Shown: positions 1-64,000 of the stretch, one piece after another
Numbering within the stretch: position 1 is the stretch's first letter
How the letters are laid out: each line of letters opens with the position of its first letter
From: an uncultured bacterium
Lineage (GTDB): Bacteria; Oederibacteriota; PGYV01; CAWJRG01
Assembly (NCBI GenBank): GCA_963845185.1
Contig: CAWJRG010000005.1
Span: 352,001 to 416,000, forward strand
Direction: 5' to 3'
Length of the DNA: 64,000 bases
The notes under the pieces: generated by a model
The model's input: only the letters and a program-made list of their open reading frames with translations
Database searches by the model: none
Told to the model about the DNA's origin: nothing
Translations under genes and position numbers: made by a program

Positions 1-224
1 GACCTGTCAAGCCCGCCGGGAGTCTGCATAACTATCACCACTCCGGCAGCTCCGTCTTTCTCAGCCAGGTCCGTCCCTTTAATTACATAATCCGCATTTG
101 CAGCATCTATAATGCCCTCCACATGAAGGACATAAAATACCGGTTGTATTTTTTGTTCTACCGCTGCAGCCATGCAGGACAGCATGAAAATTCCCAGCAG
201 TATTATTAAGAATATTTTTTTCAT
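1..224 (-). CDS. nfeD: NfeD-family membrane-bound ClpP-class protease, N-terminal part (runs off the window edge)
   Basis: Hand translation MKKIFLIILLGIF...VLHVEGIIDAANADYVIKG...VVIVMQTPGGLDR carries the NfeD TPGGL motif; GAGGTG RBS upstream; not in the ORF track. Confidence 0.8.
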   Translation of the reverse strand, partial: MKKIFLIILLGIFMLSCMAAAVEQKIQPVFYVLHVEGIIDAANADYVIKGTDLAEKDGAAGVVIVMQTPGGLDR

Positions 225-284
225 TTTTCACCTCTGCATCATTATTCCACACGCAAATTTATTAAGCAATAATATTATCAAATG

Positions 285-863
285 CTACTTTTTCAAATGC
301 TTGCTTCCCCTTTTTGTTATCGGAATTCCGTTTTTGCACTGCTGGCAGGCATCAGGTTCGTATGCGGTCACGTCGATTTTACCGAGAAAATATGTATCCG
401 GTACCCCGAAATCCACTTCCCCTCCGCTCCTGTTAATGAGCGCTCCAACCCCGATTATTTCGCCCTTATATTCCTTTACTTTTTCCACAAGTTCTGCAAC
501 CGAACCTCCGGTAGTCACTATATCTTCCACTATAAGCACTTTTTCGCCTTCATCTATTGAAAAACCCCTGCGTAGGGTTAATTTTCCTTCTTCCCTCTCC
601 ATGAAAATTCCGCGGACATTAAGCTGCCTTGCCGTCTCATAGGCAAGTATTATGCCCCCGACAGCCGCGCCTATGACAACATCGGGTTTTTTGCTTTTAA
701 AGTGTTTTGCTATTTCTTTAGCGAGTTCCGCGGTATACTCAGGATGCTGCAATACAAGGAATTTTTCCAGGTAAATGTTGCTGTGCTTGCCCGATGTCAG
801 CAGGAAATGACCTGCTAGCAGCGCGTTAGATTTTTTAAAAATCTCAATGACTTTTTCTTGCAT
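285..863 (-). CDS. pyrE: orotate phosphoribosyltransferase
   Basis: GHFLLTSGKHS and PRPP-binding VLIVEDIVTTGGS motifs; adjacent to pyrF. Confidence 0.95.
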   Translation of the reverse strand: MQEKVIEIFKKSNALLAGHFLLTSGKHSNIYLEKFLVLQHPEYTAELAKEIAKHFKSKKPDVVIGAAVGGIILAYETARQLNVRGIFMEREEGKLTLRRGFSIDEGEKVLIVEDIVTTGGSVAELVEKVKEYKGEIIGVGALINRSGGEVDFGVPDTYFLGKIDVTAYEPDACQQCKNGIPITKRGSKHLKK

Positions 864-1614
864 GTTTATAACCCTCTTGTATTTGTCTTATTATCTCCAT
901 TATGGTTCCCTGCTTATCTTCAGCCTGCAGTATTGGCCTGCCTACTACTATATAATCAGAACCGTCCCTGATAGCCTCATAAGGAGTCTTTATCCTTTTC
1001 TGGTCGTCTTTATTTATCCTGCCCATCCTTATGCCGGGCGTAACCACGATAAAATCTTTGCCTAATTCTTTTTTGATAATCCTGGTTTCCTCGGGCGAGC
1101 ACACAACGCCGTCTGCGCCTGCTTTTTTTGCCATTTTCGCGAGATGCAATACCATGTCTTTTATCGGCAAATTTATTTTAATGTATTTTTTCAGGTCTTT
1201 GTTCTCATAGCTTGTAAGCATGGTTACCGCAAGCAGCTTCGGCTTTTGAAGCTGGAGCTTGGCCGAGGCTTTTTCCAGGCCTTCTTTCGCGTATTGTATC
1301 ATTTTAGGCCCGCCAAGCGCGTGCACGTTTACCATGTTTATGCCAAGCCTGGCCGCCTCATAGCATGCGTTGTAAACCGTCTGGGGTATGTCATAAAATT
1401 TGGCGTCATAAAAAATTTTGAGGCCCTTGCGCCTTAAGGTCATTACTATTTTCGGCCCTTCTTTTGTAATAAGCTGCAATCCGACCTTGTAAAATTTCAC
1501 GTGTGGCGCCAGTTTATCTATCATGTCATAAGCTAATGCCGTATCATCCACGTCGAGCCCCAGTATGAGCTTTTCCCTCATTTCTGTATAATTCTTATTT
1601 TCCATTGCTGCCAT
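844..1614 (-). CDS. pyrF: orotidine-5'-phosphate decarboxylase
   Basis: KVG, DAKFYDIPQTV, VTPGIR, DDQKR and VVGRPI motifs; GAGGAGG RBS favours ATG at 1614. Confidence 0.95.
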   Translation of the reverse strand: MAAMENKNYTEMREKLILGLDVDDTALAYDMIDKLAPHVKFYKVGLQLITKEGPKIVMTLRRKGLKIFYDAKFYDIPQTVYNACYEAARLGINMVNVHALGGPKMIQYAKEGLEKASAKLQLQKPKLLAVTMLTSYENKDLKKYIKINLPIKDMVLHLAKMAKKAGADGVVCSPEETRIIKKELGKDFIVVTPGIRMGRINKDDQKRIKTPYEAIRDGSDYIVVGRPILQAEDKQGTIMEIIRQIQEGYKHARKSH

Positions 1615-2722
1615 TTCCAACCTCCTCGGCTATGTCTTTTGTTTCAGCCTCAAATAAATCCGGATTAACCGGCTTGCCTACAATAAAAAGCCAGGCGTAT
1701 TCGTATTTTGACTTGCCGTCCTTGCCAAGTGCCGTCATATACCGTGCGTATACGCCTTTTTTCAAAGGCTTGTCGTATGCGTAAGTCAGTTCTTTTGTCT
1801 TGCTGTCATATACGCTGCCTTCAAGTATGTCGCCGGCAGCCTTGAACTTTATGGTTGCAGTATTAAGCTCGGAGTCGTCCACAATCTTCGCCTTCAGTAC
1901 AGGCTTTGTTTCCTCTATTATTGCCCCGTCCTCGGGATATGTATTCTCGATTATAATCGGCTTTTTTTCGAGTATTTCCACGAACTGTTTCATGCTCATG
2001 CCCTGTAAAATCATGGTTCTTTTAAATGCAAACCTGTTTGTGTCTTTCGCGTCCCATGACGCGACTACGCTGAAAGCAGCCTTATAGCCTGCCTTCTTAA
2101 TAATATCAAGTATTGGCATGGAGTAGGCGCCGTAAGGATATGCGTAGGTTTCAACTTTTACTCCATAAAGTTTTTCGAGGTATGACTTGGGCTCGACTAT
2201 CTCGCTTTTTAGCCACTTAATGTAATCAGAGTCATTTTCAAACTCGTCCCTTTTCTTCCCCGGCATTAGTGTGTGCGTATTCGAATGACAGCCTATATCA
2301 AATCCTGCTTTCATCATTTCCCTCACTTCGTTCGGGCTCAGCGCGCTTTTCCCGGAAAAAACCTGATAAATATACAGTACCGGTTTGTACCCGAACTCCT
2401 GCAGTATCGGGAATGCCTTGGTATAAATATTCTTATAACCGTCATCTATCGTCAGCAAAACGGCTCTGTCAGGTATTTCCCCTTTACCGTCAATATAATC
2501 AAGAAAAGTTTTCATTGTGATTACGTTGTAACCGTTGTCTTTTAGATACTGCATCTGCTTTTTTAATGTTTCCGGTGTTATTGCAAAGGCGTCTCTCGCA
2601 TTTTTCGGCTCAAACCTGTGATAGCACAGAACATTTACGGTCTTTATATCGGCAGCAAAAATCACACCAACGGCCATGATAAATAACATCGCCGCAAGTA
2701 AAAATTTTATTGTTTGCTTCAT
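1595..2722 (-). CDS. secreted polysaccharide deacetylase (CE4/NodB-like) with C-terminal Ig-like domain
   Basis: Signal peptide; LCYH, LTIDDGY, HSNTH and AYPYG motifs. Confidence 0.88.
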   Translation of the reverse strand: MKQTIKFLLAAMLFIMAVGVIFAADIKTVNVLCYHRFEPKNARDAFAITPETLKKQMQYLKDNGYNVITMKTFLDYIDGKGEIPDRAVLLTIDDGYKNIYTKAFPILQEFGYKPVLYIYQVFSGKSALSPNEVREMMKAGFDIGCHSNTHTLMPGKKRDEFENDSDYIKWLKSEIVEPKSYLEKLYGVKVETYAYPYGAYSMPILDIIKKAGYKAAFSVVASWDAKDTNRFAFKRTMILQGMSMKQFVEILEKKPIIIENTYPEDGAIIEETKPVLKAKIVDDSELNTATIKFKAAGDILEGSVYDSKTKELTYAYDKPLKKGVYARYMTALGKDGKSKYEYAWLFIVGKPVNPDLFEAETKDIAEEVGNGSNGK

Positions 2723-3357
2723 TAATACTCCTTATCATTTTTTGTAGAGACAGGCCCCTGCGCCTGTCTCGTTGTCAGAGACGGGGACAGGGCCTTGTCT
2801 CTACTTTTTAAATATATTTTCTTCAGCCAGTTCGCTATTTTGCCAAATATTATTCCAAGAATGAATCCCGCCGCAACATCGGAAGGGTAATGCCCGCCTG
2901 TGTATATGCAGAAAAAACCCACAAATAAAACAAAAAGTACGAGTAACGGCCTTGCTTTTTTATAATCTTCCCACAATATCACCGCCATAACCGTTGCCAT
3001 AAAAGTGTGCGTTGAAGGAAAGGAATAACCGTAACCCCTGGTCTTATTCACAAGCAGGTAAGCGTCCCGTATGACAAGGTAAGGCCTCTCGCGTTTAAAA
3101 ATCCTCTTAAGAACAAACGAACTCAGTATATTAGAAATTATTATTACCCATAATGTAAATGCGGCATTAATCCTGCCTTTTAATCCGTTTCTTTTAAGTA
3201 CAAAAAATAAACCGCCAAGTACTAAAACGCATAAAAAAACATCATTGGCGCATATTTTCATTAAACCCGCGGCAAATTCGTTATGCAGTTTTATATTAAT
3301 GAATTTAAAAGCTTCCGTATCCCAGGCCAGTATAGTCTTTTCCATGCTTTCAATCAT
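2722..3357 (-). CDS. PAP2-family membrane phosphatase
   Basis: KRIFKRERP, SFPSTH and GHYPSDV motifs; several hydrophobic segments. Confidence 0.88.
   Translation of the reverse strand: MIESMEKTILAWDTEAFKFINIKLHNEFAAGLMKICANDVFLCVLVLGGLFFVLKRNGLKGRINAAFTLWVIIISNILSSFVLKRIFKRERPYLVIRDAYLLVNKTRGYGYSFPSTHTFMATVMAVILWEDYKKARPLLVLFVLFVGFFCIYTGGHYPSDVAAGFILGIIFGKIANWLKKIYLKSRDKALSPSLTTRQAQGPVSTKNDKEY
2744..2804. repeat. GTAG...CTAC REP-like palindrome with nested hairpin, inside the PAP2 3' end
   Basis: gtagagacaggccc...gggccttgtctctac inverted repeat. Confidence 0.65.
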
Positions 3358-3408
3358 GGGAGTGTATCATGTCATAAAGATACTTTATTTTCATTTGTGC
3401 AGAATTAA

Positions 3409-6400
3409 TTATTGCTGTGGTGCTATCTGCCCATTTGCTGTAAGACGGCTGAAATCATAGAAGTGCAATTTTGCCCCATCATTCTGGTATAAAATTGAAC
3501 CCGCTTCATCAAACTTGCCAATACTCGGAAAAAGGCTCTTTTCAATACTGCCGACATAAACTATGTGCAGATCTTCATCCTTCAGCATGGACGCGAAAGT
3601 ATATATGTCCGGCAGGCTGAATATAAGGTTCGCTGTCCTGTCCCTGCGGGATATTTCGTCACTCCTGCCGCTTTGCTGGCTAACCTGGTATTCCCAGCCT
3701 ACATAAGTCGGCATGCCGGTAAATATTGAAATTCTAGATACGCCGCTGTAAAGCTGCTGCCCAGGCGCTTCAAGAATCGGTTCTATCGTAGGTATGTTGC
3801 TGTTTATCCACTCGATAGCCTGGTAATCATACTTGTCGAAATCACGCGGCGATCCTCCCCTTTGAAGCAGGTTTTGAATATATTTCATTCCGTCTATCCG
3901 GGGAGGCTGCTTGAAACCGTCGCTGCATATGCTCATTTTTGTCAGGCCTCCTATAAACGGGTACATTACGCTTGGCAGCATTACGAATATAAACGCTCCC
4001 ATGAATACGTATTTTCCGATTTTATTTTTCATTATATACAGGACTGACGAAGCCAGTACAAGGACTATTAATGTGAATGTTTGAAAGTAAGGTGTACCGC
4101 TTCTGTCTTCAATAAATTTAAAAACAAAGGCGATTATCAAAAATCCGAGCGCCGTAAGCCATATATTCCGCTCGTCGTCTTTTTTTTGCGCGAAAATCTT
4201 TTTGTATTCCTCTATTATTTTGTACAGAATGTAAGGCAAGCCAACTGACAAAAATACCCATGTTACCATATAGAATTTAAACACTGTATTCATCCTGCCG
4301 TCAGCTATATAAAACACTTCGGTGCCTGTTATTATTGAAAGTGCCACGAGCAGCGAAAGAAGCGAAAACATTTCCTCTTTATCTTTTGTCTTGAAAACCT
4401 GCCATGCCAAGGTTAGCAGCATGAGGAATAAAAACCCAAAAGTGGTTTTTAAAAACATGGCAAGCCCTGCAAACACAACAATGGCTATGACGGAAACCGA
4501 GAATTTAACCGCATATTCCCGGTTGGCGAATATTTTGTCTGCCGCTTTTAAAAAATGCCTTGTGACTTTATCGGCATCAAAACTTTTTAATTTTGTAACG
4601 CCGCTAAACCTGCTTAATTCTTCAATCCCCTTTATCCATATGTTGAGCATGTAGGCAAATATCACGAAGAAAAACACCGAAAAATATTTAAACATTACAA
4701 AAAGCGACACCCATTCGGTTCTCGCGTTAACCTGCGCTACAGTTTTATAAGGTGACTGAAAATTCTTATGAAACGGCAGGAACAAAATATAGGAAACAAC
4801 TATAACCACGACAGACAAAAACAAAGAATCCATTATCAGAATGCTTGAATTTTTTATGTTTTGCGCGGAATCCCTTGATTTTTTCATGTTTGTGGCTGTC
4901 AAATAAGCAACCGCCGCAAAAATAATCACGCCAAAAAGCACCACTGGCGGAAAATTCCACGTGTTCATAGGCAGCATTGATCCCATGGTAACCGCGATTA
5001 CAAGAAAAGTGATCGCCTGTTCTTTCAAGCCTGTCCCAAGATTATTTAAAATATTGGTGGAATTATTATTCGCTTTAATCACGTTGTAAGCAAGCGCAAT
5101 AAACAGCACCGTAACAGGAATAACAATGTTGTGCGCGTGCAAATCCCCGTACAAATAGCTGAAAAAAGGCACCTCGGTTATGACCGGTGTTGGGTATATC
5201 CTCGTGGGGTTCCAGATAAACTCAAACCTGAAAAAATTGTTTAAAAACTGCTGCACATTGGCGCTGCCTGTTATGCTTTCAAAAGTGTAAACAAGCGTGT
5301 GGTAATTTCCTGCCATGGCAAGCAGGAATCCTCCGAGCAATCCGAATTTATATTTGCGGGTAATGTTATAGCACACGCTGAACGCGCCTATAAAGCAAAG
5401 CGCAAAAAGTAAAGCTAAAGACAGGTTGTATGTTATCCTCGGCATGTAACCCAGGATTTTTGACAGTGTGGCGAGCATGAGCTGTCCCCAGTAATAATAA
5501 TTCAAAGTGTATCCCGAAAGCCACGGGTCGTGAGGCGGAAATTTCACGTCGTTGAATATGGCGGAAAGGTACGCCATGCCCATTGGCTCGCCTCCGCCGT
5601 TGTATCCCTGGCCTGCTATATTATGGATATCCGGCGCCCATAACTTGATGATAACGAAAAACATGAAAGCGCCGAGGAATATTGTTTCGTTTATGAGTAT
5701 GTGCCTTGAATTTGACTTTACGTAAGCGAGCATTTCTTTCTTTTTGCCCATGTAATACGCCGCACTCGCAATGCCTGCCGCCAAAAGCAGCAGCCATAAA
5801 TTAAACTGGTAAAAATTCCATACACCAAATGAAACAAAAATCCAGTTTATAAAAGTGAATAAAAACAACCCTGAGATTTTCGAAAGCGCGTAACCTTTAT
5901 CCGGCATATTTTTAAAAATAATAAAATTAAGAGGCAGCGCTACAAACGCTATGAGCTGCACCATTAAATACCACAGGAACACCGAAATCGCAGGCAGTAT
6001 AGCGGCCACTTTGTCCCTGAAAGCCCCCATATTCGGGTTTCCGTAGCCTATTTTTCCGGCAAATTTTTTCTTTACGTTTTCGCTTCCCTCTAAAATCATG
6101 TTTTTTAAAACCGCCGTATCCATGTACTTGTCGTTTTTAAATATAAAAACATGCGGGTGGTCGTAAAGCTGGAAACTCTCGTCCGCTTTGTCATCCTTTA
6201 TATTTATGCCGAAAAGCGACGGATATACTGCCTTTTCGTAAACTCTTTTATATCCAAACTTTTCCGGTTCAGTCATCATTGTATGGTAATAAAAATAGTT
6301 TATCGGGTACCTTTCCGGTATCCTTAAATAAGTGCCGTATGCGCGCTTGTCCGCCATCATTACATAATCGGTCTTTGAAAGCTTGTCGGAAAGATCGTCA

Positions 6401-7920
6401 AGCTTCCTTGGCGAATCCGGCTCCTGCAAAGCCCACTGGGAATTCTGGTATCCTGGGGCAGGCCGGCCTTCCACGCCTGTGGGCAGGTCGTCTCCCCACA
6501 TCTCGTTTAATATTATTGTCTGCCTTGTGGCCGGCATGGGCGGGAGCGGTATAGGCTTGCCGTGCTTGTCGAGCTGCACTGGCCTGTTGTCTACCACGGG
6601 CATTGTGCCAGGAACGTGGTCGTATATCCACGTGGACGCCTGTATCCATGTATGCGAGTTGAAATACACATTCATGAAAGCCACGCCGTAAAATATGGCT
6701 CCCGCTGCCACAATAAACCTTAAAGTTGCCGCCCATTTCTTGTCTTTCACCCACCCGTAAAAATCATAAATTAATTTTGCGGTAAGAATTGCCAGAAAAG
6801 GCGTCATTGGCAGCATGTACCTGTTGAATTTTCCGTATGACTTTCCTACTATAAAAAAATATGGCACGAGCCACGCCATGATAATAAGTATTTCCATGCT
6901 TATTTTTTTGCCGCGCCTGAAGTCCGCTATAAGCATTGTCAAATAGAATAGAAAAGCAAATACCGCGGCAGTGCCGTAAGGTATGCCCATTGTGTAAAGT
7001 ATCAGGTTTTTAAAAAAGAAAAGGTAAGGGGTTGTGTTTATGTACTGCCTGTTGTAAGGGACGTCTGCTTCCCCTGTAACGAGTATCCTTTGCTGTTCGC
7101 TCTGCTGCGCCAGAAATTTGCTATGGTCCAGGATCGCGTAAGGCATGAAAAGGAAAAAAGCGATGGCTGTGCAGGCAATGGTAATGCCAAGGTTAATCCA
7201 CGACTCCTGCCTTTTCGCCTTCGCCGATGCTGTATTGCCCTTTATCGACAGTAAATATAAAATATGCCCCACCAGTATCGCAGCAACCGCAGGTAATGCC
7301 GATGTTTTTGATGCGATAGCAGCAGCATAAAAAACGCCGGCAAGTATGTAATCAAGCATTTTTCCATATTTGTAAATGCGCGCTGAAAAATACAGGGTGG
7401 CCACGACAAAAAGCGTGAGAAAGGTATCAACTGTAAAAAAATGCGCCGAGTGTATATGAAGCGGGGTAAAAGCCAGAAGCAAAGAAGCCAGCAGTGCTAT
7501 GCGGTTACCGAAAAGCAGCGCGGCAAGCATAAAAATTAAAATAATTGTACCTGCGTCGACAATCCCCGAAAATGCTCTTGCTCCCGTTATCACAGCCCTG
7601 CCCATGTCAATCCTTGAACCAAAAAGGCCCTTATTCAGAGTGTCAAGCCCGTCCCTGTATATTGAAAGCAGGTACAGCGGCAGTGACCCGTATTGCAGGC
7701 CGCTTGGTTCCTTGCCGACATGCAGTGATGCCACTGCATCGCTCACTATCCATCTCTCATCCGGATGGAACTGCCTTGTCTGGTACCAGTCCGGCTGGTA
7801 AAGCCTCATGAAAAGCGCTATAAGCATGATTATTCCCAGCCAGAAATAATGCGGGTTGGTTTTTAAAAACGCAAATACTTTGTTTGGCTTGCGCGGTTTT
7901 ATTTGTTTTCTTTTGGCCAT
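3409..7920 (-). CDS. large membrane protein: N-terminal GT39/PMT-like GT-C domain fused to DUF2298 (Chlor_Arch_YYY) domain
   Basis: FHPDE, AHFFTVD and LYDHP motifs; FPPHDPWLSGYTLNYYYWG, GDLHAH, MNTVFKFY; many TM segments. Confidence 0.85.
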   Translation of the reverse strand: MAKRKQIKPRKPNKVFAFLKTNPHYFWLGIIMLIALFMRLYQPDWYQTRQFHPDERWIVSDAVASLHVGKEPSGLQYGSLPLYLLSIYRDGLDTLNKGLFGSRIDMGRAVITGARAFSGIVDAGTIILIFMLAALLFGNRIALLASLLLAFTPLHIHSAHFFTVDTFLTLFVVATLYFSARIYKYGKMLDYILAGVFYAAAIASKTSALPAVAAILVGHILYLLSIKGNTASAKAKRQESWINLGITIACTAIAFFLFMPYAILDHSKFLAQQSEQQRILVTGEADVPYNRQYINTTPYLFFFKNLILYTMGIPYGTAAVFAFLFYLTMLIADFRRGKKISMEILIIMAWLVPYFFIVGKSYGKFNRYMLPMTPFLAILTAKLIYDFYGWVKDKKWAATLRFIVAAGAIFYGVAFMNVYFNSHTWIQASTWIYDHVPGTMPVVDNRPVQLDKHGKPIPLPPMPATRQTIILNEMWGDDLPTGVEGRPAPGYQNSQWALQEPDSPRKLDDLSDKLSKTDYVMMADKRAYGTYLRIPERYPINYFYYHTMMTEPEKFGYKRVYEKAVYPSLFGINIKDDKADESFQLYDHPHVFIFKNDKYMDTAVLKNMILEGSENVKKKFAGKIGYGNPNMGAFRDKVAAILPAISVFLWYLMVQLIAFVALPLNFIIFKNMPDKGYALSKISGLFLFTFINWIFVSFGVWNFYQFNLWLLLLAAGIASAAYYMGKKKEMLAYVKSNSRHILINETIFLGAFMFFVIIKLWAPDIHNIAGQGYNGGGEPMGMAYLSAIFNDVKFPPHDPWLSGYTLNYYYWGQLMLATLSKILGYMPRITYNLSLALLFALCFIGAFSVCYNITRKYKFGLLGGFLLAMAGNYHTLVYTFESITGSANVQQFLNNFFRFEFIWNPTRIYPTPVITEVPFFSYLYGDLHAHNIVIPVTVLFIALAYNVIKANNNSTNILNNLGTGLKEQAITFLVIAVTMGSMLPMNTWNFPPVVLFGVIIFAAVAYLTATNMKKSRDSAQNIKNSSILIMDSLFLSVVVIVVSYILFLPFHKNFQSPYKTVAQVNARTEWVSLFVMFKYFSVFFFVIFAYMLNIWIKGIEELSRFSGVTKLKSFDADKVTRHFLKAADKIFANREYAVKFSVSVIAIVVFAGLAMFLKTTFGFLFLMLLTLAWQVFKTKDKEEMFSLLSLLVALSIITGTEVFYIADGRMNTVFKFYMVTWVFLSVGLPYILYKIIEEYKKIFAQKKDDERNIWLTALGFLIIAFVFKFIEDRSGTPYFQTFTLIVLVLASSVLYIMKNKIGKYVFMGAFIFVMLPSVMYPFIGGLTKMSICSDGFKQPPRIDGMKYIQNLLQRGGSPRDFDKYDYQAIEWINSNIPTIEPILEAPGQQLYSGVSRISIFTGMPTYVGWEYQVSQQSGRSDEISRRDRTANLIFSLPDIYTFASMLKDEDLHIVYVGSIEKSLFPSIGKFDEAGSILYQNDGAKLHFYDFSRLTANGQIAPQQ

Positions 7921-8056
7921 TTATCTTCTCCTGTAATGTGGTTTACCCTTCTCTCCCCCTTGACAAAGGGAAGCCGATGGGTGTTTGTCCATCCTAATAA
8001 TTTTGATTGCCCCTATTTTATCTCATATTCCCTGTAAAAACAATCAGGAAATTGGC

Positions 8057-8329
8057 TTACCCGAACTTGTAATGTTTCTTTACTGCTTTTGATATTACCC
8101 ATGTACAGGATAATCCGGAAGGAAATTCTACCAGGTCCCCTGCGCCGAATTCAACTTCCTCTTCGCTTGTTTTAACTTTTACTTTTCCTTCAAGTAAATA
8201 GCACGTCTCAGGCTCGTCATAGTACCAAGGAAAAGTAGATTCTGCTTTTTCCCAAATTGGCCATGATTTTACTCCCATTTTGTCAAGTTTTGCCTTGTCC
8301 GAATTTTTTTCAACTTTTATCTTTGCCAT
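8057..8329 (-). CDS. cupin (cupin_3/DUF861-like) protein
   Basis: WPIWEK..S.FPWYYDEPETCYLLEGKV...GDLVEFP.GL.CTW. Confidence 0.88.
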   Translation of the reverse strand: MAKIKVEKNSDKAKLDKMGVKSWPIWEKAESTFPWYYDEPETCYLLEGKVKVKTSEEEVEFGAGDLVEFPSGLSCTWVISKAVKKHYKFG

Positions 8330-8340
8330 AAATACCTCCC

Positions 8341-8498
8341 TTGATGATGTTTATTTTGTCAATCTACTGCTAGTCAAATAGTCCTGAGGACTATTTGACG
8401 GTTAGTCTCCGCAAATTATCATATCAAGAACTACCCACAAAATATTACAGCACTCAAGCACCCGGCCAAGTCCCGAGCTTGCTAGGGACGAGAGGTGT
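8341..8498 (-). promoter_or_regulatory. repeated two-hairpin leader element, copy 1 (diverged, with an inserted hairpin)
   Basis: Homologous to 10183-10284, 29440-29535 and 42983-43137; abuts the GGGAGG RBS of the cupin gene. Confidence 0.6.
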
Positions 8499-8502
8499 CT
8501 CT

Positions 8503-10170
8503 TTATTTCTTGCTCTTTTCGTGCATCAGCGTGCATGTAGTCGAGTCAACTATTGTTGCCGGCCCGAAATACTGGATCGGCCCCGGGAACAAATAATCGT
8601 CGTCCATTGCCCATTTTGCCCTGTTTTGCATAAAAACCTTAAACGGCTTGCCGTCCAGGTCAACAAGCGCCTTTTGAATGACAGGCTTGTCCTCGCCTTT
8701 TCTTCTTTCTATATTCATCATCATTGTAAGCGGCGCACCGCCCGCTGTCCATTGCGAGGGTTTCTTTATCAGGTTCTTTACCGATGACATATACCCAGTA
8801 AATCCGTTTAGTATTAAAAGCACAGCATTGTATCCCAGCGCATAGCAGTAATTCGTATCGAAGTTCGTCGGAAAACCGCACCTTCCCTCATATCCGAAGA
8901 AATGTGTTATTGCCGAGAACTTTCCCTTGAATGCGCCTTCCTTTTTCATTTGCCTTAATTTCTTTTCCACCATCTCGACAAGGAGCTTCTCTGTCTCTAT
9001 CTGCGATACCATCACATTGCCGTGCGGGTCCCTGTCGAGAATCAACTGGCTCTCTATATTTTCAGGTATCGACTTCATGAGCTCGGCCAGTCTCGGCTCC
9101 AGTATATTATAAACGTAATTCTTTTTCTCTCGCACCATTTCAAACGCCTTTATTTTCTCCTCGTGCGTTGCCAGCACTTCGTTTAAACTTTTTATAAGTT
9201 CCTTTATTTCAGGTATAAACTCTATCAGCCCTTCGGGCACAAGCGCCACTCCAAAGTTCTTGCCCTTGTCAGACCTTTCCAGTATAACCTCAACTATTGA
9301 ATCTATGACCTGCGCGAGCGTCATCTTTTTTGCAAGCACTTCCTCGCCCACCAGAGCTATGTTCGGCTGGCACTGAAAAGCGACTTCAAGAGTAATGTGC
9401 GAAGCACTCCTGCCCATGAGCCTTATGAAATGCCAGTATTTCTGGGCTGAATTTACATCCCTGCAAATGTTCCCGACAAGTTCCGCGTATATTTTTGTCG
9501 CTGTATCGAACCCGAACGAAGTTTCTATCATATTGTTTTTCAAGTCGCCGTCTATAGTTTTTGGCACGCCTATGACCTGCACTGGCGCCTTTTCTTTCGC
9601 AAAATATTCAGCTAAAAGCGCCGCGTTTGTATTTGAGTCGTCCCCGCCTACCACAACCAGTGCATCTATTTTGTTGTCAAGTAAAGTGCGCTTGCTTTTC
9701 TCAAATTGCTCGGGCGTCTCGATTTTTGTCCTGCCTGATTGTATAAGGTCAAAACCTCCGGTGTTTCTGAATTTATCCATCAAAGCCGCTGTAATTTCCT
9801 TCATTTTTCCGTCTATTATTCCTGACGGCCCGCCCAAAAATCCCATCAGCTTGTTTTTCGGGTTTGCCTTTTTAAGCGCGTCAAAAATTCCTGCTATTAC
9901 GTTATGCCCACCGGCTGCCTGCCCGCCCGATAAAACAACTCCGACTTTTACCGGCTTGCTGTTTAATTTAGGATTCTTGCCTTTTGCAAATACCACAACC
10001 GGCCTGCCGTATATATTCTTGAATATTTTTTCCAGTTTATCGCTGTCGGCTATGCTTTCCGTAGCTGCTCCGGTTTTTGGCTTAATCGAGGAAAACCTGT
10101 TTTTTAAAATTAAAGGCAATTTAGGCTTGTATTTAAGCCTTTGTTTCTGTAACTCTGATAATTTTTCCAT
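8503..10170 (-). CDS. pfp: pyrophosphate-dependent phosphofructokinase (long PPi-PFK)
   Basis: SGGQAAGGHNV, GGDDSNTNAA, PKTIDGD, MGRSASH and FFGYEGR motifs. Confidence 0.95.
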   Translation of the reverse strand: MEKLSELQKQRLKYKPKLPLILKNRFSSIKPKTGAATESIADSDKLEKIFKNIYGRPVVVFAKGKNPKLNSKPVKVGVVLSGGQAAGGHNVIAGIFDALKKANPKNKLMGFLGGPSGIIDGKMKEITAALMDKFRNTGGFDLIQSGRTKIETPEQFEKSKRTLLDNKIDALVVVGGDDSNTNAALLAEYFAKEKAPVQVIGVPKTIDGDLKNNMIETSFGFDTATKIYAELVGNICRDVNSAQKYWHFIRLMGRSASHITLEVAFQCQPNIALVGEEVLAKKMTLAQVIDSIVEVILERSDKGKNFGVALVPEGLIEFIPEIKELIKSLNEVLATHEEKIKAFEMVREKKNYVYNILEPRLAELMKSIPENIESQLILDRDPHGNVMVSQIETEKLLVEMVEKKLRQMKKEGAFKGKFSAITHFFGYEGRCGFPTNFDTNYCYALGYNAVLLILNGFTGYMSSVKNLIKKPSQWTAGGAPLTMMMNIERRKGEDKPVIQKALVDLDGKPFKVFMQNRAKWAMDDDYLFPGPIQYFGPATIVDSTTCTLMHEKSKK

Positions 10171-10182
10171 GGTTTCTCCTTA

Positions 10183-10284
10183 TGATTTCGTTTACTTTGC
10201 CAAGCCGTCAACAGGCGCAGGCAAAGTATTACGAAATCTTATACCCGCTCAAGTCCGAGGCCAATAGCCGAGGACAAGTGGTAT
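10183..10284 (-). promoter_or_regulatory. repeated two-hairpin leader element, copy 2
   Basis: gatttcgtaatactttgcc...ggcaaagtaaacgaaatc immediately before the TAAGGAG RBS of pfp. Confidence 0.7.
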
Positions 10285-10395
10285 TGTTTATTTTAAGAAT
10301 GCATATCCTCAATCCTGTTATGCCTCGCTATTATATAAAAACCAATAGAAATTTCAATTGTTTTTTGGTTGTTGATATCGCTTCCCAAAGCATTG

Positions 10396-10581
10396 GTAGA
10401 GGAGCGCTTGAGCTCCAGTTTGCATAAGTGTATGTGTTTGTCTTTCACTCCCCATTAACAAGGGGGAGTAGAAGGGGGTTTACAGTAGTGAAAATGTAAG
10501 CAAAGAAGAGCGGCAACAAGCCACCGCTCTACGCAGTATTTTGCAACAGTCCTGCGTTGTGGCAGTCAAGCCTGCCGCTAC
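10396..10581. repeat. cluster of REP-like palindromes (GTAG/CTAC-ended and ccccnt..aagggg type)
   Basis: gtagaggagcgcttgagctcc; actccccattaacaagggggagt; agagcggc...ccgctctac; gtggcag...ctgccgctac. Confidence 0.5.
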
Positions 10582-10711
10582 TTATGGCTATCTTCTATCA
10601 TATAGAAAATATTCGCTTTTTACCCCGAAACTTTTCGAAAAAATAGTTGTCTAAAATTATGATAATAAGGTTAATTGTGTTATTAAATTTAATTAAATTA
10701 GTTTAAATTAT

Positions 10712-10740
10712 TTGACAAATGGCATTTGTGACTGTATAAT
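10712..10740 (+). promoter_or_regulatory. consensus sigma70 promoter of the GH8 gene
   Basis: TTGACA-17 bp-TATAAT with an AT-rich upstream region. Confidence 0.8.
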
Positions 10741-10769
10741 TTATATAAATTAGTAAACACATTTTCACA

Positions 10770-13700
10770 TTGAGAAAACGTGAAAAGAGGTCTGAGTCTT
10801 TTATGCAAATGAAAAAAGTAATAGTCCTAACTCTATCTATATTATTATTGGCATTTTCATATTCATTTGCCGTACCCCCTGTCGTAAATATTAATTCAAA
10901 CTATCCTCTTGGTACCGGGCCTTCTATTCCATTCCCTCAGTTTCTTAATTATACTCCTTCTACACTCACTTTCACTGTTTATTCCCTTGCAGACCCGGCT
11001 CATACTCAAACAGGTTTGGCGCTTCACCAGCCTGACGGCGTGTCCCTCGCTGAAATGGAGCAATGGCTAAGGGATGCCTGGCAGATTCATGCGAATGAAT
11101 TTAATACTAACGGCACCGTAACATATCAATTAGTAGGCGGTGGTAATGCAACAATAACCCTTATCCAGGACAGTTCAACCCCATATTGTTCCGAGGGCCA
11201 TGGATATGCATTGCTTGGTGCAGCTCTTATGGCTGATAAGCAGACCTTTGACGGGCTATGGTTTTATCTTAATGAAAATGATTATTTTAACGACACCAAA
11301 GTATACTCTACCGGCACAGTTTATAATGCGGCATATCAAGCCGGCATACATGCTCCTGCCTGGGCAGGCGCTGGTTCTGATTCAGCAACTGATGGTGATG
11401 ATGATATTGCCATGGCTGCCCTGCTGGCCTGGAAGCAATGGGGCGACAACACAGGCTACTATGCGCCGGGCGGCACTGGCGCAAATAATTCAAACGGCCG
11501 GCCTGCGATACAGTATAAGCAGATGGCTCTTGATATGATGCGGTTTATGGTAGCAAAGTTTCTTGATTCCAATAATAAATATACCTGCGGCGATATCGGC
11601 TATGACGGATATGTGAAAGGCGGCAATACATGGAATGAAGTAACGAACTGGTATACGCCAGGGGATCCTTTGGAGCATGGCGGACCCCAGGCAAATTCAT
11701 ATTTTGACTATTGCGACCCAGCCTATTATCGGTGCTTTGGTGCAACACTCCAGGCGCAAGGCGACCCAGTATGGAACTACAGCCAGTATGCACGCGGAGC
11801 TGCTGCCTCAAACTGGGCCATGGGCCAGCTCGCAGCAAACGCTGCATATAAAAATACTACAGCCGGTACTTATACAATAGCCGGAACAACAGCTACTTTC
11901 GGGAATTCAAACCTTGGCGGCGAAGATTTCCGTACAGTATGGAGGGAGGGCGTGGATTACCTGTGGAACGGTAATCCTACGACGTCATGGGACCCTACAA
12001 ACCATGTGACAATTACAGCCTCAAATACTTACGAATATAATGCGGGAGTAAAAGAAGCTCAGTTCTCTGAAAATCCCCAGCAATACGGCACAGGTATTGC
12101 ATGCGAGAGCTATGGTTCATCGCCGGTAACTTACCAGGGAATTGCATCTTTAAATGCGTATAATCTCGACGGCACATTATACGCCGACAACTGGCATATT
12201 AATTATGAAGTTGGAGCGCCTGCAGCTGCTGCCACAATCGCCCAAAATTTTGACGAGATGGGTGAAATATTCAGGGAAGTTACTTGCCTCTGGGATACGG
12301 TCGGCGGAAGTGATAATTATCTCAATTCTGTACCACACTATTTCCATGGTTTCTTCAGGGAAGTTTATTTGCTTCTCTTAACCGGAAACTTGATAAATCC
12401 ATGCAACTGGATTGTCCAGCCAAACATGAAAATTTTTAAGGCAATTGACAAAACCTATGCTTTCCCGAACGACCTTATAACCTTCTGGATTAATTACCGC
12501 AACTACGGTTCTGTAAACGCAGCCGGTGTAACAATTATTGACACCCTCCCAAATGCATTTACTTTTGTTTCTGCTACAGGAGGCGGTACATACAACTCGG
12601 CAAATAACACGGTCACATGGAGCATAGGCACGGTCAATGGGCTTGCAAACCAGAACTATGCCGCGACAGAAGGCGGAGTAACATGTATAGTCGAGGTCCT
12701 GCCAAGCGCAGCGCAGGGCAGGTACTGCAACTTCGCTGATATTGCCTGCACAAACGGCCCGGGCTCCACTACGTCGCCTTTCCCAAATACAGCGCCGTCA
12801 AACCCTGCAAATATAAACGGTACTGTGATGACGCGCAACTGCGTGGACATTGTGGCAGGAGCACTGACATTATCAAAAACAGCAAACCCAACTACTATAA
12901 ATACAGGAAGTGCCGTCACTTACACTCTAAATTATTGCGACTCGTCAAAGGCAGGATGGTTAAACGGCGGCAGGTCGGGCGTGGACTTTTCTTTCGGGCT
13001 AAAGACCCTGCCCGGCGCAACTTCGACCGACCTCGACTTTTACCTGCGGGCAAACCATGAGGCAGCCACGCCCATGATTGACTGGGGCAATTACAGGATA
13101 TCATATTTTATTAATTCTCCGTATCACGGCGCACAATGGACCTTTAGCCAGTATAATGCCGAGGGTTATAATTCTGCTGGGACCATAATAACAACCGAGG
13201 ATTTTGCCGCATGCTCCCCTACTGCCTGCACTGACGCCAGCGGCAAATACTGGAACCAACGCCTTATGATACAGCCCGGCCATGGGTCAGGCGAGCCTAC
13301 ACACTTACTGTTCTGGAAAGCAGGGACTTCTGCTGCCCTGCATTTTGGCACAGAGACTTACGCATTTTTTATGGAAAGCGATCTTACAGCCGGTTATGCT
13401 GCCCAGGACTGGACGGACGACTGGTCACAGCAGCAAAGCTGGGATGTTTGCTCGCAGAGTGACCCGCTTTACCCGATAAGCCCAGACTGGACAGCAGGCG
13501 ACGGTACCTCAGTGCCTGTCACAAAAATAAACAAAGACGCCTGCCAGACCTCGGCATACCAGGTGACAAACGTACTTATTGAGGAATGGGACGGCTATTG
13601 CTGGCGCAGGGTTTTCGGCAACGGCCCCATGCCAGGAAGAGAAGTAGATAATGTTGTTTTGACAGATTCCCTGCCAACTTGTCTTGATTTCGGCGGATTT

Positions 13701-16700
13701 ATAACAACAAGCCCTGCAGGCACATGGACATCAAGCACAAGGACACTTCAATGGAACATAGGCACCATGCAGGTAAGCCAGTGCGGCCAGGTACAGTACT
13801 ATGCGCTTGCCAATAACACATGCTGCACCACGGTAAAAAATCTGGCTTTTATTTCCGGAGACAAGGAAATGTCTGTTTCTTCCACAGCTTCGGTACTTGT
13901 CGTCTGCGGGACTGTAATTCCAACCCGGACGAACACAGCTGGTTCAACTCCTACATTTACTGCCACGTCAACTTACACAAGGACACCTACAGCTACATAC
14001 TCGTCCACTTATACAAATACGCCTACGCCTACTTCCACGCCTACAAACACGGCTACACGGACTTATACGCCAACAAATTCGCCAACGCCTACTTCTACAG
14101 TCACGCCTTCTCCTACTTATACAATGACTCCTACACCTACATTAACCCGTACAGCTACATATACTTACACTTATACAATCACATTGACCGATACGCCAAC
14201 TCCTACTCCAACTGTAACAATTACAACTTCCATGACATATACCAGGACATATACTCCTACATATACTCAAACATACACGCCCACTGCAACATCTACTTAT
14301 ACAAACACAATGACTCCTACACCTACATTAACCCGCACAGTGACATACACTTACACAAGTACAATCACTCTCACTGATACGCCAACCTCTACTCCAACAC
14401 TAACAATTACGACTTCCATGACATTCACCAGGACATATACTCCTACCTATACACAAACAGACACGCCCACTGCGACATCTACTTATACAAATACAATGAC
14501 TCCTACACCTACATTAACCCGTACAGCTACATATACTTACACTTATACAATCACATTGACCGATACGCCAAGTTCGACTCCAACATTTACAATTACAACG
14601 TCCATGACATTCACAAGGACATATACTCCTACCTATACTCAAACATATACACCCACTGCAACACCTACTTACACAAACACTCTGTCGCCGACATCCTCTT
14701 ACACACAAACAGTAACATATACTTACACATATACAATCACGCTGACTGATACGCCGACTCCTACTCCAACATCAACAATTACTACTTCCATGACCTTCAC
14801 CAGGACATATACGCCTACCTACACACAGTCAGACACACCAACCGCAACGCCTACCTACACAAACACTCTGTCGCCGACATCTTCTTATACACGTACAGCC
14901 ACATATACTTACACATATACAATCACGCTGACTGATACGCCGACAATCACAAGCACAATAACCCCCACATATACTATAACCATGACTTATACTGTGGTAA
15001 TAATATCAGCAACCATAACCCCAACATATACGATAACTCCTACAGACACGATAACTAAAACATCAACGCCATCGTCAACCAACACAGTTACATATACTTA
15101 CACATATACAATCACGCTGACTGATACACAGACTCCGACTCCAACATCAACAATCACGACTTCCATGACATTTACCAGGACATATACGCCTACCTACACA
15201 CAGACAGACACGCCAACAGCTACACCTACATACACAAACACTTTATCGCCGACATCATCTTACACGCGCACAGTAACATATACTTATACATCTACGATCA
15301 CACTAACTGATACGCCTACATTCACAAGCACATCAACGCCGACCTATACCATAACAATGACTTATACCGTGGTAATAGTATCAGCGACAATAACCCCAAC
15401 ATACACGGCAACTCCGACAGACACGATAACCAAAACATCGACGCCATCTTTAACCAGCACAGTGACATATACTTATACATATACAATTACTCTGACAGAT
15501 ACGCCTACCTTCAGCCCGACACTGACAAATACAGTTTCAGCGACATACACGCGGACAAGTACGCCTACTTACACCAACACTGCCACATACACTTATACCG
15601 ATACAGTCACTCTGACAAGCACAAGCACGCCGACTTACACAATAACAATGACTTATACTGTGGTAATAATATCAGCCACATTTACGCCGACATACACGAT
15701 AACTCCTACAGACACAATAACCATGACGTCAACGCCGACATTGACGCATACAATCACATATACTTATACATATACAGCAACGCTGACTGATACACAAACG
15801 CCGACTTACACAATAACAATGACATTTACCCAGGTAATATTATCAGCGACATTTACGCCGACTTACACAATAACACCTACAGACACGCCGACCTATACAC
15901 ACACCATGACATCTACGCCGACATTTACTCCCACATCAACATATACTTACACATATACCATAACGCTGACGTCCACATATACCATAACACCGACATACAC
16001 CACGGTCATAGTATCAGCTACATTTACTCCCACATATACTGACAGCCCGACCCTGACAGCCACGCCGACATATACCAACACAAAAACAGCCACATTGACT
16101 TATACCGGAACTGTTACCCTCACATATACATATACAGTCACAATCACCGATACTTTCACTGACACGTTTACAGCAACGCCCACATATACGGATTCGCCGA
16201 TAGATACTCTCACTTCCACGCCGACCTACAGCCCGACCATGACTTCCACTTACACTTTCACAAATACACCTACAGACACTGACACGCGCACTATAACAAT
16301 GACATTTACCTCGACATCCACGCCTACGGTCACCCGCACATATACAGACACGCTGTCACCGACTTCAACTTACACTCATACAGTTACATATACCTACACA
16401 TACACGGTTACTGAAACATTGACGCGCACTTCATCCCCGACCATAACAGCCACATACACCATTACGGCTACGCCCAATATCAACACGCCTGTCACGCCTT
16501 CTGTTTCGCTATCTGTTAGCGGCGACAACCCGAGGCTCGGCGCCAAAATTACCTATACCCTTGTCATTGACAATACTTCAAACACAACTATCAGCAACAT
16601 TTCTATATGGGACACGCTTCCGGGAGAGCTTTCTTTGGTGTCTATCAGCCTGCCGGCTGTCCCGACTCCTACCATATCAGGCAATTACATCGCCTGGAAC

Positions 16701-17156
16701 CTGACAGGAACTGCAGGAACACTTGCGCCGGGACAATCCATAGTTGTTCAATTTACTGTTGATTTAACTTCCTTTGATCCGGCAAAACTGCCTGTCACAA
16801 ATATTATGGCCATTGACTACAACGACCCGTTTTACAACGTCACCAAACACCCGCCTGTTTACTCCAACAACAGTTTTTACCCCGAGGGTAAGCCTGTTGT
16901 TTATCCAAACCCGTATAACCCGAACAGGGCTATTGGAGGCATGCTTAAATTCGAAAACGTAGTTCCCGGCTGCTCCATACAGATTTACACTATATCCGGC
17001 GAACTGGTTTCATCCATCGAGGCTCAGGGCATCATCGCGTACTGGGATGGGAAAAACAGGTATGGCGAAAAAGTGTCTCCCGGAATTTATTATTTCGTTA
17101 TCACAAATCCGGGAAGCAGCACTATAAACGGCAAAATTTTTGTGATTTATAACTAA
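10770..17156 (+). CDS. large secreted glycoside hydrolase family 8 protein with DUF11 domains, about 850-aa Thr-X repeat linker and FlgD/T9SS-like C-terminal domain (true start probably 10803 or 10809)
   Basis: Signal peptide; SEGHGY and DSATDGDDD GH8 motifs; I.DTLP DUF11 motifs; C-terminal YPNPYNP...WDGKN.G..V.PGIY. Confidence 0.85.
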   Translation: MRKREKRSESFMQMKKVIVLTLSILLLAFSYSFAVPPVVNINSNYPLGTGPSIPFPQFLNYTPSTLTFTVYSLADPAHTQTGLALHQPDGVSLAEMEQWLRDAWQIHANEFNTNGTVTYQLVGGGNATITLIQDSSTPYCSEGHGYALLGAALMADKQTFDGLWFYLNENDYFNDTKVYSTGTVYNAAYQAGIHAPAWAGAGSDSATDGDDDIAMAALLAWKQWGDNTGYYAPGGTGANNSNGRPAIQYKQMALDMMRFMVAKFLDSNNKYTCGDIGYDGYVKGGNTWNEVTNWYTPGDPLEHGGPQANSYFDYCDPAYYRCFGATLQAQGDPVWNYSQYARGAAASNWAMGQLAANAAYKNTTAGTYTIAGTTATFGNSNLGGEDFRTVWREGVDYLWNGNPTTSWDPTNHVTITASNTYEYNAGVKEAQFSENPQQYGTGIACESYGSSPVTYQGIASLNAYNLDGTLYADNWHINYEVGAPAAAATIAQNFDEMGEIFREVTCLWDTVGGSDNYLNSVPHYFHGFFREVYLLLLTGNLINPCNWIVQPNMKIFKAIDKTYAFPNDLITFWINYRNYGSVNAAGVTIIDTLPNAFTFVSATGGGTYNSANNTVTWSIGTVNGLANQNYAATEGGVTCIVEVLPSAAQGRYCNFADIACTNGPGSTTSPFPNTAPSNPANINGTVMTRNCVDIVAGALTLSKTANPTTINTGSAVTYTLNYCDSSKAGWLNGGRSGVDFSFGLKTLPGATSTDLDFYLRANHEAATPMIDWGNYRISYFINSPYHGAQWTFSQYNAEGYNSAGTIITTEDFAACSPTACTDASGKYWNQRLMIQPGHGSGEPTHLLFWKAGTSAALHFGTETYAFFMESDLTAGYAAQDWTDDWSQQQSWDVCSQSDPLYPISPDWTAGDGTSVPVTKINKDACQTSAYQVTNVLIEEWDGYCWRRVFGNGPMPGREVDNVVLTDSLPTCLDFGGFITTSPAGTWTSSTRTLQWNIGTMQVSQCGQVQYYALANNTCCTTVKNLAFISGDKEMSVSSTASVLVVCGTVIPTRTNTAGSTPTFTATSTYTRTPTATYSSTYTNTPTPTSTPTNTATRTYTPTNSPTPTSTVTPSPTYTMTPTPTLTRTATYTYTYTITLTDTPTPTPTVTITTSMTYTRTYTPTYTQTYTPTATSTYTNTMTPTPTLTRTVTYTYTSTITLTDTPTSTPTLTITTSMTFTRTYTPTYTQTDTPTATSTYTNTMTPTPTLTRTATYTYTYTITLTDTPSSTPTFTITTSMTFTRTYTPTYTQTYTPTATPTYTNTLSPTSSYTQTVTYTYTYTITLTDTPTPTPTSTITTSMTFTRTYTPTYTQSDTPTATPTYTNTLSPTSSYTRTATYTYTYTITLTDTPTITSTITPTYTITMTYTVVIISATITPTYTITPTDTITKTSTPSSTNTVTYTYTYTITLTDTQTPTPTSTITTSMTFTRTYTPTYTQTDTPTATPTYTNTLSPTSSYTRTVTYTYTSTITLTDTPTFTSTSTPTYTITMTYTVVIVSATITPTYTATPTDTITKTSTPSLTSTVTYTYTYTITLTDTPTFSPTLTNTVSATYTRTSTPTYTNTATYTYTDTVTLTSTSTPTYTITMTYTVVIISATFTPTYTITPTDTITMTSTPTLTHTITYTYTYTATLTDTQTPTYTITMTFTQVILSATFTPTYTITPTDTPTYTHTMTSTPTFTPTSTYTYTYTITLTSTYTITPTYTTVIVSATFTPTYTDSPTLTATPTYTNTKTATLTYTGTVTLTYTYTVTITDTFTDTFTATPTYTDSPIDTLTSTPTYSPTMTSTYTFTNTPTDTDTRTITMTFTSTSTPTVTRTYTDTLSPTSTYTHTVTYTYTYTVTETLTRTSSPTITATYTITATPNINTPVTPSVSLSVSGDNPRLGAKITYTLVIDNTSNTTISNISIWDTLPGELSLVSISLPAVPTPTISGNYIAWNLTGTAGTLAPGQSIVVQFTVDLTSFDPAKLPVTNIMAIDYNDPFYNVTKHPPVYSNNSFYPEGKPVVYPNPYNPNRAIGGMLKFENVVPGCSIQIYTISGELVSSIEAQGIIAYWDGKNRYGEKVSPGIYYFVITNPGSSTINGKIFVIYN
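13930..16480 (+). repeat. intragenic tandem repeats encoding Thr-X alternation; 186-bp (62-aa) period in the first part
   Basis: acaatgactcctacacctacattaacccg recurs at 14121, 14307 and 14493. Confidence 0.85.
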
Positions 17157-17236
17157 GCAAAAAGGTATTTGTAGAATAAAACAAGGGGACTTAAGAACAC
17201 CAGAATATGACTTTATCTATTATGCATCAGTGTAAT

Positions 17237-18586
17237 TTACTTTTTATTCATCTTTGCCGCGAAAAAGCCGTCCATATTCCTGCTGTTTCCGGGAAGTGAC
17301 AGGAAATATTTCCCTTTTCTAAAGTCATGTACAATTGGCAATGCCTGATTTCTTCCTTCAAAAATATCTGCTATCTCATAATCCTTGTTTTCATTTAAAA
17401 ATCTTTCCACTAAAATCTCGTTTTCTTCAGGGTTGAATGTGCAAGTAGAATAAAACAGGCTGCCGCCGCTTTTTGCCCATCGCCCGGAGTTTTGCAGAAT
17501 TTTCAGCTGCAGTTCCGGAAATTTTTTCATCTCAGTTTCCGATAAAATCCATTTTTTTTCGGGATGCCGCCTTATAACGCCGAGACCTGAACACGGAGCG
17601 TCAACAATAACCTTATCGGCGATTCCGCCAAATTCTTTTATTTCCCGTGTTGCATCAACATTTTTTATTTCGATATTTTTCGTACCAATCCTGGCCATGT
17701 TTTCCTGCAGCAGTTTTATCCTTTCCTTGTCCGGTTCCACAGCTATTATCAGGCCCCTGTTTTCCATTTCCTGCGCCATATACAGGGCTTTCCCGCCGGG
17801 CGCGCTGCCAACGTCTATTATGGTTTCACCCGCGGCCGTGGCTGCAAAAAACCCCATCATTTGTGACGATAAATCCTGTATAAAATACATTCCGTTTTTA
17901 AATAAATCATTATTTATCGCGTCGCCTGTTTCCACCATCAGGCAGTTCCTGTTTATATCATCACGCTTTGTCTTTACGCCAGTTGCCTCAAGGTCTGCCT
18001 GCAGTTTTTCAACTGTGGTAGCAAGCGTGTTTACCCTAAAAAACACCGGCGGTTTTTCATTGCATGCCGCCAGTATTTTCTCTACAGCGTCATCCTTGTA
18101 ATATTTCCCTAAAAATTCCACCATCCACTTTTCATACGAATATTTCACTGACAAATAAGCAAGCCTGCCTTCGATTTTCACTTCCCTGTTTTTATCATTA
18201 TTCCTCGCCACATTCCTTAAAACGCCATTTATAAAGCCAGCTTTATTTTTATGCCCTGTTGCTTTAACCAGCTCAACTGCCGTGTTTATGGCTGCATAAT
18301 CCGGTATGGAGTCCATGTAAACAAGCTGGTAAAACCCGACGCGCAGTATGTTGCACAGCGAAGTGCTTTCCGGCATTTTTTGAAAATAAAACGAAAGGTT
18401 GTAGTCAATAAGGTTTTTGTTGCGCAGGATTCCGTAAACCAGTTCATAAACTTTTTTCATGTCTTTGTGTTCGCCGTCTACATCGCCGGCGTATTCGTCA
18501 ACCGCGTCGCTCAGCCACTGCCTCTTGTCAAATATGCCGTCCAATATTTTTAAGCTTATAAACCGGAAATCGGATTTACTTATCAT
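17237..18586 (-). CDS. rsmB: 16S rRNA m5C967 methyltransferase
   Basis: NusB-like N-terminus, IQDLSS, SAPGGK, DAPCSGLG and YSTCT motifs. Confidence 0.93.
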   Translation of the reverse strand: MISKSDFRFISLKILDGIFDKRQWLSDAVDEYAGDVDGEHKDMKKVYELVYGILRNKNLIDYNLSFYFQKMPESTSLCNILRVGFYQLVYMDSIPDYAAINTAVELVKATGHKNKAGFINGVLRNVARNNDKNREVKIEGRLAYLSVKYSYEKWMVEFLGKYYKDDAVEKILAACNEKPPVFFRVNTLATTVEKLQADLEATGVKTKRDDINRNCLMVETGDAINNDLFKNGMYFIQDLSSQMMGFFAATAAGETIIDVGSAPGGKALYMAQEMENRGLIIAVEPDKERIKLLQENMARIGTKNIEIKNVDATREIKEFGGIADKVIVDAPCSGLGVIRRHPEKKWILSETEMKKFPELQLKILQNSGRWAKSGGSLFYSTCTFNPEENEILVERFLNENKDYEIADIFEGRNQALPIVHDFRKGKYFLSLPGNSRNMDGFFAAKMNKK

Positions 18587-18752
18587 AACGCCTCATTTTT
18601 GGATTTTAAGCCTTTAATTTGATTTCTTTTGGTTTTTTCGTTGGATTTGCTGTATATAATTAGGAATCGGGCATCGGTTTTATACGCCCAGCCCGGTATA
18701 TAACGTTGCTTGTATTTCTATTTTTTCCTATATGCTTCCTCTGTGTTTAGAC

Positions 18753-19130
18753 TTACTGGTTATTTATCAGCTCGTTTATTATCTTTTTATCTTCTTCTTT
18801 CAATACGAGAAATTCAATCCCTGTTTTATATGTGCCGGTCTTTTTATCCTGCGATATCCATCGTACCTCGGCGAAAGTTATTATCGGTTCCGGCTTTTTC
18901 TCAACGTTAAATTCTATTCTGAGCAACTGCTCAGGCTTGAGTTCTTCGCCTTCTATAAGTAATTGTATACCGCCCATGCTTATATTAATGCTTTCGGTAG
19001 CCTTTTTCTGTGCTTTTTTCTTTATTTCTTCAATTTCGGTGGGTGAAGAAATAATTTTATAAAATACTTTTATTTTTCTCTCTATTCTCTTGAACTTTCT
19101 TCTTTCAACGAATATCTCGCCTTCAGGCAT
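18753..19130 (-). CDS. PilZ-domain protein
   Basis: ERRKFKR (RxxxR) and NISMGG (NxSxxG) motifs. Confidence 0.88.
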   Translation of the reverse strand: MPEGEIFVERRKFKRIERKIKVFYKIISSPTEIEEIKKKAQKKATESINISMGGIQLLIEGEELKPEQLLRIEFNVEKKPEPIITFAEVRWISQDKKTGTYKTGIEFLVLKEEDKKIINELINNQ

Positions 19131-19363
19131 AATCCGCACCACCTTATCCAGTTTTTTAAATTCTAATACTTTTACCCTAAAAATTCAAGCTGTTTTTAAG
19201 TATAATAATCCGAAGTTTGTTAAAATATATAAAATTACTCATTTTTAAACATTTCCACGATTCCAGGTTCGGGGGAAATCGGCGCATTTTTTGCTAACTT
19301 TTAATTTGACAAAACCTGAGATTTAATTATATAATTGTCATGCTCTAAATTTGTTGCTGTTTC

Positions 19364-19449
19364 GCCGGAGTGGTGAAATGGCAGACACAGGGGACTCAAA
19401 ATCCCCCGCTAGCAATAGCATGTCGGTTCAAGTCCGACCTCCGGCACCA
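19364..19449 (+). tRNA. tRNA-Leu (CAA)
   Basis: Cloverleaf GCCGGAG/CTCCGGC, anticodon loop CTCAAAA, long variable arm, GTTCAAGT, encoded CCA; TTGACA/TATAAT upstream. Confidence 0.95.
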
Positions 19450-19509
19450 GCGTTGTAATGGCCGGAAATTTAATGATAAATTACTGGCTTTAAAAAGGAG
19501 TTTTCGTAA

Positions 19510-19932
19510 ATGAAAAAACCAGAACATGAATCAAGAAAAGCGCCAAGGTATACCCAGATTATTGACGTTGACTGCAAAATCGATTCTTTTCCCGAAGAAC
19601 TTATGACAGTAAACATGCCTTTAAGGCAGGGCGAGTCTTTCAGGGCGAAAACAATTAACGTCAGCGAAAGCGGGATGCTGGTCAATTGCGATTACAGCCT
19701 ACCCGAAAGGACTGTCCTTAAAATAATAATTCCGGCAGGGGAAGTTACCGAAGAAAAATTTCATTTGACGGTCCGCATAGCATGGCTAAAAAGAAACGCC
19801 TACAAACTTTTCGGCAGGTATGCTGCCGGTCTGCACATAATAGATGGCGATAAACTAAATATACAAAAATTAATTGATTACTTCAAAGATGCTCCAGTCC
19901 CAGACATCCCGGATATACCCCCGGGCGAATAA
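19510..19932 (+). CDS. PilZ-domain protein
   Basis: RKAPR and NVSESG motifs. Confidence 0.8.
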   Translation: MKKPEHESRKAPRYTQIIDVDCKIDSFPEELMTVNMPLRQGESFRAKTINVSESGMLVNCDYSLPERTVLKIIIPAGEVTEEKFHLTVRIAWLKRNAYKLFGRYAAGLHIIDGDKLNIQKLIDYFKDAPVPDIPDIPPGE

Positions 19933-22015
19933 TACGATTTCCGACCCCAAAAACAACACCGGTCTTTTAATTCCTGCTTTTTCATCTCTGTTGTTTTTTT
20001 GTATCCTGCTTACGACGGTGCCTCCCTCGGTTTTTCACGGCGATTCAGGCGAGACTATAACGGCAGCCTTTACGCTAGGGATTCAGCATCCGCCCGGTTA
20101 CCCATTGTTCACGCTCCTCGGCAAAATCTTCTGCATGTTTCCCCTGGGAGACGTGTCTTTCAGGGTGTATTTATTGTCGCTGTTTCTGGCAATGATCGAT
20201 TTTTGGCTTATATATTTTGTCTTTTTAAAAATATTGAAGATAATTGGCTACTCCCAGCATTCATCCCTGCTATCGCTTTATCCATCCGCAGTATTTATAG
20301 CCGGCTATACAATATGGGACCAGGCAACAACCGCAAAAGGCGGTATTTATACATTGAATATTTTTTTCACCCTTATTATTTCACTTATATTGATTGAATT
20401 GTATTCAACACGCAGCTACAAATACCGGCTCAAATTGTTTTACCTGTTTTCATTTTTATTCGGTCTTGGCCTGGGCGATCACCATATGTCGCAGTTTATA
20501 ATGCTTCCCGGGTATGTTTTTCTTGTTTATGCCTCCGGATTCTATAAAAACTTAAAGCTTAAAAACTATATCACTGCTTTTTTCTTCTTTTTAATTGCAG
20601 TAATTATATATATTTACCTGCCGGTCAGGGCAAAAGAGGCGTATTTGAACTGGGGCGATCCGTCTACTTTAAAAAATTTCTACCAGACCCTGACAAGATG
20701 GCAGTATTCGAGAGGCGAAATTACAAGTTCTTTAATAAATTCCATGCGCCAGATTTTTAAATTTTTCTCGTCAAATATTATCGAATTTGCGGTGTCTGGT
20801 TCCGTATTTATAATAGCCGGCCTTTACTTGCTCTTTAAAAAAGAAAAAAACCTTTTTATATATATGCTGTATAATCCTGCTGTATTTTTGCTTTTTACCG
20901 CCGTATACCTCAATCTGTCTGTTGACAGGCTTTATATAATGGAAACATATATCACTCCCGCTTACTTTCCCATGTCTATATTTCTGGGTATAGGCATACT
21001 ATGGATGGCTGAAAAAACTTCCGGGCTTTTCCCCAAAAAGCATTTGATGGAATTTATATTTTTTCTCGCAGTTCTCCTTCCTCAATTATTACTTTTCTAT
21101 CCGCGCCTTGATAAAAGCCGTTATTATTATGCGTATGATTACAACCGCAATATGTTACTTTCCGTGGAAGATAACGGTATACTTTTTGCCACCGGCGATG
21201 GCATTATATTTCCCATGTGGTATCTCAGGTATGTAAAACATTACAGGACGGATGTCACCCTGGTTGGTACCGCTGTTTTGCCAATGCGATGGGTCAGGGA
21301 TAACATCAAAACGCAAAACCCGTTTATTTCTATGCCTGTAATAAATACCGACAAAATAGGGACGGAATCAACCGGCGCAATCATAAATGCAATAATACGG
21401 ATGAATTTTTCGCATTACCCCATATATTTCGCGTATAGCCCGCCTGAAGAAGGTGCAATTGATCCCCAGCTTAAACTTATGCCCAAAGCATCGGTATTCA
21501 AGCTTATGCTTAAAAATTATGCTTTCATAACCGGCCAGTATCTTGCCGTTAATAAAAACCTTTGGAAAATATTCAATTTACGTGGTGTTTTCGGCCGCAG
21601 CAAAAAATATACTGACCCTACCTCTGTCAATTTGTACATTAATGACTATGCAGTCGCCTTAAATACAATGGCTCAATTTTGCGAGGACAGCGGGGACTAT
21701 AATCTTGCGCTTGATTATTTTACGCTGGCTCATAAGTTCCAGCCGGAAGATAATGAATATGTGTATAATATGGGAACGACTTATTTCAACCTTGGAAATC
21801 AGAAAAAATCAGTTGAAATGTTTAAAGCCTCCATCGTACTCAACCCAAAATACAAAAGCGCCTGGTATAACCTGGGTGTTGTTTATTATAAACAAAATAA
21901 GTTGAATGAAGCTTTGGATTGTTTTTTACAGTTGAAAAAGATAAATCCTGACCGCAAAGATATAGACCCTACTATAGTTTTCCTTCAAAAAGCCGTATCC
22001 CAGGCCCCAAAATGA
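19874..22015 (+). CDS. DUF2723 (TMEM260-like GT-C) membrane protein with C-terminal TPRs; start uncertain
   Basis: GDSGE...LGIQHPPGYPLF, NWGDP and GD..IFP.WY motifs; TPR repeats at the C-terminus. Confidence 0.85.
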   Translation: MITSKMLQSQTSRIYPRANNTISDPKNNTGLLIPAFSSLLFFCILLTTVPPSVFHGDSGETITAAFTLGIQHPPGYPLFTLLGKIFCMFPLGDVSFRVYLLSLFLAMIDFWLIYFVFLKILKIIGYSQHSSLLSLYPSAVFIAGYTIWDQATTAKGGIYTLNIFFTLIISLILIELYSTRSYKYRLKLFYLFSFLFGLGLGDHHMSQFIMLPGYVFLVYASGFYKNLKLKNYITAFFFFLIAVIIYIYLPVRAKEAYLNWGDPSTLKNFYQTLTRWQYSRGEITSSLINSMRQIFKFFSSNIIEFAVSGSVFIIAGLYLLFKKEKNLFIYMLYNPAVFLLFTAVYLNLSVDRLYIMETYITPAYFPMSIFLGIGILWMAEKTSGLFPKKHLMEFIFFLAVLLPQLLLFYPRLDKSRYYYAYDYNRNMLLSVEDNGILFATGDGIIFPMWYLRYVKHYRTDVTLVGTAVLPMRWVRDNIKTQNPFISMPVINTDKIGTESTGAIINAIIRMNFSHYPIYFAYSPPEEGAIDPQLKLMPKASVFKLMLKNYAFITGQYLAVNKNLWKIFNLRGVFGRSKKYTDPTSVNLYINDYAVALNTMAQFCEDSGDYNLALDYFTLAHKFQPEDNEYVYNMGTTYFNLGNQKKSVEMFKASIVLNPKYKSAWYNLGVVYYKQNKLNEALDCFLQLKKINPDRKDIDPTIVFLQKAVSQAPK

Positions 22016-22064
22016 AAAGAGCCGCGTCGCCGCGGCTCCGTATCAATTAAACTGCTTTTTAAAG

Positions 22065-22937
22065 TTATTCGCTTCTTCTGTCTACTACAAACTCGCTTTT
22101 CGGGAATTTCTGCGCATATTGTTTCAATTCGCTGGCTATATCTTCAACCTGAGCATAATGCGAAAGTTTTCTTGTTATATTCCATACAACGCTTATAGAC
22201 AAAATCATTATCGGAGTTCTTATTTCTTCCCCTCTCCTTGTTTTTGTTATTATATAACCTCTTTCCCTGTCTTCCTTGTCATAATGCTGTTCTATAAGGA
22301 GGTCGAAAGATTTGATAAGCTCCGAGCATATTTTGCTGTACCTGTCCGGGGCTGTAACAATAACGAAATTATCCCCGCCAAGATGCCCAGCGATGTCGTC
22401 TTTCTCGCCGTTTTCCTTTGTTACATCATATATGAGCCCTGCAAGGAATTTTAATACCACATCTCCTTTGTCGTAATCGTATCTTTTGTTATAATATTTA
22501 AAATCCTTCATGTCAATATAGCAAATAGCGGTTTTTATGTCTTCTTCAAACCGCCTTTCTATTTCCTGCTGTATAAACATGCTGTCGGGAAGCCCGGTCA
22601 GCGGGTTTAACTTGCCGATTTTCTTGGCATATTCGTATATTTCCGAATCAAGCGTGATATTGAGGTCAAAAACATCGGGCGTCTGCACTTTTTCCTTTAA
22701 AAGTTCGTCCTGAAGGAATTTCGAAGATGTAATTAAATCATTGATTCTTAAACTATACTTGTCGAGTATTTCTTTTATGGCAATAATTTTCTTCACCATG
22801 GTTTTGCTGAACTTACGGTGACCCGAAGGAAGCCTTACAGGTTTTATAAGCCCTAGACTTTCCCAGTACCTTAAAGTGCGCTCAGATAATCCTGTAAGTC
22901 TTGCTGAAGCTCCTATGCCGATAAGTTTTTCTTTCAT
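22065..22937 (-). CDS. MerR-HTH fused to a GGDEF-family domain (GGDNF variant)
   Basis: IG.SARLTGLSERTLRYWE.LGLI.P.R.PSGHRKF; NPLTGLP, DFKYYN, GD.VL, HLGGDNF. Confidence 0.85.
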   Translation of the reverse strand: MKEKLIGIGASARLTGLSERTLRYWESLGLIKPVRLPSGHRKFSKTMVKKIIAIKEILDKYSLRINDLITSSKFLQDELLKEKVQTPDVFDLNITLDSEIYEYAKKIGKLNPLTGLPDSMFIQQEIERRFEEDIKTAICYIDMKDFKYYNKRYDYDKGDVVLKFLAGLIYDVTKENGEKDDIAGHLGGDNFVIVTAPDRYSKICSELIKSFDLLIEQHYDKEDRERGYIITKTRRGEEIRTPIMILSISVVWNITRKLSHYAQVEDIASELKQYAQKFPKSEFVVDRRSE

Positions 22938-23032
22938 TTTTTTTCCTTTTCGTGATTTTATTCATAACTTAATTGACTTAAAACTTTATACTTCCAAACT
23001 TTCCATTTTGTAATTTTCAAGTTAGTGATTTT

Positions 23033-23061
23033 AGTATATCAGAGATTAGCTTTTTTGTCAA
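23033..23061 (-). promoter_or_regulatory. sigma70 promoter of the MerR-GGDEF gene
   Basis: TTGACA-17 bp-TATACT on the minus strand. Confidence 0.65.
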
Positions 23062-23365
23062 TATGATTTTTAAAGGTATAATCCATAAATTAACCGGAAT
23101 TGCAGCATTTATCTTCGAAATAATTGTAATGTTTTATATCATCCAATTATTTGAAAATTTAATGTTAATAAATCAGCAAAAAACCTAAAAATCGAAAGTA
23201 TTGCATTGTATTTTAACTGTTCTTACTTAAAAAAATCATTCAGTTTTATAATTTGAAACTGTGTATTGCTAAATTGTAGATATTTTAAAAACTCAAAACC
23301 GAAACATTACTTATCTTAATTTCTACTAGCCCAGTCAAAAATGCTTACGTGACCCTATACAATTG

Positions 23366-23398
23366 AAAGCGGGAAACGCAATATGCGTTCCCCGCTTT
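23366..23398 (-). terminator. intrinsic terminator-like hairpin
   Basis: aaagcgggaaacgca...tgcgttcccgcttt. Confidence 0.65.
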
Positions 23399-23420
23399 GC
23401 ATAACTTGATTTATTCTTTT

Positions 23421-23690
23421 TTATTTTGCGTTTTTATTTGCAGCTTCAGCAGCCAGTTTTAATTCGGCATTAACCTGATCCAGCAAATCCTTTGCCTTTG
23501 CCGCATGGCCATCCATATCAAATTCGTTGGCTACTTGTGCCGCTGTAATTCTCGCATAGGCTTTATCCACTAATTTCTGTGCAGCCGCGAGATTCGGGTG
23601 CTTTTTCCAGCTTATATTCCTTACCGGTGCCGAGAATATCAAAGTAGCTGCAAACATTAATACACAAATCAGAATAAATGTTTTCTTCAT
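23421..23690 (-). CDS. small secreted helical hypothetical protein
   Basis: Signal peptide, AAGGAGG RBS, HPNLAAAQ...AQ.ANEFDMDGHA.KAK. Confidence 0.8.
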   Translation of the reverse strand: MKKTFILICVLMFAATLIFSAPVRNISWKKHPNLAAAQKLVDKAYARITAAQVANEFDMDGHAAKAKDLLDQVNAELKLAAEAANKNAK

Positions 23691-24029
23691 TTTTTGTCCT
23701 CCTTTAATTTGGACTGATTGAAATTTTGTTCATAGCCAGCGCATTATATATTTGTTTTGCGCCCTTTCCTCTTCCTAAATCCTCACATTAGATTAGTCTA
23801 ATCTCACCACCTTTCTCAATGCTTAACCACAATCTAGATTTTATCAATAATCCTTATTCTGACGCAAAAAATATGATAAAGGTTTACAATAATTGAATCT
23901 GGTATTTTACAATGCCCTATTTTATATTTTCAATTATAAACAAATATTGTTAATATTATACGATATTTTTCGTGTTTTTAAATCAAATATTTGTGATATA
24001 ATTATGGCTCAAAATATTACGTTTGCCGT

Positions 24030-24106
24030 CGGGGTGTAGCGCAGCGGTTTAGCGCACCTGCCTTGGGAGCAGGGGGCCGGTGGTTCAAGTCCACTCACCC
24101 CGACCA
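24030..24106 (+). tRNA. tRNA-Pro (TGG)
   Basis: CGGGGTG/CACCCCG acceptor stem, CCTGC-CTTGGGA-GCAGG anticodon arm, CCA end. Confidence 0.95.
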
Positions 24107-24136
24107 GTAATTTTACATCCGTCATTTATTTGAGGT

Positions 24137-24176
24137 GGTGGGCGTAGCTCTGCGGCTAGAGCATCAGGCTTGGGCC
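24137..24176 (+). pseudogene. diverged 5' half of a tRNA-His gene
   Basis: ggtgggcgtagctctgcggctagagcatcaggct matches the first 34 nt of the tRNA-His at 24362 with 4 mismatches; no 3' half. Confidence 0.7.
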
Positions 24177-24361
24177 AAGTGGCTCAAGGCGAGCGAACGC
24201 CGAGCGATTAGCGCGGAAAAGCCGATCATTAAAAATATCATGCGAGGCGTCAGTGAGCGAGGGGAGGCTACGCAGCCTGCGTCAAGCAGGTAGAGTAGAT
24301 GACCCGTGGGGCCACAGACTTACTCGCAAGGACTTATATTTAGATTATTATTAATGTATGT

Positions 24362-24438
24362 GGTGGGCGTAGCTCAGCGGTTAGAGCACTAGGCTGTGGC
24401 CCTAGGGGCCGCGGGTTCAAATCCCGTCGCCCACCCCA
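24362..24438 (+). tRNA. tRNA-His (GTG)
   Basis: G-1, GTGGGCG/CGCCCAC stem, CTAGG-CTGTGGC-CCTAG anticodon arm, CCA. Confidence 0.95.
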
Positions 24439-24451
24439 TTAAATAAAACAA

Positions 24452-24724
24452 TTATTGTATTTTATGATATTTCTTGCCTGCAAGTTTTTCTTTTTCCTTT
24501 TTTCCTGCCCTTTTTATACGAAGCTCCCGTTTTAAAGCCCCTGCTATGTCATACCCTTCTTCCACATAAAGCAGTTTCACTGGCCTGCGCCTTGGAATTA
24601 TGTATTTTGCCCCCTTGCCTGAATTATGCGCTTTTACTCTTTTCTTAACATCCTTGCTTATACCGGTGTAAAGTGTTTTGTCCTTGCACCTTACAATATA
24701 TACCGACCAATTTTTTTTTGCCAT
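24452..24724 (-). CDS. GIY-YIG nuclease family protein (UPF0213/YhbQ-like)
   Basis: VYIVRC.D.TLYTGI...R...HN.GKGAKY...RP motif. Confidence 0.9.
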   Translation of the reverse strand: MAKKNWSVYIVRCKDKTLYTGISKDVKKRVKAHNSGKGAKYIIPRRRPVKLLYVEEGYDIAGALKRELRIKRAGKKEKEKLAGKKYHKIQ

Positions 24725-24727
24725 TTG

Positions 24728-26869
24728 CTATATCAGCTTAAATTGCGCTTTCAAAACTTCGGTGTTTTTTGCAGTATTTTCATATCCCGGCTGTACCCCA
24801 CCGACATATAGCATAAACTCCCCGGGCGCAAGGATAAGTTTCCCTTCATTATTATAATATGACATCTGCTCAGGCAAGACTGTAAAATTTATTTTCTTTT
24901 TCATGCCCGGCTTTAAGTGTATGCGTTCAAACCCAACAAGTTGTTTCAATGGGACACTAGAACGCGCTGTCATTCGCTTTATATAAACCTGCACTACTTC
25001 ATCCCCCGCAATTTTTCCTGCGTTCCGGACATCAACACTTAGCAGCAAATCCTTGCCTTTCTTTATTTTTTTTACGTTTAATTTTAATTTGCTGTACTTA
25101 AAAGCCGTGTATGTAAGCCCAAAACCGAAAGGATAAAGTGCCTCGCCCTTAAAATACCTGTATGTCCTGCCTTTCATATTATAATCCTTAAAATCAGGCA
25201 GGTCGTCTGTGGTTTTATAAAAAGTTACCGGCAGCCTGGCGCCAGGGTTGTATTTGCCGAAAAGCACATCCGCTACTGCCTGTCCGCCTTCCTCGCCCGG
25301 GTACCATGCTTCTACGACTGCCTTTATATTTTTGTCTTTTTCATTGAAAGTCACGGCGCTGCCGTTTAAAAGCACGAGTATTATCGGCTTCCCTTTCTCT
25401 GAAATCCTTTCAATCATTGGGTTCTGTATGCCCGGCAACAAAAGATCCTGCTTGTCGCCGCCGGAACCTTCCTCACCTTCATAATCCGGAGAGAGCCCCA
25501 TCACAGCAATCGTGACATCGCATTTTTCAACAACGTCAATAACGGCTTCAATATGGTCGTAACCCCCTTCTTTGATTCCGCACCCTTTTATGTAATCAAC
25601 CCTTGTATTTTTATACATGTTATTTTTTATTCCCTGCAGCACGGTTGTTGCTTTTGATGGGAACCCGTTATAATTGCCGAGCAAGGCATCCACGCTGTCG
25701 GCATTCGGCCCTACAACGGCTATTGATTTGATTTTTTTCCTGTTAAGTGGCAGGAAATTATCCGTGTTTTTCAGCAATACTATTGATTTTTGGGCCGCGA
25801 ACAGACTGAGCTTCCTGTGTTTGCCGCAGTCATTTACGCTGAATGGTATTTTTGCGTATTTTACTTTTTCAGGCGGGTCAAACATGCCGAGCTTAAACTT
25901 TGTATTCAATAAACGTGCTAGTGAAATATCCACTGTTTTTTCGTCAAGCAGGCCATATTTATATGCCTTTTGCAGGCTCTTGCCAGCTTTAGCGCACATT
26001 TTATTCCAAAGGCAGCAGTTTAAATCGCAGCCCAGTCTGGTTGAAAGCGCCGCTGCTTCGGCTTTTGTCTTGACATACTTGTGCCCCTCAAAAATGTCGT
26101 GTATTGCCCCGCAGTCCGATACAAAATGCCCCTTGAATTTCCATTCTCCCCGCAATATGTCCACCATAAGCTTTTTGCTGGCGCAGCACGGCTCGTTATT
26201 TGTCCTGTTATACGCCCCCATAACAGCCTCAACATTCGCTTCCTGCACGCTGGCTTTAAAAGCGGGTAAATATGTTTCCCGCAGATCCTTTTCCGACACC
26301 ACGGCATTAAAAGAATGCCTGTCGTTCTCTGGCCCAGAGTGCACGGCGAAATGTTTCGCGCAGGCCGCGGTTTTCAAATATTTTTTATCGTTTCCCTGCA
26401 TGCCCCGGATAAACTCCACTGCCATGCGGGATGTAAGGTACGGGTCCTCTCCGTATGTCTCGTGTCCCCTGCCCCAGCGGGGATCCCGGAAAATATTTAT
26501 ATTCGGGCTCCAGAAAGTGAGGCCGAAATACATTGTGCGTTTATTTTCCCTCAATGCCTGGTGATGTTTCGCGCGGCCCTCGTCAGATATGGCGGTTGCG
26601 GCCCTGAACATCAAATTTTTATCAAAAGTCGCTGCCAGGCCTATTGCCTGCGGAAAAACAGTCGCGAACCCCGCCCTTGCCACGCCGTGCAAAGCCTCAC
26701 TCCACCAGTTGTATTCCGGTATGCTGAGCCTTGGTATTGCAGGCGACTCGTTCAGCATCTGCGACAGCTTTTCTTCCACGGTCATGCGCGATAAAAGGTC
26801 TTGAACGCGCTTTGCCATAGGTAATCGGTAATCTTTATATGGCGGAACTTTATTCTTCTTTTTTTTCAC
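24728..26869 (-). CDS. glycoside hydrolase family 3 (beta-xylosidase/glucosidase) with C-terminal Fn3-like domain
   Basis: EALHG, WSPNINIFRDPRWGRGHETYGEDP, KHF, VSDC and YPFGFGLTY motifs. Confidence 0.93.
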   Translation of the reverse strand: MKKKKNKVPPYKDYRLPMAKRVQDLLSRMTVEEKLSQMLNESPAIPRLSIPEYNWWSEALHGVARAGFATVFPQAIGLAATFDKNLMFRAATAISDEGRAKHHQALRENKRTMYFGLTFWSPNINIFRDPRWGRGHETYGEDPYLTSRMAVEFIRGMQGNDKKYLKTAACAKHFAVHSGPENDRHSFNAVVSEKDLRETYLPAFKASVQEANVEAVMGAYNRTNNEPCCASKKLMVDILRGEWKFKGHFVSDCGAIHDIFEGHKYVKTKAEAAALSTRLGCDLNCCLWNKMCAKAGKSLQKAYKYGLLDEKTVDISLARLLNTKFKLGMFDPPEKVKYAKIPFSVNDCGKHRKLSLFAAQKSIVLLKNTDNFLPLNRKKIKSIAVVGPNADSVDALLGNYNGFPSKATTVLQGIKNNMYKNTRVDYIKGCGIKEGGYDHIEAVIDVVEKCDVTIAVMGLSPDYEGEEGSGGDKQDLLLPGIQNPMIERISEKGKPIILVLLNGSAVTFNEKDKNIKAVVEAWYPGEEGGQAVADVLFGKYNPGARLPVTFYKTTDDLPDFKDYNMKGRTYRYFKGEALYPFGFGLTYTAFKYSKLKLNVKKIKKGKDLLLSVDVRNAGKIAGDEVVQVYIKRMTARSSVPLKQLVGFERIHLKPGMKKKINFTVLPEQMSYYNNEGKLILAPGEFMLYVGGVQPGYENTAKNTEVLKAQFKLI

Positions 26870-26898
26870 TTATGCCTCCAAAATATTAAAAACAGTTT

Positions 26899-28365
26899 TT
26901 AGTAATCTTTACTGTGCCCTAAAAGCGATTTTACGCCTCTGAAAGCAAGTTCCAGATCCTTTATGCTCCTTAAACTGACAAAGCTTTTTAAAAGAAAGAG
27001 CGGATGCCTGTGTATTGCCCACATTTTCCTGCACCAGTATGTGTTGTCAACTCTGCTTTTTAATATGTCGTGTTCCATATCCATTTTATCATAATCCCTG
27101 CCCTCTTCGGTAAGCCAGTTGTTTTTCTCTGCTTCTTTATAAAGCGGGGTGCCCGGGTAAGGCATCACAATGGATGCCTGTAAAGAGTCGCCAAAATGCG
27201 TCTTATAAAGCATTAGTTCCTTTGCAGCATCATAAGTGCTTTTTACATCATTTTCGTCTTCCCACGGGTATCCTGTCATCATTGTTAATAATACTTTGAA
27301 TCCGTATCTTTTCGCCCTTTTTACGTTTTCCATTATTTCTTCTATTGTTTCAAGTTTGCCTATTTTATGAAGGGTTTTTGTACTGCCCGACTCGAGCCCG
27401 ACTTTTAAGAGCCTGTATCCTATTTTTTTCATTAAATTGCATTTTTCATCAGTCAAATTCTCGGCCCTGGCGTTTGTTGATATTATGAATTTGCCTTTTA
27501 TTTTTCTTCTTTCTGTTTCAATTAAAAATTGTTCCATCCACTGCGTGCTCCATATTGCCCCCGACTCATTGTCGTCGAATATTTCATAGACTTTGTATTT
27601 TTTTATTAACTCCTCTATTTCTTCTGCTACGTTCCCGGCAGAACGGAGCCTTGCTTTACGCTGCCAGAATGCGTGCTGCCACACGCAGAATGTGCATATG
27701 CCTCCAATATCTTTTCCCTCCCTGCCACAGCCCCTGCCGGTAAGTATGTATGCGCAAGGCCTGTAAAGGTAAGCTTCGCCGTATAATTCCCAGTTTGTTA
27801 TTTCCCTGTCTACAAAAGGCAGGGAATCAAGGTTATCGTAAAGCACTGCTTTACCCGTATTTTTAATTATTCCCGAATCTTTGTAATAAACGCCCCCGGG
27901 CATGCTGCCTTTTTTGTTTACCGCGTCAATTAAATAACCTGCTGTTATGTCATAATCCCCGCCGGTAACAATATAATCAGCGTTGCAGTTGTTCAATGAC
28001 TCCTCAGGGAAAAAACTCACATGGTCGCCTACAAGGATAAATTTGGCATTAGGCATCCGGCTTTTGGCACTGTCTATCCATTTCCAGTGAAATTTTATTA
28101 TTGGTGTTTTCGTCTCGATTAATATGACATCTGGGTTAAAATCCGATACTTGAAAGTTGAAAGTCTTGTCATCCATTCCGCGATTTATGCCGTCAAGGAA
28201 TAAGACACTATAACCTTTGTTCTTAAGTATTGTTATTGTTGAGGCCGGGATCAGCGGATAAATTTTTATTTCAGCAGAATGGGTATATTTGAACTGCCTG
28301 TTTTGGGCTAAAAGCGGTATTTTTCCTTCCTTAAAATTAGGCGGGTATATAAACGCTATGTTCAT
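26899..28365 (-). CDS. B12-binding-domain radical SAM protein
   Basis: GRGC...CTFC cysteine motif with an expanded spacer, GLESGS, PYPGT. Confidence 0.85.
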   Translation of the reverse strand: MNIAFIYPPNFKEGKIPLLAQNRQFKYTHSAEIKIYPLIPASTITILKNKGYSVLFLDGINRGMDDKTFNFQVSDFNPDVILIETKTPIIKFHWKWIDSAKSRMPNAKFILVGDHVSFFPEESLNNCNADYIVTGGDYDITAGYLIDAVNKKGSMPGGVYYKDSGIIKNTGKAVLYDNLDSLPFVDREITNWELYGEAYLYRPCAYILTGRGCGREGKDIGGICTFCVWQHAFWQRKARLRSAGNVAEEIEELIKKYKVYEIFDDNESGAIWSTQWMEQFLIETERRKIKGKFIISTNARAENLTDEKCNLMKKIGYRLLKVGLESGSTKTLHKIGKLETIEEIMENVKRAKRYGFKVLLTMMTGYPWEDENDVKSTYDAAKELMLYKTHFGDSLQASIVMPYPGTPLYKEAEKNNWLTEEGRDYDKMDMEHDILKSRVDNTYWCRKMWAIHRHPLFLLKSFVSLRSIKDLELAFRGVKSLLGHSKDY

Positions 28366-28376
28366 TTATTAGGTAT

Positions 28377-29426
28377 TCACCACAGGTAATCAAGCGGGTC
28401 TTCCACCTTTCCGTTTTTGAAAATTGAAAAGTGCAGGTGCGGCCCCGTGGACTTCCCGGTGCTTCCGGTTTTTGCTATTAATTTTCCCGCTAAAACCTTT
28501 TGGCCCGGCTTTACAAAAATCTGGCTCAAATGTGCGTAAAGGGTCTGGTACCCGTTGGCGTGCTTTATAGTCACACATTTCCCATATCCACCCTGCCAGC
28601 ACGCGGATATGACGATTCCGTCTGCAGCTGCGCCGACCCAAGTCCCGACTTTTGCCCTTATATCTACTCCATTATGGTATTTGGATACGCCTCTTATCAA
28701 GGGATCCTTTCTCATGCCTTTTAAAGAAGTATACTCTCCGGAAAGCGGCGAACGGAACATCCTTCTTTTTTCAAAAAGTTTTGCCATGTCGCCGTTTAAA
28801 AAAACCGGTTTTGATTCAGGCACAAAAATTATATCCCCTGGCTTTAGCTTATCTCCCTCTATATTATTGTAATATTTGATGCGCTCAGCCGGTATCTTGT
28901 AAATTTCAGCTATCTGGCTGAGTTTTTGTTCGTCCCTGACCTCGTGGATAATGCCTTTTTTTGACAATATAATAATCTGTTGGTTTAATCTGGCTTTTAA
29001 ATCCTTAAGTTCAGGGTTGGCGCCCGCAATAGTGTCTATATTGGTTCCGAAATCTCTTGCCACGCCCCATAAATTTTCTCCAAGCTTTACTTTATAAAGT
29101 GTAAAATTCACATTTTTTATATTTAACTTTTTAAGTAAATATACGTATGCCATTTCTTTGTCGCGCTCGGATACCTCCGTATATGTGCTCTTAAAAAAGT
29201 CATCGGGTTTCCAGCCTTTGTATTTAAGGATATCCGCTATTTTGCCCTGCCTGAATGAGACGTTTGCCATGGATTCATTCGTTGTTAAAACAAGCGTTAA
29301 AACAATTCCAATCAGCACAAGCGCAGCTGCGCTTGAGATTATGACTACATTTTTTAGCCGGTATTTTTCCAGGTATTCCCCGGCAATCAACACTGTTTTT
29401 TGTAATCTTTCCAGAATTGCTTCCAT
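28377..29426 (-). CDS. LysM plus M23 metallopeptidase
   Basis: Two LysM-like repeats; HNGVD, YAHL and TGPHLHF motifs; N-terminal TM segment. Confidence 0.92.
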   Translation of the reverse strand: MEAILERLQKTVLIAGEYLEKYRLKNVVIISSAAALVLIGIVLTLVLTTNESMANVSFRQGKIADILKYKGWKPDDFFKSTYTEVSERDKEMAYVYLLKKLNIKNVNFTLYKVKLGENLWGVARDFGTNIDTIAGANPELKDLKARLNQQIIILSKKGIIHEVRDEQKLSQIAEIYKIPAERIKYYNNIEGDKLKPGDIIFVPESKPVFLNGDMAKLFEKRRMFRSPLSGEYTSLKGMRKDPLIRGVSKYHNGVDIRAKVGTWVGAAADGIVISACWQGGYGKCVTIKHANGYQTLYAHLSQIFVKPGQKVLAGKLIAKTGSTGKSTGPHLHFSIFKNGKVEDPLDYLW

Positions 29427-29439
29427 TAACAAGTCTCCC

Positions 29440-29535
29440 TTGATATCGTTTGTTTTGTCAAGCTTACTAGCGCTGACAAAACATTACGAGATCAAGCACC
29501 CGCTCCAGTGCTGATTTTATCAGCACAAGTGGTGC
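29440..29535 (-). promoter_or_regulatory. repeated two-hairpin leader element, copy 3
   Basis: gatctcgtaatgttttgtca...tgacaaaacaaacgatatc followed by the AAGGGAG RBS. Confidence 0.7.
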
Positions 29536-29665
29536 CTGATAGCGTTTATTTGCCAAGCCTGCAATAATCCTGTTAAATACAATATAAACCAATAATATCA
29601 AAAAATCAATATTATTTTGTCAGAGTTTCCCCTTTTATTATTGCTCTGCTTTTATAACCGATTTT

Positions 29666-29728
29666 GTAGCCGCAGACTTTAGTCTGCGCGTTTTCTCCCG
29701 AAGGCCGCAAACTAAAGTTTGTGCCTAC
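29666..29728. repeat. REP doublet (REPIN-like)
   Basis: gtagccgcagactttagtctgcg ... cgcaaactaaagtttgtgcctac, an inverted pair with GTAG/CTAC ends. Confidence 0.75.
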
Positions 29729-29767
29729 ACAATATGTATCCCTCTTTTAAGGGCCACTTTGGATTCA

Positions 29768-31079
29768 TCATTTCACACATGCCAGTTTGGCTATAACCCT
29801 GCTGTGTTCATTTAATTCCGTTATTGCTTCTATTTCATATATGTAAATTCCCGAAGCTATTGGCCTGCCGCTGTTATTGTGCCCGTCCCAGTAAAATTTA
29901 TTATATCCCTTGGTCCCTTGTATGCCACTTTTGGATAAAACAATTTCGCCGGAAACCGTGAATATCTTGAGAGTAACGGTCGCGTTCCTCGAAAGCCAGT
30001 AAATAATATTCACGTCGTTGTGAAAAATATTCGGGAATCCGCCTGTGAGTTTCAGCGGCACAGGAGTCTGGGTGAAAGTCGGGGTTATTGTGTAGGTCGG
30101 TGTTATTGACGGAGTCGGGCTTATGGTAGATGTAGGTGTGTTAGTGGCACTTATGGTTGGCGTGGCAAGTAGCACTCCCTGATTTAATCCATAATAAGTA
30201 ATCCATGTCAAGCTCTGGCCTGCCGGCAAAGGATATTCTGCTGTTTAATCCTCCGCCTTTACCGTCCGTCCACCATAATTCAACAGCGCTATCAATACCT
30301 ATCCCGCTGCCTGCTGTTATAAGAGACCACGGAGTGGTAGAATTAAGCATATCTGTCATATCAGGCCAGTTACCAACAATAAAAATATCCGGTTCGGTCG
30401 CAGGGTCGTCATAAGGATTGTTATATAAATGCCCTCTTCCTACAAGATTTGGAGTACCGGTTTTAGGGTCTTTGTCATAATCCCACCAGTCCGGAGGCAT
30501 AACCATTGATTTATAAAATATCTTATTGGTTGTTACTGTTGAAAGCGCATCATCCGTAGATATATTAGCGCCATCATTACCGTTCACCATGGTGTCAATC
30601 ATAAACATTAAAGAAACGCTGTGATATGAGGATGTTATATTTGTAGCTATGAGTTCGTATTCGACGGTATCAGCATTAATGCCGGTCGAAGGGTTGTTCA
30701 CAAATTTATAGTGCAATTGAAAGTCAATTGTGCCATTTACTCTTTTCGTACCCCCTATTTCATTGCCATTATTTGTAATGCTATTCACTACAGGCTCACC
30801 TTCAACATCATATGCGTAAGATGGATTTGGTAAACCGTCGATATTTAAATAAATATAACTTGTATAGTCGTTGCCGTATGTGGAACATTCGGTTTCATAC
30901 CAATAAGATAAAGTTGCGTTTGGCAGAGAAGTATAATATTGCGATGTCCCAATGCAGGACAGCAAGTCAAAATCGTCAACATTCAGGCCCAGATAATTGT
31001 TTTGCATGCAAACTATGGCATAAATGCATGAATTGCCTGCAATTAACGCCGCTATCAGAAATAGCATTATTTTTTTCAC
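29768..31079 (-). pseudogene. secreted protein with Thr-rich linker and FlgD-like C-terminal domain, split by an apparent 1-nt frameshift near 30245
   Basis: ORF 30141-31079 has a signal peptide; overlapping frame 29768-30244 has a TPT linker and WDG.N.SG...ASGIY. Confidence 0.75.
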
Positions 31080-31242
31080 TAAAAGCCCCTTTTATTTATA
31101 TTTTTCTCTCACCACAAATAAGTATATCATTATTTTTTTTATTTTTCAATTTTTATATAATAAGAATTATATCTGCGGAAATGGCATGAAAAGGAACCCC
31201 ATTTATAGCAGTCAGCGGATTTCTTTTCTGAAAAAATTTCTC

Positions 31243-33198
31243 TTACCTGTTATTATCAGTGATTCCCGGCCAGTCATCCGTGCGGAAAGGCGAGGCTGCC
31301 AGGCCTTCTTTATTATATAAATTACACTCCGGGTTGTCTGCCCAGGCATATCTCACGGCTTTCGGATCTTTTATATCGTCGTTACATACAACCACAGTAT
31401 TGTCTTTCATCTCTGCCTTTGCCCATTTGAACTGCCTGTCATCTCCTGCAATAGCAAAACCTTTCAAATCGCCGTCTTTTGCCGTAAGGCCTGAGCCTGT
31501 GTTTGTAAATGTAATTATGACCTTATTCTTGTCAATTGACATTGACTTGAAAATTGGGCCTGTTACCGGCCCCTGCTTGCCGTAAGCTATGACCATTGCA
31601 GCGTTTGCCAGCCTGCCTGCTATTGGCTTTTTTATGCGGGGGTGAATATCATTTTCGTCTCCGATATTTATTGAAGAAACAACAGCGGTATTGGAGAGCC
31701 CCAACGCTTCAAGCTGCGCCTCGCGCAGCTCTGCCCAAGCGCTCTCGCCAGGCACTGACTTGCGCGCCATATAATTCGGGAGCTGTACAACTATAAACGG
31801 GAAGTCCCCTTCTACCCATGCCCCGCGCCAGCTTTTTATCATTGCAGGAAGCAGGGTTTTATACTGCGCCGCACGGTCAGCGTTTGTCTCGCCCTGGTAC
31901 CATATAACGCCTTTTATTTTGAATTTTGTGAAAGGCGCAACCATGCCGTCATAAAGAGACGACGGCAGCTCGACCGTGGCTGACTTTATATTAAACTGGA
32001 ACTGTTTTATAGCGTTCTGGGTAAAAGGCTTTGACACACCCCAGCCGCCCTGTTTGAACGCGGACAAAGGTATGCTTATGTCCTTCCATGCTTTTTCCGC
32101 GTCGTAATCAGGCGACGAATAGTAATCGTAATCTGTTATGGTGTTCTGGTCCAGCGAAACTGAAAACTTACCCATGCCACGCACCTTAAAAATAATTTTA
32201 TCATAAGCCGACAAATCCGTTTCCCGGCTGTTATTTAACACCGTGCCAGCGCCTGCCCATGCGTTAAAGCCCATGATGCCGGATAAATCGCCGGCCTTAC
32301 CCGTGCTTTTGAATTCAGCAGTTGAGCCTGGTTTTGCCCAGGTGGTACAGGTGCCGCCGAACGTCCCCTGCACTGACTGGTCCACTTTTACATACGCCGG
32401 CTCTGCCTTGCCGGTTAATGAGAAAAACCGTATATCCTTAACCTCTATTTTATAATTCATGCCTTTGCCGTAGTTCCAGTTTTTCCAGTCAAATACAGGG
32501 TTTGCCTTCCACCTGTCCATTATCGGCTCTGTCACCGGATTGCCCTTAAGCAGGCTCTCGTCCATCCATATCTCTATCGGCGTCCCGCCCCAGGACGAGT
32601 CTATCAGGCCTATTGGCACGTTTAGTTCTTTCTGCAAATCGCTGCCGAAAAAGTAAGCCACAGCCGAAAAATTTCCCGCGTTTTCCGCGTCGCATACGGT
32701 CCATGCCCCGCCTGCGTCTTTTGCAGGCTTTGGCAGCGCTATCTGCTCCTGCAAAAAAAGCCTTATATTGGGGTTTGCCTTGAAATTTTTCAGTTCTTCC
32801 ATGCCGTCTATTGCATGCATGAGCTGCCATTCCATGTTTGACTGGCCAGAGCAGAACCACACGTCCCCTGAAAGCACATCCTTAAAAGTCATTGTATCGT
32901 CCTTGCCTTTAATTGTCATTTCATACGGACCGCCTGCTTTTATTGGCTGCAGTTCCGCGGCCCACGAATCGTCCTTGCCTGCCTTTGCCGAAACTGTCTG
33001 GCCTGCAATTTCCACTGTAATTGCTTCGCCCCAGCCGGCATCTCCGAATATAGTCAGCGGCATGTCCCTCTGGAGCACCATATGGTCGCCGAATACTGAC
33101 GCTGGTTTTAATTTGTCTTTCTGCTTCGAAGCAAATGCGTATAAAACAAACAAGAAAAGAACCAATAAACAAAGAACGCAAATTTTCGTTATGTTCAT
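31243..33198 (-). CDS. sialate O-acetylesterase (SASA) family protein with inserted CBM11/CIA30-like domain
   Basis: DHMVLQR, GDVWFCSGQSNM, WGGT.IE.W, WYQGE.N, DIHP and VRYAW motifs. Confidence 0.9.
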   Translation of the reverse strand: MNITKICVLCLLVLFLFVLYAFASKQKDKLKPASVFGDHMVLQRDMPLTIFGDAGWGEAITVEIAGQTVSAKAGKDDSWAAELQPIKAGGPYEMTIKGKDDTMTFKDVLSGDVWFCSGQSNMEWQLMHAIDGMEELKNFKANPNIRLFLQEQIALPKPAKDAGGAWTVCDAENAGNFSAVAYFFGSDLQKELNVPIGLIDSSWGGTPIEIWMDESLLKGNPVTEPIMDRWKANPVFDWKNWNYGKGMNYKIEVKDIRFFSLTGKAEPAYVKVDQSVQGTFGGTCTTWAKPGSTAEFKSTGKAGDLSGIMGFNAWAGAGTVLNNSRETDLSAYDKIIFKVRGMGKFSVSLDQNTITDYDYYSSPDYDAEKAWKDISIPLSAFKQGGWGVSKPFTQNAIKQFQFNIKSATVELPSSLYDGMVAPFTKFKIKGVIWYQGETNADRAAQYKTLLPAMIKSWRGAWVEGDFPFIVVQLPNYMARKSVPGESAWAELREAQLEALGLSNTAVVSSINIGDENDIHPRIKKPIAGRLANAAMVIAYGKQGPVTGPIFKSMSIDKNKVIITFTNTGSGLTAKDGDLKGFAIAGDDRQFKWAKAEMKDNTVVVCNDDIKDPKAVRYAWADNPECNLYNKEGLAASPFRTDDWPGITDNNR

Positions 33199-33285
33199 GA
33201 TAACCTCCATTAAATAATTTTCAAGTAGAACCCCGCCGGGAGTAGCAAGGGGATTTCTTTCTGAATAAATTGATAATTTTAACTG

Positions 33286-33918
33286 CTACGGTCCCTTTTG
33301 CCATATTTTATATGAATACACCGTTGCTATTAATAAAGGCAAAAGAATTGCAACCATTATGAAATAGAACGAGTTTTGTTCAAAAAATATGCTTAAAACA
33401 CATAATGGAGAAAATGCCTTAATCAGTGTCCCGGCGAACTTGTGTGTCTTTTCCCACACTTCATCACTGCTTAATGTCCATGGTGTTCTTATGCCTATAA
33501 AAAAGTTTCTCTTTGTTTTCTCAATAAGCACCCCCATAAAAAATACAAGCAGGGCGAATGCGGGCCCCAGGAAAAAATTTATTTTCACGCGGATACCCAG
33601 GTTCCAAAGCAAGACAAAAACGAATATTGCGGTTAAAAACATTTGGCACATTATGGCAAACCAGTAATAATATTCTATAAATTTATTTATGTTTTCTTTT
33701 AACGGATCTATCCTCGGAATTGCTGTAAAAACAAGCGCTATGATAAGCATCATAACCGGTATGATAAAAATCCCGATTTCCTTGGGCATGTAGCCGTTCA
33801 CTTTGCCCTTAATGTCCCAGTGCGATGCCATACTGGCAGGTAAAGACGGAAACAAAATAATTGCCGCTCCGAAGCATGTTGCCACTATCAGAAATATTAT
33901 TAACTCGCCTCTTTTCAA
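33286..33918 (-). CDS. DUF1648/SdpI-family membrane protein
   Basis: HW...G..NGY and N.FIGIRTPWTLSS.EVW.KTH motifs. Confidence 0.88.
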   Translation of the reverse strand: MKRGELIIFLIVATCFGAAIILFPSLPASMASHWDIKGKVNGYMPKEIGIFIIPVMMLIIALVFTAIPRIDPLKENINKFIEYYYWFAIMCQMFLTAIFVFVLLWNLGIRVKINFFLGPAFALLVFFMGVLIEKTKRNFFIGIRTPWTLSSDEVWEKTHKFAGTLIKAFSPLCVLSIFFEQNSFYFIMVAILLPLLIATVYSYKIWQKGP

Positions 33919-34085
33919 AAATGCCTCCTTATATTGCCTCCGCGTTCTTAAGGAAATTTCAAAATATATCCGGCACTATAACTTACAGGCTGAGAGCTAT
34001 AAAAAAAACAGGGGCAATTTTTCAATTGCCCCTGTGTACTTATTATATAGACGGCCTCGTTTTGCAGGCCGTTTATAAATAAAAT

Positions 34086-34355
34086 TTAGAACCTTCTGTT
34101 GTCGCGTCTGTTGCCTTTTTCTCTCGGTGGTCTTGCTTCATCGATTTTCAAAGGCCTGCCTTTGAGATCCTTGCCGTTAAGCTCGGCTTTCGCCTTCTCA
34201 GCGTCGGCCGGAGTGCCCATTTCGACAAATCCGAATCCCTTGCCTTCGATGAGTGTAACTTCTTTCACTTCACCGTAAGGGGCAAACAACTCCTGAATCT
34301 CTTCTTTCGTTGTAGAATAGTTGAGATTCCCTACATAAAGTTTGCTGCCTTGCAT
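34086..34355 (-). CDS. RRM RNA-binding protein
   Basis: KLYVGNL (RNP2) and KGFGFVEM (RNP1); AAGGAGG RBS before ATG 34355; two hairpins downstream. Confidence 0.93.
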   Translation of the reverse strand: MQGSKLYVGNLNYSTTKEEIQELFAPYGEVKEVTLIEGKGFGFVEMGTPADAEKAKAELNGKDLKGRPLKIDEARPPREKGNRRDNRRF

Positions 34356-34705
34356 ATTCTGTTCCTCCTTTTTCTCTTCATTCAATGATAGTCCTTTTGG
34401 AGGTTATGCAAAACAACGCACATAGCCCTAAAGGCATACTGAACAAAGGTTTCTCAGGCTTATATACCTGATCTTTCATTGAAACGAATTATACCATAAT
34501 AATTGTTTTTTGCAAAGCCTATTTTTTATTTTTCTGCTTCCGTTATCAATTACTTCCATTATTTTGTTGAATTCTTCCCTACACTTGTGTTTTAAAGCCC
34601 TTATATCAGGCTTTAAATAGAAAAATTAAGCTGCTTATATTTTTATATAAACCTTTTTGCCTTCTGATCCGTCTAATTATATATCTAAATACTAACGAAA
34701 GGAGT

Positions 34706-35319
34706 ATGCCAATGAAAGAAAAAGTTTCTAAAGCAAAGCTTTTAGTGTTCATTATGCTGCTGGCAGTTGTGTCATTTTGTTTTTCCAATACGCCGGTATA
34801 TGCCCGTGAAATCCATAGTGCGGTTCATAGCCAGGGTGTCGGAGGCCACAGCAGCTATGTATCACACTCGTACGGTAACCGTGGTTATAGTTACTCGCAT
34901 TATTACCATTCAGGCAGATGGCACGGCCGTGGATGGTTCGGTTTAGATTTTTCCTGGGTGTTCCTCCAATAGGCGCAGTAGTGCCATATCTGCCCTTTGG
35001 TTGCAGTCAAATAATAATAGGCGGGTTGCCTTATTATTTTTATGATGATACATATTTCACCGCGTGCCCTGTGGGTTATATTGTGGTGCCTGCTCCCGAT
35101 ACTGACGACTCTGCATCGGTGGTGGTCCCCGAGTCCAACCTTGCGTCTGCCTCCAATTCCGGAGAGGGCAGTACAATCATAATAAACATACCCAGCTCAA
35201 AAGGAAAGTTCAAGCCAATAAAACTTACTAAAAAAGACGGCGGTTATTTAGGCCCCCAGGGGGAATTTTATCCCGGACATCCTTCAGTCGCGCAGCTAAA
35301 AGCGCTGTACGGCGAATAA
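34706..35319 (+). pseudogene. secreted Gly/His/Tyr-rich hypothetical protein split by an apparent frameshift at the T-run 34948-34952
   Basis: Signal-peptide ORF 34706-34972 overlaps ORF 34918-35319 (PPIGAVV..LP.G...YY....Y...GY.VV.AP). Confidence 0.65.
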
Positions 35320-35334
35320 CAATAATTGCATAAT

Positions 35335-35372
35335 AAAAAAGCCCGCGCTGCAAAAAACGTGCGGGCTTTTTT
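35335..35372. terminator. bidirectional intrinsic terminator
   Basis: aaaaaagcccgc...gcgggctttttt between convergent genes. Confidence 0.85.
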
Positions 35373-35389
35373 ATTTTGCTTGGATTTGA

Positions 35390-35944
35390 TTAAACTTTAT
35401 CCTTTATCATGTCGTATAAATAAACAAGAAACCCTGCCGTAAAAGGCACAGTTATCACTTCGCCGACAAAAAATAATTTCACCCCTATAAGATTTACAAG
35501 AATAAGGCACAGCATTATTGTAAAATGTGCTGTAAAACCGTTTTTCATGACAACATTATAACTCAACCTTAACGATTCTCCAACCCCTTTTCCTGAATAA
35601 GCAAGGTAAAAAGGCGCATATATCCATACCGTCATTACAAACAAACCGGGTACTATTAAAATCATTCCTAGCAAAGCAGTGAAAAATATAATCAGTCCTT
35701 GTGCCGATAAAAGCAATATTTCTGTCCTGTAAAAAAACAGCGATTCAAAGGTTTTGTTAACGGAAACTTTCTCGTTCCTTTGTATTTTTAAAAATATCAG
35801 CCCCAAACCCGTAAATAAAAACGGTATTAGCAGGCCAAGCGTCAATACGCTCAGGATAATTGCCACGAGGGATGCTCCAAATATTGTCGCCGGCTCCCTT
35901 TTTATCGCAGTAATTGTTTCTTTTATAGCCTTATTTATTTCCAC
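35390..35944 (-). CDS. hypothetical integral membrane protein
   Basis: Four hydrophobic segments; overlaps the ribF stop. Confidence 0.7.
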   Translation of the reverse strand: MEINKAIKETITAIKREPATIFGASLVAIILSVLTLGLLIPFLFTGLGLIFLKIQRNEKVSVNKTFESLFFYRTEILLLSAQGLIIFFTALLGMILIVPGLFVMTVWIYAPFYLAYSGKGVGESLRLSYNVVMKNGFTAHFTIMLCLILVNLIGVKLFFVGEVITVPFTAGFLVYLYDMIKDKV

Positions 35945-36870
35945 TTTTCACCATTGAAATTTTCCCGGATAAAACTTATATCCCGCCTTACCTGTTTTAC
36001 AAGCGCATCCCTGCTTTCGAATTTTTTCTCGTCACGTATTCTGCACAGAAACCTTATTTTAATCCTCCTGCCATATATTTTTTTATGGAGCCCCATTATA
36101 AAAACCTCAATTGTAGGCTTTATTTCGCGTTTTAACGTTGGCGCAAAACCTATGTTTGCCGCACCCGGAAAGCTTTTTCCGCCGTAATTCACAAGCGTGG
36201 CCCACACGCCTCTTGCCGGTATTTCTTCGTACTCGATCTTTATATTCGCCGTCGGAAAGCCAAGCTTGTATCCAATGTGCCTGCCGTGAATTACCTTACC
36301 CTCTATTTCGTATTTATGCCCAAGCATTCTTTCAGCCGTTTTTATGTCGCCTTTTTTAAGATAATGCCTTATTGCCTGGCTGCTGACTTTTTCATTATTT
36401 ATTCTGACGTCTTTTATCAAATTGACTTTAAATCCGTATTTTATTGACATTTTTTTTAAAAATTTTACATCCCCCTTGCCTTGCCTGCCGAAAATAAAAT
36501 CCGTACCAACTGTGATATATTTCATTTTAAACTTTTTTACAAGGACTTCTTTGATGAATTTTCCAGCTTCAATTCCAGCAACTTTTTTAAAATCCAGGAC
36601 AACTATAAAATCGGCTTTATATTTTCCCAGTATTTTTATTCTGTCCCCGAGATTTTTTATGAATTTCAAATCTTTTGTTTTCATAAGGTAGGTATCCGGG
36701 TGCTGTTTAAAGGTAATAATTATGCTCTGCCCCTTGTTCTTTTTAGCCCATTTTTTTATGCTTTCGATAAGCCTGGCGTGCCCTAAATGTACACCGTCAA
36801 ATACACCCATGGTAATTGCGGATTTTTTTATCCCCCCAGGAATCTTTCTTAAAGAATTTATTATCTTCAT
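35935..36870 (-). CDS. ribF: bifunctional riboflavin kinase/FAD synthetase
   Basis: GVFDGVHLGH, VSS..IR, LGFPTAN and IRDEKKF motifs. Confidence 0.95.
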   Translation of the reverse strand: MKIINSLRKIPGGIKKSAITMGVFDGVHLGHARLIESIKKWAKKNKGQSIIITFKQHPDTYLMKTKDLKFIKNLGDRIKILGKYKADFIVVLDFKKVAGIEAGKFIKEVLVKKFKMKYITVGTDFIFGRQGKGDVKFLKKMSIKYGFKVNLIKDVRINNEKVSSQAIRHYLKKGDIKTAERMLGHKYEIEGKVIHGRHIGYKLGFPTANIKIEYEEIPARGVWATLVNYGGKSFPGAANIGFAPTLKREIKPTIEVFIMGLHKKIYGRRIKIRFLCRIRDEKKFESRDALVKQVRRDISFIRENFNGEKWK

Positions 36871-36875
36871 AGCGT

Positions 36876-37835
36876 TTATTTGAGCTGCCTTCTAACCTCT
36901 GCCAGCAGGAGTTTTTCAGCTTTCTTAATGGGGGTTTTTATCACGCAACCCGCTGCATGCTTGTGTCCGCCGCCTCCGAATTTGCGTGCGATTTTGTTTA
37001 CATCCGCGCCGTTTCTTGCCCTCAGGCTTGCTTTTGTAACGTTTTTTGCAGTTTCCTTAAAAAGGATTGCAACTTCCACTTCTTTTATGGAACGTATTGA
37101 ATTTATAAAATTATCGGTATCACTCTCGGCCGCGCCTGTTTCCCTGAACATTTTTTTCGTCAGGCGGCTCCATCCGATTTTATTCTGGATTTTTAAGCCT
37201 GCCAGCATTTTCATCAGCAGGGCCGTGCTGCTTTTCGTTGTTGAGTAAACTTCAAACGCGATTGCCTCCGGGTCGGCTCCGGCGCGTAAAAGCTCTGCCG
37301 CTATTATATGCACTCCCGGTGTTGTGTTTGAATACCTGAAAGAACCTGTATCGGTAATTATGGCAGTGTACAGGCACGAAGCTACGTCTTTGTCTATTTT
37401 CCATCCAAGCTTTTTCATGATTTCAAAAATTTGTACCCCGACTGCGGCCGCCCTGCTGTCAACTATATTCATATCCCCATACATGTCGTTGTCGGGATGA
37501 TGGTCAATATTTATGATATATTTTGCCTGTTTTTCGTAGTCTATTATACCGCCGTTTCTTGCCAGGTCCGGACACTCGAGAATTATAGCCACGTCGTAAC
37601 TGCCCTCGACTTTCTTTATATTTTTGATTTTATTACTTTTGGGAAGGAATTGATAAATTGCCGGCATCGAATCCCTGTTTATAAAATCAACCCTCTTTTT
37701 CATTTTTAACAGCTTATTAATAAGGGCAAGGCCCGTGCCTATGCCGTCGCCATCTGGGTTCAGATGTGTTGTTATTAATATTTTTTTGGCGCTCTTTATT
37801 ATTTTTCCCAGCAGTTTTACCTTGTTGTCTGTCAT
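36876..37835 (-). CDS. nrnA: DHH/DHHA1 phosphoesterase (NrnA-like)
   Basis: HLNPDGD, IDHH, TDTGSF and GGGGH motifs. Confidence 0.9.
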   Translation of the reverse strand: MTDNKVKLLGKIIKSAKKILITTHLNPDGDGIGTGLALINKLLKMKKRVDFINRDSMPAIYQFLPKSNKIKNIKKVEGSYDVAIILECPDLARNGGIIDYEKQAKYIINIDHHPDNDMYGDMNIVDSRAAAVGVQIFEIMKKLGWKIDKDVASCLYTAIITDTGSFRYSNTTPGVHIIAAELLRAGADPEAIAFEVYSTTKSSTALLMKMLAGLKIQNKIGWSRLTKKMFRETGAAESDTDNFINSIRSIKEVEVAILFKETAKNVTKASLRARNGADVNKIARKFGGGGHKHAAGCVIKTPIKKAEKLLLAEVRRQLK

Positions 37836-38188
37836 TTTCCCTGCCTCTCGTCTTGAATAGTTTTTAACAATCGCATTATTCTTTCCCGCTCTTCCATGGT
37901 ATCATCGATTTTAAATATGATTTCAGGCGTATACCGCAGTTTTATTACACCACCCACTTCTTTTCTTATGAACCCGGCCGCGCTTTTCAATCCTTCCATG
38001 TTTTTTTCTTTTGCTTCCGGGTCGCCCATGATACTCACATAAACGTGCGCAATGCGCAGGTCTTTTGTCAGGCTCACGTGCGTTACACTTACAAAAGTTA
38101 TTCTGGGGTCTTTTAATTCGCGCAGGATTAACGTGCTTATTTCTTTTTTTATTGCGCTTTCCACCCGCTGTTTCCTTATATTATTCAT
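37832..38188 (-). CDS. rbfA: ribosome-binding factor A
   Basis: KDPR, DL..A.VY and LRYTPE motifs; operon position. Confidence 0.95.
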   Translation of the reverse strand: MNNIRKQRVESAIKKEISTLILRELKDPRITFVSVTHVSLTKDLRIAHVYVSIMGDPEAKEKNMEGLKSAAGFIRKEVGGVIKLRYTPEIIFKIDDTMEERERIMRLLKTIQDERQGK

Positions 38189-38251
38189 AGTTGTTTCCTT
38201 GGCTGTCAAAATAATTATCTGCAGAAACTACCCGGCGGGCCGTCTCTGCTT

Positions 38252-38536
38252 TTACATTATTTCAAACTCATCGTTCAGTATTTCAAATCCGCTTTTGTTT
38301 TCCTCGATATGGTCTATTATTTTGTCAAAGGTGCTGTTAATCAGCCGCGCGTCCTCGCTTATGCATGCCATTGCGATGACGCTTCGCTGCCATTTATCCT
38401 GATATTCGGCTTCAATTATTGATATATTGAATCGTTTCCTTAACTTATCTTTTAGCTGCTGTATTATGAACCTTTTTTGCTTTAAGGAATGTGTCTCGTG
38501 TAAAAAAAGCTCGATTTTAAGTATCCCGACCCTCAT
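38252..38536 (-). CDS. DUF503 (YlxP-like) protein
   Basis: SLKQKR...FN.S..E...QD.WQR; lies between infB and rbfA. Confidence 0.9.
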   Translation of the reverse strand: MRVGILKIELFLHETHSLKQKRFIIQQLKDKLRKRFNISIIEAEYQDKWQRSVIAMACISEDARLINSTFDKIIDHIEENKSGFEILNDEFEIM

Positions 38537-40659
38537 AGTTTTTTGACTTTTTGCCTCTCCTCATAAAAAACGATGACATCACCTTCCTTTGGTTCCCTGT
38601 ATCCGTCCACAATAACTCCGCACTCATAGCCTTCCTTGACCTCTTTTACGCTGTCTTTAAATCTCCTTAGGGATAAAACGTTGCCTTTTAATATTTCGTA
38701 ACCTCCCCTGTATACTGCTGCGACCGAATCATTATATGCATTACCGCTCTTTATATAGCTGCCTGCAATAAATTTATCCTCGCTTACCATCTTAAATATT
38801 TGCCTTACCTCGGCTTCGCCTATCTTCACTTGCTCATATTCGGGCTCCAGCAGTCCTTCCATCGCGGCTTTAATTGCGTCAACTACCTCATATATTATAT
38901 GATATATCTTTATCTCAACATCTTCCTTCTTGGCCAGTTCTTTGGCTGCGGAGTTTATAGCTACAAAAAACCCTATAATAACTGCATTTGAAGCGTCGGC
39001 AAGCAGTACATCGCTCTCGGTTATATCGCCGACATCCTTGTGTATTATCTGTACGTTTATTTCACTTTCTGCCGACAGCTTGCTTATAGAGTCGGACAGC
39101 GCGCCTACTGAGCCCTGCCCGTCGCCCTTAATGATGAGGAAAAGCTTTTTCTCTGCACCCATTTTTATTTTTGCATGCAGGTCCTCGAGAGTTATTTTCT
39201 TTTTCTTTCTTTCCTCGGACATTCTCCTCAGTTCCTCGCTGCGGCGCTCGGATATTTGCCTTACTTCCTTTTCGCTTTCCATTACCCTGAACTTGTCGCC
39301 TGCGTTTGGCACTTCGTCAAAGCCCAGTACCTCCACGGGCATTACCGCCTTGGCTTCTTTCAGCCTGTTTCCTTTATCGTCAATTAAAGCCTTTACTTTG
39401 CCGAATGTGAAATTTGTTATAAAAGGATCTCCTATCATTAGCGTCCCTTTTTGTATAAGCACGGTGCCTACAGGCCCCCTGCCCTTGTCTAGTTTGCCCT
39501 CTATTATTACCCCCATTGCCTTCCTGTTCGGGTTTGTCTTTAATTCAAGCATCTCAGCTTCGAGCAGTATCTTGTCGAGCAGCTCGTCAATGCCTATTTT
39601 CTTTTTTGCCGAAATCTGTACAAACTGGGTTTTCCCGCCCCACTCCTCGGAAATCAAATTGTATTTTGTCAGCTCCTGCTTTACCCTGTCCGGCTGCGCG
39701 CCATCCTTGTCTATTTTATTTATGGCGACTATTATCGGGGCTCCCGCTGCTTTTGCGTGGTCTATTGCCTCAACCGTCTGTGGCATTACGCCGTCATCCG
39801 CCGCCACTATTAAAATTACTATGTCGGTTGCCTGCGCTCCCCTGGCGCGCATTGCCGTAAATGCCTCGTGGCCCGGCGTATCAATAAATACAATGTCTCC
39901 TTTTTTTGTCTGCACCCTGTACGCGCCGATTTTTTGGGTAATGCCGCCTCTTTCCTGCGAAACAATATCAGATTGTCTCACGGCATCAAGCAGAGAAGTC
40001 TTGCCATGATCGACGTGTCCCATTATCGTGACTATCGGAGCCCTTGGTTTCAGGTCCTCGGGCTTGTCTTCTTCCTCTTCAAATACCGAATCGCCGTATA
40101 TATCCTTGAATTTTACTTCTTTGCCAAATTCTTCAGCCACAAGCTGTGTCGCCTCTTCGGAAAGCGTCTGGTTTATGGATGCCAAAACTCCCATGGACAT
40201 TAATTTTTTTATAAGTTCTGTTGATTTTATCTCAAATCTTTGGGCAAGCTCGCCGACTGTTATTGTCCGGTTTACTTCAATGACTTCTTTTTCAGCCGGC
40301 TTTACCGCCGGTTCCGCAGCTTGCACAGGCGCAGCCGCCGTCTCAGCCTGGCTGGTTTTGATTTCCTCCGGTTTCGGCTGTACCGCAACTTCTTGCTTTA
40401 TTTCCTCTTTCACTTCCGGTTCCTGCTTTTTAAGGTGTTTTTCCTCTTTGCCCAGGACAGCCTGCGCCTTTTCTGTTTTTGCCCTGGCCGGCTCTTCTTT
40501 TTTCCCTTTTTGTGGCGCCAGCCTTTTTTCGACAAAATCAATTAATTCGTCCGGAATGGCGCTCATGTGGCTTTTAACTTCCACGCCTTTTTCCAGTAAA
40601 ATATTGATTATTTCCTTGCTCTCTATGTCGTATTTTTTCGCGATTTCGTGTATTCTCAT
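38533..40659 (-). CDS. infB: translation initiation factor IF-2
   Basis: GHVDHGKT, DTPGHEAF and NKID motifs. Confidence 0.98.
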   Translation of the reverse strand: MRIHEIAKKYDIESKEIINILLEKGVEVKSHMSAIPDELIDFVEKRLAPQKGKKEEPARAKTEKAQAVLGKEEKHLKKQEPEVKEEIKQEVAVQPKPEEIKTSQAETAAAPVQAAEPAVKPAEKEVIEVNRTITVGELAQRFEIKSTELIKKLMSMGVLASINQTLSEEATQLVAEEFGKEVKFKDIYGDSVFEEEEDKPEDLKPRAPIVTIMGHVDHGKTSLLDAVRQSDIVSQERGGITQKIGAYRVQTKKGDIVFIDTPGHEAFTAMRARGAQATDIVILIVAADDGVMPQTVEAIDHAKAAGAPIIVAINKIDKDGAQPDRVKQELTKYNLISEEWGGKTQFVQISAKKKIGIDELLDKILLEAEMLELKTNPNRKAMGVIIEGKLDKGRGPVGTVLIQKGTLMIGDPFITNFTFGKVKALIDDKGNRLKEAKAVMPVEVLGFDEVPNAGDKFRVMESEKEVRQISERRSEELRRMSEERKKKKITLEDLHAKIKMGAEKKLFLIIKGDGQGSVGALSDSISKLSAESEINVQIIHKDVGDITESDVLLADASNAVIIGFFVAINSAAKELAKKEDVEIKIYHIIYEVVDAIKAAMEGLLEPEYEQVKIGEAEVRQIFKMVSEDKFIAGSYIKSGNAYNDSVAAVYRGGYEILKGNVLSLRRFKDSVKEVKEGYECGVIVDGYREPKEGDVIVFYEERQKVKKL

Positions 40660-41948
40660 TCGGTTTTCTCGATTTTCCCGGTTTTACCGCTTTTCTCTAT
40701 AAACTCGTTGGCTTTCCCCTTGAGCTTCTTTATTTCTTCGTCGTCTGCTCCGATTATCTCCTTAAGGATATTGTCTTCGGCAGCCGCAAAATCCTTCAGG
40801 TTCTTTATCCCAGCTTCCTTTATTTTCCTAAGAACCTTCACCGGTATGTCTGTGTTTAACTTAAAAAGGTCATACTCTACCTGTTCCTCTATGCCTTTCT
40901 TCATCTGGACAATTTTTTCCTCGGTAAATTCCGTCGCCCTCAGTACGGACACTTTCCATTTGGTAATCTTTGCCACAAGCCTCATATTTATGCCGCCCTT
41001 GCCTATCACCTGCGAAAACTGTTCGTCAGGTACTGCAATGACCGCGTATTTATTCACTTCGTCGACATAAATATTTTTTATTGAAATGGGCGCAATCGCG
41101 CTCGCCAGGTATTTTTTAATATCGTCGCTGTAAAGGACAACATCAACCTTTTCCCCCTGCAGTTCCCTTATGATTGTCTGTATCCTGCTGCCCTTTACGC
41201 CGATGCAGGCACCCACCGGGTCTATATGCGGGTCGTTTGAGGTTACCACAACCTTGCTTTTTATGCCCGGTTCCCTCGCGACGTATTTTATCTCCACTAT
41301 TCCCTGGTCCACCTCGGTAACTTCAGTAGCAAATATTTTTTTGATAAAATTCGGGTGTGTCCTCGACAGTTCAAGCACGGCCCCGTCCCTGCTCCTGGTT
41401 ACCGAAAGTATATAAGCTTTTATCCTCTGCCCGATTTTATATTCTTCCTTTTCCACCTGTTCTTTTTGCCTCAAAATGCCTTCCACTACCCCCAGGTCGA
41501 TTATTAAATTCCCGTTTTCTATGCTGTGCACTGCGCCCGTTACTATCTCGCCTTCTTTTTTAGCGTACTCGAGGTAAACCTGCTCTTTCTCAACTTCCCT
41601 TATTTTCTGGGTTATTACCTGTTTTGTTGTCTGGGCCGCTATCCTGCCGAACTCCTTGGGATAAAAAAGCACTTCTATTTCCTCGCCGAGCTGCGCTTCG
41701 GGCTTTATTGTTTTGGCTTCTTCCAAAGAGATTTCCGTATAATCGTTTTCGGGCTTTTCAACAACTTTCTTTATCCAGTAAAACTTGATTTCGTTTTCCT
41801 GCGCGTCGACCCTGATATTGGGCTTTATGCCGTACACCTTTTTGGCCGCGGAAGTTATGCCGCGTTCAAACGCCTTTACAAGCTCGCCCTTGTCTATATT
41901 TTTCAGCCTTTCAATCTGTTGGAACATCTCTGTAATTTCATTTGACAT
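40656..41948 (-). CDS. nusA: transcription termination factor NusA
   Basis: FGRIAAQT, SRTHP, DPVGACIG..GSR; S1 and KH domains. Confidence 0.96.
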   Translation of the reverse strand: MSNEITEMFQQIERLKNIDKGELVKAFERGITSAAKKVYGIKPNIRVDAQENEIKFYWIKKVVEKPENDYTEISLEEAKTIKPEAQLGEEIEVLFYPKEFGRIAAQTTKQVITQKIREVEKEQVYLEYAKKEGEIVTGAVHSIENGNLIIDLGVVEGILRQKEQVEKEEYKIGQRIKAYILSVTRSRDGAVLELSRTHPNFIKKIFATEVTEVDQGIVEIKYVAREPGIKSKVVVTSNDPHIDPVGACIGVKGSRIQTIIRELQGEKVDVVLYSDDIKKYLASAIAPISIKNIYVDEVNKYAVIAVPDEQFSQVIGKGGINMRLVAKITKWKVSVLRATEFTEEKIVQMKKGIEEQVEYDLFKLNTDIPVKVLRKIKEAGIKNLKDFAAAEDNILKEIIGADDEEIKKLKGKANEFIEKSGKTGKIEKTE

Positions 41949-41953
41949 TTTAA

Positions 41954-42442
41954 TCAACCTCTCTTGTGCTTCAGGTCGTCTTCGGCTGAGTCAAGATTTG
42001 CCTTTTTGATGTCGCTGAAGCTTATTTCTGTGTTTTTGCCTTCCTGTTCTATGATAACTTTGTCATCCGTGACTTCCATGATATGTCCGGAAAAAACCGC
42101 CTGGTTGTCTACCAGCTGATGCAGGACTATTTTCACTCTTTCTCCTTTGAACCGCAGGAAGTCTTCTCTCTTTTTAAGCGGCCTGTCTGTCCCGGGCGAA
42201 GACACTTCCAGGAAATACCTCCCGGGGATAACGTCATTTACGTCCAGATCCAGGGCGATCTGCTCGCTTAAATTTGCGCAATCGTCAATACTTACGCTTC
42301 CTTTCTGCTTATCAATGACCACTTTTACGTAATAATTGCCTGCCTTGTTAACCTCGATTTCGGCAATTTCCATGAAATTGTCTTTTACTATAGGTTCTGC
42401 CACTTCTTTAATCTTTTCCTTTAAAATATCAAATGCTGTCAT
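41954..42442 (-). CDS. rimP: ribosome maturation factor RimP
   Basis: IDDC and LEVSSPG.DRPL motifs. Confidence 0.95.
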   Translation of the reverse strand: MTAFDILKEKIKEVAEPIVKDNFMEIAEIEVNKAGNYYVKVVIDKQKGSVSIDDCANLSEQIALDLDVNDVIPGRYFLEVSSPGTDRPLKKREDFLRFKGERVKIVLHQLVDNQAVFSGHIMEVTDDKVIIEQEGKNTEISFSDIKKANLDSAEDDLKHKRG

Positions 42443-42462
42443 ATTGCACCCGTTTAAAAATC

Positions 42463-42491
42463 AAAAAGTGGGGTTTAATCTTGCCCCACTT
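42463..42491 (-). terminator. rimP-leader attenuator hairpin
   Basis: aagtggggc...ccccactttttg just upstream of rimP, the usual position of the rimP leader terminator. Confidence 0.7.
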
Positions 42492-42717
42492 CGCGTGTAA
42501 AAGGCTCATGTCTCTAAAACTTCATCTTCAGTCAAAATAATACTATCACAAACAAGCCTGTTTTTCAAGCTTGTTTTTCAATAGGGTTTTATCCTGTAGA
42601 ACGCCTTTGCAAAATCAGATATTCTATATTCATGATTTTACAGGCAAAAATATGGAATTTTCCAAAAATATTGGAAAATCCTGTAACTAATTGACCCAAT
42701 AAAAATTTTTCCCTGCT

Positions 42718-42969
42718 TTAAGCAGTGACCTTATAAACAACATCACCTTTTCTTACGTGGTCTTTTACCTTTATGCCGACTGAGTCTCCTTTTTTGGCGT
42801 TCTGCATTGGTTTGTGGTCAATCTGCATTGAGTCAACTGTCTGGGTGATATCAGTGGTATGGCCTTTTATGTGTATTGTATCACCGACTGCAAAATCGCC
42901 TTCTACCTTGAAAGCAGCCACGCCCACTTTTGCAAAAAAATCATCTACCTCGCCGATTTTAACTTCCAT
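42718..42969 (-). CDS. small EF-Tu domain II-like (U32 peptidase C-terminal-like) protein
   Basis: IG.V..FF.K.GVA, GD.I.I.GHTTD..Q.V.SMQI and GD.VGIK motifs. Confidence 0.8.
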   Translation of the reverse strand: MEVKIGEVDDFFAKVGVAAFKVEGDFAVGDTIHIKGHTTDITQTVDSMQIDHKPMQNAKKGDSVGIKVKDHVRKGDVVYKVTA

Positions 42970-42982
42970 TTTCTCACCTCCC

Positions 42983-43137
42983 TTGATTTCGTTTACTTTG
43001 CCAATCCGTCAACAGGAGCAGGCAAAGTATTACGAAATCATGCACCCGTTCCAGTTCGAGGTCATTAGGCCGAGAACAAGTGGTGCTATCTTAGTACCCG
43101 CTCCAGTCCGAGGCTTTAGCCAGGGACAAGCGGTGCT
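42983..43137 (-). promoter_or_regulatory. repeated two-hairpin leader element, copy 4 (first hairpin tandemly duplicated)
   Basis: Hairpins at 43093-43137, 43042-43086 and 42984-43040, then the GGGAGGTG RBS. Confidence 0.7.
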
Positions 43138-43157
43138 TGATATCATATAATTTTATC

Positions 43158-43287
43158 TGTAGAAACGTTTTGCAAAACGTCTTCTCTACGTTTAATTATA
43201 ATTCATTTTGTTCTTGTAGGGGTAATTCACGAATTACCCCGTCTTTGTCTTTTCTTTCGTTTTGGGCGATTCATGAATCGCCCCTAC
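43158..43287. repeat. REP and REPIN-like palindromes
   Basis: gtagaaacgttttgcaaaacg...ctac; gtaggggtaattcacgaattacccc ... gggcgattcatgaatcgcccctac. Confidence 0.8.
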
Positions 43288-43331
43288 TTTTTCTTATATT
43301 CGAATTATACCATTAATATGTAATTCTATTG

Positions 43332-44165
43332 TTACTTGTTAATCTTTAAATCAATTTCTTTAATCATATCGTAAGCCGTGGTATCTCCGAGGTCTCCCGC
43401 GGTTTTATAATCTTCCAGCGCTTCTTTATATTGCTTCAACGCTTCTTCAGCAAACCCGCGGCCATGAAAAGCATGCGCGAATTTCGGGTTAAGTGATATA
43501 GTTTTAGTGTAATCATTAATAGCGCCAATATAGTCGCTCAGGTCTGTTTTCGCATTTCCGCGGTTGTAAAAAGCCTTTGCGTATCCGGCATTCAACGCTA
43601 TGGCTTTATTGAAATCCCTGATGGCACCTCCATAATCGCCGAGGTTGCTTTTAGCGAGCCCGCGGTTATTATAAGCAGCGTCATACTGCGGGTCAAGTTC
43701 AATGGCTTTGGTACAATCCTCGATGGCACCCTTAAAGTCTCCGAGATTGTATTTGGATATCTGCCTGTTAATATAAGCCACGGTATATTTAGGGTCGAGT
43801 TCTATTGCCTTGCTGAAATCCTTTATTGCACCCGCGTAATCATTGAGGTTGTTTTTTGTAACTCCCCGGTTAACGTAAGCATGTTCGTCTTTGGGGTCAA
43901 GTTCAATGGCTTTGTTATAGTCTTCGAGCGCTTCTTTAAATTTTCCCATGTTATTTTTAGCATTTCCCAGTTTATCGTAAGTCAACGCGTAATTCGAGCC
44001 AAGTTCTATGGCCCTGTTAAAATCTTTAATTGCTCCTTTATAGTCGCCTTTATTATATTTCGTATTACCGCTTTCAAAATAGTAATTCGCGTCCTTGTGC
44101 TGCGAATAAACATTTGCAAAAAAAGCGAGACATATAATTACAAAAAGTTCTTTTTTCATAAACAT
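43332..44165 (-). CDS. secreted TPR-repeat protein
   Basis: Signal peptide plus seven 34-aa AY.NRG..K..L.DY.GAI.D..KAI.L repeats. Confidence 0.9.
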   Translation of the reverse strand: MFMKKELFVIICLAFFANVYSQHKDANYYFESGNTKYNKGDYKGAIKDFNRAIELGSNYALTYDKLGNAKNNMGKFKEALEDYNKAIELDPKDEHAYVNRGVTKNNLNDYAGAIKDFSKAIELDPKYTVAYINRQISKYNLGDFKGAIEDCTKAIELDPQYDAAYNNRGLAKSNLGDYGGAIRDFNKAIALNAGYAKAFYNRGNAKTDLSDYIGAINDYTKTISLNPKFAHAFHGRGFAEEALKQYKEALEDYKTAGDLGDTTAYDMIKEIDLKINK

Positions 44166-44174
44166 TGCATGCTT

Positions 44175-44561
44175 CTATTCCAGCTGGATAAAAACAATCG
44201 TATTGCCGTAAAGGTCTGTCGCGTCTGCCTCTGTGCCGTATCCCATTTTTTTCGGTGGCATTTCAAATTTTACGCCTTTTGCGCTTAATTCTTTGTAAGT
44301 CTTTTCGCAGTTCTCCACCTCAAATACCATTGTCGGATCATTGCCTATAAGTTTTTCTATGCTTTTCCTGTTCTCTCCCTCAAACCAGTCTGGCGACTGT
44401 AGCGTAATATCCACATTGTCGCCCGGCGCCGAAATTGTTATCCACCTTCGGTTTTCACCCATTGTTATGTCGGTTTTTTTTACAAACCCAAGCTTTTCTG
44501 TATAAAATTTTACCGCTTCATCCTGGTTTTTTACCCGCAAAGTAATTGTCTTCAGCCGCAT
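44175..44561 (-). CDS. VOC/glyoxalase family protein
   Basis: V.NQDEA..FY.EKLGF, RW.T, GV.F...P....YG and D.YGN motifs. Confidence 0.88.
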   Translation of the reverse strand: MRLKTITLRVKNQDEAVKFYTEKLGFVKKTDITMGENRRWITISAPGDNVDITLQSPDWFEGENRKSIEKLIGNDPTMVFEVENCEKTYKELSAKGVKFEMPPKKMGYGTEADATDLYGNTIVFIQLE

Positions 44562-44637
44562 CCTACACCTCATATTCCTTGTTTTGAAATTTTTCCTGCA
44601 AAAAGTATACTACGCAAAAACCGGCTTTCAATGAAAT

Positions 44638-46095
44638 TTAGTGGTCGTAATAATCGCCCAAATCCTTGAATTTTGAGCCGTCCCATTTATAAATAGATAT
44701 TATTTCCCCCCACGACCCGGAATATTTTGTTGACATGTCATTTGAATTTATACTGAATTTCCTGCCTATGATTTCCCTTGCTTCCTCAGGTATTCTTGCG
44801 ACAGATTTGGCGATAATTTCGACAATCCCGTCATTATTCAGGTCCTTAAAACAGACATATCCCTCCTGCCATGCGAATAATTTCAACTCGTTTTTTAAAT
44901 ATAAATCCGCCTTTAATGTTTTGACCGCTGTCTTTGATTCATAAACCGCGGTTTTGGCAGGGTCTTTTTTTACTGTGTAAAGGCTTGTGCTGTAACCCTC
45001 GTCATTCTGGATGCCAATTTTCAGGAAAACAGGCGAATTTTTGCCCAGGGTAATGAACTGGGCAGCTTCGGCCATGAATAAGAGCTCATATTGTGTTCCG
45101 ATTTTAATATAAACATTTGCGCCGTTTGTGCTGTCTTCATTTTCTTCGTCAGAGCCGTAATCAGCAATTAAAAATGTCTGCCCTGCTGTTTCAGCCTGGG
45201 ACAGGTCTGTTAAGTCTGTGCCGTCGTCCAGGCTGTCAGGTATATTGTATTTTGACGCGTCGTCCACGTCAAGGCTTGTCACAGGAAACACCTTTTCATC
45301 CGTATCCTCCGGGTCTGTATGAAGCAGGGGTTTGATATAACCAATCACCTCCCCGGGAATCGCGTCATTGTGCTTTTGAATCCAGAGCTGCATGAATATC
45401 GCGACTTTTTCGTCCTGGCTCGGGCTGAATTCAATTGCTTTGTTAAAATCATTTATGGCTCCGTTATGGTCGCCGATGTTTTCCTTTGCGTGCGCCCTGT
45501 TGTAATAAGGGTTAGGGTCTTTCGGTGAGAGTTCAATTGCTTTGTCAAAATCCTTTATGGCGCCTTTATAGTCACCGAGTTTGCATTTTACCAGCCCCCG
45601 GTTGAGAAAAGCCTCAATGTATTTCGGGTAAAATTCTATTGCTTTGTCGTAATCTTTTACTGCGCCGTCATAGTCGTGGAGAGAATCTTTCACGCCTGCC
45701 CGCTTATAATAAATCTCGTAATCTCTCGGGTTAAACCCTGTTTTTTTGTCAAAATCCCTGATGGCGGCCGCATAATCACCGAGTATTGCTTCTGCCTCCC
45801 CGCGCTTGTCATAAGCCGAAATAAATCCCGGTTCCAGCTTAATGGCTTTGCTGTAGTCTTTTACAGCGTCCGGGACTTTTCCGAGGTTGAATTTTGCCTT
45901 TCCCCGGTTGTAGTAAGTCATGGCGTCTTTCGGGTTCAGCTTGAGAGCCTTGTTATAATCAATAAGCGCGCCCGCGTAGTCGCCCGTGTTGAATTTCGTG
46001 TTCCCGCTTTCCGAATAATATTTTGCGTCTTTATCCAGGGGATAAATGTTCGTAAAAACCATGACGCAAATAAGAATTAAAAATATTTTTTTCAT
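44638..46095 (-). CDS. secreted TPR-repeat protein with acidic C-terminal domain
   Basis: N-terminus paralogous to 43332-44165 (KDA.YY.ESGNTK); DLNNDG..EI Ca-binding-like motif. Confidence 0.82.
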   Translation of the reverse strand: MKKIFLILICVMVFTNIYPLDKDAKYYSESGNTKFNTGDYAGALIDYNKALKLNPKDAMTYYNRGKAKFNLGKVPDAVKDYSKAIKLEPGFISAYDKRGEAEAILGDYAAAIRDFDKKTGFNPRDYEIYYKRAGVKDSLHDYDGAVKDYDKAIEFYPKYIEAFLNRGLVKCKLGDYKGAIKDFDKAIELSPKDPNPYYNRAHAKENIGDHNGAINDFNKAIEFSPSQDEKVAIFMQLWIQKHNDAIPGEVIGYIKPLLHTDPEDTDEKVFPVTSLDVDDASKYNIPDSLDDGTDLTDLSQAETAGQTFLIADYGSDEENEDSTNGANVYIKIGTQYELLFMAEAAQFITLGKNSPVFLKIGIQNDEGYSTSLYTVKKDPAKTAVYESKTAVKTLKADLYLKNELKLFAWQEGYVCFKDLNNDGIVEIIAKSVARIPEEAREIIGRKFSINSNDMSTKYSGSWGEIISIYKWDGSKFKDLGDYYDH

Positions 46096-46280
46096 TCGGG
46101 CTGTGCTCCTGTAAAAGTTATGTAAAAAAGTATACTACTGCAGGCAAAGGTTTTCAACGGGATTTATTCAAAACTTATTTGAAATACTGTACTTTTATAA
46201 TTGAAATCCAGCCGATTTTTGTTAAAATTACTTCAGGATACAGGAGGAAAACTTGGTTAAGATTAATAAATTAGTCAGGA

Positions 46281-47651
46281 TTGCGGATAAACCAAATAAT
46301 CGCGGCAATATCAGGATATTCTGGACTTTTCATTATTCTGCTTTTAACTGCTTTGTTATCATCTCTTATTTTTGCCGACAATAAGTTAAAATACCTCATC
46401 AACAATTCAAAAACAGCTGTTGTGGAAATATTTAATTACGGGCCGGACGGCAAAAAATACGGTCAGGGCACGGGATTTTTTATTAATTCAAAGGGGTATA
46501 TCGCAACAAACCTTCATGTTGTTCTCGACGCGGCGGATATAAGCGTAAAAACTTCTGCAGGCGAGGAATACAGGATTGACAAAGTAATAAACACAAGTGC
46601 CGAATCAGACATTGTTATTTTCTCTGTAAAAGGCGTTGAAAGCAGGAAATACTATCTCCCTGTAATATACGGCAAAGCCGAAGTCGGGGATGAGGTGATA
46701 GTAATAGGAAACCCCATGGGCCTGGAACAAACAGTTTCAAACGGCATTGTTTCGGCTGTAAGGGACTTTCCCGAATACGGCCAGGTTTACCAGATTACGG
46801 CGCCTGTGTCCCCCGGGTTGAGCGGAAGCCCTGTAATTAATTCTTCTGGGGATGTGGTAGGCATTGCTACCATGGTATATAAAGAGGGCCAGAACCTGAA
46901 CTTTATCGTGCCCGGTTACAAGCTTTTGGGGCTTTTAAAAAATCCGGATAAAATAATGGCGTTTAATTTCTGGAGAAAAGACGGGGTCGGTTATATGCCC
47001 AGCACCTCTGACGGCCTTCTAAGGCTGGGGTTCATTTATTATAATTCAAAAGAATACAATAAAGCCCTGGAATGCGCCTCGTTAATAATGAAAAAAGACC
47101 CGAAATTTGCCAAGGGCTGGTACCTTGCCGGGAAAAGCGCGTTTGAAGCAGGAAACCATGACTATGCAGTTAAATCCCTGCAATACGCTTCGTCGCTTGA
47201 CCCTGAAATGGCCGATGTGCACAATGACCTCGGCATAATGTACGAAAAAATGGACATGATTCCGGATGCGACAGAGGAATATTTCCGCGAGATAGACAAG
47301 CATCCGGAAAACCCGGACCCATATTATAACCTCGCTACCGTATATGAGGAAAGCGGCAGCATAGATGACGCTGTTGAAATAATAAAGCAGGGCCTGATTA
47401 AGTGCGAGAATACTTCTGAACTGCACGCCAGGCTGGGTTTTCTTTATATATCGCTAAAGGACATTACGTCCGCGCTCCCGGAATTCAACACAGCAATAAG
47501 CCTTGATAAGTCAAATCCTGAAGCATACTACGGCCTTGGTATCGCTTATATGAAAAACGGCCAGAAAGACGAAGCTATAAAAATTTACTATAAATTGAAG
47601 CAACTGGACGAAAAAGAGGCTGAAAAACTCTTTGCCGTGATATATTCCTGA
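46281..47651 (+). CDS. trypsin-like (S1) serine protease with C-terminal TPRs
   Basis: GTGFF, TNLHVV, IGNP.GL and SPGLSGSP motifs; TPRs. Confidence 0.88.
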   Translation: MRINQIIAAISGYSGLFIILLLTALLSSLIFADNKLKYLINNSKTAVVEIFNYGPDGKKYGQGTGFFINSKGYIATNLHVVLDAADISVKTSAGEEYRIDKVINTSAESDIVIFSVKGVESRKYYLPVIYGKAEVGDEVIVIGNPMGLEQTVSNGIVSAVRDFPEYGQVYQITAPVSPGLSGSPVINSSGDVVGIATMVYKEGQNLNFIVPGYKLLGLLKNPDKIMAFNFWRKDGVGYMPSTSDGLLRLGFIYYNSKEYNKALECASLIMKKDPKFAKGWYLAGKSAFEAGNHDYAVKSLQYASSLDPEMADVHNDLGIMYEKMDMIPDATEEYFREIDKHPENPDPYYNLATVYEESGSIDDAVEIIKQGLIKCENTSELHARLGFLYISLKDITSALPEFNTAISLDKSNPEAYYGLGIAYMKNGQKDEAIKIYYKLKQLDEKEAEKLFAVIYS

Positions 47652-47676
47652 CACGGTATAAACTAAAGGAGAAAAA

Positions 47677-48297
47677 ATGTTAAAATATTTACGGCTTTTT
47701 ACAGTTGTTTTGCTCTTGTTTACTGCCATGGGATGCGCTTCAGCGCCGAGAATAAACGACAGGTACGGAAAAAATGTCGTGCTTGTATATGGCTTTATGG
47801 ATATAAAGGACTGGGATAAGCCCTATGCTCTCTGGATTGACTATATGAATTTCAAAAAAGTTGACCCTCCTTCAGAAACCCCTTATTATAAATTTTCATG
47901 GGTGCTGGGTACGGTTTTTTTCGGCTTTGTTGAGCCGGGATTCTACAGGCTTGAGAGTTTCGGTGCCAGGGGGCAGATAACAACAAAATTCTTTTTTATT
48001 AACTCCACCGACGAAGCAATAGTGCATTATAAAATCCCGATGCAGGGTAATGGCTTCAAGTTTGAAAAACCCGGGTTGAGTTATATAGGGTCTTACGAAA
48101 TAACAAATCAAGTTAAAGCTTTTGAGGATGCGACATTTGAAACAAGCAGGGTGTATTATCCTTCCGAAGAGGATATAATTGTCAGGCTGCTTGAAATAAC
48201 CGATAAAGGCACGTACTGGGAAAGCGTCCTTCAAAGGAGGCTCGCCCAGCTCAGGCAATGGCGGGAATATTATGAAAAAACCAGAAAAACAAACTAA
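47677..48297 (+). CDS. hypothetical lipoprotein
   Basis: Signal peptide ending AMGC; AAGGAG RBS. Confidence 0.7.
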   Translation: MLKYLRLFTVVLLLFTAMGCASAPRINDRYGKNVVLVYGFMDIKDWDKPYALWIDYMNFKKVDPPSETPYYKFSWVLGTVFFGFVEPGFYRLESFGARGQITTKFFFINSTDEAIVHYKIPMQGNGFKFEKPGLSYIGSYEITNQVKAFEDATFETSRVYYPSEEDIIVRLLEITDKGTYWESVLQRRLAQLRQWREYYEKTRKTN

Positions 48298-48934
48298 ACT
48301 GTTGAAACAGTTTTTCAGGCTTGCCGTAGCTGTATTTTTAATAGCATCGTGCGCAAGCCCAAGCGCAAGGCGCATAACGGGGACAAATAATACCATCCCT
48401 GATGATTGTGTTGTTTTGGTCGGAAAATTTGTAATTGTCCCCCCTCCCGAAGGCTATGCGCGGCAGGCTTCTGTTTACATGGAAAACGGCTATATACATA
48501 TTGATCCGGGAGGAAGGTCCGATCTGGGCGGCCAGTTCCATATGTATCTCGATAAAATCATGAGGCCGTCAACCGAAAGAAGCGAAAAAGAGTACCGCGG
48601 CTGGTCCGGGGATATGCGCCTCATGGCATTTGAAAACGAAACTTTTTGCGTAATTTTAAAAAGGATGAAATATTTCGGCATTGCCGCTTCTTATTTTGCG
48701 GAAAGGAACGGGGAAGCGGAATTTATATATGTGCCTGCTTCATTCCCTATTGATGTCAGGGACGACGACAGGGCGATTTACATAGGCACAATCAAATATA
48801 CGCGGGACGAATATTACGACTGGAAGGATTTAAAGGTTATAGACGAGTACAACCAGGCATTGCCTGCATTCAGGCAAAAATTCGGTTCGTCAATAAGGCT
48901 GAGAAAAGCCCTTACTGCCTGGCTCGGCAATTAA
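48272..48934 (+). CDS. hypothetical lipoprotein
   Basis: LIASC lipobox; YIG motif shared with the upstream lipoprotein. Confidence 0.7.
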   Translation: MKKPEKQTKLLKQFFRLAVAVFLIASCASPSARRITGTNNTIPDDCVVLVGKFVIVPPPEGYARQASVYMENGYIHIDPGGRSDLGGQFHMYLDKIMRPSTERSEKEYRGWSGDMRLMAFENETFCVILKRMKYFGIAASYFAERNGEAEFIYVPASFPIDVRDDDRAIYIGTIKYTRDEYYDWKDLKVIDEYNQALPAFRQKFGSSIRLRKALTAWLGN

Positions 48935-48975
48935 TGATGAAAATTCCGCCGCTGGCGGCAGGAGAGGTGCAAAAA

Positions 48976-49380
48976 ATGAAAAAAATAATTGTAATAACCA
49001 TGGTTTCCCTGCTTTTGTTAGGTTCAATTCCTGTTTTTTCGATGTCGAACAACGACCCCCTTGCAAAAAAAGGATATACCAGGGACGATGTGGTTGCCCT
49101 GGCAAAAAACGAAGGCGAGGTCGCGGCAAACCCCAGGTCCTGCTTATGGGAAACTGTCGGCTGCCTTTTGCCGGTTTTAGGCCCGCTTATGAGTTGTTTT
49201 ATTTTGCCGCCAATCCCGGAAGACAGGCTGGTTGGTAAATCTTCAGCTTATGTCCAGGCATACATAGACGGTTATCAGTCTCAGGCAAGGTGGGACCAGT
49301 TTATGGCATCTGCAAATGGCTGTGAAATATGGGCGGCGTTGGGTATACTGTATCTTGGCTTGAAATTTTTTGTTAAATAA
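48976..49380 (+). CDS. hypothetical exported/membrane protein
   Basis: GAGGTG RBS, MKKII signal peptide, C-terminal hydrophobic segment. Confidence 0.65.
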   Translation: MKKIIVITMVSLLLLGSIPVFSMSNNDPLAKKGYTRDDVVALAKNEGEVAANPRSCLWETVGCLLPVLGPLMSCFILPPIPEDRLVGKSSAYVQAYIDGYQSQARWDQFMASANGCEIWAALGILYLGLKFFVK

Positions 49381-49432
49381 TTACATGTAGCATTACAAAT
49401 TCTATTTCAGTCTTAAAAAACTTTATTATTAA

Positions 49433-49474
49433 TAAAAAAGGCAGGGACAAGCTTTTGCCTGCCCCTGCCTTTTT
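49433..49474. terminator. bidirectional intrinsic terminator
   Basis: aaaaaaggcaggg...ccctgccttttt. Confidence 0.8.
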
Positions 49475-49526
49475 ATTGACGTAAGCTAATTCAACTGACT
49501 CCGTCAGACAGTCCTGTCAGCCGGCT

Positions 49527-50516
49527 TTAGTATCCGAACACTTCTATTCTGGCATTGCCATTATCTGCCACATATACGTCCCCGCTGCTGTTTACTGCCA
49601 TCCCAACGGGCTCGTTAAACTGGCCATTGCCGGTTCCGTAGGTTCCCCATTGCGTTATATACACGCCCGCCGGCGTGAACTTTTGTATATTGTTGTTGCT
49701 AGCATCCGCGACAAGCACGTTCCCGTTTTTATCTACGCGCACTGCGTAAGGCGTGCCACTTCCGCCGCTGACTGACCATTGTGTAATATACACCCCTGTT
49801 GAAGTAAATTCTTCCACCCTGCTGTTGCCGCTGTCCCCCACATATACGTTTCCGCTGCTGTCAAGCGATATATACCCAGGATAGCTAAACTGGCCGTTGC
49901 CTGTTCCGTAGGTGCCCCATTGCGTTATATACGCATATAAAGAACTGAACTTTTGTATCCTGTTATTATTAGCATCCACTACATATATGTTCCCGCTACT
50001 GTCAATTGCTACTCCCCACGGCCCGTCGAACTGGCCGTTGCCTGTTCCGTAGGTGCCCCATTGCGATATATATGCCCCTGTTGAGCTGAATTTTTGCACC
50101 CTGCTGTTGCTCCAATCCGAAACATATACGTTCGCATTGCTGTCTACCGCAATGCCCCATGGTTGGTTAAACAGCCCGTTGCCACTGCCACCGGTGCCCC
50201 ATTTCGTTATATAGACACCCGCCGATGTGAATTTTTGCACGTTATTATTATTAGAGTCAGGTACATATACGTTTCCGTTGCTGTCTATTGCGACATCAGA
50301 CGGGCTGCTAAACTGCCCATTGCCGGTTCCGTTGCTGCCCCACTGTGCCTTATACGGCAACGGTGTAGTAATAGCGGTTTGTGTCGCTGCCACATTCGGT
50401 GTGTTTGTAGCCGCCGCCCCTCCTGATGATGTCGGGCTGCTTTTTTTGCTGCATCCGCAGATACTGATTAAAGCAATAACACAAATCACTAACACAAAAA
50501 AAAGAACTTTTTTCAT
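49527..50516 (-). CDS. NHL-repeat (6-bladed beta-propeller) lipoprotein
   Basis: Lipoprotein signal; repeated WG..G.GNGQF..P..VA.DS.GNVYV.D..N.R.QKF. Confidence 0.9.
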   Translation of the reverse strand: MKKVLFFVLVICVIALISICGCSKKSSPTSSGGAAATNTPNVAATQTAITTPLPYKAQWGSNGTGNGQFSSPSDVAIDSNGNVYVPDSNNNNVQKFTSAGVYITKWGTGGSGNGLFNQPWGIAVDSNANVYVSDWSNSRVQKFSSTGAYISQWGTYGTGNGQFDGPWGVAIDSSGNIYVVDANNNRIQKFSSLYAYITQWGTYGTGNGQFSYPGYISLDSSGNVYVGDSGNSRVEEFTSTGVYITQWSVSGGSGTPYAVRVDKNGNVLVADASNNNIQKFTPAGVYITQWGTYGTGNGQFNEPVGMAVNSSGDVYVADNGNARIEVFGY

Positions 50517-50541
50517 TTTTCTCCTCCTTTTTAAGATTTTT

Positions 50542-50666
50542 AAGTGGAACCCCGCCGACTGAAGTCGGCGGCTCCTCTAAAACTCACCGGAGGTTATAAA
50601 GAGTTCCCTCCGGAAAGGTATCATTCATCCCACCAACTGAAGTTGGGGGATTTCTTTCTGGATTAA
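50542..50666. mobile_element. non-autonomous palindrome-ended element (IS200/IS605-like MITE)
   Basis: ccgccgactgaagtcggcgg and ccaccaactgaagttgggg terminal hairpins; homologue at 54718-54837. Confidence 0.55.
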
Positions 50667-50811
50667 TACTTTTCATAAGTTTACCCATCAAAAATTATTT
50701 TGTCAAGTTGTTTCCCCGCTTGTGTTTCCCCGCTTGCTGAAACCTTCTTGACTTGCCTGCGACTGCATGATATTCTTTACTGGTTTTTAACAAGAAAATC
50801 AGGAGGATTTT

Positions 50812-51513
50812 ATGAACACGGAATTCTGGGTTCTTATGGCAACGGCCCTGAGCGTCGGCGCGATTCATACAATACTCGGGCCGGACCATTACGTACCCCT
50901 GATAGCCCTTGCAAGGGCGCACAAATGGAGCAGGCCAATGGCTATTTTTATAACTACGGTCGGCGGCATAGCCCATGTGCTTTCTTCGATAATAATCGCG
51001 GTTGTCGGCGTTTTTCTGGGAAGGACCATTTTTGATATAAAAACAATCGAGTCTTACAGGAATGATATTGCGGTATGGCTGCTTTTGATTTTCGGATTCA
51101 CTTACCTGGTCTATGGTATATATGTGGCAATAAGGAACAAACCCCACGAGCACGCGCACATTCACGAAGGCGGCGAATCGCACACCCACTTGCATTCTCA
51201 TCAGGACAGCCACAGTCATGTCCATAAACTCAAAAGCAATTTGTGGATACTTTTCCTGCTTTTCGCGCTTGGCCCGTGCGAGCCGCTTATCCCTATAGTA
51301 ATGTATCCTGCTGCAAGGGGAAATGTACTGGAGGCACTAGCGGTTTCCCTCGTTTTCAGCACAGTAACAGTAATTATAATGCTTGGGGTTGTTTCTTCCG
51401 CCTTATTCGGGCTGTCAAAGCTTCCGACAACAAAGTTTGAAAGGTATTCACATTTGATAGCAGGCTGCGTGATTTTCCTGACCGGAATAGGAATTAAATT
51501 TCTGGGATTGTGA
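50812..51513 (+). CDS. Ni/Co transporter-like membrane protein (UreH/RcnA-like) with His-rich loop
   Basis: H...GPDH, G..HV.S, HEHAHIH...HTHLHSH and GPCEPL motifs. Confidence 0.8.
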   Translation: MNTEFWVLMATALSVGAIHTILGPDHYVPLIALARAHKWSRPMAIFITTVGGIAHVLSSIIIAVVGVFLGRTIFDIKTIESYRNDIAVWLLLIFGFTYLVYGIYVAIRNKPHEHAHIHEGGESHTHLHSHQDSHSHVHKLKSNLWILFLLFALGPCEPLIPIVMYPAARGNVLEALAVSLVFSTVTVIIMLGVVSSALFGLSKLPTTKFERYSHLIAGCVIFLTGIGIKFLGL

Positions 51514-51534
51514 CAGTCTTCTTCTGCATCAAAC

Positions 51535-51568
51535 AAAAAAGCCCGGAGTAAAATCCTCCGGACTTTTT
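51535..51568. terminator. bidirectional intrinsic terminator
   Basis: aaaaaagcccggag...ctccggactttt. Confidence 0.75.
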
Positions 51569-51622
51569 ATTTTCTATATTTTCAACTCTCCACTTTCACC
51601 TGTTCAACTATCTCGCGAAGCG

Positions 51623-52612
51623 TTATTGTGATGACCATACATCGTTGCCGGTAGAACCGGATATAATCCACATTTTACCGCTATAAGATAAAGCTATGCC
51701 GCTGTCTCTTGCGGTATATGCTCCAGCTGCTGTTACCTGCGTCCATGTAGCTCCATCAGTGCTGCTCCATACGTCATTAAAATCACTGACGGTTCCGATT
51801 CCTGTCATTATCCACATTTTATTATTGACTACAACGCTGCAATGCCAGTCCCTGGCTGTGAAAGGTGCAGTAGCCGGTGCCTGTATCCAGTTTGCTCCGT
51901 CAGTGCTGCTCCATACATCATTTAATAAATTACTGCTGTTGCCTACTCCGCCCATGACCCACATTTTATTATTATATACCACTCCGGTAAGTCCCCATCT
52001 TGCAGGAAAACTCGCAGATACTGTCGCTGTTATCCAGTTCGCGCCGTCGCTGCTGCTGTATGCGTCGCTTAATCCTGCTCCATAACCCGGGCCTCCGGCT
52101 ATTTCCCACATCTTATTGTTATATACCAAGCTGGCAGCTCCGTCTCTCGGGCTGAAGCATGCCGTGCCGGTTACAAGCGTCCATGCCGCGCCGTCAGTGC
52201 TGCTCCATACGTCATTTAAATAATATACGTCGAACCCGCCTATTATGTACATTTTATTGCCCAGTACAACGCTTGTAAGGTCATGCCTCGCGCTGAATGC
52301 CGCCCCTGTAGTCGCTGCTGTCCATGTAACTCCATTAGTGCTGCTCCACACATCATTGTAATTTGAACTGCCTTTGCCGGCGATTACCCACATTTGATTG
52401 TTAAATACAACTCCTGTAAGGCCCCATCTTCCTGCAAAAGCCGCGTTTGTAGTCGCTGCTGTCCAGGAAATGCCCAGATATGCGTCGAATGCAGGCGTTG
52501 CCGTTGGCGCTGGCCCGGACGGGCCTGTGGAAGTATTCTTTTTTGAACAGCTGAAAGCAAAAACAAACAACGCAAACAGTAAAACTAAAAAAATCAGACT
52601 CTTTCTTTTCAT
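51623..52612 (-). CDS. Kelch-like beta-propeller lipoprotein
   Basis: AFSC lipobox; six NKMW..GG...NDVWSSTDG..W repeats. Confidence 0.85.
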   Translation of the reverse strand: MKRKSLIFLVLLFALFVFAFSCSKKNTSTGPSGPAPTATPAFDAYLGISWTAATTNAAFAGRWGLTGVVFNNQMWVIAGKGSSNYNDVWSSTNGVTWTAATTGAAFSARHDLTSVVLGNKMYIIGGFDVYYLNDVWSSTDGAAWTLVTGTACFSPRDGAASLVYNNKMWEIAGGPGYGAGLSDAYSSSDGANWITATVSASFPARWGLTGVVYNNKMWVMGGVGNSSNLLNDVWSSTDGANWIQAPATAPFTARDWHCSVVVNNKMWIMTGIGTVSDFNDVWSSTDGATWTQVTAAGAYTARDSGIALSYSGKMWIISGSTGNDVWSSQ

Positions 52613-52689
52613 TTTTTGACCTCCTGATTGAATTTCTGTAAATATTATTTTAAAACTGAATTCAGCAATGTCAATTCAAATATATTATA

Positions 52690-53223
52690 TTATGCCTTTA
52701 TTTCCCTGTAAACCCTTTCAAACGCATCAAATGCCGTTTGGGTAAAAAGCGCCATATATACCCGCTGGATAACCCTGTCGCCTTCCATGTCAAAATCAAC
52801 TATTTCATCAATCATTATTTTTGCGCATTTTTCAAGCGGGAAAGCGCCCACGCCCGTGCCGAGCGCGGGAAAAGCTATTGAAGCAATCCCAAGCTTATTG
52901 GCGAGCTCCAGCGAGCTTCTTGTTGATTTTTTTACATAATCAGCGTTTGTATTCAGGTCCCTGCCCATGACCGCAGCATGTATTATATAACGGCAGGGCA
53001 ATTTGCCTGCTTTTGTCTCGATTGCAGAGCCTATTGGTATAGGCCCTTTTTTCACTGCTTCCTGCTCTATTTCCACCCCGCCTTTTCTTTTTATTGCCCC
53101 TGCCACGCCTGCTCCCATCCACAATTCATTGTTGGCAGCGTTGACAAGCGCATCTGCCCTGATGTCAACAATATCCCCGTGCACAAGCTCTAACACTATG
53201 TTCCTTATTTTTTTGGCGTACAT
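52690..53223 (-). CDS. macrodomain protein (ADP-ribose binding/hydrolase)
   Basis: GDI, VNAAN, G.GVAGAI, IIHA and AFPALGTGVG motifs. Confidence 0.92.
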   Translation of the reverse strand: MYAKKIRNIVLELVHGDIVDIRADALVNAANNELWMGAGVAGAIKRKGGVEIEQEAVKKGPIPIGSAIETKAGKLPCRYIIHAAVMGRDLNTNADYVKKSTRSSLELANKLGIASIAFPALGTGVGAFPLEKCAKIMIDEIVDFDMEGDRVIQRVYMALFTQTAFDAFERVYREIKA

Positions 53224-53229
53224 ATTAGT

Positions 53230-53454
53230 TTAATCCATCGCTTTCAAAAATTCTTCAACCGTTAAGCCTGATCTTGAGATTAAACTGCGAAGTGTTCCCC
53301 GTGCGACTTCCGGGTGATTTGGGATTGAAAGAGTAGCTATATTACCTTCTTTTGTCATAATTATATGGCTTCCGCGCCGGCGTGCCACTTGCCAACCCAG
53401 CTTTTGGAAAGCCTTAATTACTTCTTTCGGTCTTAATACAGGAACCGGAAGCAT
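53230..53454 (-). CDS. hicA: HicA-family toxin
   Basis: RRGSH and IP.H..V..GTL.S.I motifs. Confidence 0.9.
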   Translation of the reverse strand: MLPVPVLRPKEVIKAFQKLGWQVARRRGSHIIMTKEGNIATLSIPNHPEVARGTLRSLISRSGLTVEEFLKAMD

Positions 53455-53660
53455 TAGATATGGACATTAACTTGGTGGGTTGTAACAGTCAACGGCATGC
53501 CTTTTTCCGCACGTACCGCAAGGCATTCTTTTATTGCATTCTGTATGTTTTTTTCCGCTTCTTTTGCTGTTTTACCCTGGCTGACACAACCGGGAATCGA
53601 AGGGCATTCGGCTATAAATACTCCGTCTTCATCTTGAATTATTGTAACTGTAAATTTCAT
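53454..53660 (-). CDS. hicB: HicB-family antitoxin (short form)
   Basis: EDG.F.A.CP.IPGC.SQG.T..EA..N. Confidence 0.9.
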   Translation of the reverse strand: MKFTVTIIQDEDGVFIAECPSIPGCVSQGKTAKEAEKNIQNAIKECLAVRAEKGMPLTVTTHQVNVHI

Positions 53661-53782
53661 ATTATCGCCTCCTGATTCATTTTTCCTGCATAATTATACG
53701 CCATAATCTTACTCCGTCAATATAAAATCAGGAACAGAGTAATATTGATGCTCCCCTGATTTCAGCACAACGTTTTTCGGCG

Positions 53783-53971
53783 TCATTTGTTTTTTTTGCA
53801 CGCTTTCCTGTACTCAGCCAGCTCTATTGCCGCGTCTTTCCCGGTCAAACCCTTTGCCTTTGACTTTATCTGCATTGATTCCGCTGCTGCTTTAAAACCA
53901 ATCATCTGCTTGTCTTTTTTCTGGTTCGAAACAAGGCCGCGGATAGTACCAAATTTCATAGCGCACCTCAT
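53783..53971 (-). CDS. short hypothetical ORF, possibly an orphan antitoxin fragment
   Basis: GAGGTG RBS before MKFG; Lys/Ala-rich helical; no clear motif. Confidence 0.35.
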   Translation of the reverse strand: MRCAMKFGTIRGLVSNQKKDKQMIGFKAAAESMQIKSKAKGLTGKDAAIELAEYRKACKKNK

Positions 53972-54043
53972 TAAAAGCCTTTAATTTCATTCCTATATAA
54001 GTATAGCAATCATTTACCAATTAGTCAGCATAAAATATCCTGC

Positions 54044-54625
54044 CTATTTTTTCTTTTTTACTTTTCCTTTTACCGGTGGTTGCAATAAAGACTGTGCAGT
54101 GCTGATTATTTCTTTATTATCTTCCGTGGAAGCGGCTTTCCCGGTTTTTATGAGCCTGATAATCCCCTGCCGGTCGAGCAGGTAAACATATATCAGCGAA
54201 TCATCGGTAATGTTGAATATTTTTTTGTAGCCTTCCTTATCCTTAAAATACACCAGCACATGGTTTTTCATTTCATCCGCAGTTCCGCCTCTCATCCCGT
54301 TATAAATAATCCCGTTTATTATGCCGGCATCTCCGACCATGGCTATCGCGTAATATGCGGTTTTGCTGTTGCCCGAAAACGTCTTTATAAACGGCGCCAG
54401 CCAGGTCTCCATAAGCCCGTCACCGGGTTTTTGGTATGTCATCAATAACATCGCAACAGTGTTTGTTACATCAGCGGGAAGATTTACGATTTTATCTGTA
54501 AGTGATTGTGCTGAAATATCGGGAAAAACAGTATTGACGTAAGCTGCCATAATAGTTGTTCCGTCTGCAAAAGCAATACTTATTAAAACAGCAATAAAAC
54601 TTATTGTAAAAAGAATTTTTTTCAT
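54044..54625 (-). CDS. exported thioredoxin-like (ATP10-like) protein
   Basis: Signal peptide; FP.I....L....V.LP and YVYLLD..G.I motifs. Confidence 0.6.
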   Translation of the reverse strand: MKKILFTISFIAVLISIAFADGTTIMAAYVNTVFPDISAQSLTDKIVNLPADVTNTVAMLLMTYQKPGDGLMETWLAPFIKTFSGNSKTAYYAIAMVGDAGIINGIIYNGMRGGTADEMKNHVLVYFKDKEGYKKIFNITDDSLIYVYLLDRQGIIRLIKTGKAASTEDNKEIISTAQSLLQPPVKGKVKKKK

Positions 54626-54717
54626 ATGGGCAAATTATATGCCCTTCAAAATACTTTGTCAAGTTGCAAGCTGTCCGGAATCAGGCATTGAGCTTTACAA
54701 AATCCTCCGTTACTGTT

Positions 54718-54837
54718 GTGGAGCCCCCGCCTTCACAGGCGGGACACCTTTAAAAAAATTCTCTAATATGTTCCCTCCCCGAAGCGCTATTATATACCGC
54801 TTCAACAAAGGCGTGGATTTTCGCGGAGTGGGATTAA
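54718..54837. mobile_element. diverged second copy of the palindrome-ended element
   Basis: gtggagcccc-hairpin...gttccctcc...hairpin-ggattt...ggattaa, collinear with 50542-50666. Confidence 0.5.
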
Positions 54838-54858
54838 ATTACCAAATTTTTTAAAGCC

Positions 54859-57800
54859 TTACTTTAATATAATAATCGCATCATACTTGGATCGTGCCTT
54901 GACTCCGCCTTTATCTGCTATTACCACATAATAATAAGTGCCGGAACTTAAGTTGCTCAGGTTGCTGCTGTCATATTGCAGGACAACAAGCCCGTCTGAT
55001 ACCTGCTGTATATATGATCCCTCGAATACCTGTTCTTTTATCAGCCTGTAGGATGTCGTATATATCTTCAGCGTTATGCTGTCTATATTTACCGATGTTA
55101 CATTAACCGCAATATTTAAAGGTATCCCTGTCCCGGGGTTATACGGGTTAGGATACGGCTTTACACGCCATATTTTCAGCGTTCCTGTCGCTGCCTGTGT
55201 AGGTGTTACTGTACTCGTTTCAATAATATTTGTTGCAGTTAGCGTGGCACTTGCCGTTTCCGTTGCAGTATTAGTCTTTGAACTTTGAACATTGAACGTT
55301 GAACTTGCCGTGGGCGTATTTGTCAGCGTCATAGTAACAGTATCAGTCCTTGTCGCCGTAAGCGTATCCGTTGCCGTTATTTTAATTGTGCATGTCTCGG
55401 TTGCAGTTAGCGTGGCACCCGGCACGGTGCACGTAGCACTTGCTGTAGCCGTTAACGTAGCACTTACCACGCTCCACGTAGCACTCGCCGTAGGCGTATA
55501 AATCCACGTTGTTGAAGAAGTCGGGGTTGCACTGGGTGTTCCTGTTGCTGAATAAGAGGAAGTCGGTGTATTAGACGGGCTTGGAGAACTGGTTCTTGTC
55601 GCCGTAAGCGTATCCGTTGCCGTTATTTTAATTGTGCATGTCTCGGTTGCAGTTAGCGTGGCACCCGGCACGGTGCACGTAGCACTCGCTGTAGCCGTTA
55701 ACGTAGCACTTACCACGCTCCACGTAGCACTCGCCGTAGGCGTACATGTTGGTGTCCCTGTAAATGCAATCGTCAATGTCGGCGTGTTTGTTTCTGTCGC
55801 GCTAAGCGTAGCTGTATTTGTCCTTGTATTGACCGGCGTATCCGTCAACGTTAAAGTAACTGTATATGTCGCTGTGTTTGTTCTTGTCCCAGTAGGTGTC
55901 AGCGTGGCTGTGTTTGTTATTGTTATTGTCGGCAATACGGTAAATGTTGAAGTCAGCGTGCGCGTGAATGTTGGCGAGCCTGTCAGCGTGAGTGTTGTTG
56001 TAAACGTACAGGTAGGCGTATGCGTGAATGTCGGCGAATCTGTAATCGTAGTAGTTGCCGTAAACGTACAGGTAGGCGTATGCGTGAATGTCGGCGAATC
56101 TGTAATCGTAGTAGTTGCCGTAAACGTACCGGTAACAGTATGCGTGAATGTCGGCGAGCTCGTCCGTGTGGCAGTTACTGTTGCTGACGGTGAAACCGCG
56201 GCTGCTGCCGTCATTGTGGCTGAAACCTGCGGCGAAGGTGTGGGGCTGGACTGGCTATATCCCTGGCACTCCAGGCGGATATAGTCGTATTCAAAGCCGT
56301 TACCGTTTCCGGCCGTTCCGGTCGGCCGCAGGCCGATGTCAATCTCGTTCCAGCCTGCTTTCAGGTCCGTGGCCGGAAAATCCAAATAGGCATCGCCCCA
56401 GGCCCCGTTCGAGCCAAGGCGCACCATGGTATCGAAGCTGTAGTTTGGCACATAAAAGCCGGTGGTCGCGTTTGCTATCGTGGCATAGGTGCCGTCTGTG
56501 GATCCGGTAACCGGGGCTGTCTGGACTGTTCCGTTAATGGTGATGATGCAGGCCGCGCTGTAAGCGGCGGCGAATGCCATGTACAGGCGTGCCTGGTTTC
56601 CTGCTGCCGGCGCTTTGGCCATGTTGAAATAGATTTTTGATGCAGTGCCCACATAAGTGCCGCCGGTATTGAGTATGGTCGGCTGGCAATAATTCCAGTC
56701 ATTTGCGTAGTTGCCCACACCTACTGTGTAGCTTACCCCGTTGGGAAATTGGTTCGCGTAGTCCAGGAACGCGCTCCAGTCCGTGGGAATATCGTACGGA
56801 GCCCCGCCTGCATATGGCGGCAGCACGCCGCTCCAGGGCGTTACGTCGTGCTCGCCGTTGTTAAATTCCTCGCTGCTCCGGTCCGGGACTCCGATCTCCC
56901 ACACTGTTGGCCCGAGACGAAGCGGTGTCCAGGTTACGGTGCCGAGGTTCAGAGTCTGTCCGGCAGCCACTGTAATATTGGCCTGTTCAAAGGTACCTGC
57001 CGCTCCCGGGCCGAATGCCCACAGGTTATAAGTGCCCGGCAAAACATTTGGTATTGTAAAACTTCCGCCGGTTGTTGTCTTGACCCAGAACTGGTATGTA
57101 AGGTATTGCTGCTGGAAGTCAACTCCTACGTCGTCCGGCGCCAGCCCTATCCACATGCCGACAGGCGATGCGGTTGGATTATAAGTATCATTAATGGCGA
57201 ATGTGCCGCTCACCGTACCGCGGCCGGATGCCTGCGGGTATGCGGTAACCGTGGTCCCTGAGCCGGTCGATTCCGGCTGAGGGTTGAACCAGGCGTATGG
57301 CCACGCCGACTGCTCTGCCGCAGCCTGTGCCTGGGCATCAGCAAACAAAACCTGCGCGTATGTGCTTACGTCCGTGGCTGTGCCTGTGTACTGGTTGGCG
57401 TATATAAAAGCCGGGCCAAAGGTCTTGGAGGTGAATGTTCCGGCTGGCTGATCCTGGGTCAGGCCGAAGCCGTAGTGCCCGCCGCCGAACATGTCGAGCA
57501 GGGTATTGCCCAGGTGCGCGGTGAGTTCCCTGTGCATGGGCCCGCCGTCCAAATATTCATGGCTGGGGAAGGTCTGCCAGACTCCGTATTTCGAGGTCGT
57601 GGAAGCCCAGCCGTATACGTTCGTCTGTCCGAGCGGCTCGCTGTATGAGTACTTGCATCCTGTGGTGCCGGAATAAATGCCGCTCGTGAAATCAAACACT
57701 TCCACGGGCGCTCCGGTTACGGTTACGTAGGTATCGCTTGTTGAGGCCATCTGGCGGAACCGGTATGGGTCCACGCAAATCCAGTCGAACATTGACCCTA

Positions 57801-58317
57801 CGTACATGTTCGTGCGCAGTTCCGCGCCGGGGTAGTCTGCGTAGGTTGTCTCGTGTGTGAGGACAAGGGTGTCGTATATGCCCTGCTGTCCCCGGAGCAT
57901 GTCGTAATACAGCGTGCAATCTATTGGGCTGCCGAGAGTCTGGAGCTCCACTTCTGCCTGATTGCCGCCGTTGTTTGCGGGATTCACAGTCAGTGTGTAC
58001 ACTGGGTTGGTCAGGGTGGGCCCGCCCGAGCCGTCTATATAAAAGTAACCGCCGCCGTTGCCGCCGGCCAAAAGATTTGTGCCGTTATAGGTGAAGTTCG
58101 TGATGTTGCCGTTGGTGATGTTGATGGTTATCGAAACGATGCCGTTCGCAAGAACCACATTGTTGCCGTTCTGGGTCGCTGTCACATTCGCGCCTGTGCC
58201 TGTGCCGCCGCCTGCCACATTGGCATAGGAAGCCGTTGCCGGCAATAAAGAAATAATCAGGAATATGAACGTTACAATATTTAATTTGGTTTTTTTTAAA
58301 GATATACCCTTATGCAT
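54859..58317 (-). CDS. secreted rhamnogalacturonan lyase (PL4)-like protein with Thr-X linker and FlgD/T9SS-like C-terminal domain
   Basis: KYSYS, EYL.GGP, YQFW, PGTYNLWAF, WEIG.PDR and YDYIRLE motifs; C-terminal YPNPYNP...SGTYYY. Confidence 0.82.
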   Translation of the reverse strand: MHKGISLKKTKLNIVTFIFLIISLLPATASYANVAGGGTGTGANVTATQNGNNVVLANGIVSITINITNGNITNFTYNGTNLLAGGNGGGYFYIDGSGGPTLTNPVYTLTVNPANNGGNQAEVELQTLGSPIDCTLYYDMLRGQQGIYDTLVLTHETTYADYPGAELRTNMYVGSMFDWICVDPYRFRQMASTSDTYVTVTGAPVEVFDFTSGIYSGTTGCKYSYSEPLGQTNVYGWASTTSKYGVWQTFPSHEYLDGGPMHRELTAHLGNTLLDMFGGGHYGFGLTQDQPAGTFTSKTFGPAFIYANQYTGTATDVSTYAQVLFADAQAQAAAEQSAWPYAWFNPQPESTGSGTTVTAYPQASGRGTVSGTFAINDTYNPTASPVGMWIGLAPDDVGVDFQQQYLTYQFWVKTTTGGSFTIPNVLPGTYNLWAFGPGAAGTFEQANITVAAGQTLNLGTVTWTPLRLGPTVWEIGVPDRSSEEFNNGEHDVTPWSGVLPPYAGGAPYDIPTDWSAFLDYANQFPNGVSYTVGVGNYANDWNYCQPTILNTGGTYVGTASKIYFNMAKAPAAGNQARLYMAFAAAYSAACIITINGTVQTAPVTGSTDGTYATIANATTGFYVPNYSFDTMVRLGSNGAWGDAYLDFPATDLKAGWNEIDIGLRPTGTAGNGNGFEYDYIRLECQGYSQSSPTPSPQVSATMTAAAAVSPSATVTATRTSSPTFTHTVTGTFTATTTITDSPTFTHTPTCTFTATTTITDSPTFTHTPTCTFTTTLTLTGSPTFTRTLTSTFTVLPTITITNTATLTPTGTRTNTATYTVTLTLTDTPVNTRTNTATLSATETNTPTLTIAFTGTPTCTPTASATWSVVSATLTATASATCTVPGATLTATETCTIKITATDTLTATRTSSPSPSNTPTSSYSATGTPSATPTSSTTWIYTPTASATWSVVSATLTATASATCTVPGATLTATETCTIKITATDTLTATRTDTVTMTLTNTPTASSTFNVQSSKTNTATETASATLTATNIIETSTVTPTQAATGTLKIWRVKPYPNPYNPGTGIPLNIAVNVTSVNIDSITLKIYTTSYRLIKEQVFEGSYIQQVSDGLVVLQYDSSNLSNLSSGTYYYVVIADKGGVKARSKYDAIIILK

Positions 58318-58496
58318 AAATTCACCTGGATGCAGTTGAAAAAAAATTGTTAATAGTTAATTTAAGTTTATTAACCACTTTTGCAACTATACAAATCAAT
58401 TATGCATAAGTCAAGTATCAAACTCTTTTGCGGTTTTTTTTGTGTAATATTAAGTGGACCCCGCGACTCCCGCAGGGGGGTTCCACCCACAGCAGC

Positions 58497-59717
58497 TCAC
58501 AACAATATCTTTTCCGGATTTAGAAAAAACTCCACGGCATCAAGGTGTTTTATATCCGTTGAATCTTCTGTTTTCTTGAAAGATATAATAACTTTTTTTA
58601 CGTTCCTGTATCGCCTGGAAAAAACGTCAAACGCGGCCATAGCTTTACCGGTATACCCCGACTTTACTTCAATTGCCGTAAGCCTGTCTCCTGTTTTTAA
58701 TATATAATCGACTTCAAAATTCCTTTCGCGCCAGTAAAAAATTTCTCCGCCTTTTTCCTGGGCCAGCCAGTATAACCTGGCTCCGACTGCGTTTTCAAAC
58801 AGCCTTCCCCAGTAAATTTTATCATTAAAAGCCTGTTTGAATGTTTTTCCGGAGTTTGCGGTTACAATTGAATTGTCCAGGAAAAGTATTTTCGGCGAGG
58901 AACTTTTCTGCTTTATTTTACTGCCGCTGTACTTCTCGAGCGGCACCAAAAAAAACGCGTTAGCCAGCAGCCTGAGGTAAAAAGCTATAGTTGAAGCGTT
59001 TCCGGCTTCCTGCAGCTGTCCCAGCATGTTTTGATAACTTAATATTTGTGCCGGATAATGCAGGCAAAGATCGAATGCCTGTCTTAACAGGGCCGGCTTG
59101 GTTATGGGATTCATTAAAAAAACATCTTTTGCTATCACCGTTTCAATCAAAGACGCTCTTATATATTCCATCCATCTTTCATGATTTTTGCGTAAAGGCA
59201 GGGCCGCCGGATAGCTGCCGGAATAAATGTACTCGTTCAGGTTAAGATTGATGAATTCTTTGCATTCTCCATATGACCACTGGCCGTGCTTGTGCAGTTC
59301 AAACCGGCCTGCAAGGCTTTCGGTTAATCCCCTTTGCATTAAAAGCGACGAAGAACCCAGGATAATTACACGCAGGCGGGTGTTTGAAAATTTATCTTCA
59401 TCAAAAAATTTTTTTACTACGGTACTCCATTTGGAAACTTTCGGTATTTCATCTATTATGAGCAGTGTTTTTTTTCGTTCTTTTCTTTCCGCTTCCCGCG
59501 CTTTAACCCATATTTTCGCGACCCAGCCGGCATCTATGACACCCGAAGAATCCGCGGTTTCATAAAATTTAGGCCCTTTCCATGTTTTGTAAAATTGTTT
59601 TACAAGCGTGGTTTTCCCCACCTGCCTCGGGCCGACAACAGCCTGGATAAAATTCATACGGCTGTCCATGTGGCTTTTGAGTTTTGTGTAAAGTTTTCTT
59701 CTCAGGTATAGTTTCAT
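58497..59717 (-). CDS. AAA+ ATPase (AAA_14) with DUF4143/PD-(D/E)XK C-terminus
   Basis: GPRQVGKT, IDE, ESLAGR, G.LFEN and EVD...AIEVKS motifs. Confidence 0.9.
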   Translation of the reverse strand: MKLYLRRKLYTKLKSHMDSRMNFIQAVVGPRQVGKTTLVKQFYKTWKGPKFYETADSSGVIDAGWVAKIWVKAREAERKERKKTLLIIDEIPKVSKWSTVVKKFFDEDKFSNTRLRVIILGSSSLLMQRGLTESLAGRFELHKHGQWSYGECKEFINLNLNEYIYSGSYPAALPLRKNHERWMEYIRASLIETVIAKDVFLMNPITKPALLRQAFDLCLHYPAQILSYQNMLGQLQEAGNASTIAFYLRLLANAFFLVPLEKYSGSKIKQKSSSPKILFLDNSIVTANSGKTFKQAFNDKIYWGRLFENAVGARLYWLAQEKGGEIFYWRERNFEVDYILKTGDRLTAIEVKSGYTGKAMAAFDVFSRRYRNVKKVIISFKKTEDSTDIKHLDAVEFFLNPEKILL

Positions 59718-59726
59718 GATTTTTAA

Positions 59727-59784
59727 AGCATATCATTTTGTTTGCAACTTGTCAACAATTTGTTCAGTCGACTGAACAAATTGT
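59727..59784 (-). promoter_or_regulatory. promoter of the ATPase gene with an adjacent perfect 30-bp palindrome
   Basis: TTGACA(59755-59750)-17 bp-TATGCT; acaatttgttcagtcgactgaacaaattgt at 59755-59784. Confidence 0.65.
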
Positions 59785-59941
59785 AAGTGGCATTTCTTGG
59801 AATTGTCCCATTTGGCAACAGCGGCATGGCGGGTATTCCCCGCGCCCTGCACAAAGTAAATCCGGAAAGCCCTGGGCCGATACAGGTACTGACTATCGCA
59901 AATAATCATATGCCAACCCGGCTTCAGTTTCAAGGCTGGAG

Positions 59942-60622
59942 CTACTTCAAAAACCTCTTCTTCCCCATCTTCCAGATTTGTTTTATTCCTTTCACTGCCA
60001 GCTTTGCCCCCTCTTTCACTACTTTCCCGGTCAGGGTATCCGGCTCCCGGCTTATTATACCACTGAACTGAGTTTTTAGAGTTTCTAGTCCCTGATTTCT
60101 TGTTTTCAGTTGGGATTCGTTCTGAATATTATCTTTCACTTTCCCCATAACACTTACCCCTTTCCCCATCTTTTCCTGTTCCTTCCCCTTACCACTTACC
60201 CCATCCCCCGCTTTTATCCTCTCCACCATCTCCGGCAAATCCACCAGATACGGGTTCCCGGAAGCCTGAGCCCAACCAAAGGCTGGCCCATGCCCATTGT
60301 CATTGGCATGCTTTAGTTCCCATATGACTCCCGCCGCCCCCAAAGCTGCCATAGCCGCCATGGGCTCGTCCTGTATTATAATATGAGACCCGTCCTTAGC
60401 CGGCCTTTTTATATCAAAATACCCTGTCTCAGCCATTTCCTTCCAAAACCCGTCATCCTGCCCGCCCTGCTTTGGTAGGGACAGCACTCCCGTGCTGTCC
60501 GAATTTCCCTCTCCCCCGCTTTTGCCTTTGCCGCCCTCCGATCCTCTGATCCTCTTGCCCTGAGCTTGTCGAAGGGCCGACCTTCCGCTTTCCTGCCTTT
60601 GCCATCGCCTTTCACTTCGCAC
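59942..60622 (-). CDS. dubious hypothetical ORF (low-complexity ends, protein-like core)
   Basis: 226-aa open frame followed by a hairpin; no recognisable motif; contains a REP. Confidence 0.3.
   Translation of the reverse strand: MRSERRWQRQESGRSALRQAQGKRIRGSEGGKGKSGGEGNSDSTGVLSLPKQGGQDDGFWKEMAETGYFDIKRPAKDGSHIIIQDEPMAAMAALGAAGVIWELKHANDNGHGPAFGWAQASGNPYLVDLPEMVERIKAGDGVSGKGKEQEKMGKGVSVMGKVKDNIQNESQLKTRNQGLETLKTQFSGIISREPDTLTGKVVKEGAKLAVKGIKQIWKMGKKRFLK
60557..60577. repeat. REP-like palindrome
   Basis: gccctgagcttgtcgaagggc. Confidence 0.7.
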
Positions 60623-60660
60623 ATAGCACTTAGCACGTCACACGTCCTCATCTGCGCCTC

Positions 60661-61020
60661 CCAGCCGCCTGATTTCTTGGCTTCACCAAGAATTGCCTCC
60701 CTTGCAGACCCCTAAATCCCTGCCAATCCCTGATTTTACGGGAATCCCGTAAATTGCCTCCCGCGCCGATTTTCCCAATAATGGCAAGGCTTTTATGGCG
60801 TAACTCACATATTTTGGCGTTACCTCAACTATGGCAGCCCCCTGATTTCCGTGCATTGCACTGGATTGCCTACCTCGGGCACATCCCATCCCCCTGATTT
60901 TGCGTCCCAGACGCAAACTTGCTGCCTATACACGCCTAATTTTATTTCCCGGACATAAAACTGCTGTCGTGGGTACCACCCAGCCGCCTGATTTTACGGC
61001 ATTGCCGTAAAATTGCCTCC
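60661..61020. repeat. array of 6-7 hairpin units with conserved flanks and variable stems
   Basis: cctgattt-[palindrome]-a(a)ttgcc units at 60668, 60729, 60841, 60893, 60935 and 60987. Confidence 0.75.
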
Positions 61021-61119
61021 AGCTACTTCCTGCCGTTTCAAATTGAAACATATATCCAGCCGTCGCAGCTATAACCAGCGTCTGTGTTTAATGGTGTTTT
61101 AAAGGTGGTTTTATGGCTG

Positions 61120-61668
61120 CTATTTATTTATCGCAAACCAGTATTCGGCCAGTTGTTTTTCGATTCTTTCATAGTCCCTAAAATATTTTTTTATAGCTCC
61201 AAAGAATTCCTTATTATGCCGTCTGTGTCTAAAATGATTTAATTCATGGCAGACGATATAGTCTATCAGCCTCTCCGGCAGCTTTGACAGGGCGTTATTT
61301 ATTGTGATGTTGCCTTTGTTACTCCAGCTTCCCCATTTCGACCGCATGTTCTTGAAAAAAACTCTTGATACTTTAACGCCCATTCTTTTTTCATTCTTTA
61401 TCACAAAATCCAGAACAACCCGCCTGAATTCCTTCATTGTCCTAAAAACCGGCGTCAATCCCGCGGCATTCTGCTTTATAGCCTGTATCTCGTTTATCTT
61501 CCTGTAAATCCAGTTTTTATGTTTTTGTATTATCCTCTTTTCGTCCATATACCTTTTCGGCGCTATCAGGACAAGCCTTCCTGTTTTAAGCTCTATCCTG
61601 GCATGCTTTACGTCCCTGCGTTCGACATGGTACGTGACGTCCAGGTCATTTATCCGTATTTTTTCCAT
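61120..61668 (-). CDS. M48/YgjP (DUF45) metallo-hydrolase, short form
   Basis: MRSKWGS and DYIVCHELNH..H..H...F motifs; typical partner downstream of hsdR. Confidence 0.9.
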   Translation of the reverse strand: MEKIRINDLDVTYHVERRDVKHARIELKTGRLVLIAPKRYMDEKRIIQKHKNWIYRKINEIQAIKQNAAGLTPVFRTMKEFRRVVLDFVIKNEKRMGVKVSRVFFKNMRSKWGSWSNKGNITINNALSKLPERLIDYIVCHELNHFRHRRHNKEFFGAIKKYFRDYERIEKQLAEYWFAINK

Positions 61669-64000
61669 AATCCTGCGCCCCTATAATATCGGAAACTATG
61701 CTGCCTGATATCCTGTCCAGCTCATCCGGGTTATATCCCTTTTTCCTGAATATTCTCCTGATGATTTGCGTGACTGCCTTCCCTATTTCAGGATTGGATA
61801 TGTACTCGAGCAGGTACTCGCCTTCTTCCCTGATTTTTTCCTTCACCTGTTTCATGCATTCCACTGCGTCCTCATCGCTCAGTTTTTCCTTTTTCAGCCG
61901 CAGGAACATGACATACTCTATATTATCCAGCCCCAGCTCTTTTTGTTTGTTTTCCACAGCTTCTTTATCGTCAAATATGGCGTTCCCGGCCTTTATTATT
62001 TCCATGTAGGTTTTCACATTGCTCTGCCATTCCTGTATGAGCCGCATTACCCTGTCGGCCAGCTCCTCATAAATAGGGTTCTTTGCCTTGTCGACCAGTA
62101 TATACTTTCGCAGGGCAAATATTATGTTTGCTGCTTTTTCTTCCGATGGGTCGGACTTCGCGAGCAGCTGCCTCATCCTTGCCTCGTCATACCGTATTCC
62201 CGGAAGCTCCTTTAAGCCCTTGATCTCCGTGCCCTTATAAATATTTTCCAGCGTCCTCCTGAAATACTTGCTTATATAATAATCCTTTTCCGGCTCGCCG
62301 AAGTTTTTCTTGTAGTAATAATAAAACGCGGTCAGCCACTTATATTCCTTTAAGAATTTTATCTTGACTTCAGAACTGCCGAGCAGCTCGTATAGCCGCC
62401 TTGCCTGCCTGTATTTCTCGTCAAATTCAGCCTGCCGCCTGTCTTCGGAACTAATAAATTTCAAAACAGAAGTCAGGTGCTGGACATTATAATCTTCAAA
62501 ATCCGCTTTCCCTTTCAGCAGCTTTTTTAATTCTTCTATTGTACAGGCGAACTTATCCGCCATTTTATCAAAGTCATACAGTATGTTTTCCCTGTCTTTC
62601 TCCTCATACGCCTTAAAAGCCCTGTCTATGTCGTCGAGCACGCCTACATAATCTATTACCAGCCCCGCTTCTTTTTCCTCATAGCGCCTGTTGGTGCGCG
62701 CTATCGCCTGTAAAAGCCTGTAATTTTTCAGGGCTTTGTGCAGGTATACGGTCTGCAAAACAGGCGCATCAAAGCCCGTTATGAGCATTTCCGTGACTAT
62801 TAAAATCTTCGGGCTTTTATCCGCGTTATCCTTGAACCTGGGTGTTATTTTCTTTTTGATTTCAGAAATGTCTTTTTCATTGTATTTTTCCGTTATCCTG
62901 TTATATTGCGCGGCTATTTTCGGGTCTGATTCTTTTTGCCCCATTGACATTACTATTTCGGTTTCGTCTTCATCAAAATATTTGTCGAGTTCTTCCTTAT
63001 ACAGGCAGCAGGCATGCCGGGACGCGGCTATCACGACAGCCTTAAATTTCCCGTCAAGGTTTGCTTTAAAATGCCCTGCAATATCCTTTGCCGCCAGCTT
63101 GATTATTTCAGGATTTTCAAGGACCACGTTTATCTTATTAAGGCGCTCCCTGACTCCTTTTTCCACATCTTCTTTCATGGTCTCGTTTATTTCGTCCATG
63201 TCTTCCTGGTCGTAAAAGAACTTGATAAGCTCCCTGTCCACATGTACTTCATCGGTCAGCCTCGGCTGGTAAACTATTTCAAGCGTATACCCGTCCCTGA
63301 CAGAATCCTCCATAAAATACCGGTCAAGGTACAGCTTGTCGCCGTATTCAAATTCTTTATAGGTGTTCCTTTCCCTGTTTGCTATTGGCGTGCCGGTAAA
63401 GGCAAAGAGATTTCCGCTTTTAAATATGCTTTTCATCTGCGCGGACAGGATGCCGTAATGCGACCTGTGCCCCTCATCTATCAGGCATATTACGTTTTTC
63501 CTGCCTGCTATGGTCGACGCGCTGCTGCCCGAGGCTTTTATTTCCTCTTCTATTGCCTTCATCCCGCTTTCAAAATCCCGCAGCTGTCCCGGATTAAACT
63601 TATGGATGAGCGTGACAAACACGCCTCTCTTGCCCCTGTATCCGTCATGTTTCAGGATTTTCCTCAAATCCTCGATGGATGAAATCGGCTCAATGTCTGA
63701 GAACAAATCAAGATACCCGAACTCGTCGAACAACTGGGTCTCAAGCTCTTCCCTGTCGACAATAAAGAAAATAGACGGGTTAGCGGCTTCCCTCATCTGG
63801 AATAACTTATTCGCGGCAAATATCATGGTAAGCGTCTTTCCCGAACCCTGCCAGTGCCATATCAGGCCCCGGTCTTTTTCCTTTTTTCCGCTTATCCTGC
63901 CTGTCACCCTTTTTACAATCTTATCAGTTGCCCTGTACTGCATATACCGGCATATTACTTTGGTTTTCCTGCCCCGCTCTTCCCTGAAAAACAAATAGTA
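61646..64000 (-). CDS. hsdR: type I restriction enzyme R subunit (5' part lies outside the window)
   Basis: R.MQYRA, WHWQGSGKT, IDEGHR, FTGTP, ML.TGFDAP and LLQAIARTNR motifs. Confidence 0.93.
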   Translation of the reverse strand, partial: YYLFFREERGRKTKVICRYMQYRATDKIVKRVTGRISGKKEKDRGLIWHWQGSGKTLTMIFAANKLFQMREAANPSIFFIVDREELETQLFDEFGYLDLFSDIEPISSIEDLRKILKHDGYRGKRGVFVTLIHKFNPGQLRDFESGMKAIEEEIKASGSSASTIAGRKNVICLIDEGHRSHYGILSAQMKSIFKSGNLFAFTGTPIANRERNTYKEFEYGDKLYLDRYFMEDSVRDGYTLEIVYQPRLTDEVHVDRELIKFFYDQEDMDEINETMKEDVEKGVRERLNKINVVLENPEIIKLAAKDIAGHFKANLDGKFKAVVIAASRHACCLYKEELDKYFDEDETEIVMSMGQKESDPKIAAQYNRITEKYNEKDISEIKKKITPRFKDNADKSPKILIVTEMLITGFDAPVLQTVYLHKALKNYRLLQAIARTNRRYEEKEAGLVIDYVGVLDDIDRAFKAYEEKDRENILYDFDKMADKFACTIEELKKLLKGKADFEDYNVQHLTSVLKFISSEDRRQAEFDEKYRQARRLYELLGSSEVKIKFLKEYKWLTAFYYYYKKNFGEPEKDYYISKYFRRTLENIYKGTEIKGLKELPGIRYDEARMRQLLAKSDPSEEKAANIIFALRKYILVDKAKNPIYEELADRVMRLIQEWQSNVKTYMEIIKAGNAIFDDKEAVENKQKELGLDNIEYVMFLRLKKEKLSDEDAVECMKQVKEKIREEGEYLLEYISNPEIGKAVTQIIRRIFRKKGYNPDELDRISGSIVSDIIGAQDYGKNTDK

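Follow-up and report, generated by a model that had tools for sequence, protein, structure and literature searches.

Small repeats and their landing sites

REP/BIME sequences (REPINs), which are mobilised by REP-associated tyrosine transposases (RAYTs), are 20–40 nt long, GC-rich and usually located 3' of genes. Bacterial class C group II introns insert in an orientation-specific manner just behind intrinsic terminators, a safe haven. In the IS608 model, the active strand is expected on the lagging-strand template. Palindrome-associated transposable elements (PATEs), which are non-autonomous and derive from IS200/IS605 elements, were defined as having no terminal inverted repeats, palindromes near their termini, no target duplications and too short a length for a transposase (PMC3119063), and integration is described as occurring downstream of a transposon-adjacent motif (PMC10055086). 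Neisseria REP2, with about 26 copies of 120–150 bp, is described as carrying a promoter, a ribosome-binding site (RBS) and an ATG (PMC3184786); the Borrelia repeats IR-A/IR-B are similar to REP2 and are grouped with it in this comparison.

How does an element that stands directly before the Shine–Dalgarno sequence (SD) of four genes of an uncultured bacterium compare with these systems? We read the four leaders, with a probability of about 0.7, as copies of a non-autonomous, lineage-specific insertion element of ~105 nt that lands before a pre-existing SD. What is new here is the comparison of sites with and without the element. Like PATEs, it lacks terminal inverted repeats (set against each other as inverted repeats, its two consensus ends coincide at just 3 of 12), has a palindrome near each end and makes no target duplication; it is likewise too short to encode a transposase and keeps a fixed orientation beside a short flanking motif. 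Unlike PATEs, it has no cognate Y1 transposase in the genome and its ends are at none of 20 Y1 loci of relatives, its hairpin B begins at the junction with no recognisable guide segment, the implied transposon-adjacent motif would be the SD complement, and the strand bias seems not to fit the lagging-strand rule. No report of an SD complement serving as a transposon-adjacent motif was found in the literature. With REP2 as described it shares the absence of terminal inverted repeats, two internal stem-loops, a dispersed distribution and the 5'-leader position (PMC3184786); compared by description, it differs in that the target supplies RBS and ATG, in having no promoter at a constant distance and in numbering more than 100 copies. 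REP/BIME resemble it as high-copy extragenic hairpins with compensatory stem changes and mosaic modules, often behind terminators, whereas the element is a fixed pair of different hairpins docking at the SD, in a genome with no Y1/RAYT gene. A MITE was also considered and rejected, terminal inverted repeats and target-site duplication both being absent.

The element in the window

The whole stretch of DNA analysed, here called the window, is 64,000 nt long. A covariance model built from three of its copies returned four matches, all on the minus strand and in the same sense as the gene downstream. The preliminary description had placed four copies at about these positions; they are there, and the genome as a whole holds far more than four. 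It had also seen them adjoin the SD, and each copy indeed stops 0–3 nt before an SD-like AAGGAG or AAGGGAGG, with the start codon next. Copy 1 (8333–8503, minus strand, 43.6 bits) is a long variant located between the pfp stop codon and the cupin SD, in which hairpin A is followed by a hairpin B with about 60 extra nt in its loop; nhmmer recovers only its two halves. This loop contains a 21-nt palindrome seen in the sequence, AAATAGTCC-N3-GGACTATTT (8376–8396, no strand assigned), which occurs 26 times in the genome, 20 of them within 250 nt of an element match, and is a mark of the long-B subfamily. At the cupin SD AAGGGAGG and its ATG (8327–8342, minus strand, read from the sequence), the AAG pairs with a CUU of the linker and the GGAGG lies outside the hairpin.

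The other copies, also minus-strand covariance-model matches, are copy 2 in the pfp 5' leader (10174–10289, 131.6 bits), copy 3 in the leader of a LysM + M23 peptidase gene (29432–29540, 110.9 bits) and copy 4 in the leader of an 83-aa EF-Tu-domain-2-like protein (42975–43091, 126.1 bits). Pfam bears out the earlier naming of three of the genes downstream: the cupin (ORF 8057–8329; Cupin_3, E=7.8e-25), pfp (ORF 8503–10170; PFK, E=6.5e-38) and LysM-M23 (28377–29426; Peptidase_M23, E=5.2e-35; LysM, E=7.6e-16). The EF-Tu-domain-like call for the fourth (42718–42969) corresponds to a sub-threshold match only (GTP_EFTU_D2, 28.1 bits, under the cut-off of 30.3). By Pfam, the four genes are functionally unrelated. 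Directly 5' of copy 4 lies a solitary extra hairpin A (43093–43140, minus strand; nhmmer model positions 2–50, E=5.4e-5). Its upstream flank closes with ..GATATCAAG, much as a hairpin B does at its 3' end. We read it as a probable remnant of an older unit, pushed upstream.

Both promoter-like sites named earlier are consensus matches, and are to be taken as such: TTGAAA-16-TATAAT (10330–10357, minus strand), ~40 nt upstream of copy 2, agrees at 11 of 12 consensus positions, and TTGATT-17-TATATT (29581–29609, minus strand), upstream of copy 3, at 9 of 12. Across this genome there is no promoter at a fixed distance from the element; –10-like boxes are scattered in position. Rfam has no matching family, and the preliminary description, too, had not recognised a known riboswitch: at gathering scores the whole window gave three tRNAs only, and at E up to 10 the region 8200–10500 gave a single chance match, to a lncRNA model.

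Fold and conservation

The covariation first noticed between the window copies is real. Across 23 sequences taken from the window, the genome and relatives, pairing is kept in 91.8% of cells; shuffled sequences give 70.8% and slid partners 34–43%. Of 34 base pairs, 26 are changed on both sides. The element is built of an imperfect hairpin near each end, A at its first bases and B at its last. Hairpin B has an A-rich 2x1 internal loop bordered by two invariant pairs, a G-C (67 of 68 parsed copies) and a U-A (68 of 68), the base of hairpin A carries a CNCU / ANCGG region, and about half of the copies (53/106, by a rough pattern) contain a 2x2 UC/UC internal loop whose adjoining pairs covary. The core is 90–100% conserved and the stems are variable. 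Even the closest dispersed copies share no more than about 93% of their sequence, which gives no sign of a recent burst and counts against the insertion-element reading.

Which strand folds? On the mRNA strand, G.U and A.C pairs number 27 vs 122 in raw counts and ~23 vs 42 without positions that seem unpaired. Folding stability is higher for the antisense strand in 78 of 106 copies with RNA parameters; DNA parameters divide the copies 56 to 46. Together with the ambiguous wobble counts, these strand tests do not settle the matter. The SD itself is not sequestered: GGAG lies outside hairpin B, only the preceding AAG pairs, and the mean unpaired probability of the SD is 0.52 with the native element vs 0.32 with shuffled ones (native higher in 52 of 65 copies).

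A high-copy family with a preferred orientation

The four window copies are ordinary members of a high-copy family restricted to one order. In the 3.5-Mb genome nhmmer gave 224 matches, 177 of them at E<1e-3 (114 full length), and these 177 precede unrelated genes; A-only units number 36 and B-only units 24. Within the order the family has matches in 11 of 24 genomes, and in none of 75 other genomes of the phylum. Random orientation across the genome, which by the preliminary description would have spoken against its reading, is not what is seen: orientation is strongly gene-sense, the gene downstream being co-oriented for 98 of 115 full-length matches. Copies also match the regional gene majority in 98/115 cases, and the effects of gene and region are inseparable because orientation follows both in 88/115. 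Docking was scored where an SD-like motif came next, together with a start codon from which 50 aa or more could be read in frame. This held for 76 of 115 full copies and, among the B-end fragments, for 16 of 24, compared with 238 of 5000 random positions and 7 of 115 copies read antisense from the 5' end; no SD plus start codon follows the other 39 of the 115.

Units also occur in tandem. An array at G000:C9:916420-917181 consists of six 100-nt units and a seventh, long-B unit, and no SD and start codon come after this run. Junctions within arrays read ..ATCAAG/TACC.. (slashes mark junctions), without GGAG. Of 115 copies, 33 have in their 5' flank a remnant that looks like the 3' half of a hairpin B; in the 3' flank, 11 of the 115 do. 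Such arrays and decayed 5'-side remnants are what would be expected if repeated landings at one SD stacked units head to tail.

Filled and empty sites

Does the element bring its SD, or was the SD there before? Two filled/empty pairs and one gene with relatives bear on this question. The target in the first pair is a second repeat family, X, which is empty at five loci (..CTCCGG/GGAGGGAGC..) and filled at three aligned loci (..CTCCGG/TACC..ATCAAG/GGAGGGAGC..); its GGAGG is internal to X and is neither the gene's SD nor a start site. The second pair consists of two paralogous leaders with a common promoter-like stretch and a common GGAGG-N9-ATG. One has ..ATAGAA, then the element, then GGAGG; its counterpart reads ..ATAGAAAGGAGG. 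In both pairs an insert of ~105 nt directly precedes a GGAGG that was already in place, and the junctions of neither show a target duplication of more than 1 nt. For pfp, one filled and two empty metagenome relatives were compared: L189 (94% amino acid identity) has the hairpin-B end before its SD, and in L190 (94%) and L191 (87%) the covariance model, run with filters off, found no element in the available upstream flank. The stretch from SD to start aligns across filled and empty relatives. The element is an insertion, in fixed orientation and without duplication beyond 1 nt, and GGAGG and start codon pre-exist it. Because both are present in empty alleles, the SD is a property of the target and not something delivered; the element brings only a few bases (..ATCAAG) ahead of it. 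An 'empty' site could equally stem from precise loss of the element.

Docking at terminators in relatives

Other relatives offer a second landing site. There, the same end of the element docks on the A-run of pre-existing terminators, antisense to genes. In the relative G014, 16 copies were examined; for 14 of them the genes on both sides lie on the strand opposite to the element, and most of the tails shown enter an A-run directly, with a GC-rich hairpin next. Terminators at the different loci are unrelated in sequence. One orthologous locus was aligned: G014 has the element there, G020, G023 and G019 lack it, and all four have the A-run and the terminator. The convergent gene ends no more than about 60 nt away from this terminator, which is therefore that gene's own.

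Could the element in these relatives be an independent small RNA gene, preceded by a –10 box and closed by a terminator, from which the leader copies of this genome derive? A TATTATATT-like motif lies directly 5' of the element in several copies of G014, G023 and G019, and an A-run, then a GC-rich hairpin with a T-run, follows directly 3' in most examined copies. But the terminator is already present without the element in three relatives at the aligned locus, terminators differ between loci, a conserved –35 box was not seen, and the AT-rich motif can be read as a –10 box on both strands. We consider a small RNA gene very unlikely.

Regulatory RNA or portable ribosome-binding site?

Two covarying hairpins with conserved internal loops directly before an SD, with no matching known Rfam family, are also what a riboswitch or other ligand-sensing cis-regulatory RNA common to the four genes would present, and the preliminary description had proposed a cis-regulatory RNA defining a regulon. 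The 177 significant matches before unrelated genes do not fit this, nor does the insertion polymorphism, with presence varying between near-identical pfp genes. The element also sits at an internal, non-start GGAGG, and copies in relatives lie antisense beside terminators. For a riboswitch, moreover, the SD is not sequestered (apart from the AAG before it, and it is more open than with a shuffled element) and a terminator/anti-terminator alternative is absent. The element is neither a riboswitch nor the mark of a four-gene regulon, and ligand sensing has a negligible probability. Regulation could also have been gained by co-option: a dedicated protein or another trans factor would bind the invariant unpaired motifs by the SD and control translation or decay of some 100 genes, in addition to mobility, with the gene-less tandem arrays perhaps acting as sponges, as in Csr/Rsm systems. 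Conserved sequence coincides exactly with the unpaired positions (the A-rich loop, CNCU / ANCGG, UC/UC), hairpin B ends 0–3 nt from the SD, and the seven-unit run with no SD and start codon following is suggestive, if no more. That the core is conserved next to stems that vary implies that selection is still at work, as it would not be on a dead parasite, and this counts against the transposon reading. Against co-option speak the difference in presence between pfp genes 94% identical in protein, the occurrence at a GGAGG that is no SD, the unrelated functions of the genes downstream in the window, the lack of G.U enrichment over A.C on the mRNA strand, and the antisense copies behind terminators in one relative family, which leave no common RNA context. 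On balance we judge such a module unlikely.

The other half of the earlier proposal, a mobile repeat with a portable SD, fares unevenly: the repeat is an insertion element, but GGAGG and start codon pre-exist in the two pairs and at pfp. A portable leader delivering its own ribosome-binding site would resemble REP2, described as a two-stem-loop repeat immediately upstream of genes (PMC3184786). In its favour, subfamilies defined by the base of hairpin B track SD variants (..CGAAATC with AAGGGAGG, ..CGGACTC with TAAGGAG), and a few copies, such as G000:C9:907364, retain AAGGG without a following gene. Yet GGAGG, spacer and ATG are present in the empty allele of both pairs, the pfp SD-to-start stretch aligns between filled and empty relatives, array junctions lack GGAG and this genome has no fixed-distance promoter. 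For the pairs examined, delivery of the SD is already contradicted, and as a general account it is highly improbable.

How might the element move?

Under the insertion-element reading, integration would be orientation-specific and would set the hairpin-B end of the element next to a short purine motif; this motif would be the 5' edge of GGAGG in this genome and one relative and the terminator A-run in another relative family. Both landing sites may be safe havens that spare genes. Before an SD, the element would be transcribed along with the gene, within the 5' leader; folding on itself, it would leave the SD free and so be tolerated, and it might even insulate or stabilise the leader. By analogy with the IS200/IS605-derived PATEs, it is possible, if doubtful, that it moves as single-stranded hairpin DNA served in trans by an HUH-type enzyme, in which case the role of transposon-adjacent motif would fall to the pyrimidines of the other strand, CCTCC or a T-run. 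Neither Y1_Tnp (PF01797) nor the TnpB zinc-ribbon domain (PF07282) has a match in this 99.4%-complete genome. Y1_Tnp is found in 15 of 24 genomes of the order, and its presence does not track the element; at the 20 Y1 loci of relatives, no element match reached 30 bits, the best having 20. If genes follow replication, the strand with CCTCC would mostly be the leading-strand template (given the 98/115 agreement with the regional majority). This would not fit the lagging-strand rule of IS608 and would count against PATE-like movement.

Might mobility and function be combined in another way? A new kind of SD-homing transposon, a hairpin-guided DNA element that recognises GGAGG itself with an enzyme other than the known Y1 transposases, could have supplied the hundred or so leader copies that were then co-opted, with a dedicated factor reading the invariant UC/UC and A-rich loops and the gene-less arrays serving as decoys. 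We think this decidedly unlikely; if true, it would be a post-transcriptional regulon built by transposition. The docking at terminators recalls the class C group II introns, as an analogy of landing site only, since the element, at ~105 nt, has no intron domains and no Rfam match. Of the six reverse-transcriptase copies in the genome, one has an element match within 4 kb.

A genome-wide family of hairpin elements

The preliminary description had proposed a shared two-hairpin unit at four places in the window, and reading of the sequence bears this out: all four copies are on the minus strand, oriented like the gene that each precedes. In the mRNA, hairpin A comes 5' and hairpin B 3' in a repeat of about 105 nt. 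A covariance model built from copies 2-4 and scanned over the window matches copy 2 (10174-10289, minus strand, 131.6 bits), copy 4 (42975-43091, minus, 126.1 bits), copy 3 (29432-29540, minus, 110.9 bits) and the long variant, copy 1 (8333-8503, minus, 43.6 bits). Searching with nhmmer adds a solitary hairpin A ahead of copy 4 (43093-43140, minus). In copy 1 the loop of hairpin B is enlarged by ~60 nt and contains a 21-nt palindrome (8376-8396), which occurs 26 times in the genome, 20 of them at most 250 nt from an element match. The genes following copies 1-4 are indeed those of a cupin, a phosphofructokinase (pfp), a LysM-M23 peptidase and a small EF-Tu-domain-2-like protein, the domain match of the last being sub-threshold. 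The proposed promoters are also there, as promoter-like sites ~40 nt upstream of copies 2 and 3, and copy 1 is intercistronic because its start coincides with the pfp stop codon. The element matches no Rfam family, whether at gathering scores or with E allowed up to 10. The window also holds three tRNA genes on the plus strand (19364-19446, 24030-24103 and 24363-24435).

Do these four genes form a regulon, as had been offered as one of two readings? They do not. The element is a genome-wide family: an nhmmer profile of three copies finds 224 matches in the 3.5-Mb assembly, 177 of them at E<1e-3, of which 114 are full length. The significant partial matches comprise 36 with the A part only and 24 with the B part only, and many of these correspond to the halves of long-variant copies. 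Identity between dispersed copies reaches ~93% at most, which gives no sign of a fresh burst. In a crude ORF-based gene call, the downstream gene is co-oriented with 98/115 full-length copies and the upstream gene, 0 to several hundred nt away, with 93/115. Orientation agrees with both the gene and the regional majority in 88/115 copies, so that gene direction and replication direction are inseparable. Docking at a Shine-Dalgarno sequence (SD) was scored where an SD-like motif had, 7-16 nt further on, a start codon that opens at least 50 codons. This arrangement follows 76 of the 115 full copies and 16 of the 24 B-end fragments. For comparison, it occurs at 238 of 5000 random positions, after 3 of 36 A-only matches and, when copies are read antisense from their 5' end, at 7 of 115. 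The copies lacking it include array-internal units, degraded sites and a subfamily with a TTTTCAA-repeat tail. A subfamily of six copies has AAGTTTTCAATTTTCAAT-like repeats after the end of hairpin B instead of an SD (in the source genome, G000, at C9:676578, C5:35399, C9:671474, C1:208376, C9:656519 and C5:32832).

The Shine-Dalgarno sequence as landing site

Is the SD brought in by the element, or was it there beforehand? A mobile repeat delivering a portable SD had been suggested; the mobility stands, as filled and empty sites exist, and the cargo falls, as GGAGG is already present in the empty alleles. The SD is the landing site. Searching the genome with both flanks of every copy, for places where the flanks are adjacent, gave two independent filled/empty pairs. 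The first is carried by family X, a second, unrelated repeat without an Rfam match and with about ten copies by its core motif. Its empty form reads ..CTCCGG/GGAGGGAGC.. at five loci, L146-L150 (G000:C9:28480-28600, C10:331625-331752, C10:852890-853000, C1:5300-5450 and C10:877604-877690; the slash marks the junction). The filled form reads ..CTCCGG/TACC...ATCAAG/GGAGGGAGC.. at three aligned loci; additional filled copies of X exist, and filled versions include L151 and L152. The second pair consists of paralogous leaders that have in common an upstream stretch holding a TGTATAAT box and an identical GGAGG-N9-ATG; the empty leader reads ..ATAGAA/AGGAGG, and in the filled one the element sits between ..ATAGAA and GGAGG. 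The insert of either pair, ~105 nt long, begins with (G)TACC and ends in ..CAAG or ..CTTG, and target duplication of more than 1 nt is absent. The GGAGG of the first pair is internal to X, with the SD of the gene further downstream, which argues for a site picked by its sequence rather than one retained through translational selection. Family X itself measures ~110 nt and combines a conserved CGCGAAAATCCC core with a GC hairpin and an internal GGGGAGGGAGC; it is found in leaders and once ahead of a tRNA.

The pfp leader offers a view of the same polymorphism between close relatives, since copy 2 varies among metagenome contigs encoding similar pfp proteins. At the beginning of contig L189 (94% protein identity) stands the 3' end of a hairpin B, then TTAGGAG and the ATG, and the start of copy 1 is found directly after its pfp stop codon. 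Contig L190 (94%) has no element in the available flank upstream of pfp, by the covariance model with filters off. The leader there is ..AAAGGATAAATC-ATG, and over the first 30 coding bases the gene does not differ from pfp in the window. In contig L191 (87%) pfp likewise lacks the element by the same search; ahead of its cupin gene there is apparently no more than a remnant of the 3' half of hairpin B, and the next gene is preceded by a full copy (95.3 bits). The stretch from SD to start codon of pfp can be aligned across filled and empty forms.

Fold, covariation and strand

Hairpin A has a conserved base, in which ACC-N-CUUGU pairs with ACU-K-GA-N-CGGGU; its distal stem is variable and contains, in roughly half of the copies, a 2x2 UC/UC internal loop whose adjoining pairs covary. 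In hairpin B the lower stem varies, the A-rich 2x1 internal loop above it is fixed, and an upper stem then carries a loop that varies as well. Because the linker CUU pairs with the AAG immediately 5' of GGAG, GGAG itself is left outside the hairpin. The covariation reported for the window copies is upheld in a set of 23 sequences, drawn from the window, the genome and relatives: pairing is found in 91.8% of cells, against 70.8% in shuffles (0/500 attain the observed value) and 34-43% with slid partners, and 26 of 34 pairs show changes on both sides. Anchored counts in this genome give AT 33 and TA 19 at one position of the lower stem of B, and TA 30 and GC 29 at the next. An alifold consensus from a MAFFT alignment of 108 copies is poor because the variable stems misalign, and the anchored counts and a model-based alignment took its place.

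Which strand is folded? Counts of G.U versus A.C show no enrichment of G.U pairs on the mRNA strand. With RNA parameters the antisense strand is the more stable in 78/106 copies, an asymmetry mostly due to hairpin B that is gone under DNA parameters (56 vs 46). An anti-SD-like CCTC occurs in hairpin A of 39/66 SD-docked copies and 14/36 others (Fisher p=0.06); as a docking guide it is only a lead.

Possible consequences for the leaders

Landing in gene sense between the SD and either a promoter or the gene upstream would make the element a segment of the leader. The distance from promoter to element shows no peak in this genome. In folds of the native sequence the SD is unpaired with a mean probability of 0.52, a value that drops to 0.32 when the element is shuffled, and the SD is more open with the native element in 52 of 65 copies (p about 1e-8); the fold thus appears self-contained and spares the ribosome-binding site (RBS). 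If a further copy landed at an occupied SD, it would come to lie between GGAGG and the unit already in place. Repeated landings would produce head-to-tail arrays with ..ATCAAG/TACC.. junctions and would leave older, decaying units on the 5' side. Such junctions are seen, and remnants of the 3' half of B lie in 33/115 of the 5' flanks versus 11/115 of the 3' flanks; the lone hairpin A before copy 4 fits this stacking picture. The array at G000:C9:916420-917181 comprises six units of exactly 100 nt and a seventh, long-B unit, with a TGTGATAAT box ahead and no SD and start codon after it.

Could the host have put these leaders to use? A core conserved at 90-100% beside stems that are free but compensated points to selection still acting; its object could be the transposition competence of master copies or some role for the host. 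That the unpaired motifs are conserved allows for a co-opted leader bound by some factor, a reading that nevertheless seems quite improbable. For copies in related genomes, a second alternative is that they are stand-alone sRNA genes, and several of them have an AT-rich, TATTATATT-like motif immediately on their 5' side, which speaks in its favour. The odds of this are low, as the terminators that would end such genes pre-exist at an orthologous locus: the element is present there in the relative G014 and absent from G020, G023 and G019, whereas the A-run and terminator are found in all four. It follows that these are terminators of the convergent gene, beside which the element has inserted.

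Distribution and landing sites in relatives

With 40 candidates per genome scored, a broader model finds matches in 11/99 genomes of the phylum, 11/24 in the same order and 0/75 elsewhere. There are 1-6 per genome, with the exceptions of G014 (17) and the window's own genome (>100). Records labelled 'candidate division FCPU426 bacterium' and 'uncultured Spirochaetia bacterium' carry true matches. A loose AT-rich pattern scan matched at least 95 stretches; searching 80 loci from it with the model yielded L062 and L125 at 49-54 bits, and the remaining five matches among those 80, at 18-27 bits, we take as chance.

In G014, G020, G023, G019 and G003, the end of hairpin B mostly runs into an A-run, a GC-rich hairpin and a T-run in the copies examined, and for 14 of the 16 copies examined in G014 the genes on either side are both encoded on the opposite strand. 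G001 has two SD-docked copies like those of the window's genome. A copy in the fabG-acpP interval, antisense to the fab operon, is common to four genomes (L007, L009, L006 and L021, in G019, G017, G021 and G009, respectively). The sole family-wide constant is a purine run at the end of hairpin B, either GGAGG or an A-run plus G/C, while the RNA context varies; viewed from the opposite strand, the docking motif is a pyrimidine run 5' of the element. At L025 (G021:C62) and L008/L015 (G003:C117), a tandem pair of B-only hairpins stands right after the stop codon of a gene ending in a cysteine-rich motif, and the last ~70 coding bases of this gene are repeated after the hairpins.

Movement and the missing enzyme

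How does the element move? Palindrome-associated transposable elements (PATEs), non-autonomous elements of IS200/IS605 type, are described (PMC3119063) as having palindromes near their termini, neither terminal inverted repeats nor target duplications, and too little length for a transposase; the architecture found here agrees with that description. IS200/IS605 elements reintegrate downstream of a transposon-adjacent motif and have subterminal palindromes on one strand (PMC10055086), and the element is compatible with the adjacent-motif rule. Searches of this 99.4%-complete genome gave 0 matches to the transposase domain Y1_Tnp (PF01797) and to the TnpB domain (PF07282). Y1_Tnp occurs in 15/24 genomes of the order, its presence does not track the element, and the element was not found at 20 Y1 loci (6 + 14) of relatives. 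With a PATE-like architecture but no cognate enzyme, the element is filed as PATE-like in its working and not as a proven member. IS91 (PF04986) also gave 0 matches, uninformative since the control was likewise silent in every genome.

Two other mobile units were considered as partners. Reverse transcriptase (RVT_1, 142 bits each) is encoded in six copies of a 1.93-kb unit, more than 99.3% identical (G000:C9:700695, C9:811636, C9:845477, C10:383780, C10:832145 and C11:62007), which we take to be an active group II intron. An IS110-type transposase has seven matches, five of them within a near-identical 1.29-kb unit. Both were rejected, an element match lying at most 4 kb away in only 1/6 and 1/7 cases.

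Relation to known repeats and significance

Among the small hairpin-ended repeats, the element represents an undescribed variant whose target is unusual as well as specific. Such repeats are common, but a limited full-text literature search found no report of a hairpin repeat landing at the 5' edge of an SD motif. The closest case in the literature consulted is REP2, which is described as carrying its own RBS (PMC3184786), unlike the element here.

If the targeting is real, the parasite has settled on a short site that most genes have in front of them and that can be hit without harm, and about a hundred 5' leaders of one genome have been rewritten. Engineered insulator leaders are built to keep the RBS accessible, and the element would be a natural structured insert doing the same. 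The switch of the family between SD and terminator, as two safe havens, would likewise be a tractable system for the evolution of target choice in hairpin-ended elements. For annotators there is a caution: covariation beside an SD is insufficient for calling a riboswitch.

Upstream of copy 4 lie two GC-clamped palindromes, GGGGTAATTC..GAATTACCCC (window 43219-43240) and GGGCGATTCA..GAATCGCCC (43264-43283). They recur between pfp and the cupin gene in the metagenome relative L191 (2920-2975), number 6 and 11 in the genome, counting both strands, and are probably another small repeat family.
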